DNA of 64,000 nt. Source: Promethearchaeota archaeon (GTDB lineage: Archaea; Asgardarchaeota; Lokiarchaeia; Sigyniarchaeales; SOKP01). The DNA is taken from assembly GCA_048939995.1 (NCBI GenBank), contig JBHLOY010000005.1, positions 91,753 through 155,752 of the forward strand, given 5' to 3'. The notes under the pieces are model-generated. The model was not told where the DNA came from. It saw only the letters and a program-made list of their open reading frames with translations, and ran no database searches. The position numbers and the translations under genes are program-made. Every line of letters starts with the position of its first letter. Position 1 is the stretch's first letter. Shown one piece after another: positions 1-64,000 of this stretch.

Positions 1-85
1 TTTAACTTCAGTTAAGTTATTATCCCTAAAAAGTATTTTTGAAAAATATCCTGTAATTGAGCCAAGCTTTTTTGATGATCTCACG

Positions 86-622
86 TTGAATATATCAAAA
101 CATCAGCATTATTCTTGGTATAAAAGTATTAGAAGAATATTTGGCCCAGATAAAGAAGATTATGAGATAAAATCTTGGAATTTTATTTGGGCAATGGATA
201 GAGAAAGAAGAATATTTCAATTTTTATTTCAAAGAATCGAATCTGGTAAAGATTCAAAGCGAATACTCGTAGCTTTAGCTCCTCCTGAATTAGGAAAACT
301 ATTTGTGCATTATAAAGGCGATGCAATTTTACGCACTCTCTCATTACTCAACAAGCCTCAAGAGGTCAAATTTTTAATAGTTCTTACCCCTAAAGGAAAG
401 TCTATAGCCGAAGAACAACAACTAGTTAGATTTAATAAACAAGATCTAAATGAATCTCAATTAGTTAAAATACTAAAGAAATTGCCTAATGTTGAAGGTC
501 AGTGGTTTCCCAATTTTACTCCAAGATGTCCCATCTGTAATGAACTAATGATGGGTTTAAATGGCTATAAAGTGGGATTTGGTAAATTAATCTGTCCTCG
601 TTGTGGCTATAAAAGAGAATAA
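86..622 (+). CDS. Hypothetical protein with C-terminal zinc ribbon
   Basis: 178-aa ORF ending CPIC-x16-CPRC; TTG start uncertain. Confidence 0.6.
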   Translation: MNISKHQHYSWYKSIRRIFGPDKEDYEIKSWNFIWAMDRERRIFQFLFQRIESGKDSKRILVALAPPELGKLFVHYKGDAILRTLSLLNKPQEVKFLIVLTPKGKSIAEEQQLVRFNKQDLNESQLVKILKKLPNVEGQWFPNFTPRCPICNELMMGLNGYKVGFGKLICPRCGYKRE

Positions 623-776
623 AATCTTGAATAATTTCATTTATATTTAAACTTTTACTTATTCTTGAATGAAATTTAATCATAAACTTATTATAAGAAA
701 ACACTAATTATGATACTTATAATAGATTTATTATTAACTTTTTATAACCAAATAAATTTAAAGGAAAAAATTGTAA

Positions 777-2315
777 ATGTTTATCGCAGCTTTAGATCTA
801 GGAACAACAGGTTGTAGGACATTTATTTTTGATATAGCTGGTACAATTTTAGCTAGCGATTACCAAGAATGGGAAAGTTTTTATCCATCACCATCATTTG
901 TTGAGCAAGATGCTAATACTTGGTGGGAATCTTTAAAAAAAACAATTGAAGGAGCTATTAAGAAAAGTGGTATTGATAGTTCTGAGATTGTGAGTCTTTC
1001 TGTAACAAATCAGAGAGAAACAATAGTACCTGTAGACAGAGATGGTATACCACTTCATAATGCTTTAGTATGGCAAGACCGGAGAACTATTGATCAAGTT
1101 GAATTTATTAAAAAGCGAGTTGGAATTGAAAAAATCTATAGAACTACAGGTTTAACTGTTGATCCTTATTTTTCTGCAACAAAAATATTGTGGTTTAAAG
1201 ATGTGAAACCTGAAATTTATCAAAAGACTTTTAAATTCTTATTAGTTTCGGACTTTATAATCTATAAATTAACAGGGAAATATATCACAGATTATTCAAA
1301 TGCTTCACGAACAATGCTCTTTGACATCAACAAGTTAAGATATTCAGAGGATATTGCTTCTGAATTGGAAATTGACTTGGATAAAATGCCAGAGGCAGTT
1401 GAAAGTGGAGTTGAAGTTGGTGAAATAGTCTCTGAAGAGACATTATTTGATAAAAAAACTTTAGTTATAACTGGGGCTGGAGATCAGCAATCGGCAGCAT
1501 TAGGAGTTGGAGTTGTATCACCGGGTCGAATAAAATTAACAACTGGCACTGGAAGTTTTTTGTTAGCATTCCTAGAAAAACCAAATTTTGATTCTCAAAA
1601 GAGAGTTTTATGTAGTTGTCATGCTATTCCAAATACTTGGGTTCAAGAAGCTAGTATTTTCACTACAGGTGCATTTCTTAGATGGTTTAGAGATCAAATC
1701 GCTCAAAAAGAGTGTATGATCGCCGAAGAACAAAACCAAGATCCTTATAACATAATAACTGATAGAGCGGAACAATCTCCTATTGGATCAAATGGGTTAA
1801 TAACAATTCCTCATCTAGTTGGTGCAGGAGCACCTCATTGGAATCCTTTAGCTAGAGGCTTAATTTTTGGACTTGCTTTAGGACATAGAAGAAGAGATAT
1901 TGCAAGATCTATTCTAGAAGGGGTGGCATTTGAGGTAAAAAGGAACATTGAGGTATTTAAAGAATTAGGAATAGAAATTAAGGAGCTAAGACTAACTGGA
2001 GGAGGATCTCGCTCTGATCTTTGGAATCAAATATATGCTGATGTGTTGGGAGTCAATTGTCTGAGAAATATAGTAGAAGAAGCAACTTCATTAGGAGCAG
2101 CCATATTAGCTGCTTCTGGATCAGGTATCTTTCCCGATATTGCAAAAGCAGCTGAAAGCATTTGTAAAGTAGATAAAAGATACATCCCTGATGCCCAACA
2201 TTACGAAAAATATGAAGAGATTTACAATTTTTCGGTAGATCTTTACAATCTATTAAATAATGAAAATATGTATCAAAAATTAAATAAAATCTTCCAAAAT
2301 AAAGGTAATTTATAA
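777..2315 (+). CDS. FGGY-family carbohydrate kinase (xylulokinase-like)
   Basis: DLGTTG, TNQRET, WQDRR, GAGDQQ, TTGTG, LTGGGSRS motifs. Confidence 0.9.
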   Translation: MFIAALDLGTTGCRTFIFDIAGTILASDYQEWESFYPSPSFVEQDANTWWESLKKTIEGAIKKSGIDSSEIVSLSVTNQRETIVPVDRDGIPLHNALVWQDRRTIDQVEFIKKRVGIEKIYRTTGLTVDPYFSATKILWFKDVKPEIYQKTFKFLLVSDFIIYKLTGKYITDYSNASRTMLFDINKLRYSEDIASELEIDLDKMPEAVESGVEVGEIVSEETLFDKKTLVITGAGDQQSAALGVGVVSPGRIKLTTGTGSFLLAFLEKPNFDSQKRVLCSCHAIPNTWVQEASIFTTGAFLRWFRDQIAQKECMIAEEQNQDPYNIITDRAEQSPIGSNGLITIPHLVGAGAPHWNPLARGLIFGLALGHRRRDIARSILEGVAFEVKRNIEVFKELGIEIKELRLTGGGSRSDLWNQIYADVLGVNCLRNIVEEATSLGAAILAASGSGIFPDIAKAAESICKVDKRYIPDAQHYEKYEEIYNFSVDLYNLLNNENMYQKLNKIFQNKGNL

Positions 2316-2394
2316 TCTCTTTCTTTTCCAAAAATTATCATAATAATCAATTTTATATATTTTAATTCTTATTCTTTTTTTAATTAATAAAAAT

Positions 2395-2985
2395 GTGAGA
2401 ATGATGGAAGCTACAGATTATACTGAAGGGCAAATGAAAGTTGCGAGAATATTTTACATAATCATTGTAATTGCATGTTTAATAATAATAGGTGGAACAG
2501 TTTGGTCGATTGCAGACTTTATCTCTCCCACGGGAAAGTTAGACGCATTTCTTGAATTAAATTGGGGTTATAAAATCGCAATTATTGCAGGATTTTTAGC
2601 AGGACTCTTTTTCTTGTTAGTTTTCTTCTATGGCTTATTTAAAAAAGGAAGCAAATGGATTCTAAGAGTATTTTTTAAAGTCAGAGAACTTGAAGAGAGA
2701 TTTAAGAATCGTATAACTGTAAAAATCGCTGCTGGTGGATTGCTTACTAGCATAATACTAGTATTAATTGGAGTTGTTTGGGCTTTAGTTCAAGAAATTC
2801 TAATCCCTGAGAGTGGCTCACCATTTTCTGGACTTTTTAGTCTTTTTTCATCTGGAAACTGGGCTTTATTCATTGGAATTTCTGTATTGGTGGCAGCCTT
2901 AATTATACTTTTTATGATATATTTCTGGAAAAACGGTTATCGATTAATTCTAAAAATAATGGGTACTTTAGAGAAAGAAAGATAA
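2395..2985 (+). CDS. 4-TM membrane protein with internal tandem duplication
   Basis: Four hydrophobic segments; halves resemble each other (GTVWSIADFI/GVVWALVQEI; LFKKGSKWILRVF/FWKNGYRLILKIM). Confidence 0.7.
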   Translation: MRMMEATDYTEGQMKVARIFYIIIVIACLIIIGGTVWSIADFISPTGKLDAFLELNWGYKIAIIAGFLAGLFFLLVFFYGLFKKGSKWILRVFFKVRELEERFKNRITVKIAAGGLLTSIILVLIGVVWALVQEILIPESGSPFSGLFSLFSSGNWALFIGISVLVAALIILFMIYFWKNGYRLILKIMGTLEKER

Positions 2986-3084
2986 AGCTACAAATTCTTA
3001 TTTTTTAATATTTTACTTTAATTTAAATCAGAAAATTAACGCTCCTATGCTATTTTAATTAATTTTGCTTCTTAATCATAATCA

Positions 3085-4596
3085 ATGCCAGTTAGAGTGG
3101 GTGTGGTTTTTAATTTTCTTCAATTGCCAGATGTTTTAAAATATCCTTTTGTTATTAATAAGAGAAAAGATGATGTTCTAGTAAAGAAGGGGATATTTGT
3201 ATATACAGAGTCAATTGAAGGATTTTTAATTGGTATAGTAGAGCGAATAGTATTATTAAATGAGTATTTCTCAGATGCTCTTACTATTAAGGCTTATAAT
3301 AGTGAAAATAATCCCAATATATTGAAAGGGTTATTTCCAAGTGAAGATTTTGAATATGCAATAGCTATTGTAAGAAATTTAGGTCTTGTTGAATTTAAGG
3401 ATGATAAGAAAAATAAAATAAGTAAAATAAAACGTATGATGTATCCAGCAAGCCCAGGTAAGGAAGTTAACTTATTAGAGGAGGATACGCTGAAAAATTT
3501 TGTAGGCATAGATACAGAACATGGCCTAAGACTCGGTATATTAAAGGGTACTAAAATTGAAGCAAGAATTAATATGGATCGCCTGTTTAACAAGCATTTT
3601 GCGATTCTTTCTATATCTGGGGGAGGTAAAAGTTATCTTACATCAATCATAATTGAAGAATTATTAACCAGAGAAAAAAAATTAGGAACTCCATCTATTA
3701 TCTTAATTGATGTACATGGGGAATATACTTATTTAAAAAACATACCCCAGCTTAAAGAAAAAATCAAATTATTCGATTGTTCATTTTTTCAAATTTCAGT
3801 TCCAAACTTAAATGCCTCTATTTTTAGAAAGTATCAAGAAAAGATCTCAAATGTTCAAGTAAGAGAGCTTTCCAACTACATCAGAAAACTTAAGAAAGAA
3901 AAGAAAAATTATTCCTTAAGTGATATCATTGAATTGATAGAGAAAGAGGAAGAAGTCAATAAGAGTACAAAACAAGCACTGATAGGGTGGTTAAGCGAAT
4001 TAGAACGATTAACACTATTTGGACCTCAAGAAAACCCTAATATTAATTCAATAGCAACTCCGGGAGAATTAACTATATTTAATCTTCAAAAAGAAATTTC
4101 AATTAGAAAAAAGCAAATAATAGTTGATTATATATGTAATCGTCTGTTCTATTTAAGAAGGATGGAGCAAATTCCGCCTTTTCTAATAATAATTGAAGAG
4201 GCACATCAATTTTGCCCTGAAGCTGCATATTCGAAAGCCTTGACAAAATACATAATCGAAACAATTGCTAGAGAAGGAAGAAAATTCATGGCATGTTTGT
4301 GTTTAATTAGCCAAAGACCAAAAAGATTAAGCACAACTGCACTTTCCCAATCCAACTCAAAAATGATTTTAAACATCACTAATCCTTACGATTTAAAACA
4401 TTTAATGGATAGTTCAGAAGTCATTACTAAAGAATATGCAAACATGATTTCAAGCTTAGGGGTAGGAGAGATGCTTTTAATGGGAAATGCGGTTAATTAT
4501 CCTATATTTATTGATGTTAGAAAGAGAAGATTCATGTCAAATACAGAAGAGAGCTCATTATCACAAACATGTCTGAATTGGAAGATTTTAGATTAG
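3085..4596 (+). CDS. HerA/FtsK-superfamily (DUF87) ATPase
   Basis: KHFAILSISGGGKS Walker A, IDVHGEY, IIIEEAH Walker B, AREGRKF, SQRP. Confidence 0.85.
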   Translation: MPVRVGVVFNFLQLPDVLKYPFVINKRKDDVLVKKGIFVYTESIEGFLIGIVERIVLLNEYFSDALTIKAYNSENNPNILKGLFPSEDFEYAIAIVRNLGLVEFKDDKKNKISKIKRMMYPASPGKEVNLLEEDTLKNFVGIDTEHGLRLGILKGTKIEARINMDRLFNKHFAILSISGGGKSYLTSIIIEELLTREKKLGTPSIILIDVHGEYTYLKNIPQLKEKIKLFDCSFFQISVPNLNASIFRKYQEKISNVQVRELSNYIRKLKKEKKNYSLSDIIELIEKEEEVNKSTKQALIGWLSELERLTLFGPQENPNINSIATPGELTIFNLQKEISIRKKQIIVDYICNRLFYLRRMEQIPPFLIIIEEAHQFCPEAAYSKALTKYIIETIAREGRKFMACLCLISQRPKRLSTTALSQSNSKMILNITNPYDLKHLMDSSEVITKEYANMISSLGVGEMLLMGNAVNYPIFIDVRKRRFMSNTEESSLSQTCLNWKILD

Positions 4597-4865
4597 GTTA
4601 AATCTTCCATAAATTCATCTTTCACTTCTTGATTATATTTGTTAAAGACGACCATCTTTTTGCTCTTTGACACCCGAAAAACATTTATAATTCCCATACT
4701 CTCTAACCTCATCAATAATTCTTCTAATAATAACGGATTCATAAATGGAAATTCTTTCTTTAATAACTCTTCCATCCTCTTATCTAAAATTTCTCCTTTA
4801 TTTTTTTTTAAAATGTCTAAAATTGAATTTACTATTGGCTTTTGGTTCCAACGATGTGTTTCGAT
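4593..4865 (-). CDS. Small winged-helix-like protein downstream of cdc48; probable ATC start (track start 4775 looks truncated)
   Basis: Frame open from TGA at 4872-4874; AGGTGA 6 nt before ATC at 4865; LMRLESMGIINVFRV..MVVF helix-wing pattern. Confidence 0.55.
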   Translation of the reverse strand: METHRWNQKPIVNSILDILKKNKGEILDKRMEELLKKEFPFMNPLLLEELLMRLESMGIINVFRVSKSKKMVVFNKYNQEVKDEFMEDLT

Positions 4866-4925
4866 ATCATATCACCTTATTTTTGAATTTAAAATTTAAT
4901 AGAAATATATTTATAATAATAAAAG

Positions 4926-7151
4926 TTAAACAAACAATCGATCTTCTTTTGATTGTTCAATAATTCTACTTTTTAATCGCTCACCAAATTTTTCATACCA
5001 TGAAATAATATCTGCTGATATACTCGGAAAAAGAAATTCTTTTGCTTTTTCAAAATGCTGAAGTGATACTTTTTTAGCTTTAATGTTTTCTCTTAATGCA
5101 ATCATAGCGGCTTCACGACAAAGAGTTTCAATATCAGCTCCAGAAAAACCTTTAAGGTTTTTATTTAGATCATTCAAATTAAAATCGGCTATTGGCATAT
5201 TTTTAACAAATATCTTTAAAATTTCTAATCTTTCATTTTCATCTGGAGCAGGTACCATAAGAATACGATCAATTCTTCCAGGTCTTATTAAAGCGGGATC
5301 TAAAATATCAGGTCGATTAGTAGCAGCGATCACGACAATATCTTTATTAATTTCTAGTCCATCTAATTCTGTCAAAAATTGAGATAGAACTTTTTCAGAT
5401 ACTCCTGAATCTGAAGTATATCTGCCTCTTGAAGGTGCAATAGAATCAAATTCATCGAAAAATATGATACAAGGAGCTGACATTCTGGCCTTTCTAAAAA
5501 CTTCCCGAATTGCTTTTTCACTTTCTCCTACATACTTAGACAATAATTCTGGTCCTTTTATCGATATAAAATTTGCTTTACTCTCAGTAGCAACGGCTCT
5601 CGCTAATAAAGTCTTGCCACATCCAGGAGGACCATATAATAGTATACCTTTTGGAGGAGTAATTCCCATTCTTGAAAATATTTTGGGATGAGATAAGGGC
5701 CAATCTACTGCTTCTATTAGTTTCTGTTTTAGCTCGGTAAGTCCACCAATTTGTTCCCAAGAAACATTAGGGATTTCCACAAAAACTTCTCTTATCCCAG
5801 AGGGAGTTACTTCTTTTAGAGCTTCATCAAAATCTTCTTTATTAACTATTATTTTTTCCAAAAGTTCAGGATCTAAAGAATCTGATTCTAAATCTATCTC
5901 TGGTAAATATCTCCTTAAAGCTGACATAGCAGCTTCACGACAAACAGCCGAAATATCTGCACCGACAAACCCATGTGTAATATTAGCATAATCTTTAAGA
6001 GAAACTTTTTTATCTAATGGCATATTTCGAGTATGAATCTGAAAGACTTCTCGCCGTCCTTTCTCATTTGGTACTTTTATTTCAATCTCACGATCAAATC
6101 TTCCAGGTCGCCTTAAAGCTGAATCTAAACTATTCGGTCTATTAGTAGCTCCAATCACAATGACTCTCCCTCTGCTATGTAATCCGTCCATTAAGGCTAG
6201 TAGTTGAGCAACGACTCTTCTTTCTACTTCCCCTGTCACAGTTTCTCTCTTTGGTGCAATGGCATCAATCTCATCAATAAAGATTATAGATGGATTCTTT
6301 TCTTCGGCTTCTTCAAAAAGTTTTCTTAACTTTTTTTCAGATTCCCCATAAAATTTACTCATTATCTCTGGTCCATTTATAGATATGAAATGAGCTTCAC
6401 TTTCATTAGCAACAGCTCTTGCTAGCAAAGTTTTTCCACAACCGGGGGGTCCTCTTAACAATACACCTTTAGGGGGATCTATACCTAATCTTTTAAACAA
6501 CATAGGATGTCTTAATGGCAATTCAACCATTTCCCTAACTCTTTGTATTTCTTTATCTAACCCCCCAACATCTTCATAAGTAACATATTCTCCTCCCCGT
6601 TCCTCCTCTTCAGTAATATGCTCACTAATATGAAGCTGTGTCTCTGGCTTTATTACACAAAATCCATTAGGTTTTATGCTTATAACCTTGAAGGCAATTT
6701 CTCTACTAATTCCTATCGAAATATAGATATAATCATCCAATGAAACTGGATAATTGTTTAACTTTCTTTTAACAAATGTTTCAAACCGGGGATTTTTATT
6801 CCCTGTCATTTTGACATTTGCTGGAGCTAAAACAATGCTTTGAGCTGGTAATACTTCCACTTTTCGAATCTCTATAGTGTCGTCTATCGCGGTTCCCGTA
6901 TTTTTTCTTAACCTAGAGTCTATTCTGATGATCCCTAATCCATCATCTTGAGGATAACTTGGCCATGCAATACCGACACTCTCTTTCTTTCCTATCAAAG
7001 CAACATGATCACCCGTTTGAATATTTAATTCTTCCCTTGTTTTTGAGTCTATCCTTATAATATTACGACCAATATCTCTCTTTTTAGCCTTTTGAACTCT
7101 TAGGGTAAGACTTTTCTGTTCATCTATTTCTTTTCGATTATTCGAATTCAT
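4926..7151 (-). CDS. cdc48: Cdc48/VCP/p97 AAA+ ATPase
   Basis: N-domain plus two AAA modules (GPPGCGKT twice; IFIDEID and IFFDEFD; RPGRFDR and RPGRIDR). Confidence 0.97.
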
Positions 7152-7234
7152 ATTTATTCGATTTTATCAATTCATTAATTATGTAAAATAATTCTTTTGT
7201 AAAAATTTTTTTGTTTATCTTCACATCTTTTTAT

Positions 7235-8290
7235 TTATGATTTTTTAAAGAAACTATCCAAGGTTAATTGTTTTCTAGAAAGCTCTTGTTTCTTTAATCG
7301 TTCTAAAGCATTATTTACTCGTTGAGCTGAGAAATTATGTTGCTCTATTAAAAGTTCCTGAATTCCTTCATAATTTATTTTTTTCCAAACAATTTTGGGA
7401 TACTCCTTCTTCACATCGGGATTAAGAAATATCTCTTTTATCTGTTCGATCACTTCTAAATCTATGTCGATTTCCTTTCCTCTAACTTCTATATTGCTTT
7501 TTAAAATATTCTCTAAAGAGCCATATTCTTTGATCAGATTTAGAGCTGTATGCTGACCTATTCCTTTTATTCCTGGAAAGAAGTCAGTTCCAATTAGAAT
7601 TCCCATTTCTACTAATTGTTCTCTAGTAATTTTTAAACTTTCCATGAATTTATCTAATGAAATATATTCAATATCTAAAGTTTTGGTAGTATCTCTTACT
7701 TTTACTGTTCTGCTTACAGCGAAATTTCTTATTAATCTTTCTCCACCAAATAACAAAGTATCATAATCTTGCGAGGCACATGCCCAAGCATCTCCCTTTT
7801 CTACAAGATAAGCAGATTGAGCTTCACCTTCAGAACTAGCATCCACAATAGGAATTCCAAAATAATGAATTAATTTCTTACTTTCTTCAATCATACTTTC
7901 ATCTAATTTTGAAGTAAGTTGCGCATACTTTTTTGCTTCTCTTAAATCCTCCTTCTCTTTGGCTTTTATCATTTTCTCCTTATATTCTTCTTTGATCTTT
8001 CTTCTCTCTTCGATCGTACCCATCTTTAATTGAGATGGAGTTCCATCAAAAACGAAGATGGGTTTTATACTATGTTCTAAAAAATTAATTGTTCTATAAA
8101 ACAGTCCAGAAAGATGCGAGGTCACATTACCTTCATCATCCATCAATAAAGTGCCATCATTTTGGCGAATAATAGCTAAAAATTGGTAAATTGTATTAAA
8201 TGCATCAATTGCTATAGCACGATTAAACAGATTTTCAAAAGTTATTGTTCTTTTTACATCTGTGAGGAGCTCATTAATTTTTATTCCCAT
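7235..8290 (-). CDS. fen: Flap endonuclease 1
   Basis: MGI start, IDAFN, TSHLSGLFYR, EGEAQ, SQDYD, GTDF, C-terminal PIP box QLTLDSFF. Confidence 0.97.
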   Translation of the reverse strand: MGIKINELLTDVKRTITFENLFNRAIAIDAFNTIYQFLAIIRQNDGTLLMDDEGNVTSHLSGLFYRTINFLEHSIKPIFVFDGTPSQLKMGTIEERRKIKEEYKEKMIKAKEKEDLREAKKYAQLTSKLDESMIEESKKLIHYFGIPIVDASSEGEAQSAYLVEKGDAWACASQDYDTLLFGGERLIRNFAVSRTVKVRDTTKTLDIEYISLDKFMESLKITREQLVEMGILIGTDFFPGIKGIGQHTALNLIKEYGSLENILKSNIEVRGKEIDIDLEVIEQIKEIFLNPDVKKEYPKIVWKKINYEGIQELLIEQHNFSAQRVNNALERLKKQELSRKQLTLDSFFKKS

Positions 8291-8348
8291 TTTTCATCTC
8301 TTTTGCATTTCTCAAATAATAAATATTATTTTTTATATATAATTCACA

Positions 8349-8903
8349 CTAAATATTAAGGCGATTTCTGGGTCTCCGCTTTAACTTTGTGCCACATACT
8401 TCACACGGTTGAAACAAATTTTCAGCTTGATAAATCTTAAGACAATGAGGACAGAAAACTTCAAAAATTATTTGTTTTTGAATCCCTCTTTTATACAAAG
8501 GAGAGAACTTTAAATTAAGATTAGAACATAAGTTTTCCATTGAATAATCATTAGTAAATAAAATAACATTATCATCTTGAGATATTGAAAGTTCAAGAGT
8601 TAATGCAATCAACGATTTATCTGCATCTGATAAAATATTTAAATCTCCAGTAATCTTTGCTTTTTCCTCCACAACCTTAATGAACTTAGTCTTAGGATCT
8701 CTTATATTTAGTTTTTTATTTTCTATAGCAGATTGAATTTTATTTAAAATGTTTCTATTTTTATCTAAATATTTTTTTACTCTAATTTCATCCAAGATTT
8801 TAGAAGTAGTGTAAACCTTTTCTTGAAAAATATTGAAATCAATTCCAGTAAAAAAGATATTAGAGTCAAAAACTAGAATTGAATTCTTCTTCTGGACTGT
8901 CAT
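8349..8903 (-). CDS. nob1: Nob1-type PIN-domain rRNA endonuclease
   Basis: VFDSN, TGDLNILSDAD, TNDYSMEN, C-terminal CPHC..CEVC zinc ribbon. Confidence 0.85.
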   Translation of the reverse strand: MTVQKKNSILVFDSNIFFTGIDFNIFQEKVYTTSKILDEIRVKKYLDKNRNILNKIQSAIENKKLNIRDPKTKFIKVVEEKAKITGDLNILSDADKSLIALTLELSISQDDNVILFTNDYSMENLCSNLNLKFSPLYKRGIQKQIIFEVFCPHCLKIYQAENLFQPCEVCGTKLKRRPRNRLNI

Positions 8904-9792
8904 CTATGGGGACCTTTAGAGAACCGATAATTTTTTTTCTCAATCTTTTAAAATAATTTTCACTTAAATTTTTTGAAAGTCGCACAAATTTTATGTGAGC
9001 ACCTGCTTTTCGAATTCTAATAACTGTATGAGGTTGAATTTTTTTGAAGGTACGTTGCCCATCAATCACAATTTTTGCATTTAAACGGGGCCTTAATAAT
9101 TGAATCTCAATCTCACTATCAATTGGTAATACAATTGGTTTTAAACCGGATCTAGCAAAGCTATTTAAAGGTGTTATTTGCATTATTTCTAAAGGAGATT
9201 TAACAATAGCTCCTCCTGCGCTTAAATTATAAGCAGTGGATCCTACTGATGTAGAAATAATAAGTCCATCTAGATAGCTTCTATTTAAAAATACTCCATC
9301 AATCTTAACAGAAACTAATAATACCTTTGAACTTTTAGCCGATACTACTAAAATTTCATTTAAAGCATTATTAAGCCTGATTTCTTCAGTATTTTTAACA
9401 ATGAATGGAACAATTTTTGAACAAACTTCTGTTACATACTCTCCATTCAAAACTTTATTAAGATCATTGAAAATTGTTAATTCATTTGACTCATCTAAAA
9501 AACCAATTGATCCTATATTAACACCTAGGATTGGTGGTGCATTACGTTGAGGTAAACTACTTGCAATTCTTAGAATTGTCCCATCTCCACCAGTAGATAT
9601 GATTAATTTAGTATTTTCTTCATTCATTTCGCTCAAATCTTTACCGCTATGTGGAAATATCTTGGGGGCAATTCTAGTTTCTAATTGAACAACTTCTCCT
9701 TTTTTAACGAGATATTCAAATATTCTCTTAGTCAATTTAATAGCTCTTTCAGAATCCATCCTACAAGCTAAAGAGATCGCCTTCTTCTCCAT
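8866..9792 (-). CDS. nadK: NAD(+) kinase
   Basis: GGDGT, GSIGFL, ALNE, DGLIISTSVGSTAYNLSAGG. Confidence 0.93.
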   Translation of the reverse strand: MEKKAISLACRMDSERAIKLTKRIFEYLVKKGEVVQLETRIAPKIFPHSGKDLSEMNEENTKLIISTGGDGTILRIASSLPQRNAPPILGVNIGSIGFLDESNELTIFNDLNKVLNGEYVTEVCSKIVPFIVKNTEEIRLNNALNEILVVSAKSSKVLLVSVKIDGVFLNRSYLDGLIISTSVGSTAYNLSAGGAIVKSPLEIMQITPLNSFARSGLKPIVLPIDSEIEIQLLRPRLNAKIVIDGQRTFKKIQPHTVIRIRKAGAHIKFVRLSKNLSENYFKRLRKKIIGSLKVPIDDSPEEEFNSSF

Positions 9793-9903
9793 TAAATCAG
9801 CTTTTAATAATAATTTTATTTGAATTTGTATTACTCAAAAAAAAATAATAAATTAAATGAAAATAAAATTTTGGATTTTCCAAATCCACTTAAACTAAGA
9901 CTT

Positions 9904-10332
9904 TTAATTAATGATAACTCTATTAATCAAAGTTTTTCCAGCGATCTGCCAATACTCAACTTGAGCTGAAGACAATTTAGCTGGATTTGACCTCAAATCT
10001 TTCAATTTTGAAACAGAATCCTCATCAGTAGGCCATTGGACATCAAGAGAGTTATATGATTCAAGATCCATAATGTTTATCAGACTTTCTTCGATAAAGT
10101 TAATTTGAGCATTACCTTTAATTATTTCTGGAACTTCTACCATTGAACCTGAAGGATAAGTTAGAGATCTTTTATTATTGTCAAACATACCTACACAGAC
10201 TACTCTTACTTTAGCATGACCATGTTTTCCACTTTTCGAGCGCTCAGTTGACTTGATTATGCATGGCTCCCCTTCGACCATTATATATTGACCGGTTTTT
10301 AACTTCTGAATTTCAGTTCTTCTAATAGACAA
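9904..10332 (-). CDS. eif5a: Translation factor aIF5A/eIF5A
   Basis: Hypusine loop SKSGKHGHAK; TTG start after GGTGA. Confidence 0.95.
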   Translation of the reverse strand: MSIRRTEIQKLKTGQYIMVEGEPCIIKSTERSKSGKHGHAKVRVVCVGMFDNNKRSLTYPSGSMVEVPEIIKGNAQINFIEESLINIMDLESYNSLDVQWPTDEDSVSKLKDLRSNPAKLSSAQVEYWQIAGKTLINRVIIN

Positions 10333-10461
10333 TCAAAATTTCACCAATTTAAATTATTTTAATCCTCACTTTTCTTTTAATTTATATTTATTGTAAAGAA
10401 AATATTAATTTTTGGATAAATTATTAATTAATAGAATATAAAAATTGCAGATGATAATGCA

Positions 10462-11835
10462 ATGGTACTTGAAAAATTAGGAAGATCATTAGATCAAGCT
10501 ATTAGAAAGATAAGAAGATTACCTTTAGTCGATAAAGATGCGATTAACGCCTTAATTCAAGATTTGCAAAGAAGTTTATTAAGCGCTGATGTGAAAGTTG
10601 AATTAGTATTTCAAATGACTGAAAATATTAGAAAAGAGGCGATGAATACCCATCTTACTAAAGCAAAACGGAAGGATTTTGTCATAACGCTAGTACACAA
10701 TGAACTTATTGATACTCTAGGAGGAAAGCCAGCCCCAATTAGGATTAAACCAGGAAAAAGTAATGTTATTTTATTAGTTGGAATACAAGGCTCTGGAAAA
10801 ACAACAACTGTGGCCAAACTTTCTCGTTTTTATAAAAATAAGGGCTATAAAGTAGCAGCAATTACAACTGATAGTTATAGACCAGGAGCATATGAACAAC
10901 TTGCTCAATTGACAGAACAGATTGGAGTTAAGTGTTTTGGCAATCCAAACGAGAAAAATGCAATCAAAATTGCTGTAAAAGAAACTAAAAAAGCAATAAA
11001 TGAAGGATTTGACATTATAATAGTAGACACTGCTGGGCGTCATAAGGAAGAAAAGGAATTGATGAAGGAAATGACCCTAATTGAACAAAATTTAAAACCA
11101 AATGAAGTCATCCTTGTGATTGACGGAACTTTAGGTCAACAAGCCTTCTCGCAGGCCGAAGAATTCGCAAAAGCAACAAATATTGGAAGTATTATTGTAA
11201 CAAAATTAGATGGTACAGCTAAAGGAGGTGGTGCTTTATCTGCTTGTGCTGCAACTAATCAACCAATAAGATTTATAGGGTTAGGAGAGAAAATTGATGA
11301 ACTAGAAGAGTTCGAGCCAACTTCATTCGTAGGAACTCTACTTGGTGTCCCTGATTTAGAGAGTTTGGTAAAAAAGGTTCAAGAAGCAGAGGTAGATATC
11401 GATCCAGAAATGGCAAAAAGGATGATGAGAGGAAAATTCACATTAGATGATCTGTATTATCAATTAAAATCCATAAAAAAAGTGGGGAAAATGAAACAGA
11501 TACTTGCAATGGTGGGAGGAGGTAACCTTCCAGATGCTTTAAAGGATGATGCTGAGAGAAATTTGGAAAGATGGGAAATTGTACTAAATTCCATGACTAA
11601 AGAAGAAAAAGAAAATCCAAAGCTTATTAAAAAAACTAGGAAGAGAAGGATCGCAATTGGAAGCGGTACTGACTATTCAGTGATAAACCGAATGTTAGAT
11701 CAATACAATCAAATGAAAAAGTTTATGAAGAGATTTTTACAACTACAGAAAAAAGGAAAGGGAGCTCCTTTTCCCGGCATTGGTAAGATAGATCCCTCCT
11801 TCTTTAGTAAATTAGGAAAAGATTTTAAATTTTAA
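10462..11835 (+). CDS. srp54: Signal recognition particle protein SRP54
   Basis: GIQGSGKTTT, DTAGRH, TKLDGTAKGGGALS, Met-rich M domain with RIAIGSG. Confidence 0.97.
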   Translation: MVLEKLGRSLDQAIRKIRRLPLVDKDAINALIQDLQRSLLSADVKVELVFQMTENIRKEAMNTHLTKAKRKDFVITLVHNELIDTLGGKPAPIRIKPGKSNVILLVGIQGSGKTTTVAKLSRFYKNKGYKVAAITTDSYRPGAYEQLAQLTEQIGVKCFGNPNEKNAIKIAVKETKKAINEGFDIIIVDTAGRHKEEKELMKEMTLIEQNLKPNEVILVIDGTLGQQAFSQAEEFAKATNIGSIIVTKLDGTAKGGGALSACAATNQPIRFIGLGEKIDELEEFEPTSFVGTLLGVPDLESLVKKVQEAEVDIDPEMAKRMMRGKFTLDDLYYQLKSIKKVGKMKQILAMVGGGNLPDALKDDAERNLERWEIVLNSMTKEEKENPKLIKKTRKRRIAIGSGTDYSVINRMLDQYNQMKKFMKRFLQLQKKGKGAPFPGIGKIDPSFFSKLGKDFKF

Positions 11836-11859
11836 TAATTAATATGATTTTAGATTAAT

Positions 11860-12489
11860 TTGGTTGACTTTTTAATAATATTTGAAGAGCTTCAATATTA
11901 TTCCAAAAATGATGTTGATAAAGGATCAATACCTGTAGAAATTTATAAATTATGTTCCAGTATTAAGGAAACCTTTTGCCTTTCCTATTCTATTAGAAAG
12001 AACAATAATCTATATTTACTTTTTTATAACAATCAAATTTTAATTAAACTTCAAGGAAATGAACTAAGATTTCTAGGACCAGATGAACGATCACAGGCAA
12101 TCTTATTAAATAAAGCGATATATAAAACCAATGAAGTTAATAATGTTAATAGGTGGAATAAATCAACTTCAGGAATATATATTAGAAAAATTGAAAGTCC
12201 ACTTAAATTTCTATTTTTGTTTGAGTCATTAAGTTATAATAAAATCATTATACTTAATGATTATATTAATAATGATATTTTGACAATTGAAGATTTAAAA
12301 AATTTAAGAAATCTAAATGATTATCTTTTTATTTTACCGAATTTTCACAAAGGATCAAAAGTAGCCAACTTTTTGGACTTAGTTAAAAAAATCAATAATG
12401 TAAAATTTGTAATCCTTCCTAAAATCAAAAGCGATGCAAATAAAATATTATATATTAATTTTATAATCGATCAACAGACTAAGTTTTAG
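11860..12489 (+). CDS. Divergent TrmY-like (tRNA pseudouridine-N1 methyltransferase, SPOUT) protein
   Basis: FCLSYSIRK and LRFLGPDERSQAILLNKAI match the TrmY N-terminal pattern; SAM-binding C-terminal motifs not recognisable. Confidence 0.5.
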   Translation: MVDFLIIFEELQYYSKNDVDKGSIPVEIYKLCSSIKETFCLSYSIRKNNNLYLLFYNNQILIKLQGNELRFLGPDERSQAILLNKAIYKTNEVNNVNRWNKSTSGIYIRKIESPLKFLFLFESLSYNKIIILNDYINNDILTIEDLKNLRNLNDYLFILPNFHKGSKVANFLDLVKKINNVKFVILPKIKSDANKILYINFIIDQQTKF

Positions 12490-12502
12490 ATATAGGTTAG
12501 AT

Positions 12503-13897
12503 ATGATATTAAAAAACGCCAAAATCTACATAGAGGGGGACCTAAAAGAAGGAAATCTTCTAATCCAAAATGAAATCATAGAAGTAATTTCTGTAGGAAT
12601 AAATAAGAACAATTTAAATATAATTAGGCAAAAAAATAACGATGGTATAGAAATAGATTGTGAAAAAAGATTAGTTTTACCAGGAATCATTGATATTCAC
12701 GCTCATTTAAGAGATATGGGGCAAATCGAAAAGGAAACTTATCTAACAGGGACAAAAGCAGCAGCTTTTTCAGGAATCACAACTATTTTTAACATGCCTA
12801 ACACTATTCCACCAGCTAATACATCAAACCGTGTAGATAAATGGATGAGAAAAGCTGAGAAAAATATCTTTGTTGATACTGCCTTTATAGCAGGCGTTCC
12901 TATTGGAATTGATGAAGAAGAAATAAAAAAAATTGTACAATTAGGAGTTATCGGTTTTAAAATTTATCCATTGAAATCTTTAAGCGGTATTAATTGGACG
13001 GATTCAGCTAATATTCAGAAAATTTTGCTCATTTCTTCGAGGTTTCAAATTCCTATCTTTATTCACCCAGATTGGCCCTCTTCAAAAAGGCGAAAAGAAA
13101 GATTAATGGAGATGAATATACAAAGAGGAACTCCTCTTTTGCAAATTCATAATTATATGCATCCATGCAGAAGAGAGCGGATGTTTATTAAACATGTTTT
13201 AGAGCATTACTTAGGAATTGTAAAACAGCATAACTTAACATCTGAAATGTTTCCGATTGTTCACTTCTGTCACCTTAGTTGTAAAGAAAGTATTAAAGAA
13301 ATGTTTCTAATCAACTTCAAATCGAATATATCCTTTGAGGTCACCCCTCACCATTTATTATTAAATTATGATATTGATTTGGACCTTCCAAGCCACGCTA
13401 AAGTTTTACCTCCTTTAAGAAATAAATCTAATTCAAAATATTTATTCAATAAATTAAAAAAGGGGAGAATAAAATACATTGCAACAGATCATGCACCTCA
13501 TACTATTGATGAAAAGTCTCTACCATTTTTTGAAGCCCCTTCTGGATTTCCTGGTTTTGAGACTTATACACTACTACTGTTGGATAAAGTCTTTCAAGAT
13601 CAATTGGAATTGAAGACTTTCGTCCAAATAGCTTCGGAAAATCCTGCTAAAAAGTTCAATTTGAAAAAGAAGGGTTTTATTAAAGAGAATTATTATGCTG
13701 ATCTACTTGTTGTAGAAAAAGTAGAAGATCACCCAATTGACCCTCAAAAATTCAAAACGAAAGCTAAATATACACCATTTGAAAACTCAAACTTTTCTGA
13801 TCAATTAACCTCGGTAAAAATTTGGAAGGTTCTTTTAAGAGGTAAGGAAGTTAATATTGAAAATGGTGAACCAACTGGTAAAATAATTAGAATGTAA
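12503..13897 (+). CDS. pyrC: Dihydroorotase (cyclic amidohydrolase family)
   Basis: PGIIDIHAHLR, NMPNT, EVTPHHL, KVLPPLR, ATDHAPH. Confidence 0.85.
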   Translation: MILKNAKIYIEGDLKEGNLLIQNEIIEVISVGINKNNLNIIRQKNNDGIEIDCEKRLVLPGIIDIHAHLRDMGQIEKETYLTGTKAAAFSGITTIFNMPNTIPPANTSNRVDKWMRKAEKNIFVDTAFIAGVPIGIDEEEIKKIVQLGVIGFKIYPLKSLSGINWTDSANIQKILLISSRFQIPIFIHPDWPSSKRRKERLMEMNIQRGTPLLQIHNYMHPCRRERMFIKHVLEHYLGIVKQHNLTSEMFPIVHFCHLSCKESIKEMFLINFKSNISFEVTPHHLLLNYDIDLDLPSHAKVLPPLRNKSNSKYLFNKLKKGRIKYIATDHAPHTIDEKSLPFFEAPSGFPGFETYTLLLLDKVFQDQLELKTFVQIASENPAKKFNLKKKGFIKENYYADLLVVEKVEDHPIDPQKFKTKAKYTPFENSNFSDQLTSVKIWKVLLRGKEVNIENGEPTGKIIRM

Positions 13898-13956
13898 ACT
13901 ATAAATGAATGTTGATTCTATTTATTATTATTAAGAATTTTTATTTAAAATAAGAT

Positions 13957-14595
13957 ATGTCAAACAACGAGATTTTTACTTTAGAGGACGGAAAAAGATT
14001 GATACAATTTGCAAGAGAAAATATAAACAATTATTTAAAAAATGATAAAAAGATACTTATTCCAGAAGAATTCAGAAATAAGTTCTCAGAAAATTATGGT
14101 GCTTTTGTGACATTAAATAGATATAACGTATCAGGTAATCCTTTAAGAGGGTGTATCGGTTATATCGAACCAACTTATCCACTATATGATGTAATTCATA
14201 AGGTTTCAATTAGCGCTGCTGTGGAAGATCCACGTTTTCCGTCTGTAGAAATTGAAGAAATGGATGAAATAGTTATAGAAATTTCTATTTTAACACCTCC
14301 AAAATTGATTAAAGTAAAGGATTCAAAGGAATATTTAGATAAGATCGAAATTGGAAGAGATGGTTTAATTATCGAAAAAGGAATGAGACGAGGGCTACTT
14401 TTACCTCAAGTTCCTATTGAGCATGGACGAAATTGGGATGTTGAAACTTTTTTAAAGCACACTTGTAATAAAGCATGGCTTTCAGATGATGCTTGGAAAG
14501 AAGAAAATACAAAAGTTTACTCCTTTCAAGCAATAATCTTTGAGGAAAAAACGCCAAATGGAGATGTGGAAAGAAAATATTTGAAAGCAACATGA
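13957..14595 (+). CDS. AMMECR1-domain protein (TIGR00296 type)
   Basis: GAFVTL, LRGCIG, EDPRF, GLLLPQV. Confidence 0.93.
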   Translation: MSNNEIFTLEDGKRLIQFARENINNYLKNDKKILIPEEFRNKFSENYGAFVTLNRYNVSGNPLRGCIGYIEPTYPLYDVIHKVSISAAVEDPRFPSVEIEEMDEIVIEISILTPPKLIKVKDSKEYLDKIEIGRDGLIIEKGMRRGLLLPQVPIEHGRNWDVETFLKHTCNKAWLSDDAWKEENTKVYSFQAIIFEEKTPNGDVERKYLKAT

Positions 14596-14624
14596 GTCTA
14601 CTAAAGGGGGTTTAAGTAGAAGTT

Positions 14625-16127
14625 ATGGAAAATGTAATTTTAACTATCGATATTTCTTCAAATTCAGTTAAAGTTGGTCTTGTGTCTGAATTTTTAACTC
14701 TTAAATCACTTACTAATCAGAAATTTAAAGTAGTTGACGAGGATATCGACGGACTTGCTAGAAGATTTAATATGGATGAGTTATGGAATGAAGTTTTAAC
14801 TGGAATTGAATCAACATTATATAAACATAAATCAAAGGAATTTAACATTATTGGAGTCTCCTCTTGTGCTCAAAGGATTGCCACAGTTTTCATTGATAGA
14901 AAAGGAGATGAAATCTATGGAGGCCCAAATACAGACGTTCGAGGAATAGATACAGAATACATCATTGAAGATAAATTTTCAGATGAAGAAATCTTTGAAA
15001 TAACAGGACACAGCCCATCATTGCTATTTTGCCTAGCACGTTTATTGTGGTTTCGAGAAGAAGATGAAAATAATTACAACAGAATTAATAAGGTTTTAAT
15101 GTTAGATGATTGGTTAATATACCGGCTTTCAGGAGTTTTTTGCACTGATTTATCATCGTCTTCAGAATCTCAACTAATAGATATCAGGAAAAGTGAATGG
15201 AGTACGGAAATTATCCAGACTTTTGATTTTAACCCCGACTTTTTTCCTAAAATTGTGGATTCTGGCTCAATAATAGGTGAATTAAAACCAGAATTAAAAA
15301 AAAGATTTAATTTAGAGACAGAAATCCCAATTATTAAAACTGGGGGAGATACACAAGCATCATTATTAGGTATGGGAGCTATTAAGGAGGGAGATATTGG
15401 AATTAGCTTAGGTACAACATCGCCCCTAGATTTAGTTATAAATCAACCAATAATAGACCAGGATCATAATTTATGGACTTCCTGTCATGTATTAAAAAAT
15501 AAATGGTTAATTGAGGCTAATGCAGGGAATACAGGAACTGCCTACGATTGGTTTAAAGATTCCTTTCTAAAAGAAAAAGTAGACAATGTAGATAATTTAT
15601 TCGAATCCTATTTGAAAGATACAGAACCGGGGGACTTCTCAATATTTTCATATTTAGGGCCAGAAAAAATGAATATTAAAAATCAAACTTCAATAAAGAG
15701 AGGTATTTTTATTTTTCCACCTCCAATGATGATTTCTGAGAAACATCCTCATATTGAGCATTTTGCAAGAAGTATAATCGAAAATATTGCTTTTGGTATC
15801 TATGAAAATCATCAAGTTTTACAAAAATTCATAGATTTTAAGACGAATACATATTGTGCTGGAGGAATGGCTAAATCAAATGAATTCTGTAAAATTTTAG
15901 CAAATGTATTAAACACAGAAATAAAAACACCTAATTTTGAGGAATCTTCAGCTATAGGTATAGCATTAAATGTCCTAAAAACTCTGAAATATACACCTAA
16001 TTTTAAAACAATTATCAATAACCTTGTAAAATTTAAAAGTTATTATCCAGTTTCTCCAATCGTAGATAAATATAAGAAGATTTATAATAAATGGAAGGCT
16101 TTTAAACAAAAAATTGACGATTTATGA
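14625..16127 (+). CDS. Divergent FGGY-family sugar kinase (LsrK-like)
   Basis: TIDISSNSVK, PNTDVRG, ARLLWFRE, GGDTQ, CAGGMAKS. Confidence 0.8.
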   Translation: MENVILTIDISSNSVKVGLVSEFLTLKSLTNQKFKVVDEDIDGLARRFNMDELWNEVLTGIESTLYKHKSKEFNIIGVSSCAQRIATVFIDRKGDEIYGGPNTDVRGIDTEYIIEDKFSDEEIFEITGHSPSLLFCLARLLWFREEDENNYNRINKVLMLDDWLIYRLSGVFCTDLSSSSESQLIDIRKSEWSTEIIQTFDFNPDFFPKIVDSGSIIGELKPELKKRFNLETEIPIIKTGGDTQASLLGMGAIKEGDIGISLGTTSPLDLVINQPIIDQDHNLWTSCHVLKNKWLIEANAGNTGTAYDWFKDSFLKEKVDNVDNLFESYLKDTEPGDFSIFSYLGPEKMNIKNQTSIKRGIFIFPPPMMISEKHPHIEHFARSIIENIAFGIYENHQVLQKFIDFKTNTYCAGGMAKSNEFCKILANVLNTEIKTPNFEESSAIGIALNVLKTLKYTPNFKTIINNLVKFKSYYPVSPIVDKYKKIYNKWKAFKQKIDDL

Positions 16128-16164
16128 GTTTAATTTTTATCAAATAAAAATTTAAGTGATTTAA

Positions 16165-16515
16165 GTGTCAGAATTTACAAATATAGAGTCTTGTTTAAGA
16201 GAAATTGAAAATCGTTATGTTAATACAGAAAAAGTAAGGAAAAAGTTGGTTAATTTCAGTGAACCTATTCAAATAAAGTTTTTAGATACTAGCAGATTTG
16301 TGTTAATTCTTATAAACAAAGATCTAGGGATTGAAATTAAGGATCACTCTAAAGATGATAGTGCAACAGTAAAGATTGAATTTTCTGCTGAACAGGATAT
16401 GTTAGATTTATTTAATAAAGAGCTAGGTGCTGTTAAGGCTTATTCTAGTGGAAAAATAAAAATTATGGAAGGAAATATACGAAATTTAATGAAACTCAAG
16501 AGTTTAATGTTCTAA
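16165..16515 (+). CDS. SCP2 sterol/lipid-binding-domain protein
   Basis: LFNKELGAVKAYSSGKIKIMEGNIRNLMKL matches the SCP2 C-terminal signature. Confidence 0.75.
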   Translation: MSEFTNIESCLREIENRYVNTEKVRKKLVNFSEPIQIKFLDTSRFVLILINKDLGIEIKDHSKDDSATVKIEFSAEQDMLDLFNKELGAVKAYSSGKIKIMEGNIRNLMKLKSLMF

Positions 16516-16539
16516 TTTTTATATAAAGGAGGCTATAAA

Positions 16540-18216
16540 ATGAAGGCATTAATTACAGCAGAGATTTCTAATGATGTACTAGAAAAGCTCAAAAATGTTA
16601 TCGAGATCACCTATGAAAGTTGGAGAAATACAGGAATTATTTATTTTGACGTTAAGGAATTAGTAAAAAAGTTAAAGGGATATGATATATTTATAACATC
16701 CGCGGATGATTTAAAAAATGCAGAAATATTCGATCAATCAAATCTCAAATTAATCATCTCCTGTCGAGGAGACCCCTTTAATATTAATTTAGAGGCAGCC
16801 ACGCGAAATAAAATCCCTATCATTTTCACTCCCCTTAGAAATGTTGATGCTGTAGCTGAACTTACAGTAGGGTTAATGATCTCTTTGGCTCGAAAATTAA
16901 TACCAATAGATAAATTCCTACATTCCAAGGATTTTGAGGTAATTGATTTTGATGATTGGATTCAGCTCTACAATAATTATCTTGGAATCGAATTATTAGA
17001 TAAAACAGTGGGTATTATTGGGTTCGGTCAAATTGGTCGAAGGGTAGCCCAAAGATTAAAAGCGTTTGGGGTTAAATTTCAAATTTATGATCCATATTTG
17101 CCAGATGAAATGTTAGAAGAGTATGGGAAGAAAGCTAGTATTGATAACCTGATGAAAGAAGCTGATTTTATTACTATTCACGCTGCTGCAACAAAGGAAA
17201 ATGATAATCTAATAAATGAAGAACGTATTCATTTAATGAAAAGTACTGCTTATATTCTTAATCTAGCCAAAGGTAGTCTTGTAGATTATGAGGCTTTACT
17301 TTTTGCTTTGAAAAACAAACAGATTGCAGGAGCTGCTCTGGACGTGTTCCCATTGGAGCCTATTGATGAAGATAATGAATTTTTGGTATTAGATAACGTG
17401 ATTGTAACTCCCCATATAGGAGGAAATACTAAGGAAGTCATAACTCGCCAGTCATTAATGCTTTTTGAAGATCTTAAAGCTTGGTTAAATAATAAGAAAC
17501 CTGTAAATATCCTAAATCCTGAAGTTTTTTCTGAAACTGAATATAAATTAGATAAAATTGATATCAAAATAATTAAAGAAGAAATTGTAGCTATTTGTAA
17601 AAAATTGTTAAATGATGGACATGTAATAGGTTCTGCTGGTAATGTGAGTGTAAGAGTGAAATTAAATGATGAAGATCTAGTTTTAATAACTCCAAGTAAT
17701 GTAGCATATGAAGAAATGAAACCTGATGATATATTAATTATAGATATGGAAGGTAAGGTTAGAGAAGGAAAGCGAAACCCCTCGGTAGAAAAGAGAATGC
17801 ATTTAGATATTTATAAAGAAAGAGATGAAATTAATGCTATAATTCATGCTCATAGTATATATTCTACTGTTTTAAGTACTTTAAATCTCTCATTACCACC
17901 AGTTATAGAGGAGTTAGTGCCATACATAGGTGGAGAAGTCTTATGTGCTAAATATGAAGAAGCAGGTACTGTTGAACTAGCAGAAGAAGTTATTGAAGCC
18001 TTAGGAGAAAAAAATGCGGTATTACTTTCAAATCATGGAAATATTTGTTGCGGAAGCCATTTGGAAGGTGCTTATACCGTATTGCAATATTTAGAAAGAG
18101 GATCAAAAATCTATTATCATGCAAAATTAATTAAGGATCCTAATCTATTACCTGAAGATACTGTTGATTATGAGAAAGATATATTTGAAATATTTAAAGA
18201 ATCTAAGAAAATTTAA
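16540..18216 (+). CDS. Fusion: D-2-hydroxyacid dehydrogenase plus class II (FucA-like) aldolase
   Basis: GIIGFGQIG, LDVFPLEP, TPHIGG; then GNVSVR, ITPS, PSVE, IHAHS, SNHG. Confidence 0.9.
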   Translation: MKALITAEISNDVLEKLKNVIEITYESWRNTGIIYFDVKELVKKLKGYDIFITSADDLKNAEIFDQSNLKLIISCRGDPFNINLEAATRNKIPIIFTPLRNVDAVAELTVGLMISLARKLIPIDKFLHSKDFEVIDFDDWIQLYNNYLGIELLDKTVGIIGFGQIGRRVAQRLKAFGVKFQIYDPYLPDEMLEEYGKKASIDNLMKEADFITIHAAATKENDNLINEERIHLMKSTAYILNLAKGSLVDYEALLFALKNKQIAGAALDVFPLEPIDEDNEFLVLDNVIVTPHIGGNTKEVITRQSLMLFEDLKAWLNNKKPVNILNPEVFSETEYKLDKIDIKIIKEEIVAICKKLLNDGHVIGSAGNVSVRVKLNDEDLVLITPSNVAYEEMKPDDILIIDMEGKVREGKRNPSVEKRMHLDIYKERDEINAIIHAHSIYSTVLSTLNLSLPPVIEELVPYIGGEVLCAKYEEAGTVELAEEVIEALGEKNAVLLSNHGNICCGSHLEGAYTVLQYLERGSKIYYHAKLIKDPNLLPEDTVDYEKDIFEIFKESKKI

Positions 18217-18426
18217 GTTAGTAACACGTTCAAAAGCTACAATATAATCTTAAAATTAATATATGAAATTCTTAAAAAAGTTATTAAATTTATTAAGTTT
18301 TGTCGTATAATTTAATCTAAATATTATACTATTAATTCTATAAGAGATTTATAACTACTATATTTCCACTTCTTATTCCATTTAGAGGGAATCTAGACAA
18401 AACAAGCAAGATATTTGGTGATAATA

Positions 18427-20457
18427 TTGTCTCAATTAAGGGGCGTCATTGTTCCATCCATCACGTTCTATAATAAAGAATATGAAGTAGATAAAGAATT
18501 ACATGCACTGTTAAATCGCCATCTTCTTGTCAATGGGGCAGATTCACTATACTTATTTGGAGTCACTGGTGAGGGAACACTATTCTCACATAATCAAGTT
18601 GAAAAAGCTAAACTTATTAATTTCACAATAGAGAGTATTGGGAAAAACGTTCCAATAATGGTAGGAGTACTGGGAAATGAAGTGGAAGAAATAGTTAAGG
18701 AACTCAACGATTTAGGCAAAAAATTTAATGAAATTAACTTTGTATTAGCACCACCTTATAAAGAAAAGATAAATGAATTACAATCACATTTCACACAAAT
18801 ATTTGATTCATTAAGTATTAGAAATAGTATTTTTTTATGCAATAATCCCTTGGAATTTGCAGGAAATGAAATTACTCCAAAAATTGTAGGCGAACTAATG
18901 GATCTTAGGCAAATATCGGGTATAATTGATTCATTTGATAATATAAATTATTGTAGATCATATATTCAAATGTTAAATGAAGAATTTTCTTTTTGTTGTG
19001 GAAAAGAGGAAAATTTTCAGAAATTTCTCCAGCTAATACCTCTAAATTTACGGAAGTTTTGTGGTTTAGTCCCCAACATTAGCAATTTAGTAAATATATG
19101 CTCAAAATTATATTATTGTGCAGTTGAAGACAAAATTTTAGATCTCTATCAGTTACAAGACCAAATAAATGATGTTGGGAAAAATATTTACGATTTTAAA
19201 ATCGAGAAGGGAAAAGTTCAAAGAGGTTTGAAATATTCTTTTTTATATCTCTACAGAGATATTATTCAAAACTATATTGAAATCTACAATAATATAACTC
19301 CTGAAATCCAAAGAGAATTAGATGAAATCACTAAAGTAAGGATACAGGCAACCATTAGTTCCTTATTAAACCAGAAATTTATTTACCAATTATATTCTCT
19401 TGGTAAAGAAGAAATTTATCAATTAGATGATATTATCAAAAGATTTTCCAATATAGATGTTTTAAGTAAACAAGGTAAAATTAAAAAAATTAAAGGTCCA
19501 TTTCAAGCAAAAATAAATACTATTTACCGAGTGAATTTTGAAAATAATCAATTGATTTTCAGATTTCGAACTTTAAAATCTTCTAAAAGTGAAAAATTGA
19601 TAAAAGAAAAACTGTTATTTCCTTTTTTAGATAATTCATTAAATCCAAACTTAGCAAACTTTAGGGAGAAAGTGAAAGAAATAATCGCAATTAAAAAAGG
19701 AGAATATATTTTCGATAATGATAATCCTCCTATAATACCTGTGGCTGATTTAGTCTACTATGACGAAACCAAAGAGGCAATTCCATACTTATTTTCAATT
19801 TATAATTATCTTCATGGAAAGTCTTTAAAACGTTTGTATGAAAAATATCGAGATGAGAATTTCAGTTTTAATAAATCGAAATTCCTTAATTTATTTACTG
19901 AGATTGGAGAGCTCTTAGGAAGATTACATAGTATAACTTTCAATTCATTTTATAATGATATTTATGAACTGGGAAAAGAAGGAAAAGAGAATTACATAGA
20001 GTATTTTTCTTCAGATTTAGAAAATCAAATTCAATACAATTCTGCTCAAGAAAAGGAAATAATGAATTTTGTAAAGGATAATGTATCATTACTAGAAGAA
20101 GATAGCCCCATTTTAATTCATAATGACTTTCAATGGACTAATATTATTATTAAAGATGATCCCGGGAAATTCCAATTAAGTGGAATAATTGATTTTGATG
20201 ACTGGGCCGTTGGGGTAAGAGCACAAGATTTTATGCTAATGGAAAATATAACCCTTAAAGTTATTAATAATATTGAGATAAAAAACAAATTTTATGAAGG
20301 TTATCAGAAATATCATAAAATTAATAATGATTTTTACAAAAAAATTGAATTATTTTCCATTTTGTACTACTTAAAAGAATATAATATCGCGAAACAACAA
20401 CAATTAAATACAAATTTATATTTAGAGAAAATTCAGCAAATTTTAGATAAAAATTAG
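18427..20457 (+). CDS. Fusion: DapA/NAL-family TIM barrel (catalytic residues lost) plus APH/choline-kinase-like phosphotransferase
   Basis: FGVTGEG, LAPPY, LCNNP, GIIDS; C-terminal LIHNDFQWTN and GIIDFD; TTG at 18427 follows GGTGA. Confidence 0.8.
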   Translation: MSQLRGVIVPSITFYNKEYEVDKELHALLNRHLLVNGADSLYLFGVTGEGTLFSHNQVEKAKLINFTIESIGKNVPIMVGVLGNEVEEIVKELNDLGKKFNEINFVLAPPYKEKINELQSHFTQIFDSLSIRNSIFLCNNPLEFAGNEITPKIVGELMDLRQISGIIDSFDNINYCRSYIQMLNEEFSFCCGKEENFQKFLQLIPLNLRKFCGLVPNISNLVNICSKLYYCAVEDKILDLYQLQDQINDVGKNIYDFKIEKGKVQRGLKYSFLYLYRDIIQNYIEIYNNITPEIQRELDEITKVRIQATISSLLNQKFIYQLYSLGKEEIYQLDDIIKRFSNIDVLSKQGKIKKIKGPFQAKINTIYRVNFENNQLIFRFRTLKSSKSEKLIKEKLLFPFLDNSLNPNLANFREKVKEIIAIKKGEYIFDNDNPPIIPVADLVYYDETKEAIPYLFSIYNYLHGKSLKRLYEKYRDENFSFNKSKFLNLFTEIGELLGRLHSITFNSFYNDIYELGKEGKENYIEYFSSDLENQIQYNSAQEKEIMNFVKDNVSLLEEDSPILIHNDFQWTNIIIKDDPGKFQLSGIIDFDDWAVGVRAQDFMLMENITLKVINNIEIKNKFYEGYQKYHKINNDFYKKIELFSILYYLKEYNIAKQQQLNTNLYLEKIQQILDKN

Positions 20458-20462
20458 AAATT

Positions 20463-20876
20463 CTACCAAAATGCATTCTGAAATTTTTTTATTGTATCTT
20501 CTAAACTCTCTTCAATCTCTTCTTCAAAATTAGAAAATTTTGTACTTTCTCCATCCCAATTATTAATATCCTCATCAGAACAAATTTCAAGAAACTTATC
20601 AGCAATTTTATTTAATTCTTCTGATACTTTCTTCTCATTTGCTTTTTTTGATGATTTAGCAATGAACAATAAGCCTCTTTTCTTGAAAAGTGTAAACTTT
20701 ACGTTCTCTATCTCAAAATTTGACAGTCCATCATCAACTATTTCTTCAGCAAACGAAGTTAATGCACTCATTAAAGCTCCTAAGAGTTGTTCATCAATAG
20801 TTTCATCATAAATCCGATGATATAACACAATTCCTCCTTCAGATAATATCCAGATATCTTGTAAAACTTTGGTCAT
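20463..20876 (-). CDS. Longin/roadblock-like small domain protein (Asgard type)
   Basis: DIWILSEGGIVLY, QLLGALMSALTSFAEEI, ELNKIADKF..WDG..F pattern; ATG at 20876 (track TTG 20888). Confidence 0.65.
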   Translation of the reverse strand: MTKVLQDIWILSEGGIVLYHRIYDETIDEQLLGALMSALTSFAEEIVDDGLSNFEIENVKFTLFKKRGLLFIAKSSKKANEKKVSEELNKIADKFLEICSDEDINNWDGESTKFSNFEEEIEESLEDTIKKFQNAFW

Positions 20877-20930
20877 AAATCTCTTCAAGAATTTCTATAT
20901 TAAATTAATAAAAAAAATATTAATAAATAT

Positions 20931-21683
20931 TTATTTACTTTTAGGGCGTATATATCCAAAATATGCACCAATAATTCCACAGATTACAAATATCCATCCT
21001 AAATAATAAAAAACAGAGAAAGAGAATTCTTCTCCACCAATTAAAATCATTAATCGGTCGAATAAGAAATTTAAAGGCACTAATATAAAGAATATAGACA
21101 TTAGAGCTAACGCTAAGAATGCATTTTTAAAAATCCTTTCCTCTGTTAATCTATAGGATTGATAAGATCTCCAAAGAAATGGAAAATATATATATGTCAT
21201 AAAAAGAAATACAAAAAAGAATGCAATCACGTCTAGTAAAGTATTACCTCTCTAATGCACTATAAAGGAGTATCCCCCAGTAATAATCCCTAAGATCACT
21301 ACAAGATACTTTTGGACTTTATTATAGCCCTTTCCAAATACATTTACCTTAAGTATATATGATATAAAGATGGCAATAGTTAGAAATAAGAAGCTAATTC
21401 TGAAATCAATAATCCTTAATACAATCCAAGATATTGGGGTTCCAGGATCTGGAGCTAACTCATTATAAATATATTCTTCACCAGAATATAACACTAAGAT
21501 TTTTGAAAGCCATGAGAATATTATTGCAATAACATAATTTAAGAAGATCAAAAAAAGGTAAAGAGTTAATCGGTGTTTTTTTTGGTAATATTTAATTAGT
21601 ATTAGTATCAATAAGAAGGCAGCCACAACAATTATAAATGATTCAAAAACCATTCCTACGAATTGTTTATCGACAAAAATCAT
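20931..21683 (-). CDS. 7-TM membrane protein (250 aa) interrupted by one in-frame TAG at 21252-21254 (pseudogene, recoding or sequence error)
   Basis: Track ORFs 21252..21683 and 20931..21230 share a frame: GTG CAT TAG AGA GGT AAT ACT TTA CTA GAC GTG; 4+3 hydrophobic helices. Confidence 0.7.
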
Positions 21684-21799
21684 AAAAATATGATTAAAAT
21701 AAGGATATTTATATTTTCAGTTTTGAAAAGTTATTTGAAAGATTGATAAAAGTTCATACATTGATAAATTCATAAATATAAACTACTTTTGACAAAATT

Positions 21800-22723
21800 A
21801 TGGATAACTTTAACGATGAATTGGATCTAGCTTCTGACCTCGTAAATGTTGCCACTTTTATTACTGAATGGTTCAGAAAGGAAGGTTTTGAATCCTTTCA
21901 AAAGGATGATGATTCTCCAGTTACTTTAGCTGATTATGCGTCTCAACTTTATATTATTAATAAGTTAAAAGAAAACTTTCCTAAAGATCAAATTATAGCT
22001 GAAGAGAAATTTAATATCTATCTAAATAAAAGCACTCAAGATGTAATTAAAAGATGTTATGAATCATTAGGATTAGATATTATCAGAGATGTTGAAAGTA
22101 TCTTAAATTATAGAGGACCTTCATCCCCACGACAATGGACAATTGATCCTATTGATGGAACCAAAGGTTTTCAGGAGAGACTAACTTATGCTGTAGGGAT
22201 TGGCTTTAAAGTAGAATCGGAATTAAATGTTGCAGTAATCGGAGTTCCAAGTTATAATCAAAAAGGTAGAGCGATTTTTGTAGCGAAAAAGGATCAAGGA
22301 ACTAAAGTCTCATACGGAAATAAAAATTTTCAAACTGTACATGTAAGTAAACAAGATCACATTGAATCTGCTCAAATGTGTCGCTCATTGCATTATGATA
22401 AACCATGGGTTATGGAGTTCGCAAGTTTGGCAAAAATAAAAAGTTTCTTTCAAATAGATAGTATGGCAAAATTTTGCATGATTGCTGATGGTTCTGCTGA
22501 TTTATACATTAAACCTATAGATAAAGAAAGGGCTTATTCATGGGATTTTTTACCTGGAACTTTAATCGTGAAGGAGGCAGGAGGTGCAGTCTCTGATTTA
22601 AATGGTGAAAGTTTAATATTTAAAGATGAAAAATGTCTTACTACCGCCCCTGGACTTATAGTTTCAAATGGAATATTACATGAGGATATATTAAAGTTCA
22701 TTAAAGAAATTTCATTTTATTAA
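21800..22723 (+). CDS. 3'(2'),5'-bisphosphate nucleotidase (HAL2/SAL1-like, inositol monophosphatase family)
   Basis: KDDDSPVTLADYASQ, IAEE, WTIDPIDGTKGF, SWD, EAGG. Confidence 0.85.
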   Translation: MDNFNDELDLASDLVNVATFITEWFRKEGFESFQKDDDSPVTLADYASQLYIINKLKENFPKDQIIAEEKFNIYLNKSTQDVIKRCYESLGLDIIRDVESILNYRGPSSPRQWTIDPIDGTKGFQERLTYAVGIGFKVESELNVAVIGVPSYNQKGRAIFVAKKDQGTKVSYGNKNFQTVHVSKQDHIESAQMCRSLHYDKPWVMEFASLAKIKSFFQIDSMAKFCMIADGSADLYIKPIDKERAYSWDFLPGTLIVKEAGGAVSDLNGESLIFKDEKCLTTAPGLIVSNGILHEDILKFIKEISFY

Positions 22724-22735
22724 AAATTACCAGAA

Positions 22736-23824
22736 TTAAGTATAACTATATAAATCTACTTGTTTACAGTCAATATTTCTAACTAAATTAGACAATTTTA
22801 TTCCAACTAATCTGATCTTTTTATTTTTGGCCATAAATTCATTAAGCAACTCTAAAATAATATTTAAAACCTTTTTTTCATTTTTGATGGGATAAGAGAA
22901 AGATTTTGAGCGAGAAAAAGTCAAAAATCCCTCTAATCGTATTTTTAAGGTTATTGTTCTGTAAAATACATTCTCTTCTTCTAACTTTTTATGAATTTTA
23001 CTATTAATTTCCTCTAATTTGGAAAGGATTAATTTAAAATTGTTTGTATCTTCTAAAAAAGTTCTCTCTTTACTAATAGATTTACGATCTTCATGGAACT
23101 CTTTGACTTCTCTATCATCAAGACCGTGCACAATTTTCCAAATCCAAACTCCATGCTTTCCAAATCTTTTTTTCATTGTTGATAAGGGTACTTTGATAAG
23201 ATCCCCAATAGAATAGATTCCATTCTTATTGTAATAAATCTTTGATTTTTTACCTATTCCTGGAATACGAGTAATCTCCAAATTCTCTAAAAAATGAATG
23301 ATATTAGATGGTTCAACAACAGTAATCCCATTTGGTTTTTTAAAATCTGAAGCAATTTTTGCAGCAGATTTGGTAGGTGCTATCCCAATAGATAAAGTAA
23401 TTCCAACCTTTTCAAAGATCTCTCTCTTTAATTCTTCTGCATATGTTTTGGCTTCAATAAAATCATTGCAGACATTACTAATATCTAGATATGCCTCGTC
23501 AATTCCTACTTGTTGAAAAATGGGAGAGTATTGTTTAATTATCATCATTACTATTTCTGAAACTTCATTATATTTTTTGAAATTTGGATACATAAAATTT
23601 CCATGAGGACACAATTTGTATGCTCTTGAAATCGGCATTGCTGAGTGTAAACCATATTTTCTTGCTTCATAATTGCATGTGCTCACTACACCTCGACCTT
23701 CTCCCCTCTTAGGATCTGCTCCTATAATTACTGGTTTTCCTTTTAAATTTGGATTCTCTCGTTCTTCAACTGCCGCAAAGAAGCAATCTAAATCACAGTG
23801 GAGTATAATTCGAGTCATCTTCAT
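22736..23824 (-). CDS. dinB: Y-family DNA polymerase IV
   Basis: HCDLDCFFAAVE, CNYEARKYG, GIDEAYLD, KIASDFKKPNG. Confidence 0.95.
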   Translation of the reverse strand: MKMTRIILHCDLDCFFAAVEERENPNLKGKPVIIGADPKRGEGRGVVSTCNYEARKYGLHSAMPISRAYKLCPHGNFMYPNFKKYNEVSEIVMMIIKQYSPIFQQVGIDEAYLDISNVCNDFIEAKTYAEELKREIFEKVGITLSIGIAPTKSAAKIASDFKKPNGITVVEPSNIIHFLENLEITRIPGIGKKSKIYYNKNGIYSIGDLIKVPLSTMKKRFGKHGVWIWKIVHGLDDREVKEFHEDRKSISKERTFLEDTNNFKLILSKLEEINSKIHKKLEEENVFYRTITLKIRLEGFLTFSRSKSFSYPIKNEKKVLNIILELLNEFMAKNKKIRLVGIKLSNLVRNIDCKQVDLYSYT

Positions 23825-23964
23825 AAGAAGTGTTATATGATAATTAAATCAAAATCCCATAATTTTCAAAGAATAACTAATAGTTATAAAAAAAAAGACC
23901 TATTGAATTTTTTAAACTTATGATTTTAACAACTCTTTTTAATTAATTTTTAATTTAATACTAT

Positions 23965-24639
23965 ATGTCAAAGGGTAAAGAGTCTTTCTATCGAAATGAA
24001 GTTCTCTGGGGGGCTAAAGCAATATATAAAAAAAATTTAGTAGATTTCGGAGAAGGCAATGTTAGTGTAAGAAATGGAAAAGAGAAGGAGTTATTCATTA
24101 CACCTTCTTTTAATAATTATGAGACATTAGTGGAAGGACAAATTGTACATATGAACTTTGAAGGAACTGCGATAAGTAAAGGAAAATTACCCTCCACAGA
24201 GGTAAAAATGCATATTCTAATCTATCAATCTCGACCTAAGGTTCATGCAATAATACATACGCATTCACCTTATGCAACTATACTCTCAGTAAATCAAATG
24301 GATGTTCCAATTATAATGGAGGAGCAAATTGTATTCTTAGGTGGTTCAATTGACATTTCTCCTTTTGGAGAAGCTCATACAGAAGAAATAGGTCAGAGCG
24401 CTCTTAGAGCTTTAGGAATTAAAAATGCTGCCCTATTAGCTAATCATGGAGTAATAGTTTGTGGAAAATCTATTGAACATGCTGTAAAGTTTGCTGAATT
24501 GGTTGAAAAGTTAGCAAAAGTATACTGGGGCGCTTTACAGGTTGGTAAGCCTAAATTTATTTCTGAAAGCCAAAGCACTAAATTTACCAAGCTATTTGAA
24601 AGCTTATTTGCTAGTTATTCTAGAATAAAAAGTAAATAA
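23965..24639 (+). CDS. Class II aldolase/adducin family protein
   Basis: GNVSVR, PSTE, IHTHS, LANHG. Confidence 0.9.
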   Translation: MSKGKESFYRNEVLWGAKAIYKKNLVDFGEGNVSVRNGKEKELFITPSFNNYETLVEGQIVHMNFEGTAISKGKLPSTEVKMHILIYQSRPKVHAIIHTHSPYATILSVNQMDVPIIMEEQIVFLGGSIDISPFGEAHTEEIGQSALRALGIKNAALLANHGVIVCGKSIEHAVKFAELVEKLAKVYWGALQVGKPKFISESQSTKFTKLFESLFASYSRIKSK

Positions 24640-24658
24640 CGAGTATTAAGGCATCAAG

Positions 24659-25489
24659 ATGGAATTAGGAATAAGTAGTTTAGGGTTTATTATCGAATTA
24701 GGGTTATCAAACCCTTTTCAAGATATTCATGATTTATTATATAAGTCTACGAAAGCATGTTTAGATTTTGCTGAGGAGAGGAGTATAAGTATAGTAGAAT
24801 TAGTAATAGACCCTCCTGAAATACAAAAAGTAGAAAAGAGAGGTCAGTATGTGAATTTGATTAATAATTATTCTATTAAAAAACAAATTCATGGTCCTTT
24901 TATTGATGTAAATCTCTGTTCTCATAATAATTTAATCTCAAAAGCTTCACTCGAAATCTATATGCAAACTGCTAAATTTTGTAAGGAAATTAATGCCAAA
25001 ATTATGACCATTCATCCTGGATTAGCTAATTCTATGCTTAAAACGATACAAGACTACAACAAGAATCAATTAAAGTATTCTATCGAAGAATTATTAGATT
25101 TCACATCAAAATACAACCTCATAATTTGCATAGAAAATATGACCAAGCAAGCAGGAATCATGTTAGATGAAATTAATATAAAAGAAATTTTCTCATATAT
25201 TAATCACAATGATCTCTATTTAACATATGACACAAGTCATTTTTATACAAATAATGGAAATATTGAGTTATTATGGAAGATTTTTAATGCTAAAATTAAA
25301 AATGTTCATTTAGTTGATAATTTTACTAAGGAATCTGACACACATCCTCAATTAGGAATAGGAAAAATCAACTTTAAAGAAATATTCGATGTTATGAAAA
25401 GTTATTATTATGATGGTCCTTTAATTATAGAATTATCTTCTGCAAAAGATTTAGATAGGAGTTTAAATTTTATCAATAAGTTTCTTTAA
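24659..25489 (+). CDS. Sugar phosphate isomerase/epimerase (xylose isomerase-like TIM barrel)
   Basis: HGPF, IHPG, IENM, YDTSH, HLVDN, DTH, IIEL. Confidence 0.8.
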   Translation: MELGISSLGFIIELGLSNPFQDIHDLLYKSTKACLDFAEERSISIVELVIDPPEIQKVEKRGQYVNLINNYSIKKQIHGPFIDVNLCSHNNLISKASLEIYMQTAKFCKEINAKIMTIHPGLANSMLKTIQDYNKNQLKYSIEELLDFTSKYNLIICIENMTKQAGIMLDEINIKEIFSYINHNDLYLTYDTSHFYTNNGNIELLWKIFNAKIKNVHLVDNFTKESDTHPQLGIGKINFKEIFDVMKSYYYDGPLIIELSSAKDLDRSLNFINKFL

Positions 25490-25513
25490 ATCCTTATACG
25501 AGTTGATTTTTAA

Positions 25514-25906
25514 ATGAAAATTATCTCTCTACAAATAAATGATGATTTATTACAACGTTTTGAAGAAGTAAGAATCCAAAGTGGGTTTAATTCAAAAAGT
25601 GAAGCACTTAGAGATGCTATTGTAAAATTTATTGAAGTCAATGAAATTTTTGAAAATATGAAGGGTTATAAAATTATGACCATTAATTTAGTTTATCCCT
25701 TCAAAGATATTATTGCTGATGAAATTTCAGAGATTTATAATCGTTTTCATTCAATTATTAAAGCAATCACAGACTGGAGAATAGCTGATAAAAAAATTGA
25801 AGTTATTCTAACAGTTGGGGACATCCTTAATATAAAAGATTTATACAATAATGTAGCTAAAATTAAAGATGTGATCTGTTCCATTCATGAAGTTATCATA
25901 GATTAG
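25514..25906 (+). CDS. Ribbon-helix-helix regulator with NikR-like C-terminal domain
   Basis: IISLQINDDLL..FNSKSEALRDAI; ACT-like C-terminus. Confidence 0.75.
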   Translation: MKIISLQINDDLLQRFEEVRIQSGFNSKSEALRDAIVKFIEVNEIFENMKGYKIMTINLVYPFKDIIADEISEIYNRFHSIIKAITDWRIADKKIEVILTVGDILNIKDLYNNVAKIKDVICSIHEVIID

Positions 25907-25907
25907 C

Positions 25908-26771
25908 TTAATCTAAGCGTAATGATAAATCTACTTGCTTAAATGGTGCGTATGTTAAATTCCCTATACTAATTATATCTGGTTCTGCTAAAATATAATC
26001 AACAATATTTTCCTTGTTAATACCTCCTGATACTTCAACAATCACTTTATCACGTAAATTATTATTCCTTAGTGCATTTATAGCATCTTCAACTTGATCG
26101 GGAGACATATTATCAAGCATTATGATATCTGCTCCGTTGCGAGCTGCGATTAATACGTCTTCGACGTTTTCTATTTCTATTTCAACTTTTTTGGTAAAAC
26201 TCATATTATTCATTACAGCGCTTAATAATTTCTTAATATCTTTATTGTAGTGCTTTAAATGCGTATCTTTTAGTAATATCATATCATCTAAAGAGAAACG
26301 ATGGGATTCACCTCCTCCTAAAATAACCGCTTTTTTTTCAAATATCCGAAGTCCAGGAATAGTTTTTCTTGTGGCGGCTATTTTTACATTTTTACCAGTT
26401 GAGTTTACAATATTTACATATTCTCTAGTGGTGGTGGTAATAGCAGACATATGTGAAATTAAGTTTAATCCAACACGTTCTGCAATTAAGATATCCCTAG
26501 TATTTCCTCTTAATTCTACTATAATCTCATCTTTTTTAAATTTTTCTCCATCCTTTTTCTTAAAATCGCTTTCTACTTTTAAGATTGTAAAGAGAATAGC
26601 TAACTCTTCTAACCCAGAAATGTAACCGCCGCTTTTGGCAATTATTTTAGCAGATGATTTTGAATCGGATGGTATAAAATGAGATGATATATCGATAAAA
26701 TTACAATCTTCTTCGAGAAATTCTCGTATTTTCCGTTCAATAATTATTTTATTGAAACTCATTTTTTTCAT
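25908..26771 (-). CDS. nadC: Nicotinate-nucleotide pyrophosphorylase (quinolinate phosphoribosyltransferase)
   Basis: ATRKTIPGLR, HRFSLDD, KDTH, IMLDN, EVSGGI. Confidence 0.95.
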   Translation of the reverse strand: MKKMSFNKIIIERKIREFLEEDCNFIDISSHFIPSDSKSSAKIIAKSGGYISGLEELAILFTILKVESDFKKKDGEKFKKDEIIVELRGNTRDILIAERVGLNLISHMSAITTTTREYVNIVNSTGKNVKIAATRKTIPGLRIFEKKAVILGGGESHRFSLDDMILLKDTHLKHYNKDIKKLLSAVMNNMSFTKKVEIEIENVEDVLIAARNGADIIMLDNMSPDQVEDAINALRNNNLRDKVIVEVSGGINKENIVDYILAEPDIISIGNLTYAPFKQVDLSLRLD

Positions 26772-26821
26772 AGGAAATTATTTGTAGTATAATTATTATA
26801 GATTAAACCTTAAATAAAATT

Positions 26822-27460
26822 ATGGTAGAAATAGAAACAATATTTATTCAAAGTAATCAAGTTAAACTTGAAGCTGAATATTTTCAATCGAATAAGAACT
26901 TAAAAAACATTAGTGTATTAATTACTCATCCACATCCTCAATTTGGGGGAGATATGTATAATAATGTAGTAAGTGCAATTTTTAAAGGATTTATTCACAA
27001 AGATATCTCTTGCTTAAGATTTAACTTTCGGGGAGTTGGGCAATCAAAAGGAAGTCACACAGACGGTAAAGGCGAATTAAATGATGTAAAAGCAAGTATC
27101 GATTATCTTCTTAATGAGAGGGGAAATGAAAATTTATTTTTATGTGGATATTCTTACGGAGCAGCAATTGGGTGTTCTTTAATTAATCATTCTGATAAAA
27201 TAATTGCATATGCGGCAGTTTCATTCCCTTGGGATTTCATGGGGGAAAAATATAAAAGCTTGTCTCAATCACCCAAACCAAAACTATTTATCCAAGGAGA
27301 TAATGATAATATCGCCTCTTTTGCTAGATTTGAATTACATTTCAATGATTATCAAAATCCTAAAGAATACAAAATAATTAGTGGAGCTGATCATTTCTAC
27401 TGGGGTTATGAAACTCAAGTTGCTAAAATAGTTTTAGATTTTTTATTCTCATTAATTTAA
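26822..27460 (+). CDS. Alpha/beta-fold hydrolase
   Basis: HPHPQFGG, RFNFRGVG, GYSYG nucleophile elbow, GADHF. Confidence 0.88.
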   Translation: MVEIETIFIQSNQVKLEAEYFQSNKNLKNISVLITHPHPQFGGDMYNNVVSAIFKGFIHKDISCLRFNFRGVGQSKGSHTDGKGELNDVKASIDYLLNERGNENLFLCGYSYGAAIGCSLINHSDKIIAYAAVSFPWDFMGEKYKSLSQSPKPKLFIQGDNDNIASFARFELHFNDYQNPKEYKIISGADHFYWGYETQVAKIVLDFLFSLI

Positions 27461-27501
27461 ATGAATTTAATTAAACCTCAAAATTAATTGAGTTTAAAAT
27501 T

Positions 27502-27900
27502 TTAAATTGATGAGAGCTTTTCAAGGTCATCGCGGCTGTTATCTTCTGCCCAGTCTAAAAGCTGGTCGTAATATTTTTCAATATCTTCAGATTCTGGTAC
27601 TTTTGAAAGAACAGCTAAAAGAAATTGAGTCTTTTGATCTTTCATAATTATATTCCTACAAACAATAAAATCCTCGAGATATTTTATCTTCATACTGGCA
27701 AGTCGTGATAGATCTAATTCTTCTGATGCTTTATAAGCTGAATCACTCAACAATGAACCCATCGCAGCAATCACTCGTTCATCAACATCATCAGCCTTTT
27801 GTGAAGCCAAAACTAACCCAGTTGAAGTAGAAAATAAAGATGCTCGAAAATTGCCGTTATCATTCAATTCTTTCAAGACCATTTCTAATCTACTGACCAT
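27502..27900 (-). CDS. Roadblock/LC7-like protein
   Basis: ASLFSTSTGLVLAS..ERVIAAMGSLL pattern. Confidence 0.7.
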   Translation of the reverse strand: MVSRLEMVLKELNDNGNFRASLFSTSTGLVLASQKADDVDERVIAAMGSLLSDSAYKASEELDLSRLASMKIKYLEDFIVCRNIIMKDQKTQFLLAVLSKVPESEDIEKYYDQLLDWAEDNSRDDLEKLSSI

Positions 27901-27995
27901 GAAATCACGAAATTTTATTTTAAAATTGTTCTCGCGTTTATTAATTTGTATATTAAATATGAAGATTCATTTATTTAATATATACTTATTTTTCT

Positions 27996-28517
27996 TTATA
28001 TATTTAGATTTATTAAAAAAGTAGTTAATATCTCATCCTTATCTATATTTAAAGTAATAACACTAGATCTAGCTACTGGCTTATCAAACCCTCTCTTCTG
28101 AGGAGGGGCTACTGGTTTGGTTGGACTTCCGGGATTAATTAATAATGTATTGTATGGTGTACCTTTAATTAAAGGCTGATGGGTATGTCCAGTAATTAAG
28201 ATATTTAAATTAGTTTCTCCAAAAAAAGCTTCTAAATTATCTGGTTCTTGATGAATTACTCCAATATTATATCGACCTACTGAAAATTTAATAAAATCAG
28301 GTAAATTTTCTATTTTATCTTCATTTCCTCTAACACATTTAGTCGGCGCTATCTTTTCTAACTCTAATAGAAATAAGTTATTACAAACATCTCCAGCATG
28401 GATTATTTCATCTACACCTTTGAATGCTTTTTTCAATTGAACGATTAAGCTTTTGATCGGAATTGGATCTGTATCTGAAACAAAATGAGTGTCAGCAATA
28501 ATCCCAAATTTGACCAT
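27996..28517 (-). CDS. Metallophosphoesterase, YfcE/MJ0936/Vps29 family
   Basis: ADTH, HAGD, RGNED, TGHTH, INPGS. Confidence 0.88.
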   Translation of the reverse strand: MVKFGIIADTHFVSDTDPIPIKSLIVQLKKAFKGVDEIIHAGDVCNNLFLLELEKIAPTKCVRGNEDKIENLPDFIKFSVGRYNIGVIHQEPDNLEAFFGETNLNILITGHTHQPLIKGTPYNTLLINPGSPTKPVAPPQKRGFDKPVARSSVITLNIDKDEILTTFLINLNI

Positions 28518-28532
28518 TTTAATCTTTTGGTT

Positions 28533-29603
28533 CTATATTAATATAATTCCAATGATATAAATTATCAAACCAAAAAGAAAATCAGCAATAATTCTTACAA
28601 TTTTATGGGAAGTATTTTCTTTAATTGTAGTGTCATTTTTAAAGTATGCTCCAAATTCTCTAACACCGATAGATAATCCTTCTTTTATTCGACGAAATTG
28701 CCAAATTAGCAATAATAGACTTATTACTAATAGCGGGCAGTATAGATAAAGTGAAAATGGAAAGAAACTATTTCCTTGTAAATAGTTCCAAATTGTATTA
28801 GCGCTAATAATGTTATTAATTGCATGAGCGAAAAACGCAGGGAATAGCCATCTTTTTCTTATAACTACCATTGCCAAAATAATTCCAACAAAGAAGGTTT
28901 GTAGAAACCAAATAATTGGAAAAATTATTGGAAGATCTATCGTATATGAGGTAAATATATAAGAAAAGTGCCCTAAACCAAAAAAGAAGGAGGACATTAT
29001 TACAGCAGACATATTATTAAGATAATCGCTCCCTCTATTGGCTAGAAATCCACGACTTAATGATTCTTCATATATCGCAACACTGCTTTGAATTATTAAG
29101 ACTGATATAATGAAATAAGAATAACTTTCTAGAAGATATGAGTTAAAAGAGGCTGGAGAATAAACGTCGAGTGCTATGGTTAGGTATTCCAACATGTTTG
29201 GAAAAATCAAATAAGTAAAAAAATCCAGAGGAATAAAGACTAAAAACAGTAAAAGAAGACCATAAAGTAATTGATATTTATAATTCCTTTCTGGAATTCT
29301 TAGTAAATTAATAAAGTTTTTTGAAGGACTAACATCTTCTTTTAATATTAATTTTCTCTTTTGTGATTGTAGAGCAAAATTAGACACAATTAGAAAAATT
29401 GGAATAGCTGCTAAAATAATAAAAGCCCTGAATAGAAAATATAAAGGTTCATAAGCTCTTGAGTTTACATCTACAACTAAATTAGGGACAAATGTGGGTA
29501 TTAACAAAAATAAAAAAATCCCTAGAAAAATTATTAAGATTTCAACAAGGAAATAAAGCCTTTGTCTAAAAATTAGGTTTGTTGAACTCCTTAGTTTTAC
29601 CAT
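28533..29603 (-). CDS. CPBP (Abi/type II CAAX) intramembrane glutamic endopeptidase
   Basis: EESLSRG, FFGLGH, HAINN; multiple TM helices. Confidence 0.85.
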   Translation of the reverse strand: MVKLRSSTNLIFRQRLYFLVEILIIFLGIFLFLLIPTFVPNLVVDVNSRAYEPLYFLFRAFIILAAIPIFLIVSNFALQSQKRKLILKEDVSPSKNFINLLRIPERNYKYQLLYGLLLLFLVFIPLDFFTYLIFPNMLEYLTIALDVYSPASFNSYLLESYSYFIISVLIIQSSVAIYEESLSRGFLANRGSDYLNNMSAVIMSSFFFGLGHFSYIFTSYTIDLPIIFPIIWFLQTFFVGIILAMVVIRKRWLFPAFFAHAINNIISANTIWNYLQGNSFFPFSLYLYCPLLVISLLLLIWQFRRIKEGLSIGVREFGAYFKNDTTIKENTSHKIVRIIADFLFGLIIYIIGIILI

Positions 29604-29707
29604 AAATTATCCTTACATTTGATAATTTGAATATCATAGTATTGATTTAAAAAATTTTAAACTTTACTTTTTCCCTTATCAAAATACCCTTTGAAATAAT
29701 TCTACAG

Positions 29708-30889
29708 TTAATCATAACTAAAAATTCCAAATTCCGATTCGATTTCAACGGCATTTTTATTTTGAACGGGATTTTTCTGACAATAACCAATGATTTTACA
29801 GTCTATATTATAACTTTTAATAATATTAATAATGTCCTTTGAATAAGACTCATTACAATAAATTTCCATTCTATGGCCCATATTAAATGTCTGAAACATT
29901 TCCCTCCATTCTGCTTTAGAAGATTGTTGAATAAGTCTAAAGATTTTTGGAATCTCAAACAAACTATTTTTACAAAACTTGATACCTTTTCCAAAATTTA
30001 ATATTTTTGTTTGACCACCCCCAGTATTATGAATTATGCCATTTATTTTGCTCCTAAACTTTTTTAACACTTCTATAATAACAGGGGCATAGGTTCTTGA
30101 TGGAGAAAGAAGAGCCTTACCAATTGTCATATCTAATTCTTCAACTTTGTCAGTTAAAAGGCTATTTCCAAAAAATATAAACTTTTTATCAATATAAGGA
30201 TCGATACATTCGGGATATTTTTTATAATAATCATGTGAAAGCAGTCCATGCCTAGCTAAAGTCAAACCATTACTACCGATCCCACTGTTATAATCACTCT
30301 CATAAGTTGCCTTTCCATAGCTAGCTAAACCTATTATGACATCGTCACTTTGTATGGTACTTGCATCAATTACTTCAGATTTTTTCATAGTTGTGAATAT
30401 AGATGCATCAACAAGCAAAGTTCTAACAATATCCCCCACATCAGCAGTTTCTCCTCCTGAAGTAATAATTTTTAGTCCCAAACCAGAGAGTTCATTAGAA
30501 TAAGATTCATATTCATCTATAATTGTATTAATTATTTCTCCGGAAATGAAATTCCGATTCCTACTGATATTATTGGATAAAAATATATTACTTGTTGCTC
30601 CAACGCATATAATATCGTCTACATTCATTACTATAGCATCATTGACTATGCCCCTAAATACAGAAAGATCATTTGTTTCTTTATAATACATATAAGCAAG
30701 AACAGATTTTGTACCTGCTCCATCAGAATGGAAAATTGAACAATAATCTTTACGATTATTAATATCTCTTACAATTTTGCAGAAAGCTCCTGGAAATAAT
30801 CCCTTATCAATTGATTTAACCGCTTTATGCACATCCTCCTTTTTGGATGAAACTCCCAAATTAGAATATATATTTTTATTATTATGCAT
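29708..30889 (-). CDS. purM: Phosphoribosylformylglycinamidine cyclo-ligase (AIR synthase), long form
   Basis: DGAGTK, MNVDD, GGETA, GSNG, HNTGGG, FNMG; adjacent to purB. Confidence 0.88.
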   Translation of the reverse strand: MHNNKNIYSNLGVSSKKEDVHKAVKSIDKGLFPGAFCKIVRDINNRKDYCSIFHSDGAGTKSVLAYMYYKETNDLSVFRGIVNDAIVMNVDDIICVGATSNIFLSNNISRNRNFISGEIINTIIDEYESYSNELSGLGLKIITSGGETADVGDIVRTLLVDASIFTTMKKSEVIDASTIQSDDVIIGLASYGKATYESDYNSGIGSNGLTLARHGLLSHDYYKKYPECIDPYIDKKFIFFGNSLLTDKVEELDMTIGKALLSPSRTYAPVIIEVLKKFRSKINGIIHNTGGGQTKILNFGKGIKFCKNSLFEIPKIFRLIQQSSKAEWREMFQTFNMGHRMEIYCNESYSKDIINIIKSYNIDCKIIGYCQKNPVQNKNAVEIESEFGIFSYD

Positions 30890-32258
30890 CTTTTAAATTG
30901 AATTTTTTCTTGAGATATTTTTTCAACTCCTCAGCTTGTTCAATTGCCTTCCCGATATATTCATGAGGGTCTAACAATTCATTTATTTCTTCTTCAGAGA
31001 ATTCATTTTTAATGATACTATTTTCAAGTAAAATATCCTTGATCATACGATTTTCTTTCCTAGATATTAGAGCAGATTTTCTTAATATCTCATGCCCCTC
31101 TTGCCTTCCAAGACCCTTATCAACCAATCTTACCATCACTTTTTCTGCTAAACAAGCGCCTTTAGTTAGATTTAAGTTTTCTTCAATTTTATTTTCATCA
31201 AATTCAATATTAGACAGATTCTCTATTAATTGTTTTATCATAAAATCTAATAATACAAAATTTTCAGCAAAAATAATTCTTTCATTTGCAGAATTTGTTA
31301 TATCTCTTTCATCCTCAAGAATAATATTATCTAAAGCAGGGATTACGTTAGATTTTATAAGCCTTGCTAAACTACAAATTCTCTCGGATTTATAAGGATT
31401 TCTTTTATGTGGCATTGTTGAACTTCCCACTTGAGCTCCTTTAAAAGGTTCAAACATCTCTGATATTTCAGTTCGTTGTAATATACGAAATTGGGTAGCT
31501 ATTTTTGCTAAAGTTTGACCAATTAAAGCAGTCAATAGTATTACTTCAGCATGCCTATCTCTTTGTATAATTTGATTAGCAATAAGAACTGGATTCAAAT
31601 CAAGCTCTTTCATGATAGCTCTTTGTAGCTCGATACCCTGATCACCAAAACTCGCCATAGTTCCAACGGCTCCCGACATTTTTCCATAGGAAATGCGTTC
31701 TAATATTTCATTTATTCTATCAAGATGTCGATTTACTTCATAAGCCCATACACCAAATCTCATGCCATATGTTGTTGGTAAAGCATGCTGCCCGTGTGTT
31801 CTTCCAATGCAGATATTATCCTTATTTTTATCTATCTGTATTATTAATACTTGCAATAGCTTTAAGAGTGATACTCGAGTATAATTTAATGCCTCTTTTA
31901 ATTGTAACGCTGTAGCAGTATCTTCTATATCATAGCTAGTCGCTCCTAGATGAATATATTTGCCTGCATCGCCCTCACATTGTTCCGTTAGAGCCTTTAC
32001 CATAGCCATTAAATCGTGATGAATTTTACTATCAATTTCTTTCACACGTTCTAATTTGACGTAATCTAAATTTGCTTTCTTGACAATTTCTTCTGCTGCT
32101 ATTCTAGGAATATTTCCAAAGTCAGAATGAACTTTAGCTAGAACAGCTTCTACTTTTAGCCAGGTTTCCAGTTTTTTTTCTTCTGTGAATAGCTTAGCCA
32201 ATTCAGTGCGATAGCGGGTTTCAATAGGATGTATATATTTATGGTTCATAAAGTTCAC
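30882..32258 (-). CDS. purB: Adenylosuccinate lyase
   Basis: HLGATSYD, GRTHGQHA, GSSTMPHKRNP. Confidence 0.95.
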   Translation of the reverse strand: MNFMNHKYIHPIETRYRTELAKLFTEEKKLETWLKVEAVLAKVHSDFGNIPRIAAEEIVKKANLDYVKLERVKEIDSKIHHDLMAMVKALTEQCEGDAGKYIHLGATSYDIEDTATALQLKEALNYTRVSLLKLLQVLIIQIDKNKDNICIGRTHGQHALPTTYGMRFGVWAYEVNRHLDRINEILERISYGKMSGAVGTMASFGDQGIELQRAIMKELDLNPVLIANQIIQRDRHAEVILLTALIGQTLAKIATQFRILQRTEISEMFEPFKGAQVGSSTMPHKRNPYKSERICSLARLIKSNVIPALDNIILEDERDITNSANERIIFAENFVLLDFMIKQLIENLSNIEFDENKIEENLNLTKGACLAEKVMVRLVDKGLGRQEGHEILRKSALISRKENRMIKDILLENSIIKNEFSEEEINELLDPHEYIGKAIEQAEELKKYLKKKFNLKDA

Positions 32259-32450
32259 TTTAAATACTACTTTTCTAATCTAATAAAAATAATAATTTTT
32301 TATTATCTTTTCTATTAAAAATCTGATATCCTTAACAATTATAATAGAATATACCAATATTAATAAGAAATTTCTATGTATTATATATAGCAAATTAATA
32401 AATTTTTAACCTTATAACAATTTTAAGCAGCTACAATTTTTTATAATGGA

Positions 32451-32645
32451 ATGCAGAAGAGATATTATTTCTTTCGATGTTATCATTGTGGCGAATGGTA
32501 TTATTTTAATAGAATTATTAAAACAAAAAAATGTTGGAAATGTAATCGTTCTTTTACGTTTAAACCATCAACCAAATTTTCAAAAGAAGTAACCCCTTCT
32601 CAAGCGATTAAAATTATTAAATATTTAAAAGAAAAATCAAATTAA
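32451..32645 (+). CDS. Small zinc-ribbon protein (DUF1922-like)
   Basis: FRCYHCG..KKCWKC, 64 aa. Confidence 0.6.
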   Translation: MQKRYYFFRCYHCGEWYYFNRIIKTKKCWKCNRSFTFKPSTKFSKEVTPSQAIKIIKYLKEKSN

Positions 32646-32762
32646 GTAATTCATACCAATTTAAGCTTAATTTTATAGATTTTAATCAATAAAAAAAAAT
32701 ACTTTAATTTGCAATTATTCAATCATCTTATTAGTCTAATTCTTTTTCTAAAAAAAAATAAC

Positions 32763-34214
32763 ATGAAGATTGTTGATGAATTAAAAGTATTTGATGATAG
32801 TCTAATAAAAAGATTATCAAACTTAGCCACAAATAAAATTAATTATTGGGACCTTAGGGCTAGTCTTCAAAATGGTATAACATTAGATTTTACAAACCAA
32901 AAAAGTAAAGAAATTAGTTCATATGAAACCTTAGAATGTGGAATAAGGACATTTTTAGATGGAGGATGGGGATTTTGCGTTTTAAAGGAATTAAATAGGG
33001 AGAATATAATAAATAGCTTCTCGAAAGCGATAAAATTGGCAAAACAATCACATTTATTTTGCAAAACGAACTTTAAAATGACTGAAAGCAAACCTATCCA
33101 AAAACATTTTATCATCAATAGCAAAAGGAATTTAGAAAGTATTGATATAAAAGATAAAATTGAAATTGTAAAATATCATGAAGATATTGCTTCTACTTAC
33201 TCTAAAAAAATAAAAAATAGTCACACAATATATCTTGACGGAAACTCTAAACATCTTTTTCTAAATTCCTTCGGTAGCAAGATATACCAAGATTTTGAAA
33301 TGGTGCGGATTTTTTCCGCCGTTTATGCTCAAAAAGAAAGCATAATTCAAACTGCTATGAATTCAGTTGGGGGAGTGGGAGGCTTTGAAATACTAGAAAC
33401 AGAGGAAGCTCAAAAAATAAGTTTAAAGTCAGCAAAGCAGGCAGTAAAACTTTTAGATGCAAAATCACCGGTAGGTGGTAAATTTAATGTGATTATGGAT
33501 TCTAAATTAACAGGAACATTTATCCATGAAGCTTTTGGTCATGCTTGCGAAGCAGATTTAGTGTTAAATAAGGAGAGTATATTAGAAGACAAAATCGGGA
33601 AAATAGTAGCGATTGATGATGTGAATGTAATTGATGACCCTACTATAGGTAAAGCAAAAATGTTTAATTTACCATATGAACTATATGGAAGCTATTTTGT
33701 CGATGATGAGGGTATTCCTTCACAAAAAACGGTAATAATTGAGAATGGAATCCTTCGAAACTTCCTTCATAATATAGAAACGGCCTCTAGGATGTCTGTG
33801 CTACCTAATGGTCATGGAAGAGCAAATTCATGTACTGCAACTCCCCAAGTGAGGATGGGCTTTACATACCTGGAACCTAAAGATTGGGAGTTAGATGAGA
33901 TGATAGAAGATACAAAATCTGGGATATTATGCGAGGATTTCCAATATGGATATACTGATGCAACCACAGGTAACTTTCAATTTAAATGTAAGTTCTCTTA
34001 TAAAATCGAAAATGGTGAGAAAAAGGAATTAATGAGAGATGTATCTCTTTCTGGAATGACGTTGGATGTATTAAAAAAAATAAATAGTATAGGTAATAAA
34101 AATACTTTTAATTATTCTGATGGAATGTGTGGAAAAGGTGGTCAAGGTATTAGAGTTTGTGATGGAGGTCCATACATTAGGATTGAAGCTGTAATTGTAG
34201 GAGGGCTAAATTAA
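32763..34214 (+). CDS. tldD: TldD metalloprotease subunit
   Basis: HEAFGH, DDEG, NGHGR, CGKGGQ; ATG at 32763 preferred to track TTG 32709. Confidence 0.9.
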   Translation: MKIVDELKVFDDSLIKRLSNLATNKINYWDLRASLQNGITLDFTNQKSKEISSYETLECGIRTFLDGGWGFCVLKELNRENIINSFSKAIKLAKQSHLFCKTNFKMTESKPIQKHFIINSKRNLESIDIKDKIEIVKYHEDIASTYSKKIKNSHTIYLDGNSKHLFLNSFGSKIYQDFEMVRIFSAVYAQKESIIQTAMNSVGGVGGFEILETEEAQKISLKSAKQAVKLLDAKSPVGGKFNVIMDSKLTGTFIHEAFGHACEADLVLNKESILEDKIGKIVAIDDVNVIDDPTIGKAKMFNLPYELYGSYFVDDEGIPSQKTVIIENGILRNFLHNIETASRMSVLPNGHGRANSCTATPQVRMGFTYLEPKDWELDEMIEDTKSGILCEDFQYGYTDATTGNFQFKCKFSYKIENGEKKELMRDVSLSGMTLDVLKKINSIGNKNTFNYSDGMCGKGGQGIRVCDGGPYIRIEAVIVGGLN

Positions 34215-35582
34215 ATGGATATTTCTGCTCTATTCAACCTTGCCTTAAAAGCATTAGATATTGCTGAAAAAAATGGGGGAAAGCTTGCTGAAATATACTT
34301 CTCTCTGAGCGATTATATTAATATAGATATCGAGGAAAATTCAATAAAAAACAATGAATTAGGGAGTGATTATGGATGTGGGATTCGGATAATTAATCAC
34401 AATGGATCGCTAGGATTTGCTTTTACTAATAGACTAGAGAATCAATATATTGAAAGAATGACAAAAAATGCAGTTAGCATGATGAGGACCGGAACTAAAG
34501 ATCCTGATTTTAAGAATCTTCCCTCTAAATATGAAAATTATGAGAAAGTTAAAGGATTATATGACAAAAATATAGAAAACCTTACCATTGAAGAATCAAT
34601 TAAGTTTGTAGAAGCATTAATTAAAAAATGTGATGAGGACGAACTAGCTATTTCCCAGTCTGGCAATTTTTCATCTAGTTATACTAAAATATTCATATTC
34701 AATACGAATGGAATTGAAGTTAACTCAAAAACCACTATTAGCTCTTTATCCTCACATGTTATTGTAAAGGATAAAATAACAAAGGACACTTCTTTTGGAT
34801 TTGAAAATCAGATTGAAAGAACACTAAAGGGAATTGATAGTGAGGAAGTTGTTATCACAGCTATAGATAATGCGAAAAGAAATTTAAATAGAAAAAAAAT
34901 AAAAAGTGCTAGAATTCCAATTATCCTTACCCCTAGAGGCGTTATTAGCTTTATTTTAAGACCATTAGCCTCAGCAATTAACGCTGAGACTTTCCAATAT
35001 AAACGTAGTTTCCTTGTTGATAAGCGAGGAGAAATTCTTGGTCCAAAGTTTTTAAATATTGAAGATAACGCTTTAATTGATGGGGCTGTGGGTTCTGCGA
35101 CCTTTGATGGGGAAGGTATCCCTTGCAAAAACAAGAAGATAATCGATAGGGGAGTATTTTTAAGGTCTGGTTTGCTACATAATAATTATACTGCCCTAAA
35201 AGAGGGTGTTGAGAGTTCGGGAAATGCTGCACGTAATTCTTATAGTTCTCTTCCAAATATAGGGATTTCCAATTTTATTCTTCAACCAGGAAATTCTTCA
35301 AAAAAGGAATTGATTAGAGAAATCAAAGAAGGGATTTTATTAGATTATACTGGAGATAGACCTAATGTCTCTACTGGGGATTTCTCTGGACTAATACTTC
35401 AAGGAAATTTGATAAAAAACGGTGAGATTTTGGACCCACTTAATGAGACAATGTTTGGCATTAATTTATTAGATTTATTCAGTCATATTGAAGAGATTTC
35501 TAAAGAAATAAAAGTTTATGGGCCATATCAAGCCCCATATGTAAAAATTGCAGATGTTAAAATTATTGGTAGCTCTCCTTAA
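34215..35582 (+). CDS. pmbA: TldE/PmbA subunit
   Basis: FDGEG, SGNA, TGDFS; no HExxxH; directly follows tldD. Confidence 0.88.
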   Translation: MDISALFNLALKALDIAEKNGGKLAEIYFSLSDYINIDIEENSIKNNELGSDYGCGIRIINHNGSLGFAFTNRLENQYIERMTKNAVSMMRTGTKDPDFKNLPSKYENYEKVKGLYDKNIENLTIEESIKFVEALIKKCDEDELAISQSGNFSSSYTKIFIFNTNGIEVNSKTTISSLSSHVIVKDKITKDTSFGFENQIERTLKGIDSEEVVITAIDNAKRNLNRKKIKSARIPIILTPRGVISFILRPLASAINAETFQYKRSFLVDKRGEILGPKFLNIEDNALIDGAVGSATFDGEGIPCKNKKIIDRGVFLRSGLLHNNYTALKEGVESSGNAARNSYSSLPNIGISNFILQPGNSSKKELIREIKEGILLDYTGDRPNVSTGDFSGLILQGNLIKNGEILDPLNETMFGINLLDLFSHIEEISKEIKVYGPYQAPYVKIADVKIIGSSP

Positions 35583-36097
35583 GGTAAGATATTTAATCTA
35601 AGCCATAAAATATCAAAAAAGCTGGGTTCATCAATTATTTCCCATAAAACAGCAATTATTATTTGATTAGAACCAGGTATCATAAACGAAATATTTAACA
35701 TTTCTGAGATCCATCTTTCACCAATCATTAAGATCGTTTGAGAGGTATTAAAGTAAGAGGTAGCATTTTCATAACTAGATGAACTTAATGCTGTATTATT
35801 ATCTCCCTTTAAGATTTCTACCTTAAAAGTGAAATCTCTATTTAGAAAATTCTCAACTGATACGTAAATTGATACATTTTCACCCACGTTTGCCTCTGTC
35901 GGATAATTTTCCGCTTTCTTTTCCTCATTTAACAATCCAAAGACTACAAAACCGGGTTCTGGAGTTAAAATGTAATACATTATAAACCCTGAAATAATTA
36001 AAATCCCTATAATTATACTTATTTTCACTATATTCTCAAATTGTATATGATCTATTGTTTTTTCACGCTTATCCTGACTGCTTTTCACTTCATACAT
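35579..36097 (-). CDS. DUF1616-like membrane-anchored protein
   Basis: One TM, FGLLNEEKKAENYPT, C-terminal LWLRLNI. Confidence 0.6.
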   Translation of the reverse strand: MYEVKSSQDKREKTIDHIQFENIVKISIIIGILIISGFIMYYILTPEPGFVVFGLLNEEKKAENYPTEANVGENVSIYVSVENFLNRDFTFKVEILKGDNNTALSSSSYENATSYFNTSQTILMIGERWISEMLNISFMIPGSNQIIIAVLWEIIDEPSFFDILWLRLNILP

Positions 36098-37151
36098 TTT
36101 CTCTAAACCATGCGATAGTTTTTTCTAAACCCTCTCTTAACGGAGTCGTAGGTTCCCAATCTAATAATTTCTTTGCTTTAGATATATCAGGACACCTTCT
36201 TACTGGATCATCAATAGGAAGAGGTTTAAAGATAATTTTAGATTTAGAATTAACTATTTCCTTTATAATATTAGCTAATTCTAGAATCGTATATTCTCTG
36301 TTGTTGCCTAGATTGATTACCTCCCCTATAGCTTTCTCAGTATGAACTATTTTTAAAATTCCTTCGATTTCATCAACAACATACGTAAAGGATCTAGTTT
36401 GGGAACCGTCTCCAAAAATAGTAATATCTTGACTATTTATAGCTTGGAAAATAAAATTTGGAATAACCCGTCCAAATTCAGGACCGTGTCGTATTCTAGG
36501 ACCAGATGTATTGAAAATTCTCACTATTTTCGTTTTTATTTTATGCTGCAGTTCATAGGCTTTAACAAATGCTTCACCAGCTCTTTTAGATTCATCATAG
36601 CAGGATCTAGGTCCAACTGGATTCACATGCCCAAAATAATCTTCTGAGGTCGGAACTGCCTCACTAGGAGGATTTCCATACACTTCAGATGTGCTAGTAT
36701 AAAAAAACAACGCATTATGAGCTTTAGCTATACCTAATGCATTCATAGTTCCAAGGGTATTGCTCTTTAGTATGGGTATCGGATATTTCTTGAACTCAAA
36801 TGGAGATGCTCTACTAGCCATATGCATCACAATATCGATTTTTTTAATATCTCCAATACAAACGCCTTTAGGATGATGAGTTAGACCAAAATATATTGGC
36901 TCAGATATATCATGATTTATAAATCGAAAATTTTCCTCCTTCATTAAGTGGGCAATATTAGCAAACCTGCCAGAAGATAAATTATCCAAGCAAATACATA
37001 ATGCCCCTTGTTTAGTTAACACATCGCAAACCCAAGAGCCTAAAAAACCTGTGCCGCCCGTAACTAAAATCCTTCTACCCTTGAAATTTATTCTATCCTT
37101 TTCAAGTCGATTTATAATTTCATCTATATCTTGATTGATATCATAATTCAT
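36090..37151 (-). CDS. UDP-glucuronate decarboxylase (UDP-xylose synthase)-like SDR
   Basis: GGTGFLG, ASRASP, STSEVYG, GPRSCYDESKR, DDPVRRCPDI. Confidence 0.88.
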   Translation of the reverse strand: MNYDINQDIDEIINRLEKDRINFKGRRILVTGGTGFLGSWVCDVLTKQGALCICLDNLSSGRFANIAHLMKEENFRFINHDISEPIYFGLTHHPKGVCIGDIKKIDIVMHMASRASPFEFKKYPIPILKSNTLGTMNALGIAKAHNALFFYTSTSEVYGNPPSEAVPTSEDYFGHVNPVGPRSCYDESKRAGEAFVKAYELQHKIKTKIVRIFNTSGPRIRHGPEFGRVIPNFIFQAINSQDITIFGDGSQTRSFTYVVDEIEGILKIVHTEKAIGEVINLGNNREYTILELANIIKEIVNSKSKIIFKPLPIDDPVRRCPDISKAKKLLDWEPTTPLREGLEKTIAWFRENV

Positions 37152-37297
37152 CTCTAATAACCTTTAGAAGAATGCTCATCCTTTCTTATTTTTGTATTTA
37201 AAATTATTATTTTCTTTAAGATTTTTGTTTTCTTGATAAATCTGTAGAGTTATTAAAAAAATAAAAAATCAGATATTTATCTTTCAGAAACAGTCTT

Positions 37298-37888
37298 TTA
37301 CAAGGTTCTATTTCCACAGTATTGACAAAACTTTAATTCCAGTGGATAAAATCTGCCACAATTAGAACACTTTTTTAATGAACTTTTTAGAATTTCTCTT
37401 CCAAGCATTTCAAATACAGTTTCAACATTCTCTCCGGTTTTCGAAGAGGTACCAATGATATCACCTTTAAAATTATATTTGAAATGTATTTTTTCCGCAT
37501 CTTCTATATTTACTTCCCTCTGGTCTTCTAAATCAAGTTTAGCTTCTACTAATATTTTAGTTTTAGGAGAATTGGGAACAGAATTAATTACTTTTATCCA
37601 ATCATGGAGGTCTCCCAAGGATTCTCTGTTTGTAATATCATATAGGATTAAGGCACCTGACGCACCAGAGACATAAGAGGGTAATAAAAGTCTGAATTTT
37701 TTCTCTCCAGCGAAATCCCATATATTTAAAAGAATTTCAGTACCATCTACTATTACCTTTTTTGTTTCAAAATCCACTCCAATAGTAGATAATGTAGATT
37801 TATCAAATTTTCCAGTAGCATAACGTCTAATGAGGGAAGTTTTACCAACATTTTTAGCTCCAGCCACAACAACTTTAAACTTTATCAT
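37298..37888 (-). CDS. Rab-like small GTPase with C-terminal zinc ribbon
   Basis: GAKNVGKTS, TIGVDF, WDFAGE, LYDIT, AKLD, TSSK; tail CSNC..CQYC. Confidence 0.9.
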   Translation of the reverse strand: MIKFKVVVAGAKNVGKTSLIRRYATGKFDKSTLSTIGVDFETKKVIVDGTEILLNIWDFAGEKKFRLLLPSYVSGASGALILYDITNRESLGDLHDWIKVINSVPNSPKTKILVEAKLDLEDQREVNIEDAEKIHFKYNFKGDIIGTSSKTGENVETVFEMLGREILKSSLKKCSNCGRFYPLELKFCQYCGNRTL

Positions 37889-38082
37889 TTCTCAATAAAC
37901 CCTTTAAATAAATTGAATCTGAGATTATTTCAATATAATATTATTAATATGAATAAATAATTTTATATTTTCTTTTTTATTGATTTTGACAGCACTAATT
38001 AAATAAATTGTACATTTTAAAAATAAATTTAAGCTAGAATATTATTTTCAATATTAAGAAATCTAAAGAAAAATAAGTTAAT

Positions 38083-38559
38083 ATGACTCAAGAGTCATGG
38101 AAATATCTTATAAATGGTAGCTATGTAATGTTAGCTTCTTTATTATTACCGATTGGCTATAACCAATCGGTTTTTATATATCCATTTCCATATAGACAAT
38201 CGATTTTTATATGGATGTTTTGTTGGGTTTGGCTAGATGGTGCCATAAGGATTCGTTGGTTTTTTTGGTTTCCAGCATTAATACAAGCCCTAATAATTAT
38301 CGTTGGTGCGATTATTATCATAATTTCTGCAAGAATGGTTAAGCAAGGAAAAAAGATCAATAAAGGGACATTTACATTGGTTATTTATCTTCAAATTGCC
38401 ACTCTTTTGATAAATTTAATTTCCAATTTTCTTTTCTCTCGGATAATTATCCCCTTTTTTGGATATATATCCTTTTTATTTGGGTTAATCTTACTAGTTA
38501 TTGGCAACAAGAAGTATTATAAAGAATCCACTAATTCAAGGAATATGTTGGAATCATAA
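38083..38559 (+). CDS. Hypothetical membrane protein (about 4 TM)
   Basis: Hydrophobic, Trp-rich 158-aa ORF. Confidence 0.6.
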   Translation: MTQESWKYLINGSYVMLASLLLPIGYNQSVFIYPFPYRQSIFIWMFCWVWLDGAIRIRWFFWFPALIQALIIIVGAIIIIISARMVKQGKKINKGTFTLVIYLQIATLLINLISNFLFSRIIIPFFGYISFLFGLILLVIGNKKYYKESTNSRNMLES

Positions 38560-38671
38560 CTCAAGAACCTTGGAAAATCTGTTTATATTACCATACCTTA
38601 TTCCTTACTTTGGATATTTTATATGGATATTTGCTCTCATTTTATTGGTTAAAGTCATAAAAACTTTATAA
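38556..38671 (+). pseudogene. Internally deleted remnant of a paralogue of 38083..38559
   Basis: ITQEPWK vs MTQESWK; shifted frame gives IPYFGY..IFALILLV vs IPFFGY..LFGLILLV. Confidence 0.6.
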
Positions 38672-38672
38672 A

Positions 38673-41021
38673 CTAGTCTCTATCTTCATTTGTGTATTTA
38701 TACCGACTGATTTTAAGAATTTCGTCAGCAATTTTTTTCCCAATACTCTCAACTCGCATCAGTTCTCCATACTCTGCATTAAAAATGTTTTGGAGTGATT
38801 TTAACTCTTTTAATAGATTTTTTGCGCGAAGCGAGTTTATACCTGGTATTCCTGCTACTATGTATTCTAGTAGGTGGTTAATTTCGATAGGTTTTTTTTC
38901 AAATCTTAATTTTGGTTCTCCCTTGGACTCAGAAAATTCTTTCTTAGCTAATTGAAATAGAAATTTAGCTGTTTCTGAGGAATCTTTAGTCTTATAAATC
39001 AATATCCCCAGATTTAATATTATCGAAGTAATTGCGCCATAGAGAGCATTTTCATTTATAGCAGAATCTACAAATGGGTCACCCTCTAAAATTAATATAG
39101 GCCTTTCAAAATTGTTTTTTAAGTCAAATAATTCATTGAATAACCTTCCATCTTTAAGTGAGTCATTAAAATCTTGGCTAGATTTCCTCTCAATGCCAAC
39201 TCTCTCGGAAACTACATAATCAGCCACTTTTAACTGTTCTAGCTTTAACTTGACACCCATAAGCGAGAGATTTCTAACTACAGAGGAGGAAGTTTCTCTA
39301 TTATCACAGATTATAAAAAAATCATTAAATTCCTCCAATAGTATTTTTTCTGGTTTTACCTCTTCATCCTTTTGGGTTTCATCCAATTGTGAATTTTTTT
39401 TATTTATGAAATTTAAGAGACTTGGTTGTTCTTTCTTTGATGAGGATTCTGATTCTTTTATTTTTTTCAAGCTTTGCCTCATATTCTTCTCTTTTGATCG
39501 TTCTGCCCAGTAATACCCCTCATCTCTAGTATTTTCTGCCATTAATATATATACTTTACCCTCCTTTCCTCTTCCAGTTCGACCTCTTCTTTGAATTGAT
39601 CTTATTGCACTAGGTACAACATCATAAAATATCACTAAATCACAATCCATTATGTCTAATCCTTCTTCTGCCACACTTGTTCCTACTAAAGTATTAAAAA
39701 GTCCGTCCTTAAAATTCTCTAAAATACTAATTTGCTCCTTTTGAGATAAACCTTTATCATGTGTTCTTTTCTGTTGACCTACAAATTTATGAGCTTTGAT
39801 GATTGGATGTTCATCTAAAAATTTCACAATATTGTTAACAGAATCCCTAAAATGACAAAAAACTAAAATTCTAGAACTTGAATTTTCCACTAGCTGATTC
39901 TGTAGTATTTCAACTAACTTTTCTAACTTAGGGTGAATAATTCCCTTTGAGATTACTGAATTTACTAAATTATTCATTCTTTTAAAATCATGATCGCTAT
40001 AAAGTTCTTTAAGTGATTTATTGGCGGTATTTTTCTTTATTTTTTCTTCAATTTTATCCAAATAATCCTTTAATGCGTTAATACCTTGAGTTTCAATCAA
40101 TTCTTGCATATGGGAAAGTCTAATGGCATTTGAGGCATACTTTTTAGCGACAAATAATTGGATTTTCTCTTTATCGTCTCGAGAACTGGAAATCTTTTTA
40201 TTTATAATGGTATTTAACTTCAATAAATCCTTTCTAGTGATTTTATTAATATCTGATGAATTTAAAAGTCCTAATTGTTTTAGCCATTTATAGATACTTC
40301 TTAATTTCTCTACAAAGATTTTGCTAATTTCTAGAAATTCACTTGGAAGAATAATTTTAATCCACTCATTATCCACTTTATGGATGTACGGTTTTACATC
40401 AGAATCTGCATCAGTTCTAATTTCAATATGATTTATAAATAGATTATTCTTAATTTCATTAATTTTTCCTTCTGTAGAGCCTGGGCTAGCTGTAAGGCCT
40501 AAAATTTGAGGATTTTGAGCAAGCTCCATGTATTTCTGAGCAATAAAACAGTATGCATAATCTCCTACTGCTCTATGACATTCATCAAAAATTATTAAGG
40601 AAACATTTTTGATAGTGTAAAGGTTGGAAATTATGTCATTTTGTAAGACTTGAGGAGTCATAAACGCAACTTTACTTTCATGCCAGATAATTAAACGCTT
40701 ATCCGGACTAATATCACCAGTTAATGATACTAAATTGTTTTCTGGAATATTAGTTAGATTTAAAAACGATTTATAATGTTGATTTACTAAGGGTTTGGTT
40801 GGAGCTAGAAAAATGACTTTACTATCTGGTAAATCTGATAATCTTTGTGCTGCTAACATCAACCCTAATATCGTCTTACCTAACCCAGTCGGAATGACTA
40901 CTAAACAGTTTTTATTTAGACAATTAATAAAAATATTTTCTTGGTAAGCCCTTCTAATTATGGTATTTTCTTTAATTAAAGGGTGAGAAATAAAATCTTG
41001 CTTAGTAGATACAAAAATCAC
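38673..41021 (-). CDS. hef: Hef (FANCM-like) DEAH helicase with ERCC4 nuclease
   Basis: PTGLGKT, DECH, TASPG, QRRGRTGR; ADYVV, ERKS..D, C-terminal HhH2. Confidence 0.95.
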   Translation of the reverse strand: MIFVSTKQDFISHPLIKENTIIRRAYQENIFINCLNKNCLVVIPTGLGKTILGLMLAAQRLSDLPDSKVIFLAPTKPLVNQHYKSFLNLTNIPENNLVSLTGDISPDKRLIIWHESKVAFMTPQVLQNDIISNLYTIKNVSLIIFDECHRAVGDYAYCFIAQKYMELAQNPQILGLTASPGSTEGKINEIKNNLFINHIEIRTDADSDVKPYIHKVDNEWIKIILPSEFLEISKIFVEKLRSIYKWLKQLGLLNSSDINKITRKDLLKLNTIINKKISSSRDDKEKIQLFVAKKYASNAIRLSHMQELIETQGINALKDYLDKIEEKIKKNTANKSLKELYSDHDFKRMNNLVNSVISKGIIHPKLEKLVEILQNQLVENSSSRILVFCHFRDSVNNIVKFLDEHPIIKAHKFVGQQKRTHDKGLSQKEQISILENFKDGLFNTLVGTSVAEEGLDIMDCDLVIFYDVVPSAIRSIQRRGRTGRGKEGKVYILMAENTRDEGYYWAERSKEKNMRQSLKKIKESESSSKKEQPSLLNFINKKNSQLDETQKDEEVKPEKILLEEFNDFFIICDNRETSSSVVRNLSLMGVKLKLEQLKVADYVVSERVGIERKSSQDFNDSLKDGRLFNELFDLKNNFERPILILEGDPFVDSAINENALYGAITSIILNLGILIYKTKDSSETAKFLFQLAKKEFSESKGEPKLRFEKKPIEINHLLEYIVAGIPGINSLRAKNLLKELKSLQNIFNAEYGELMRVESIGKKIADEILKISRYKYTNEDRD

Positions 41022-41162
41022 CGAATTTGATGAATTTTAATATGATTCACATAGATCTTTATTTAATATGTTATAAATTTATAGAGTCAATAGAATCTCT
41101 TAAATTATATTGATGCCTTTTTAATAATAAGTTAATAGGTAAAGTAGAAATATTTGATGGAA

Positions 41163-41297
41163 GCGCGAGTGGTTTAGAGGCTATAACGACACGCTCACAC
41201 CGTGTAAATCATCACTAAATAATAGTGTCGATCTCGACGGTCGGGGGTTCAATAATCTGAAAACTTATTTCAGACTGAAAAATTCCCCCCTTGCGCA
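41163..41297 (+). tRNA. tRNA-Val(CAC) with two non-canonical introns (variable region and T-loop)
   Basis: Acceptor GCGCGAG/CTTGCGC+A; D arm GTTT..TAAC; anticodon arm ACACG-CTCACAC-CGTGT; T stem GGGGG-TTC..CCCCC; about 32 and 30 extra nt forming hairpins. Confidence 0.85.
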
Positions 41298-41306
41298 TTC
41301 TTTTTA
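41298..41306 (+). terminator. T-rich archaeal terminator after the tRNA
   Basis: TTCTTTTT immediately 3' of the discriminator base. Confidence 0.4.
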
Positions 41307-41399
41307 CTATTTAATTACGATACTCCGCTCTAAACCAAAAAAGTTTTATTTTATTATGTATTTTACATTTTAAACACTTTTTTTATGGTATAAAAGACC

Positions 41400-41702
41400 A
41401 TGTCTTCTTTTTTAGAATCTCGAGAATTAAGAAAAAAATATAAAGAAGTCAGAAAGTACGTTAAAATAGGGCCTATATTTCTAACACGATATGAAAAAGC
41501 TAGAATAGTAGGTGCACGTGCACTACAAATTAGTTTTGGGGCTCCCATCTTGGTGGTAAAACCAAAAAATTTAATAGATCCTATTAAGATCGCGCTATTA
41601 GAATTAAAGTCTCAGATTTTACCCTTAACAATCCGAAGGGAATTTCCCTCGGGAGAACATCAAGATATCCCAATTAGTAAACTAATTTTAAAAAAAGATT
41701 AA
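41400..41702 (+). CDS. rpoK: RNA polymerase subunit Rpo6/RpoK
   Basis: [29 protein letters not shown]. Confidence 0.95.
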
Positions 41703-41715
41703 AGACCTTCTCAGG

Positions 41716-42162
41716 TTACTGAGTCTTATATTTTCCTCTTTCAGTAAGGAAATAAACAATATTATCCCCTACCTGTTCAGCCTCGATATATCCTTTCACT
41801 AGTAAATTATCAAGGATTTTTTCTAATTCCACCTTTTTAAAAGGTTCCAAACCTAGTAGAACTCTACTTTGATTAGCGATGATCGCAATTCGAGATAGAA
41901 ATAATCGCTTTCCTTGAAATGTCTCTAGAATTGTAAGTTCTTGATTATTTAGACGTTCAAATTGATCATGTTCAATATACTTATCTCTCAAAGCTTTTGC
42001 TAAATCTAAAGTTTCCTGGGTCGCTTCTTGTTTTTTAACTTCTACATGCTTTAGTTGCACTAAGTCTTTAGCCACAGGTTTCTTTGTTGTTTTAGACATT
42101 TGTTCAATATAATTTAAGATTTTTTCTTTTGATTTGTCCATATCTTCTTTTTTGTTTTCCAT
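41716..42162 (-). CDS. Hypothetical protein with C-terminal winged helix
   Basis: ILDNLLVKGYIEAE..VYFLTERG. Confidence 0.6.
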   Translation of the reverse strand: MENKKEDMDKSKEKILNYIEQMSKTTKKPVAKDLVQLKHVEVKKQEATQETLDLAKALRDKYIEHDQFERLNNQELTILETFQGKRLFLSRIAIIANQSRVLLGLEPFKKVELEKILDNLLVKGYIEAEQVGDNIVYFLTERGKYKTQ

Positions 42163-42205
42163 AAATATACCAAAGCAATTTAAAAATAAAAACTTATATT
42201 AATTA

Positions 42206-42772
42206 ATGCAGAAGGTTATCATCCTAAAGAATGGAGATAAGATTATTTTAAGACATGTCAAAGAATTAGATGTTAATGGCATTTGGAATAACTTTAACGA
42301 GGTCGTTGATGAGGGAATTTATATCCCTGTATTATTTCCCGTTAAGTCCGAATTCGAAAAAAATTCTTGGTATAGCAATATCAAAAAACAAGATGACATT
42401 TGTATTGTAGCTATCAATAAAAGTTTAAAGTCTCCTTATAATGTTATTGGAATGTGCGAAGTTTCCAGTATAGAATGGGATGCTGCTTCTCATGTAGGTA
42501 GCTTAGGGATCATTATTCAAAAAGATTATAGAGATATGGGAATTGGCTTTAATTTAATAGATTTAGCGATTCGAGAATCTAAAAGGTTAAATCATAAAGA
42601 AAAAATAATTTTAAGTTGCTTTTCTAATAATGAGAGAGCTTTATATCTCTATAAGAAATTAGGTTTTCTGATTATTGGAATTAGAAAGAATCAATTTTTC
42701 ATGGATTCAAAATATTATGATGAAGTGCTTATGGATTTATGGATTGATGATTATTTAATGGGACAGCAATAG
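42206..42772 (+). CDS. GNAT N-acetyltransferase (RimJ/RimL-like)
   Basis: YRDMGIG, NERALYLYKKLGF. Confidence 0.88.
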   Translation: MQKVIILKNGDKIILRHVKELDVNGIWNNFNEVVDEGIYIPVLFPVKSEFEKNSWYSNIKKQDDICIVAINKSLKSPYNVIGMCEVSSIEWDAASHVGSLGIIIQKDYRDMGIGFNLIDLAIRESKRLNHKEKIILSCFSNNERALYLYKKLGFLIIGIRKNQFFMDSKYYDEVLMDLWIDDYLMGQQ

Positions 42773-42777
42773 TTAAT

Positions 42778-44217
42778 TCATGGAAACCTAGTCTTTTTTT
42801 CATAATGCATTCTACTTTCTGAAGTTAATGGATTTTCGTTCAAAAAGATAAAGTTCAAATTCTTTAAATCGTCAATATCGTTAATTCTGAACTCAGAAAT
42901 GTAATTATGCTCTAAAAATAGAATAATTAGACTTTTAAGGTTTTCCAATCCTTCTAATTTAGTAATTAAATTTTTATCTAAAAATAATTCTTGGAGTTTA
43001 ATTAGTTGGTTTAAACCCTCAATTTTTTTTATCTTATTATTAGAGAGCTCTAATTTTGTCAAATTAGTTAAATTCTGTAAACTTTCAATACGTTCAATTA
43101 AATTGTTCGATATATTTAGTGTTTTCAATTCTGATAAATTATTCAAACAACAAATGCGTTTAATAGAATTATCATTTAATCTAAGAGAAACTAGATTTGG
43201 AAGATATTCTAACTGAGACATATCCTCTATTTTATTATCAGATAAATTTAAACTCTTTAAATTCTGCAATCCTTTGAGATTTTTAATTTTTCTAATATTG
43301 TTATAACTAAGATTCAAAAACTCCAGATTGATTAATTCATCTAAATTTTCTATTTCTGTGAGTAAATTATGATCTAAAGATAATTTTTTCACTCGTGTTA
43401 TACTTAGGTTCTTAATTTTCTTAATTTTATTCATAGACAATTTCAATTCTTCTAAATTCTCCAGATTGTCCAAATTTTCTATTTCTTGAATGTAATTTTC
43501 TGATAAATCAAGAACTTTTAGATTTTTTAAATGATCCAAGTTTTTAATTCTACTTATTTGATTCCTCCGAAGCAGAAGATGTTGTAATCTTGTCAATCTA
43601 TCAAAGCCAGGAATATTTGAGATATCTTTAATATTAAAACTTTCACAATCTAAAAGAATAATCAATCCATTCTTCAATACTACATTATAGCCTTTTTCAT
43701 TACAATAAAAAATATAAAGAATCAAATTAAAGCAAATTTCTAAGTAATCTTCAGAAATTGAAGAATCATCATCAAAGTTAAAGAGCTCTTGAGGAAAGTC
43801 CTTAATATTTTTTGAAAAGTTGTCCTTTATCGTTTTTTTCAAAAATTCCTTAATTACTCTATTAGATTTCTTAGAATTTAATCTATTTAATATCTCTATT
43901 GCCATAAATTTTTGTTCGATATTCTTTTCATTGAATAAAGAAAATCCTAAAAGTGAAATCAGCTTTGGATGATGATAATATCTTTTTTTTAAAAATTCTC
44001 CAGCTAGTAAACGTATTTTTACATCCTCATCAGATAAAAATAGTTGTTCGAAAAATCTGAAATTAGTGCCATTATCAAGCTGACCATAGACTTCTAATGC
44101 TTCCTTCCTTAAATGAAAGTCACTAGAGTTACTTATCCAATCTTTAAGTAGAGAAAATCCCTCTTTTAACCCAATATCATTAATATTTTCCTTAATATAA
44201 TAAGGATTTAAATCCAT
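42778..44217 (-). CDS. HEAT-like N-terminus plus SDS22-type leucine-rich-repeat protein
   Basis: About 11-12 repeats LxxLxLxxNxIxxIxxL; N-terminal LFLSDEDVKIRLLA; ATG at 44217. Confidence 0.88.
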   Translation of the reverse strand: MDLNPYYIKENINDIGLKEGFSLLKDWISNSSDFHLRKEALEVYGQLDNGTNFRFFEQLFLSDEDVKIRLLAGEFLKKRYYHHPKLISLLGFSLFNEKNIEQKFMAIEILNRLNSKKSNRVIKEFLKKTIKDNFSKNIKDFPQELFNFDDDSSISEDYLEICFNLILYIFYCNEKGYNVVLKNGLIILLDCESFNIKDISNIPGFDRLTRLQHLLLRRNQISRIKNLDHLKNLKVLDLSENYIQEIENLDNLENLEELKLSMNKIKKIKNLSITRVKKLSLDHNLLTEIENLDELINLEFLNLSYNNIRKIKNLKGLQNLKSLNLSDNKIEDMSQLEYLPNLVSLRLNDNSIKRICCLNNLSELKTLNISNNLIERIESLQNLTNLTKLELSNNKIKKIEGLNQLIKLQELFLDKNLITKLEGLENLKSLIILFLEHNYISEFRINDIDDLKNLNFIFLNENPLTSESRMHYEKKTRFP

Positions 44218-44465
44218 ATTCAAAAAATCTTATATGCTTAAAGTATGGAATATTTTAAAGAATTTGAATATATCCTATAATCTTATATTACTAAAACTTA
44301 AATTTTATTAACTATTAGCTGTAGCCTTATGCGATTTAACATCTCGATTTTAGAATTTTATTGTGAGTAAAAACGATCATCATTTTGAATTCAAAAATTA
44401 GTCATTTGTGATCGCGTGATTAAACTTGAAAAAAGAGAAAAAGATTTAATTTTCAACAAAACGCA

Positions 44466-44478
44466 ACGACAATATAAA
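44466..44478 (+). promoter_or_regulatory. Candidate BRE/TATA element in the LRR-actin divergent region
   Basis: ACGACAATATAAA; near-identical ACGACAATTATAAA at 45951-45964. Confidence 0.3.
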
Positions 44479-44733
44479 TCAAATTGTCATTCTTTTTAAA
44501 TAGTTTGAAAGAATTTCTTTTGCATATCGCACGTTTAATTTTTGGTTTAAAAAAATTTATAAAGACGAAATTTATTATATTTGTAATTTTAATTTGTTAT
44601 AATTTATCGATATTATTATACATAAAAAAAAATATAATATAGATAAAAATATAAAAACAAAAATTTCTATTTGGAATATAATCAAACATCAAAAATAAAT
44701 TCTAAAAAAATAAAAATAATAAGGCTGAAAAAT

Positions 44734-45879
44734 ATGGCAGAAGAAGAGAGTTTTTTAAATGCAAAAGCCTTAGTTGTTGACAATGGTACTGGTATTTCCA
44801 AAAATGGTTTTGCTGGTGAAGATCAACCACGATCAGTCTTTCCAACCTTAATCGGATATCCAAAATATGAGTCCATAATGACTGATGTTGAACATTACAC
44901 TCGTGAATACTATATTGGGGAAGAAGCTATGCAGCTAAAGGGTGTATTGAAATTAATGTTCCCTGTTGAGCATGGTATTATAGAAGATTGGACCGCAATG
45001 GAAAAGATCTGGCACTATACCTTTTATACAGATTTAAGAATAGATCCTAGCGAACATCCAGTTCTTCTTACAGAAGCTCCATTAAACCCGAGACCAAACA
45101 GAGAAAAAATGGCTGAGATCATGTTTGAAACCTTCAACGTGCCAGCTTTGTATGTAGCAATGCAAGCAGTACTTTCGCTTTATGCTTCTGGTCGTACTAC
45201 GGGATGTGTTATAGATATAGGAGATGGAGTTTCCCACGTTGTCCCAATTTTCGAAGGATTTGCTTTAAGTCATGCCATCCAAAGAATTGACTTAGCAGGT
45301 AGAGACATTACTACATACTTGCAAAGATTACTCCGGCAAAAGGGATACTCATTTACCACTTCTGCAGAGAAAGAAATTGTTCGTGATATAAAAGAAAAAC
45401 TCTGCTATGTAGCAATCGATCCTGAAAAAGAAATGATGCTATCTAAAAAAGTGGCTGGGATGGAAAAAAGCTATATGCTTCCTGATGGAGAAACTATCAA
45501 CGTAGGTGTGGAACGATTCTTAGCCCCTGAGTGTTTCTTTAACCCATCCGTAATTGGAAAAGAATTGGAACCCTTAGACGATGTAATCGTAGGTTCTATT
45601 TCTGAATGTGATGTTGATCTTAGACGAGATCTCTATAGCAATATTGTACTTTCTGGCGGTTCAACTATGTTTCCAGGAATTAAAGAAAGATTAACAAAAG
45701 AAATTAAAGAACAAATTCCTGAGAGTGTTGATGTAAAGATTATTGCTCCACCAGAACGTATGTATTCGGTTTGGATAGGTGGTTCAATTTTAAGCTCTTT
45801 AAAGACATTTCATCGCATGTGGGTTACTAGACGAGAATATAAAGAAATGGGGCCTCAGGTAATTCACCGTTGCTTCTAA
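44734..45879 (+). CDS. Actin (Lokiactin type)
   Basis: [63 protein letters not shown]-terminal IHRCF; ATG at 44734. Confidence 0.97.
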
Positions 45880-45880
45880 C

Positions 45881-45931
45881 GGGGTAATCTCCCACATTCT
45901 TTTTGAAAAATTTTTTATTTTCCTTTTTTTT
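45881..45931 (+). terminator. Candidate terminator after actin
   Basis: GGGG-TAATCT-CCC mini-hairpin followed by several T tracts. Confidence 0.4.
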
Positions 45932-46087
45932 ATTGTTGAGAAAGATTGAAACGACAATTATAAACGTTTTAACTAAATCTTTAAGAAGAATAACAAACCT
46001 TAATGTTCATGCAAAGTTTTAATTTTGATGATTGGATCTTATTTTTTATTAAAAGCATTTTGAATTTAAATAAAGAGCTTATATTAT

Positions 46088-47062
46088 ATGCCCGAAAGTG
46101 GAAACATTCTATACGACTTAAATAAAGTGTTTATTCCTTGTCGCACAGTTTTAGAAATGGAGGCACTTACAGCTTTATTCCTTGAATATTACAATTATGA
46201 TGAAATAAAAGAATTACCTAAGAGCCAACCCTCCAGTCAGAGAATTATTGAACTTTATAGAATCCTTGATTGTAGACCTTTAGAAAGGATAATTGAATAC
46301 TTTATTGACGTTGTTGTGAGTAAATTAAAACCAATTGTAATGTATGAAAGAGATCATCATGATAGATTTCGAATGGGAAATGTAGTCGCCTATACACAGA
46401 CACGTGTGTGTTTATATTTGGCGTTACATAGATTAAAGTTAAAATTTCTATTTATAAAGCATTTTATGGATAATTTTAAAGCAAATAATTATAAATTGAA
46501 TCTTCCTGAAGACCGAAAAGGACTGGGCGCCCACAATTTCCTTTCTACATTTTATGAACAATATTATAAAAGAAATAAAATGAATCTTAAGTTAATGCTT
46601 TCGACTAAACGTGTGTCTGAAAGAGTAAGTGAATTAATGGATACCTCGAAGACAATTACTAATGAAGATATTATAAATGCTATAACATTTAAAAAATTCC
46701 TAGATGATAAAAATCGAATTAAATTTATTATGAAGGAAATTAAAGCATCGTTATTCGTGTGTAAAATGATGTTCGCTAAAATGGATGTTTTCACCCCATT
46801 CACCTTAGCAAAAGAAACCATGATTGATGCCGAAGAAATAATGATTAGTCAAGATTTTATCCCTGCTTTAATACCTGCTATATCAAACTGTATAGTTGAG
46901 AAAAATATCACTCAACTTGAGGATTGCTTTAGAGCTTTCGAATTTATGATGAATAGGGTATTAGAAGGGATAAATAACGCTATCGAAATTGCTTCTGGAG
47001 GTCAAATAAATCTTGATTTAGATGCTACGATCTATAATACCGGAAATATTTTCCAATTTTGA
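46088..47062 (+). CDS. Uncharacterised, probably all-helical protein downstream of actin
   Basis: 324-aa ORF, no recognised motif. Confidence 0.75.
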   Translation: MPESGNILYDLNKVFIPCRTVLEMEALTALFLEYYNYDEIKELPKSQPSSQRIIELYRILDCRPLERIIEYFIDVVVSKLKPIVMYERDHHDRFRMGNVVAYTQTRVCLYLALHRLKLKFLFIKHFMDNFKANNYKLNLPEDRKGLGAHNFLSTFYEQYYKRNKMNLKLMLSTKRVSERVSELMDTSKTITNEDIINAITFKKFLDDKNRIKFIMKEIKASLFVCKMMFAKMDVFTPFTLAKETMIDAEEIMISQDFIPALIPAISNCIVEKNITQLEDCFRAFEFMMNRVLEGINNAIEIASGGQINLDLDATIYNTGNIFQF

Positions 47063-47064
47063 AA

Positions 47065-47493
47065 TTATTTTATAACATCTGTGATAAAACAAGTCTCTAC
47101 AATTTTTATCCCATTAATCTGTGAGATTTTTTCTTCTATCAGAGGATTTATTTCCTCAATTGAGGACAACTCAACTTTTAATAAAAGACCGCAATCTCCG
47201 CTTAATCTCCAAATGTTAGTAACTTCCTCAACTTTATCTAAATCCTTTATTATGTCTTTTATAATTTTCAAATCCGGAAGAACTTTAACTGTAGCGAATG
47301 TTTTTGGCTTATTTTTAATATCGTAATCAATAGTAAACTTTGTAATTATACCATCATCAGTTAACTTTTGCACTCTTCGTCTTACCGTGGCCTCTGTTTT
47401 CCCTACTTTTTGAGAGATCTCATTAAAAGATATTCTGCTATTAGTTTTGAGTATTTCCAAGATCACCTTGTCGATTTCATCTATACTATTCAT
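47065..47493 (-). CDS. Lrp/AsnC family transcriptional regulator
   Basis: IDEIDKVILEILKTNSRISF..EATVRRRVQKL, RLSGD. Confidence 0.92.
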   Translation of the reverse strand: MNSIDEIDKVILEILKTNSRISFNEISQKVGKTEATVRRRVQKLTDDGIITKFTIDYDIKNKPKTFATVKVLPDLKIIKDIIKDLDKVEEVTNIWRLSGDCGLLLKVELSSIEEINPLIEEKISQINGIKIVETCFITDVIK

Positions 47494-47629
47494 CTTATAT
47501 TGCCCAAATATTTTTCAAAGTTTTAAAATATCGACTTTTGTGAATTAAATAATAGAAATTTGATATAAATTTTTTGGATTGTAATTCAATTTAAAAAAAA
47601 CTATTAAGAAAAATTTCTTAAGAACAATT

Positions 47630-48745
47630 TTATTGGGAACGATTTTTAAAAGCTTTTAGGTATCTATCGTATTTTCTTTTACCAAAACTGATAACTTTGG
47701 CTAACATCTCAGATTTTTTAACTGATGTGTTAAATTCAGGTGTTTCTTTTATATATCCTTCCTTCAATGCGTTATTATATAACTTTTCACCAATTTTTGT
47801 CCTAATTACTGCGGTTGTATATCCATCTTTAGAACCTAAACCCCCAAAGGATATGTCGGCATACACATTGGAAAAATCACGGCATGCAAAGCATGCTGCT
47901 CTTGCAAACTCATGAATATCCTTGAAATCAATGTATTTAATTTGATTATTTTTGAGCTCAATTATTAAATTTTCTTTAATGTTTAAATTTTCAACATCAT
48001 TAAATGAAAAATTGAATTTTTCTTCTAATTTTTTGCGAGCTTTTAAATCAAATGAGAAGTTCAAATTACAAAATAACCCTAAAGTATATTTTATAATATG
48101 AGCTGGGAGAATGCTTAATTCTTGCATTTTTCTTATTGACATTATCTGACATGGAGTACCAACAACCGCAATATTCATTGCATCTGAAGATACAACAGAT
48201 TTTAATTCTGTAATTGTAGGTACAAATGAATTATATTTCTCTAAACTTACAACTCCATGAGAAATATCATAATGAGAGCCTGCAGCTTCTATTAAATCTT
48301 CCTTTGTAGTAGCAAAGAAGGGAAATCGATTAAATGGGCCTTCCTTTTTTGATACAATTGCTCCATTAATTAGATTTTTTTCTAGTAAGTATATTAATAC
48401 TGCTGTTACGACTCCTCCATCCGTAGCTTTTTCTCTTATTTCTTTTGAATTAGCTTGAGCTGAAGTAATTTTAACCCAATTCCCAATTGATGTTTTATAG
48501 TTAAATTTCTTATTTAGTTCTTCATCCAATACATGAGTTTGAGGGCATACTAAATAACAAATTCCACATTTTAAGCAATTCTCTTTATTATAATATCTTG
48601 GTGGTCCCTCATCCGGCATTTCGATTGCCTTTATATCATGGGCAGAACAAAAGCTAACACATCCACCACATTCTCCACAAATTCCAGGTTCATGAACATC
48701 CTTTATTAAATCTTCAAAAGATTTAGGAATAACTTCTTCAACCAT
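47630..48745 (-). CDS. FrhB/FdhB-family (F420 hydrogenase beta-like) flavoprotein with N-terminal ferredoxin
   Basis: CGECGGC, CLKCGIC, DGGVVTA, VGTPCQ, GLFC, CFACRDF..ADISFGG. Confidence 0.88.
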   Translation of the reverse strand: MVEEVIPKSFEDLIKDVHEPGICGECGGCVSFCSAHDIKAIEMPDEGPPRYYNKENCLKCGICYLVCPQTHVLDEELNKKFNYKTSIGNWVKITSAQANSKEIREKATDGGVVTAVLIYLLEKNLINGAIVSKKEGPFNRFPFFATTKEDLIEAAGSHYDISHGVVSLEKYNSFVPTITELKSVVSSDAMNIAVVGTPCQIMSIRKMQELSILPAHIIKYTLGLFCNLNFSFDLKARKKLEEKFNFSFNDVENLNIKENLIIELKNNQIKYIDFKDIHEFARAACFACRDFSNVYADISFGGLGSKDGYTTAVIRTKIGEKLYNNALKEGYIKETPEFNTSVKKSEMLAKVISFGKRKYDRYLKAFKNRSQ

Positions 48746-48782
48746 TTTTTAATACCCTTTATTTTTGTTTTATTAAATTAAA

Positions 48783-49622
48783 TTAATATTCATTTGGCAT
48801 TTTCTTTAACTCTGCCAATGAAAATACTGGACCATCTACACATACAAATTTATTTCCGATATTACATCTTCCACATTTGCCGATTCCACATTTCATTCTC
48901 ATTTCTAATGAATTTAAAATTTGCTTATCTTTAAAGTTTAATTCTTCTAGTACTGCGATAGTCGTTTTAATCATAATAGGAGGGCCACATACAACCGCTA
49001 CTGCATTATCAGAAGAAGGTCCGACTTCTTTAACTACGGGTGCAACAAATCCAACTTTATCTTTCCAACCTTCTTCCTCCCGGTCAATTGTTAATATGAC
49101 CTTTATATCATCTCTTTTTTTCCACGCTTCCAGATCTTCCTGATAAAGAACTTCTCCAGAGTCACGATTTCCATAAATTACGGTAATATTTTTATAGTCT
49201 TTTCTATATTTCTCATCCAGCATATATATTACAAGTGAACGTAAAGTTGAAAATGCAAATCCCCCTCCAATAATTACAATATTTTTTCCTTTCATTTCTT
49301 CAATTGGCCAACCGTTACCACAAGGACCTCTAATACCTACTGTATCACCAATATCACAGTTATGTAACGCTGTGGTTACGGTACCCATTTTCTTAATGGT
49401 AAATTTAATCGAACCTTCTTCTGTAGGTGATGATGCAATACCAATTGGACACTCTCCTTTTCCGATTAAACTTATTTCAGCAAATTGTCCTGGAATATAG
49501 TTAAAATTTTTATAATCTTCTTGTTTTTTAAATTCTAATTCCAGTGTTTTAATATCATTAATTTTGTTTTCTGCAATTATATCTTTAACCGTGGTTAATA
49601 TTGGAATATATGGATTAGGCAC
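48783..49622 (-). CDS. flxA: FlxA/AsrB-like FAD/NAD-binding [2Fe-2S] subunit
   Basis: PGQF, RGPCGNG, VCGPPIM, MKCGIGKCGRC, CVDGPVF. Confidence 0.85.
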   Translation of the reverse strand: MPNPYIPILTTVKDIIAENKINDIKTLELEFKKQEDYKNFNYIPGQFAEISLIGKGECPIGIASSPTEEGSIKFTIKKMGTVTTALHNCDIGDTVGIRGPCGNGWPIEEMKGKNIVIIGGGFAFSTLRSLVIYMLDEKYRKDYKNITVIYGNRDSGEVLYQEDLEAWKKRDDIKVILTIDREEEGWKDKVGFVAPVVKEVGPSSDNAVAVVCGPPIMIKTTIAVLEELNFKDKQILNSLEMRMKCGIGKCGRCNIGNKFVCVDGPVFSLAELKKMPNEY

Positions 49623-50673
49623 TCACTTTCTCCTCCTTCACTTCAATCTTTTTAACTTTTTTAATAATAGTTCTTAAATCATTATTTACTGGACATAATT
49701 GAATGCATCTACCGCATCCAACACATCCTAAAATATCATAATTTTCAGGATAATAACAAAATTTATGTAAAATTCTATTTCTGCAACGTTCAATACAACT
49801 ATCTCGTGGATTATGACCACTTGTATGCAGAGTATATAAACAAGATTGACACGTATCCCAAATCCTGATTCTTCTTCCCTTGTTATTATATTGATCATTT
49901 TCATCAATAACATCAAAACATGTACATGTTGGACATAGGAAAGAGCAAGTTCCGCATCCTATACATGCTTCACTGATTTCCTGCCAAATTGGATGCTCAA
50001 AATTAGGATCTAATATTTTATCAATATCTTTTAAATCTAATTGAGTAACGAATGATTCTTCTGCCTGCTTGGATAACTCTTCTGCCTCTTTTATATCTTG
50101 CTTATTCGCATCTGAAAGCCATTCCAATCTATTTACTAATTCTTTCCCCTTCTCACTGATTGCTTCAACTAAATATTTCTCACCCAGATCTATTAAAAAA
50201 ACATCCATATCCTCTTTCATAAAGGGATGACCTTCCAATGATGTACAAAAACATGTTGTTCTGGGATTATTACATCCAATCCCAATAATCGTCGAATTTT
50301 CTCTTTTTTTCAAGAAAATCTCATCCTGAAATTCTCCAAAAGCAAAAAAGTCTTCTAAAAGGACAAAACTATGCGCGTCACATGGTCTTATACCAAATAT
50401 TATATTTTTTTCATCTAAATCAGTTCTTTCGATAATTTCAGTAACATCCTTACCATCAGTTTTATATTCAAACAGTACTTCCATTTTTGGGAATAAAATC
50501 TCCTTTGGAGGTACCTTAGAATTAAGGTAATCTAGAACAATGTCATCAGGATTCATTATTTTTTTAAAGACTATATTTCCTTTTTCTTTAATTGGGGCAA
50601 AAAAATTGAATTCTTCGGCAAGTTCGATATATAACTTTCCTATTTGATTTTTTAATAAAATTTTTTGTTCTAT
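49615..50673 (-). CDS. flxB: FlxB/AsrA-like 4Fe-4S subunit; probable ATA start (track start 50556 looks truncated)
   Basis: GIRPCD, CFC, CIGCGTCSFLCPTCTC, CVGCGRC; frame extends 39 codons to ATA 6 nt after AGGTGG. Confidence 0.8.
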   Translation of the reverse strand: MEQKILLKNQIGKLYIELAEEFNFFAPIKEKGNIVFKKIMNPDDIVLDYLNSKVPPKEILFPKMEVLFEYKTDGKDVTEIIERTDLDEKNIIFGIRPCDAHSFVLLEDFFAFGEFQDEIFLKKRENSTIIGIGCNNPRTTCFCTSLEGHPFMKEDMDVFLIDLGEKYLVEAISEKGKELVNRLEWLSDANKQDIKEAEELSKQAEESFVTQLDLKDIDKILDPNFEHPIWQEISEACIGCGTCSFLCPTCTCFDVIDENDQYNNKGRRIRIWDTCQSCLYTLHTSGHNPRDSCIERCRNRILHKFCYYPENYDILGCVGCGRCIQLCPVNNDLRTIIKKVKKIEVKEEKVSA

Positions 50674-50687
50674 CTTTTACCACCTTT

Positions 50688-51707
50688 TTAATCTTCTTCT
50701 AGCATAAATTCTTCAGCATCTTTCATATTAAAATCCATCATAGGGGGCATTCTTTTCGAATCTATCCCAGATGTGAAATTAAATCTTTCTTTTACTATTT
50801 TTTCTAACTTCCTTGTAATTAAATTTAAATCAATACCTACTGGACAGACACTATTACAAGCTCCACAAGCTACGCATCTCCCAGCTAAATGCATAGCGCG
50901 AACCAAATGAAAAACAACTATATCTGATAATTCTGTAGTTTTCCCGAACCAAATTGGCTTATTTTGATCTACAAAACATAAATTGCAATAACACATTGGG
51001 CAAGCTTCTCGACAAGCATAACATCTGGTGCATGTTTCTAAGGATTCTTTAATATAATCCCATTTTTCATCAGGTGTTTTTAATTCATATTCCTTTAAAT
51101 CCTCAAAATTGTCATCTATAGAACTTATTTCTTGACAATTACCAAGACACATGTTTGCAAATTCAGTAGAAGTTGGAGGAGATTTAACTTTGCAAACTTT
51201 ACATAGTTCATTAATATATTCCTCAAATGGAAATTTTTGTTCAAAACCCTTTCCTTTCACGATTATATCATTGTTAGAAGTTATTACTTCTAAAATTTCT
51301 TTTTCTCCAATTTCCTTTTCGATTTTCTTTCGATTTATGATTCCATTACATCGAATTCCGATCGTCGTTATATTTTCCATTTTAATTTGATTTTCAACTG
51401 ATAAGTGAATTAATGCTCTTCCAACACAGCCTTTTGAAACAATTCCCACTTTTAAGTCTCCTTTTTCAGGATCAGTGAGTTGAGGTATTTTTGGTACTAG
51501 ATATCTAGCTAGATTTACATAGCAAAGATTATTCCAAATTAATTTGTCTACATCTTCCTCTTTAGTTATCATGATAGGGCTAGAACTTAGTGGAACAGTT
51601 CCATTAGTATATCCAATGATCACATCTACTTTTTTCTCCTTTAGGAGCGATCTAGCTGTTTCTCTTATCAAATTTTCAATTTCATTATTCTCTTTCTCAA
51701 TCCCCAT
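50688..51707 (-). CDS. flxC: FlxC-like 4Fe-4S dicluster subunit
   Basis: CTRCYACREACPMCYC, RAMHLAGRCVACGAC; ATG at 51707. Confidence 0.8.
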   Translation of the reverse strand: MGIEKENNEIENLIRETARSLLKEKKVDVIIGYTNGTVPLSSSPIMITKEEDVDKLIWNNLCYVNLARYLVPKIPQLTDPEKGDLKVGIVSKGCVGRALIHLSVENQIKMENITTIGIRCNGIINRKKIEKEIGEKEILEVITSNNDIIVKGKGFEQKFPFEEYINELCKVCKVKSPPTSTEFANMCLGNCQEISSIDDNFEDLKEYELKTPDEKWDYIKESLETCTRCYACREACPMCYCNLCFVDQNKPIWFGKTTELSDIVVFHLVRAMHLAGRCVACGACNSVCPVGIDLNLITRKLEKIVKERFNFTSGIDSKRMPPMMDFNMKDAEEFMLEED

Positions 51708-51709
51708 AC

Positions 51710-52165
51710 TTAACACCAACCTTTACTGAATTTCTTATTTGGTCCTAACTTTTTTACTATTTTTGTAGCCTTTTTAATTAAATTGGCGAATCTTTCACCT
51801 TCAGCTGCAGAAGCCCACATAAAGTTTACTCTTCCAGGTTCTATACCAAAAAATTCTAATAACTCTTCTAAAATTGCGAATCTTCTCCTAGCAACTAAAT
51901 TTCCAGTAAGATAATGGCAATCGCCGGGATGGCATCCTGAAACAACCACTCCGTCCCAACCATCCACTAAACTTTTAATAATGAAATAGGGATTTACCCT
52001 ACCAGAACATGGAACTCTTACTACTCTAATTGAAGGAGGATATTGAATCCTACTAACTCCTGCTAAATCTGCTCCAGCATAAGAACACCAATTACATAGG
52101 AATGCAATTATTTTTGGTTCCCACTCTTCAATTCTTCTCTCCTCTTGATCAGTTTGTGTTGTCAC
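51710..52165 (-). CDS. mvhD: MvhD/FlxD [2Fe-2S] subunit
   Basis: FLCNWCSYAGAD, VPCSGRV, GCHPGDCHY. Confidence 0.92.
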   Translation of the reverse strand: MTTQTDQEERRIEEWEPKIIAFLCNWCSYAGADLAGVSRIQYPPSIRVVRVPCSGRVNPYFIIKSLVDGWDGVVVSGCHPGDCHYLTGNLVARRRFAILEELLEFFGIEPGRVNFMWASAAEGERFANLIKKATKIVKKLGPNKKFSKGWC

Positions 52166-52168
52166 TTT

Positions 52169-55183
<3,015 letters not shown>

Positions 55184-55196
55184 CCTTTTATCCCTC

Positions 55197-55958
55197 TTAT
55201 ATCCTTACAAAAACGGGTGTATTTTCAATAATCTCACCAAATTCTACTTCACTTCTCGATTTTAATGCCAATATATGCTTCAGTACTCTGCTTGGATCAA
55301 TATCTAATTCTTTTGCTAAATCTTTAACAGATTTAGAATATTTTTCTAACGCTAATAAGATTAGGTGACGTTCGTATTCTTCTATAATAGCTTTTTCCAT
55401 TAACTTATTAAACTCTTCTTCGGGGTATTTTTCCCCATATACGTTCTCTTCTTCAGTAATTTTTCTCTGTCTGCCTACCAATGCTCTCATTCTATTGCAA
55501 GAAACCGCCATCTTTATTGCTCTAACTTTTTCCAGAAGTTCATGATCAGGATTATCTCCACTCAGAGGTGAAGGTCCCAATTCTTTAACATCATTTACAA
55601 ATTTAGTAACAACTTCACTAAATCTTTGGCCTTCTGAAGCCGAAACCCAGTCTAGTCTAATTCTATCATCAAGTCCAATAATTTTAAGAAATTTTTGAGT
55701 CATTTCAAACTTTTTTACAGCTTCATAATTTCCTTCTAAATAATGACAATCGCCGATATGGCATCCCATAACATAAACACCATCTAGACCTAATTCAAGA
55801 GCTTGAATAACAAATTTAGGATCAACTCGACCGCTACACATAACCCTAATAACCCTCATGTTTGGAGGGTATTGTATTCTACTTACTCCCGCTAGATCCG
55901 CTCCCGCATAGGAACACCAATTACATAAAAATCCTAAAAATCTTGGTTCAAAACTCAT
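55197..55958 (-). CDS. mvhD: MvhD domain with C-terminal extension ending in a winged-helix-like segment
   Basis: FLCNWCSYAGAD, GCHIGDCHY; tail SKSVKDLAKELDIDPSRVLKHILALK; ATG at 55958. Confidence 0.85.
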   Translation of the reverse strand: MSFEPRFLGFLCNWCSYAGADLAGVSRIQYPPNMRVIRVMCSGRVDPKFVIQALELGLDGVYVMGCHIGDCHYLEGNYEAVKKFEMTQKFLKIIGLDDRIRLDWVSASEGQRFSEVVTKFVNDVKELGPSPLSGDNPDHELLEKVRAIKMAVSCNRMRALVGRQRKITEEENVYGEKYPEEEFNKLMEKAIIEEYERHLILLALEKYSKSVKDLAKELDIDPSRVLKHILALKSRSEVEFGEIIENTPVFVRI

Positions 55959-55960
55959 GA

Positions 55961-57643
55961 TTATTGGCCTCCACAAGCTAATATTTCAGATATAATTTGA
56001 TCATCTGTAAAATGTTTGATTACAATGGCTTGATTAGTGCATGTGGCCCCACAAACTCCACAACCTTTGCATAATGCTTCTATAATTTCAATTTCATCAT
56101 TTTCATTCTTAATAATGGCGTGGAATGGGCACACTTTCACACATACCTCACAACCCGTACACAATGACTTATTATATTCTGGTAAACTTGAGGTTGCACC
56201 TTCCACTTCTTTCTCTTTATGAGATAAAATTGTACTAGCTCTTGATGCTGCGGAATAACCCTGAGTTATAGCTTCTGCGATATCGACAGGCCATTTCGCA
56301 GTACCTCCAATATATACTCCATCTGTGGCAAAATCACTAGGACGGAGTTTTACGTGTGCCTCCAGAAAGAAATTATTTGCTTCTGTAGGAACCTTTAATA
56401 ATTGAGCAAGAACTTTATTATCATCATTAGCAACTAATGGAGTGCTTAAAACTAAGAGATCATATGGGATAATCATCTCACTACCAATGTATTCATTAAA
56501 AACTTTGATTTGATTTTCATCGACATTTGGTAACTTATCCACATCATACTTTACAAAAATAATTCCACTTTCTCTCGCTCTCCTATAATAATCTTCATAA
56601 ATTGTTCCAGGAGTATATAAATCCCTAAATAATATAGTCACATGAGTATCAGGATTTTTTTCTTTTATTATTAGGGCATTCTTTAGTGCTGTCATACAAC
56701 AAACAGAAGAACAGTATGGTATATCATCATTTCGAGAGCCCGCACATTGAATCATAACAACATCATTCGCAACTAATTCATTCTTCTTTAATTTTGATTC
56801 CAATTCAAGTTGGGTTATTCGTTTCTGTCCATCATAGCTAAATAAACCTTTTGGATCCAAAATAGAAGAACCAACCGCTACAATAATCGCTCCAACTTCT
56901 AATTTTCGAAGATTTCCTTCTTTTTCTACTTCCACTTCAAAATTACCAACAAATCCATCAATATTTTTTACTTGAGTTGATGTCAATACTTCTAGATTTT
57001 TAGCACTCTGAATATTAGAAATAAGTTTTCCTACAAATTCGGATGCTTCAATATCATACGGGAACAATATATTAAGTGTATTTAATCTTCCCCCTAAATG
57101 CTCTTCCTTCTCAACTAAAAATGTTTTGAATCCTTGACGGCTTAAGCTAAGAGCAGCACTCATTCCAGCTACACCTCCTCCGATTACCAATGCAGTGGGA
57201 TTAACATCAATTTTTATCATGTTGAGAGGTTCAAGTTTTATTGCTTTAGCTATTCCCATTCTAACGAGATCCATCGCTTTCTCATAAGCTCTCTCTGTAT
57301 CCTTCATATGAACCCAAGTACATTGATCTCTGATATTAACAAAATTAAATAGGTATTTGTTTAGACCAGCTTCTGAAACACATTCACGGAACAAAGGTTC
57401 ATGTGTTCTGGGTGTACACGATGCAACTACTACTCTGTTTAACTTATGCTCTTTTACTGCATTTTTAATACTGGTTAAGCCAGCTTCAGAACATGTATAT
57501 AAATTATCTTCACTATGGGTAACATTATCCAAAGTACCTGCATATTCTGCTAACTTTTTACAATCAATGAACCCTCCAATGTTTGAACCGCAATGGCAGA
57601 TGAAGACGCCAACCCTTACTTCTTTTTCATTATTCTCTGACAT
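55961..57643 (-). CDS. hdrA: HdrA-like subunit (N-terminal FeS domain, FAD domain, C-terminal ferredoxin)
   Basis: GVFICHCG, SCTPRTHE, GGGVAG, CSSVCC, CTGCEVC and CKGCGVC. Confidence 0.92.
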   Translation of the reverse strand: MSENNEKEVRVGVFICHCGSNIGGFIDCKKLAEYAGTLDNVTHSEDNLYTCSEAGLTSIKNAVKEHKLNRVVVASCTPRTHEPLFRECVSEAGLNKYLFNFVNIRDQCTWVHMKDTERAYEKAMDLVRMGIAKAIKLEPLNMIKIDVNPTALVIGGGVAGMSAALSLSRQGFKTFLVEKEEHLGGRLNTLNILFPYDIEASEFVGKLISNIQSAKNLEVLTSTQVKNIDGFVGNFEVEVEKEGNLRKLEVGAIIVAVGSSILDPKGLFSYDGQKRITQLELESKLKKNELVANDVVMIQCAGSRNDDIPYCSSVCCMTALKNALIIKEKNPDTHVTILFRDLYTPGTIYEDYYRRARESGIIFVKYDVDKLPNVDENQIKVFNEYIGSEMIIPYDLLVLSTPLVANDDNKVLAQLLKVPTEANNFFLEAHVKLRPSDFATDGVYIGGTAKWPVDIAEAITQGYSAASRASTILSHKEKEVEGATSSLPEYNKSLCTGCEVCVKVCPFHAIIKNENDEIEIIEALCKGCGVCGATCTNQAIVIKHFTDDQIISEILACGGQ

Positions 57644-57649
57644 ATTATT

Positions 57650-58957
57650 TTAACCTCCTTTAACTACTTCAGCAGCTCTTGCAGCTGCTCCACTTGCTTC
57701 TGCAACTGAGCGTGGAATATCCATTGGTTCATGTACACATCCACATGTAAAAACTCCTTCTTTGCTTGTTTCTACAGGGACAAACGGAGTTGTTTTTATG
57801 AAGTTATAATTATTCAACTCAATGCCTAATATTTCAGCTAATTTATCAATCCCTTGGGGTGGGATAATGCATGTGGCTAGAACAACCATATCAAATTTCA
57901 TTTCTTTGATTTCATCAGTATCTAAATCTTCATAAACCACTATTGGATTCTCTTCTTTGTCAATTTTAACTTCAGCAATCTTGCTTTTAATATAATGAAT
58001 ATTGGCTTCTTCTTCACCTCTATGGAGAAATGATTGGAAACCTTTCCCACCTGCTCTCATATCTATATAAAATACATAAGACTCTAACTCATTGTCATGC
58101 TCATGAGCAATAATAGCTTCTTTTGTAGTATACATACAGCAAATAGATGAGCAATATTTTTCTGCTTTATCAGTTCGGGATCCAATGCACTGAAGGAATG
58201 CAATTTTTTTTGGAGTCTTTCCATCAGAGAATCTCTTAATATGTCCTTCTTGAGGACCTGAAGCACATTCTAATCTCTCAAATTCTAAAGCTGTAACTAC
58301 ATTCCTGTATTTTTTATAACCATAATTTCTTAATACTTCTATGTTTGTATCTTCAATTAAATTATAACCTGTAGCCACAATAATTGAACCGATGTTATCA
58401 AGGTTAATTACTTCGTCATTTTGTTCAAAATCAATTGCTTCTCTTTCGCATGCTTTTTCGCATATTCGACATGCATTTTTTGTGAACCATAAACACTTAT
58501 CCTTATCTATTGTCATGATGGCGGGAACCCCTTGGAGATAATACATATAAATTGCTCTTCTCTTCCTTAACTGCCGGTCAAACTCATCTTCCACTCTCAT
58601 TGGACATTTTTCAGCACAAACTCCACAATTAATACATTCGTCCTCTTTTACATAACGAGCTCGTTTTAGGATTTCTACTGAGAAATTCCCAAGCTCTCCT
58701 TCTACCTTCTGTACTTCAGCATAGGAATACAGGGTAATATTAGGATGACGATAACATTCTGATAACTTTGGAGCTAAAATACAAATTGAGCAATCATTTG
58801 TAGGAAAAGTTTTATCCAATTGAGCCATTCTTCCTCCAATACTAGGCTTCTTTTCAACCATATCCACATGAATTCCCATATCAGCCAAATCCAAGGCTGC
58901 TTGAATTCCTGCAATTCCTCCACCTATAACTAACACACTCTTTGAGGATTCTCCCAA
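57650..58957 (-). CDS. hdrA: HdrA-like subunit (FAD domain with inserted ferredoxin)
   Basis: GGGIAG, LDKTFPTNDCSIC, CINCGVC, CSSICC; TTG start 6 nt after GGAGG. Confidence 0.92.
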   Translation of the reverse strand: MGESSKSVLVIGGGIAGIQAALDLADMGIHVDMVEKKPSIGGRMAQLDKTFPTNDCSICILAPKLSECYRHPNITLYSYAEVQKVEGELGNFSVEILKRARYVKEDECINCGVCAEKCPMRVEDEFDRQLRKRRAIYMYYLQGVPAIMTIDKDKCLWFTKNACRICEKACEREAIDFEQNDEVINLDNIGSIIVATGYNLIEDTNIEVLRNYGYKKYRNVVTALEFERLECASGPQEGHIKRFSDGKTPKKIAFLQCIGSRTDKAEKYCSSICCMYTTKEAIIAHEHDNELESYVFYIDMRAGGKGFQSFLHRGEEEANIHYIKSKIAEVKIDKEENPIVVYEDLDTDEIKEMKFDMVVLATCIIPPQGIDKLAEILGIELNNYNFIKTTPFVPVETSKEGVFTCGCVHEPMDIPRSVAEASGAAARAAEVVKGG

Positions 58958-58995
58958 ATTTAACCTCCTCTAAATTAATATTTTTCTTTTTTAAT

Positions 58996-59871
58996 TTAAA
59001 CTTCAAATCCAATACTTTCGAATAAAGTATTCGGCTTTATTCTGTGAAAATTAAATCCTAATTCTTCTGGTTTAAATCCAAAGGCTATAGCAACTAACTC
59101 AGATAAGTAAAAGATCGGGATATTATATTCAGAACCTTTCTGTTTATTTAGCTCTCTTTGATTAAATTCATATTGTTGATAACAAGCTGGACAAACTACA
59201 ACAACACAATTTGCTCCAGCTTCACTGATTGCTTTCAATTTGTTATCAATCATTGTAAGAGACAGATCCTTGTCCGATTTCTCAACGGGATTACCGCAAC
59301 ATTCCATTTTTAACTCATAGTCAATTGATTCTGCTCCTAGTGCTTTGACTATCTCATCAATAGTCTGGGGTTCAAATGGATCATCCCAGTTAATGATTTC
59401 TGAAGGACGTAGATAGTGGCACCCATAATGCACAGCAACCTTAAATCCCTCCAAAGATTTTTCAATATTCTCCTCTACTTTTTCGATGTTCTCATATAGA
59501 ACCTGGGCAAAGTGCTTAACTTCTGTTTTTCCTTCGTAGTTCTTACCAATTTTTTTTAAATATGCATTTATTTCTTTTTTAACTAGATCATCTTTATTAA
59601 TGTAATGATTTACACCTTTTAGGGTCTCAACGCAACCTGAACAGAAGGAAATCACGCCACCATTTTTATTGCATAAACTTAAATTTCTTGCTCCTAAAGC
59701 TAACCATGTTTTATGATCTATTTGTTCAATCCCAGTTGGATCTGGGCAACAGCTAAATCCATCAACGTCATGCAATTCTATGCCGAGCTTTTCAAAAATT
59801 TTTCTTGAAGATGCTTCTAAATAAGGTAACCTTGCTGGGATTACACAACCTAAAAATAAATCAAACGTCAT
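58996..59871 (-). CDS. hdrB: Heterodisulfide reductase subunit B
   Basis: FLGC, SCCP, CSGC, HYGCH, CCG, CPAC (two CCG domains). Confidence 0.93.
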   Translation of the reverse strand: MTFDLFLGCVIPARLPYLEASSRKIFEKLGIELHDVDGFSCCPDPTGIEQIDHKTWLALGARNLSLCNKNGGVISFCSGCVETLKGVNHYINKDDLVKKEINAYLKKIGKNYEGKTEVKHFAQVLYENIEKVEENIEKSLEGFKVAVHYGCHYLRPSEIINWDDPFEPQTIDEIVKALGAESIDYELKMECCGNPVEKSDKDLSLTMIDNKLKAISEAGANCVVVVCPACYQQYEFNQRELNKQKGSEYNIPIFYLSELVAIAFGFKPEELGFNFHRIKPNTLFESIGFEV

Positions 59872-59877
59872 TTCTAA

Positions 59878-60372
59878 TCACTCCCCTTTAGTTACATATT
59901 TTTCAAATTGGGTTTCTTTAAGCAACGTTTTTATTTCTTCCATTGAAGCCGTTTTTATTTGAGGAAGTTTAAGTTTTTCCCGCCTAGCTATTATTGCATT
60001 CGAGTAAGGTATAGCAATTCCATTACCTAAAACAGCTTTTGCTTGAGCCCTAAACGCATCTGGTATCTTTCCTTTCTCAAAACACTTGTGCTTTACTAAT
60101 GAAAAAATTTCCGTCAATTCAACCTTCTGAGGGCATAATTCCACACATTTCTGACAAGTAGAACATAACCATGGGTTAGGATCTTGGCTCTCAATAAGTT
60201 TATCTTGAAGTCCTAAAATAGCTTCTTCTATTATTTTTCTAGGATTATAAGTCCCACTCGTTATCAACGCAACAGGACATCCACCAGAACAGGTTGAACA
60301 CTGATAACAATAACTTAAAGAGGCATTATGCTTAAGTACCTCGTTTCTAAACTCAAAATTTATGACACTCAT
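59878..60372 (-). CDS. hdrC: Heterodisulfide reductase subunit C
   Basis: CYQCSTCSGGCP, WLCSTCQKCVELCP. Confidence 0.93.
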   Translation of the reverse strand: MSVINFEFRNEVLKHNASLSYCYQCSTCSGGCPVALITSGTYNPRKIIEEAILGLQDKLIESQDPNPWLCSTCQKCVELCPQKVELTEIFSLVKHKCFEKGKIPDAFRAQAKAVLGNGIAIPYSNAIIARREKLKLPQIKTASMEEIKTLLKETQFEKYVTKGE

Positions 60373-60439
60373 GTAAATATCCTAGAGTATTCTGTTTAAT
60401 TTTGATAATTGTATAACCAATATAAATTTTATAAATAAC

Positions 60440-60452
60440 TTTTATAACTTTT
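60440..60452 (-). promoter_or_regulatory. Candidate BRE/TATA of the hdr operon
   Basis: AAAAGTTATAAAA on the minus strand about 70 nt upstream of the hdrC ATG. Confidence 0.35.
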
Positions 60453-60522
60453 CTTTGCCATTTTCAAATATATTTGCTCAAGGATATCACGATTTTAAAA
60501 AAAGTTATAAAAATTAAATATT

Positions 60523-60542
60523 TTCTCGATTTAAATCGAGAA
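60523..60542. promoter_or_regulatory. Perfect 20-bp palindrome (operator or terminator hairpin)
   Basis: TTCTCGATTTAAATCGAGAA is its own reverse complement. Confidence 0.5.
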
Positions 60543-60561
60543 GTTTGAATAATTTATACTC

Positions 60562-60831
60562 TTATTCTAAATGCTTCTGGAGATCAATATAGATGGGTAT
60601 TTTATCGTCTTTCTTCTTAATGACTACTTTTAGAAGACCCCCCTCAATTGAAGTACTCAATGGCTCAATTGCCTCTATTGATTCAGCATCTTTCAATTTC
60701 TTGTTTTTAGTTTTCAAACATGTATGTTCCTCGTTATAGAGATTACATTTCGAACAACAAAAGCCTATAGGCATAAAGCCTACTATGGAGCACTTATCAT
60801 AATTCTCACAATTACAATTATTACAGATAAT
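60562..60831 (-). CDS. 8-Cys microprotein; probable ATT (or ATC) start (track start 60774 is truncated)
   Basis: Extension ICNNCNCENYDKCSIVGF aligns with the neighbour's MCNSCKCENSHQCSIIGY; GGAGG 6 nt before ATT. Confidence 0.7.
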   Translation of the reverse strand: MICNNCNCENYDKCSIVGFMPIGFCCSKCNLYNEEHTCLKTKNKKLKDAESIEAIEPLSTSIEGGLLKVVIKKKDDKIPIYIDLQKHLE

Positions 60832-60880
60832 CTATCTCCTCCGCCTTTTTAATCCCTTGGTGCTTTGCTTATTCTTAATT

Positions 60881-61081
60881 TTATTCGTTTGGAATTACTA
60901 ATGTCTTATCAGCGTGTTTAAAAACAACTTTAGGAACAATCTTTTCAAAATTGAATCTCTCTTTTAAACACGTAAGCTCTACAGTGTATCCAGCACATTT
61001 AGTACAACAGAATCCTGGAGAATTTATGTAACCTATTATCGAACATTGATGTGAATTTTCACATTTGCATGAATTACACAT
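60881..61081 (-). CDS. 8-Cys microprotein, tandem paralogue
   Basis: C-x2-C-x-C-x5-C-x11-CC-x2-C-x8-C. Confidence 0.75.
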   Translation of the reverse strand: MCNSCKCENSHQCSIIGYINSPGFCCTKCAGYTVELTCLKERFNFEKIVPKVVFKHADKTLVIPNE

Positions 61082-61639
61082 TTTAACTCAGTTTTTTTTT
61101 TTTTAAATTTTTTAATTTTTTCCTTAATGATCTAATATAATAAACTACTATTTAAATGTTGATCATTTTTTATGATTCTGATAGAAAATGTTTTTGAAAA
61201 GCGATATAAATCCGAAAAATGATCACATAAAAGTACGATACTTGAATATTTTAATATAAACATCCTCTGTAGTGATCATAATCATACACTTTTTCAAAAT
61301 CGTCAATTTCTTAATGAAAATGGATAAAATTAAAAGTTTCTTCTATCCTAATTTACATTTTTTATAAATTTTACGATCAAATATAACTAAAAATTATCAA
61401 GCATCTCTACTATAATTTTAGTAACTATTATTATCTTTTATATATAGAATGAAATGTTGCCCAAAATACCTAAATTTTCTCACCTTGAGTGAGTTAGAAG
61501 AATGTGCTACATTTTTCCTCTTTTTATTCGATTCTTTTAATGATGCAATATTGCGCTAAAATTCCTACCTATAGAGAAAAAAGAATTTAAATTTACATAT
61601 CTAACTTTTAAACAACCAATATTTTGTGAGTTGGAAAAT

Positions 61640-62377
61640 ATGGAACAAGGTTATCAATTTATAATTGTAGAGAAAAAGGGTAAAAAAGCTATAATTAACT
61701 TTAATCGCCCAGAAAAAAAGAATGCTTTAAATAAGGCAATGAGAGCAGAAATCATAGATGTTTTAAATTCTCTTAAGGAAGATAAAAGGGTTAAGGCAGT
61801 AATTTTTTATGGAGGGGAAGATGTTTTTTCCACTGGGTTTGATAGGGATGAAGTTCAGGCATTGGTTCAAGGAAAAGAGGATTATAAAAAATTTATCGAT
61901 GCAAATCATCTTTTTCATCAAACTATTTTTGAATTTCCTAAATTATTAATTGCTGCTGTAAATGGATATGCGCTAGGTGGAGCTTTTGATCTTGCTGTAA
62001 TTTGTCATCTTCGGGTTGCTTCGAAAGGAGCACTTTTTGGTCATCCTGAGATAAGATTTGGAGCATGTCCACTCTTCTTTCCTTACATGATTTTAGTAGG
62101 ACGTGGTAAAGCGCTTGAAATTACCTTAAATACAGGAACCAAGGAAACATTTCTCAATGCTGAGGAAGCATATAGATTGAATCTTATTAATAAATTAGTT
62201 GAAAAAGGGGAATTAATAAGGGAGGCCATTAATATGGCTGACCAAGTCATTCAATCACCGGAATTTGTGGTGAAACAGTTACTTCAAGTAAATAATATAT
62301 TCTTCGACCAAGTTAAAGCCTTTGACACTGAAATAGATAGTATTGTTAAAAGTATGAGCTCAATGTTAGGTTTATAA
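61640..62377 (+). CDS. Enoyl-CoA hydratase/isomerase (crotonase) family protein
   Basis: FNRPEKKNALN, FSTGFD, AAVNGYALGG, HPEIRFG. Confidence 0.9.
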   Translation: MEQGYQFIIVEKKGKKAIINFNRPEKKNALNKAMRAEIIDVLNSLKEDKRVKAVIFYGGEDVFSTGFDRDEVQALVQGKEDYKKFIDANHLFHQTIFEFPKLLIAAVNGYALGGAFDLAVICHLRVASKGALFGHPEIRFGACPLFFPYMILVGRGKALEITLNTGTKETFLNAEEAYRLNLINKLVEKGELIREAINMADQVIQSPEFVVKQLLQVNNIFFDQVKAFDTEIDSIVKSMSSMLGL

Positions 62378-62488
62378 TAATTATCTTTTCACTATCCTCA
62401 TTTTTTAAAGCGCATTTCTTTCTGAGGAAAAATTAAAGTTAATTGAAAAATAGAAGATTTAGATAAAAAATTTTGAAAAAAGTTAGTG

Positions 62489-63541
62489 CTAAATTAGCTG
62501 ATTAACAGGTATCTTTTTAATATTATGATAAGCATTTTTTAAACATCTCTCAGCATCTTCTACAATGTTATTTATTATATCTGAAACACACTCGACACTA
62601 TCAATAAGTCCCACACTTTGGCCTAAATAAGCTATACCCTCCTCAATGTTTCCCTCGTAAGTTCTTTCTAACTCAGCTAACTCTTGTTCCACCTTTGACA
62701 TTGAAGTCTCTGCTGCTTTTTTTTCTTCCTTACTCTCAACTAGGTTATGGTTTTCAGCCATTTTATTTTTCCATACCCTAGCAGGACCAAAAATCCCCGT
62801 TTTTAATTCAGTATCAGAAGCAGTCGATTCAACAACGATTTTCTTATAATTATCATGAAATTCACATTCTTTAGCTGATATAAATCTAGAACCCATTGCG
62901 ATAGCTCCAGCACCCATTGATAATGCAGAGGCTAATCCTTCACCGGTAGCATAGCCTCCTGAAGCGATGATCGGAACTTCCGGCAAATATTTTCTTATTT
63001 GCTGAAGCAAGACTAATGTACTTATATTTTCATAAGACTGATGTCCACCACCTTCAGATCCAGTAATAACCAATCCATCAATACCACTATCAACCAATTT
63101 TTGAGCAAGATATAGCGTAGGAGCAACATGGAAATGCTTGATATTGGATCCACTCTCCCTTAATTTTTCAAAGTGCTTATTATATATCAATCTCGGAGAT
63201 CCTGCACTTGTAATCAGAAATACACATTGTTCTTTTATCCTTTGATTTTCCATAATAAATCTCGGAAGTTGTCTACATAGTTTTATGGCATCTGGTTGCA
63301 ATCTAGCCGTTCTTATGTTAAAACCAAAAGGTTTATCAGTATGCTCGACAACATATTCCATACTTTTTTTCATTTCCTCTAAAGTCACTGTTCCATGTAT
63401 CGTGACATGACTTAAAACACCTAGTCCTCCCGCTTCAGATACTGCCACAGTTAATTTTGTCGTATAAAAAGGACCCATTGGAGCACTTAAAATAGGGTGT
63501 TTAATACCCAACATTTTTGTAATATTTGTTTCAATTACCAT
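62489..63541 (-). CDS. Nitronate monooxygenase / FabK-like flavin oxidoreductase
   Basis: PILSAPMG, VSEAGGLG, EGGGH, IASGG, MGSRF, GQSVGLI. Confidence 0.85.
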   Translation of the reverse strand: MVIETNITKMLGIKHPILSAPMGPFYTTKLTVAVSEAGGLGVLSHVTIHGTVTLEEMKKSMEYVVEHTDKPFGFNIRTARLQPDAIKLCRQLPRFIMENQRIKEQCVFLITSAGSPRLIYNKHFEKLRESGSNIKHFHVAPTLYLAQKLVDSGIDGLVITGSEGGGHQSYENISTLVLLQQIRKYLPEVPIIASGGYATGEGLASALSMGAGAIAMGSRFISAKECEFHDNYKKIVVESTASDTELKTGIFGPARVWKNKMAENHNLVESKEEKKAAETSMSKVEQELAELERTYEGNIEEGIAYLGQSVGLIDSVECVSDIINNIVEDAERCLKNAYHNIKKIPVNQLI

Positions 63542-64000
63542 TTGATATCACAATTTCGCGTTTTTCATATTTGATTTAATATATTAACCATTCAATTATA
63601 AAATCAAATAATTAGTTATTTTAATCAAAAGTTAATTTATAAAACTTTTACATGAAAACACAATATTAAAAGTATTATTTTCTAAACGCAGTTACTACTA
63701 TTTCTTATATTCTTTATTACATGCTGAAGTTGAAGTACAATTATAAAGAAATATAAATTTAATTAAATCCGTTTCATATTTACACTAACTCTGTTCCTTA
63801 GTTTAAATTTAGAAAAATTTAGGCGTAAATTGCTTGATCTTGAATTACTTATGAAAAATTAGATTCTAATTCAATTAATATAATCTCTGGACAAATATGT
63901 TAACTTTAACTCTTTTTTTTTTTTTTAACTTGAATTTGTTGCTCTTTAAATACTTTTTACGCGAATTATGATGATCACAAATTTTCTACCTTAACCTACA

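Follow-up and report, generated by a model that had tools for sequence, protein, structure and literature searches.

Three minus-strand genes in a 64,000-nt stretch of an Asgard archaeal genome very probably start at ATC 4865, ATA 50673 and, as the likeliest choice at the third site, ATC 60828, and comparative sequence analysis points with the same confidence to a genus-wide habit of near-cognate initiation, putatively under relaxed proofreading. The stretch (hereafter, the window) comes from Promethearchaeota archaeon GCA_048939995.1, contig JBHLOY010000005.1, positions 91,753 to 155,752 of the forward strand; the host is an uncultured Loki-type Asgard archaeon and its genome, labeled G000, is a metagenome bin. 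At each of the three sites (sites 1, 2, and 3), we found what an earlier note on this DNA had described: a Shine-Dalgarno (SD) motif followed by an ATA, ATC, or ATT codon (ATH, or AUH in RNA) that opens a conserved N-terminus. An in-frame stop lies zero to two codons upstream, and no canonical start (ATG, GTG, or TTG) stands between it and the ATH codon, in agreement with the note's point that no such start could encode the extension. The proximity of the stop is partly a by-product of the SD, since the TGA of GGTGA is automatically in frame at a spacing of 6 nt. The first in-frame canonical starts, ATG 4775, ATG 50556, and ATG 60774, lie 30, 39, and 18–19 codons downstream, and no SD was found before any of them. 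The public proteins for this contig start exactly at these three ATGs (60, 313, and 70 aa, respectively); with the genes beginning at ATC or ATA behind an SD, the public gene calls would thus shorten all three proteins, the truncation by automated annotation that the note had anticipated.

To compare spacings across SD variants, we used an aligned scale, on which 6 nt behind GGTGA and 9 nt behind GGAGG both count as 6, while 6 nt behind GGAGG counts as 3. In this genome, ATG, GTG, and TTG starts most often lie at an aligned spacing of 6, which is also the spacing at ATC 4865, ATA 50673, and ATC 60828. The note had reported a uniform 6-nt spacing. This held for sites 1 and 2, counted from GGTGA, but not for the ATT codon at 60831 or for the note's spacing reference, the TTG start of an HdrA-like gene (58955–58957, minus strand; 6 nt behind GGAGG 58968–58964): both had been counted from GGAGG, which corresponds to an aligned spacing of 3, a rare value. 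The GTG start of an AsrB-like gene (49620–49622, minus strand), 9 nt behind GGAGG 49636–49632, provides an internal reference for GGAGG spacing.

Site 1 reads, on the minus strand, AGGTGA(T) (4877–4871), TGA-TAT-GAT, and ATC (4865–4863), with the in-frame stop, two codons ahead of the proposed start, supplied by the TGA of the SD (4874–4872). The ATC opens a 90-aa protein (CDS 4593–4865) that matched no Pfam or NCBIfam family; its gene immediately follows one for a Cdc48-like AAA ATPase. Among the protein's 24 orthologues in the genus (68–91% identity), the start codon is ATC in 23 and ATA in one, and GGTGA is kept 6–7 nt before it. At the gene's other conserved Ile positions, all three codons occur (ATT 96, ATA 51, ATC 20), and residues 2–30 are conserved with synonymous codon variation. 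The Met of the downstream ATG (4773–4775) is Leu in most orthologues. The fixation of ATC across the genus, never replaced by ATG, suggests selection for a weak start in this gene; the codon looks old and held by selection, and this is the sole site resembling selection for a non-ATG start.

The second site precedes an AsrA/ShyB-like iron-sulfur subunit of 352 aa (CDS 49615–50673, minus strand). Here, an SD that is conserved in relatives, AGGTGG (50685–50680), is followed by TAA-AAG, of which TAA (50679–50677) is the in-frame stop, and by the proposed ATA start (50673–50671). The note had read the extension as AsrA-like, and profile searches agree: the NCBIfam profiles ShyB, HydB, and AsrA align from profile position 7–8, which in ShyB and AsrA falls on residue 8 of the protein, and Pfam Fer4_22 covers residues 237–330. 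The alignment to the family profile is full-length (residues 8–341 to positions 8–330 of 334) but, at 188 bits, below the curated cut-offs of 690–750, as is the AsrA score (149 versus 323). We therefore rejected AsrA/ShyB/HydB equivalog status and regard the protein as a homologue only. A start at the downstream ATG (50554–50556) would lose 39 conserved residues. Where the N-terminus is 81–94% identical, the site 2 codon is ATA or ATC in all rows except two with ATG; these close rows form two overlapping locus sets (4 and 9 rows) and derive from metagenome-assembled genomes (MAGs) of several projects. In more distant orthologues, as in paralogues, exactly this codon position holds ATG, GTG, or TTG.

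At site 3, GGAGG (60842–60838) is followed by aga-TAG (in-frame stop at 60834–60832), ATT (60831–60829), and ATC (60828–60826), all on the minus strand. The gene (CDS 60562–60828) encodes a Cys-rich 88-aa protein, whose N-terminal Cys cluster (CNNCNC...C) precedes the first ATG (60772–60774) and is cut by the public gene call. The note had placed the start at ATT 60831 and had aligned the extension with the paralogue next door. The alignment stood: the Cys-rich N-terminus of the ATG-started tandem paralogue (60881–61081, minus strand), M-CNSCKCEN, matches I-I-CNNCNCEN at site 3. The start itself, however, is more likely ATC 60828 than ATT 60831, judging from orthologue alignment and modal spacing. 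Opposite ATC 60828, orthologues have ATG, with TTG in the copy of genome G023 (L073), and AGT-ATC is found in the closest relative. Two runs from different studies yielded contigs that span this site with zero differences. That comparison took in sites 2 and 3; no variant at 50671–50673 was among those listed, which is a weak check of site 2.

Overall, the three ATH codons occupy the position at which relatives have ATG, GTG, or TTG, and the extensions, conserved in orthologues as the note had required, appear to be under protein-level selection. At sites 2 and 3, the ATH codon is, on these alignments, a young replacement of an ancestral ATG. We rejected read-through or frameshifting from an upstream ORF as a source of the extensions: the gene upstream of site 2 ends in a different frame (stop at 50690–50688), the out-of-frame ATG 4870 at site 1 is missing from most orthologues, and the open frame upstream of the TAG at site 3 has no start.

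The note had further suggested that the lineage routinely initiates at ATH codons. We compared ATH codons lying at least eight codons upstream of the first canonical start with other codons for the presence of a 5-mer SD, a statistic that sees SD-led cases only and was applied to our own, crude ORF set. At an aligned spacing of 6, an SD preceded 36 of 1815 ATH codons versus 16 of 10637 other codons in G000 (odds ratio 13.4, p = 5e-19); at spacings of 5–8, the counts were 67/1815 and 74/10637 (odds ratio 5.5, p = 8e-21). The ATH rate at spacing 6, 1.98%, nears the first-ATG rate of 2.6%. CTG codons with an SD were enriched as well (6/47). About 60 long ORFs per genome have an SD-led ATH (or CTG) start, approximately one in five to six SD-led starts as counted, and roughly 100 or more genes appear to be affected overall. 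A codon-usage score that disregards the SD put the number of ORFs whose coding extension spans 20 codons or more at roughly 100–180, although this score separates coding from intergenic sequence poorly.

The genes with ATH starts are functionally unrelated and partly essential. A complete P-loop (G-x4-GK[ST]) occurred in 6 of 68 extensions versus 0.07 expected from shuffles, and by eye the N-termini of ABCE1, APS kinase, PheT, aldehyde:ferredoxin oxidoreductase (AOR), and small GTPases begin at ATH; for most genome-wide candidates, homology was judged by such inspection together with the P-loop count. Since a P-loop or Fe-S motif lies inside the extension, several of these proteins would need it to function. 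All three H bases occur among the ATH starts, in shares that track ordinary Ile codon usage. SDs of six or more bases were more frequent before ATH starts (37/62) than before ATG starts (40/157; p = 3.6e-6).

The signal was repeated in six other species of the genus (787 kb; 15/403 versus 18/2682, odds ratio 5.7, p = 5e-6), which suggests that the routine use of ATH starts claimed in the note is a property of the lineage. An excess was also observed in another genus, G030, with only four hits (4/103 versus 1/817, p = 7e-4), while none that was significant was detected in G032, a complete genome of another family. The gene for the initiation factor aIF1, which governs start-codon fidelity, also differs in its start among these lineages. 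All nine aIF1 loci of the genus have AAAGGTTGTGA followed by 9 nt and ATT, without a canonical start; elsewhere, aIF1 starts with ATG, TTG, or GTG in other genera, with ATA in G030, and with TTG in G032. The ATH excess thus coincides with an aIF1 start of ATT or ATA and is missing from the genome with TTG, a tentative link drawn from three lineages of one order. The aIF1 protein alignment revealed no striking change in the genus. In the G000 assembly itself, neither PF01253 nor tblastn with the proteins of close relatives found aIF1. Because the 3-kb aIF1 neighborhood of the two closest relatives is entirely missing from this assembly, and aIF1 is often near contig ends in other MAGs, we read its absence as an assembly gap rather than a loss. 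As for the initiator tRNA, ARAGORN reported 9–20 tRNAs in the G000 assembly, none with a CAT anticodon, and an Rfam search returned 21 tRNAs among which the initiator was not identified; matches to the initiator anticodon-stem motif were no more than chance hits, and relaxed ARAGORN settings gave thousands of spurious ones.

We weighed these data against other readings. The public calls might be right that translation begins at the nearest ATG downstream, with the extensions being untranslated leaders that are open by chance. This is very improbable: gene callers do choose these canonical ATGs, 18–39 codons downstream, but they lack an SD, the one at site 1 corresponds to Leu codons in most orthologues, and the amino acids of the extensions are conserved while their codons vary synonymously. 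Such starts would also drop the 39 residues of site 2 that fall within the ShyB/AsrA profiles and half of the site 3 Cys cluster. Errors of sequencing or assembly that turned ATG into ATH can practically be dismissed. The same ATH recurs in independently assembled MAGs (24 at site 1, and about ten, from several projects, at site 2), site 3 is matched exactly by contigs of other studies, and all three H bases are involved across about 60 genes, even though each ATH is one substitution away from ATG and the genome is a metagenome bin.

ATH initiation could also proceed by another route, through an initiator-like tRNA whose anticodon has changed or through initiation with Ile, instead of mispairing of the Met initiator tRNA under relaxed aIF1 control. 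We consider this improbable. All H bases plus CTG fit a one-base mismatch with a CAU anticodon better than a dedicated tRNA, the ATH shares follow ordinary Ile usage, and no tRNA of the proposed kind is known in archaea; what speaks for such a route is that the initiator tRNA was not found, in an assembly where only about 20 tRNAs are detectable. The CTG enrichment bears on the same choice, as generally loose proofreading would explain it and a single anticodon change would not. Finally, the note had proposed that weak starts tune the stoichiometry of complex subunits. Sites 2 and 3 do lie in or beside Hdr/Mvh-type operons, and the fixed ATC of site 1 suggests a selected weak start there, yet as a general reading the proposal is not supported, and an adaptive device of this kind seems rather unlikely: the orthologous subunits of sites 2 and 3 start with ATG in most relatives, the operon-internal share of SD-led ATH genes matches that of SD-led ATG genes (0.39 versus 0.45), functionally unrelated genes are affected, and the stronger SDs at ATH suggest compensation, not deliberate weakening.

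We favor near-cognate initiation by the initiator Met-tRNA. The SD would pair with the 3' end of 16S rRNA, bringing an ATH codon that lies about 6 nt past GGTGA, or 9 nt past GGAGG, into the P site; the tRNA would match the first two bases, with the third-base mismatch tolerated, and the first residue would be Met. At sites 2 and 3, AT-biased drift may have created the ATH codons, with relaxed start selection tolerating the change and strong SDs buffering it. The permissive condition would be relaxed start-codon proofreading. aIF1 discriminates against AUU in vitro (reviewed in PMC4705826), and the ATT-only start of the genus aIF1 could establish an infC-like feedback in which the aIF1 level permits AUH initiation. 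It is conceivable, though we hold it to be doubtful, that in the genus, and perhaps in separate lineages of the order, the ATT-started aIF1 causes the relaxed proofreading, the feedback keeping aIF1 low and making AUH and CUG regular starts in several percent of genes, among them essential ones.

In E. coli, near-cognate starts are a handful of regulatory exceptions. The AUU starts of infC (encoding IF3) and pcnB, and the ATT, ATC, ATA, and CTG starts of NCBI table 11, are likewise SD-led, one base off AUG, and read by the initiator tRNA. The use of the infC and pcnB starts depends on a fidelity factor, and the infC AUU mediates IF3 autoregulation (PMC4705826), which the ATT-started aIF1 of the genus parallels. 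Unlike in E. coli, the cases described here number about 60 SD-led starts per genome, in unrelated and partly essential genes of a whole archaeal genus, and the role of fidelity factor falls to aIF1, homologous to eukaryotic eIF1, rather than to IF3. Eukaryotic eIF1 similarly has a weak start that exerts negative feedback on stringency (PMC4705826), but this is an AUG in a poor Kozak context reached by scanning, whereas the genus aIF1 has an SD-led ATT and a putative feedback. Ribosome profiling in Haloferax volcanii placed ~30% of putative alternative initiation sites at near-cognate codons (PMC7261190). The authors put these additional or alternative sites aside as potential false positives; the sites were not the sole start of conserved full-length proteins, and no lineage-wide genomic signature was described. 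Reviews of archaeal and Asgard initiation (PMC7531240, PMC12993045) describe aIF1, aIF1A, and aIF2 acting on SD-led as well as leaderless mRNAs. They give AUG, GUG, and UUG as the only archaeal start codons and regard SDs as rare in Lokiarchaea; the genus has the same machinery and differs in its SD use and its putative AUH starts. Our literature search for AUH starts in Asgard archaea found no report.

Gene finders limited to ATG, GTG, and TTG would truncate dozens of the proteins encoded in these genomes or overlook them altogether, with losses that include P-loops, Fe-S motifs, and probably aIF1 itself. Such truncation distorts functional annotation, family alignments, and structure predictions in a lineage that is studied because no other prokaryotes are closer to eukaryotes. 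Prokaryotic and eukaryotic initiation differ centrally in how stringently the start codon is selected. An Asgard genus that combines eIF1/eIF2-type factors with SD guidance, and that accepts AUH no less readily than UUG, would lend itself naturally to studying how aIF1/eIF1 sets this stringency.

Two further candidates in the window were rejected. A fourth SD-led ATA, at 14288 on the minus strand, is antisense within a well-supported plus-strand gene and is a false positive. The MvhD gene (51710–52168), considered as a possible start-less gene, has a normal GTG at 52165.

The genomic sequence supports the main interpretation of an earlier note on this DNA, that the lineage would initiate translation at AUH codons, both through a genome-wide association of ATH codons (ATA, ATC or ATT) with Shine-Dalgarno (SD) sequences and through conservation of the N-terminal extensions. 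In the genome assembly that contains the window (G000; 3.75 Mb, 30.5% GC), we took 3299 long open frames (≥90 codons) and examined each frame codon by codon, from the upstream stop to the first ATG, GTG or TTG, for a preceding 5-mer of GGAGGTGATC. The main comparison was limited to codons that precede the first canonical start by 8 codons or more. At an aligned spacing of 6, the genome's mode (6 nt behind GGTGA or 9 nt behind GGAGG), an SD preceded 36 of 1815 ATH codons, compared with 16 of 10637 other codons (odds ratio 13.4); this ATH rate, 1.98%, is near the 2.6% of first ATGs. At spacings of 5-8, the counts were 67/1815 and 74/10637 (OR 5.5, p = 8e-21), with ~13 of the 67 ATH hits expected as background. 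ATA, ATT and ATC were alike in their SD association, their shares roughly tracking the normal use of Ile codons. By the same method, SD-led ORFs numbered 61 for ATH, 154 for ATG (a lower bound), 63 for TTG and 17 for GTG. The enrichment behind SDs extended to CTG (6 of the 47 CTG codons ahead of a start); SD-led CTGs at C16:15506 (+), C7:86060 (+) and C23:209408 (-) begin sequences whose N-termini are typical of a flavodoxin, an HdrA-like protein and a small GTPase.

A complete P-loop (G-x4-GK[ST]) lay before the first canonical start in 6 of 68 candidate extensions, where shuffles gave an expectation of 0.07. Judged by eye, many candidates also opened with N-termini recognisable as those of ABCE1, APS kinase, PheT, aldehyde:ferredoxin oxidoreductase (AOR), ABC ATPases and small GTPases. 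By a crude codon-usage mixture, an estimated 100-180 ORFs have a coding extension 20 or more codons long. One Rpo7-like (RpoE') ORF, at C11:87087 (-), lacks a canonical start throughout its first ~128 codons, and its start must therefore be non-canonical and lie further upstream.

Direct reading of the three minus-strand sites in the window matched their earlier description. At site 1, AGGTGAT is followed by TGA-TAT-GAT and then ATC 4865, opening a 90-codon frame with a Cdc48-like gene immediately upstream. At site 2, AGGTGG comes after the end of the preceding gene (50690-50688); an in-frame TAA, AAG and ATA 50673 follow, and the 352-codon frame lies within a row of HdrA-like, MvhD, AsrA-like, AsrB-like and FrhB-like genes. 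At site 3, GGAGG, aga and TAG precede ATT 60831 and ATC 60828, opening an 88-89-codon frame for a Cys-rich protein whose tandem paralogue (60881..61081) starts with ATG. From the ATH codons of sites 1, 2 and 3 it is 30, 39 and 18-19 codons downstream to the first canonical start in frame, and none of these three starts is preceded by an SD. A stop just before an ATH start is frequent because GGTGA 6 nt before a start puts its own TGA in frame, closing the frame two codons upstream, as at 4872-4874 and in many candidates genome-wide.

Site 1 was compared across 24 orthologues of the genus (68-91% protein identity). The start codon was ATC in 23 and ATA in one, never changing to ATG, with GGTGA 6-7 nt upstream and, in most, an in-frame stop two codons before it. 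Most orthologues have Leu in place of the Met chosen by gene callers, and in other families the homologues begin at roughly the same place, with ATG or GTG. Many residues of the extension are kept through synonymous changes. This conservation and the near-fixation of ATC, set against the fully mixed codons in the gene's other Ile-dominated columns (ATT 96, ATA 51, ATC 20), argue strongly that the extension is translated and that selection holds the third base of the start codon.

In the protein of site 2, the alignment to the NCBIfam profiles ShyB and AsrA begins at residue 8, opposite profile position 7-8, placing ATA 50673 where the family's first residue is expected. In rows with 81-94% N-terminal identity, the codon aligned with this ATA was ATA or ATC and was preceded by the same SD (4 and 9 rows, in two overlapping locus sets), and two rows at 85-88% had ATG behind GGAGG. 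At greater distance, orthologues and paralogues have ATG, GTG or TTG in precisely this position, and the paralogue in G000 itself starts with ATG.

At site 3, the proposal of an ATH start behind an SD stood, and its position moved by one codon. The ATG of orthologues and paralogues falls opposite the second codon, ATC 60828, with TTG there in one orthologue (G023, L073) and in a tandem paralogue (G018). The closest relative reads AGT-ATC, leaving ATC as its sole candidate, and GGAGG plus 9 nt is the usual distance, which the AsrB-like gene in the window also shows ahead of its GTG start. We therefore placed the start at ATC 60828, which appears more likely than ATT 60831. Two to three tandem copies of this small protein (CNxCxC...CS(I/V)VG...FCC..C; window 60562-61087 (-) and loci L061-L090) lie directly upstream of hdrC/hdrB-like genes in nearly all genomes of the genus, and no Pfam or NCBIfam model was found for the family. 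Contigs of two runs link 61015 to 60806 via 40 other letters, so that some strains may have a recombined or single copy.

Sequence error as the source of the ATH codons is excluded by comparison with independent sequences, since the relatives compared were assembled in several projects, as MAGs labelled Promethearchaeota or Promethearchaeia, and site 3 is covered with zero differences by contigs of two runs from different studies. Among the variants listed, none fell at 50671-50673 (site 2).

The signal recurred in six other species of the genus (787 kb), where 15 of 403 ATH codons and 18 of 2682 other codons had an SD (OR 5.7, p = 5e-6), and in a further genus, G030 (320 kb; 4/103 versus 1/817, p = 7e-4, with few hits). 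A complete 1.2-Mb genome of another family, G032, showed no significant excess (6/481 versus 29/3045); its SD use at ATG is similar to that of G000.

Mechanistically, the SD would position the ATH codon and the initiator tRNA would pair at two of its three bases, which fits the anatomy of the sites. The factor aIF1 normally rejects near-cognate complexes and blocks binding to AUU mRNA in vitro (PMC4705826). In all nine genomes of the genus with an aIF1 (SUI1) locus (L095-L101, L108-L110), the gene lacked a canonical start and shared a conserved AAAGGTTGTGA, 9 nt and ATT; no ATG, GTG or TTG occurs ahead of the zinc knuckle. The aligned codon is ATG, TTG or GTG in other genera and ATA in G030 (L106). 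Only three lineages, all from one order (the genus, G030 and G032), underlie the correspondence between the start type of aIF1 and the ATH excess. The alignment revealed no striking change in the protein. Like the AUU start of infC and the weak start context of eIF1, the ATT start of aIF1 suggests a feedback that would hold start-codon stringency low. We did not find aIF1 (PF01253) in the 98%-complete G000 or in six other genomes of the genus. The 3-kb aIF1 neighbourhood of the closest relatives is also missing from G000, and we therefore read the absence as an assembly gap; together with the frequent location of aIF1 near contig ends in other MAGs, this points to a region that assembles poorly. 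Neither ARAGORN nor the Rfam tRNA model revealed an initiator tRNA among the ~20 tRNA genes of G000, none of which has a CAT anticodon; either the assembly lacks many tRNA genes, or their intron or split organisation is unusual.

The suggestion that weak starts tune subunit stoichiometry found little support. Most relatives begin the same subunits with ATG, the operon-internal share of ATH genes is no higher than that of ATG genes (0.39 versus 0.45), and the SDs of ATH genes are stronger (6-mer or longer at 37/62 ATH and 40/157 ATG starts, p = 3.6e-6). Site 1 is an exception, where the non-ATG start looks selected.

Reviews of archaeal initiation list AUG, GUG and UUG as starts and call SD sequences rare in Lokiarchaea (PMC7531240, PMC12993045); ribosome profiling in Haloferax observed near-cognate alternative sites and set them aside (PMC7261190). 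Our literature search turned up no account of AUH starts in Asgard archaea. Events of the same kind are already known from infC, pcnB and the table 11 initiators; what is new is the scale on which they occur, the lineage and the link to aIF1. Public records for this 218,535-base contig hold exactly the downstream-ATG proteins (313, 60 and 70 aa), and a protein atlas contains sites 1 and 3 only from the downstream Met onward. Gene finders would miss or truncate a universal factor, the aIF1 of the genus.

Elsewhere in the window, an MvhD-like gene on the minus strand starts at GTG 52165 behind AGGTG, in frame with the preceding 1011-aa HdrA-like gene and with only TAA-AAA between them (junction at 52163-52171). 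The pair resembles a fused HdrA2 architecture, and NCBIfam hetero_SS_HdrA2 matches its C-terminal part.
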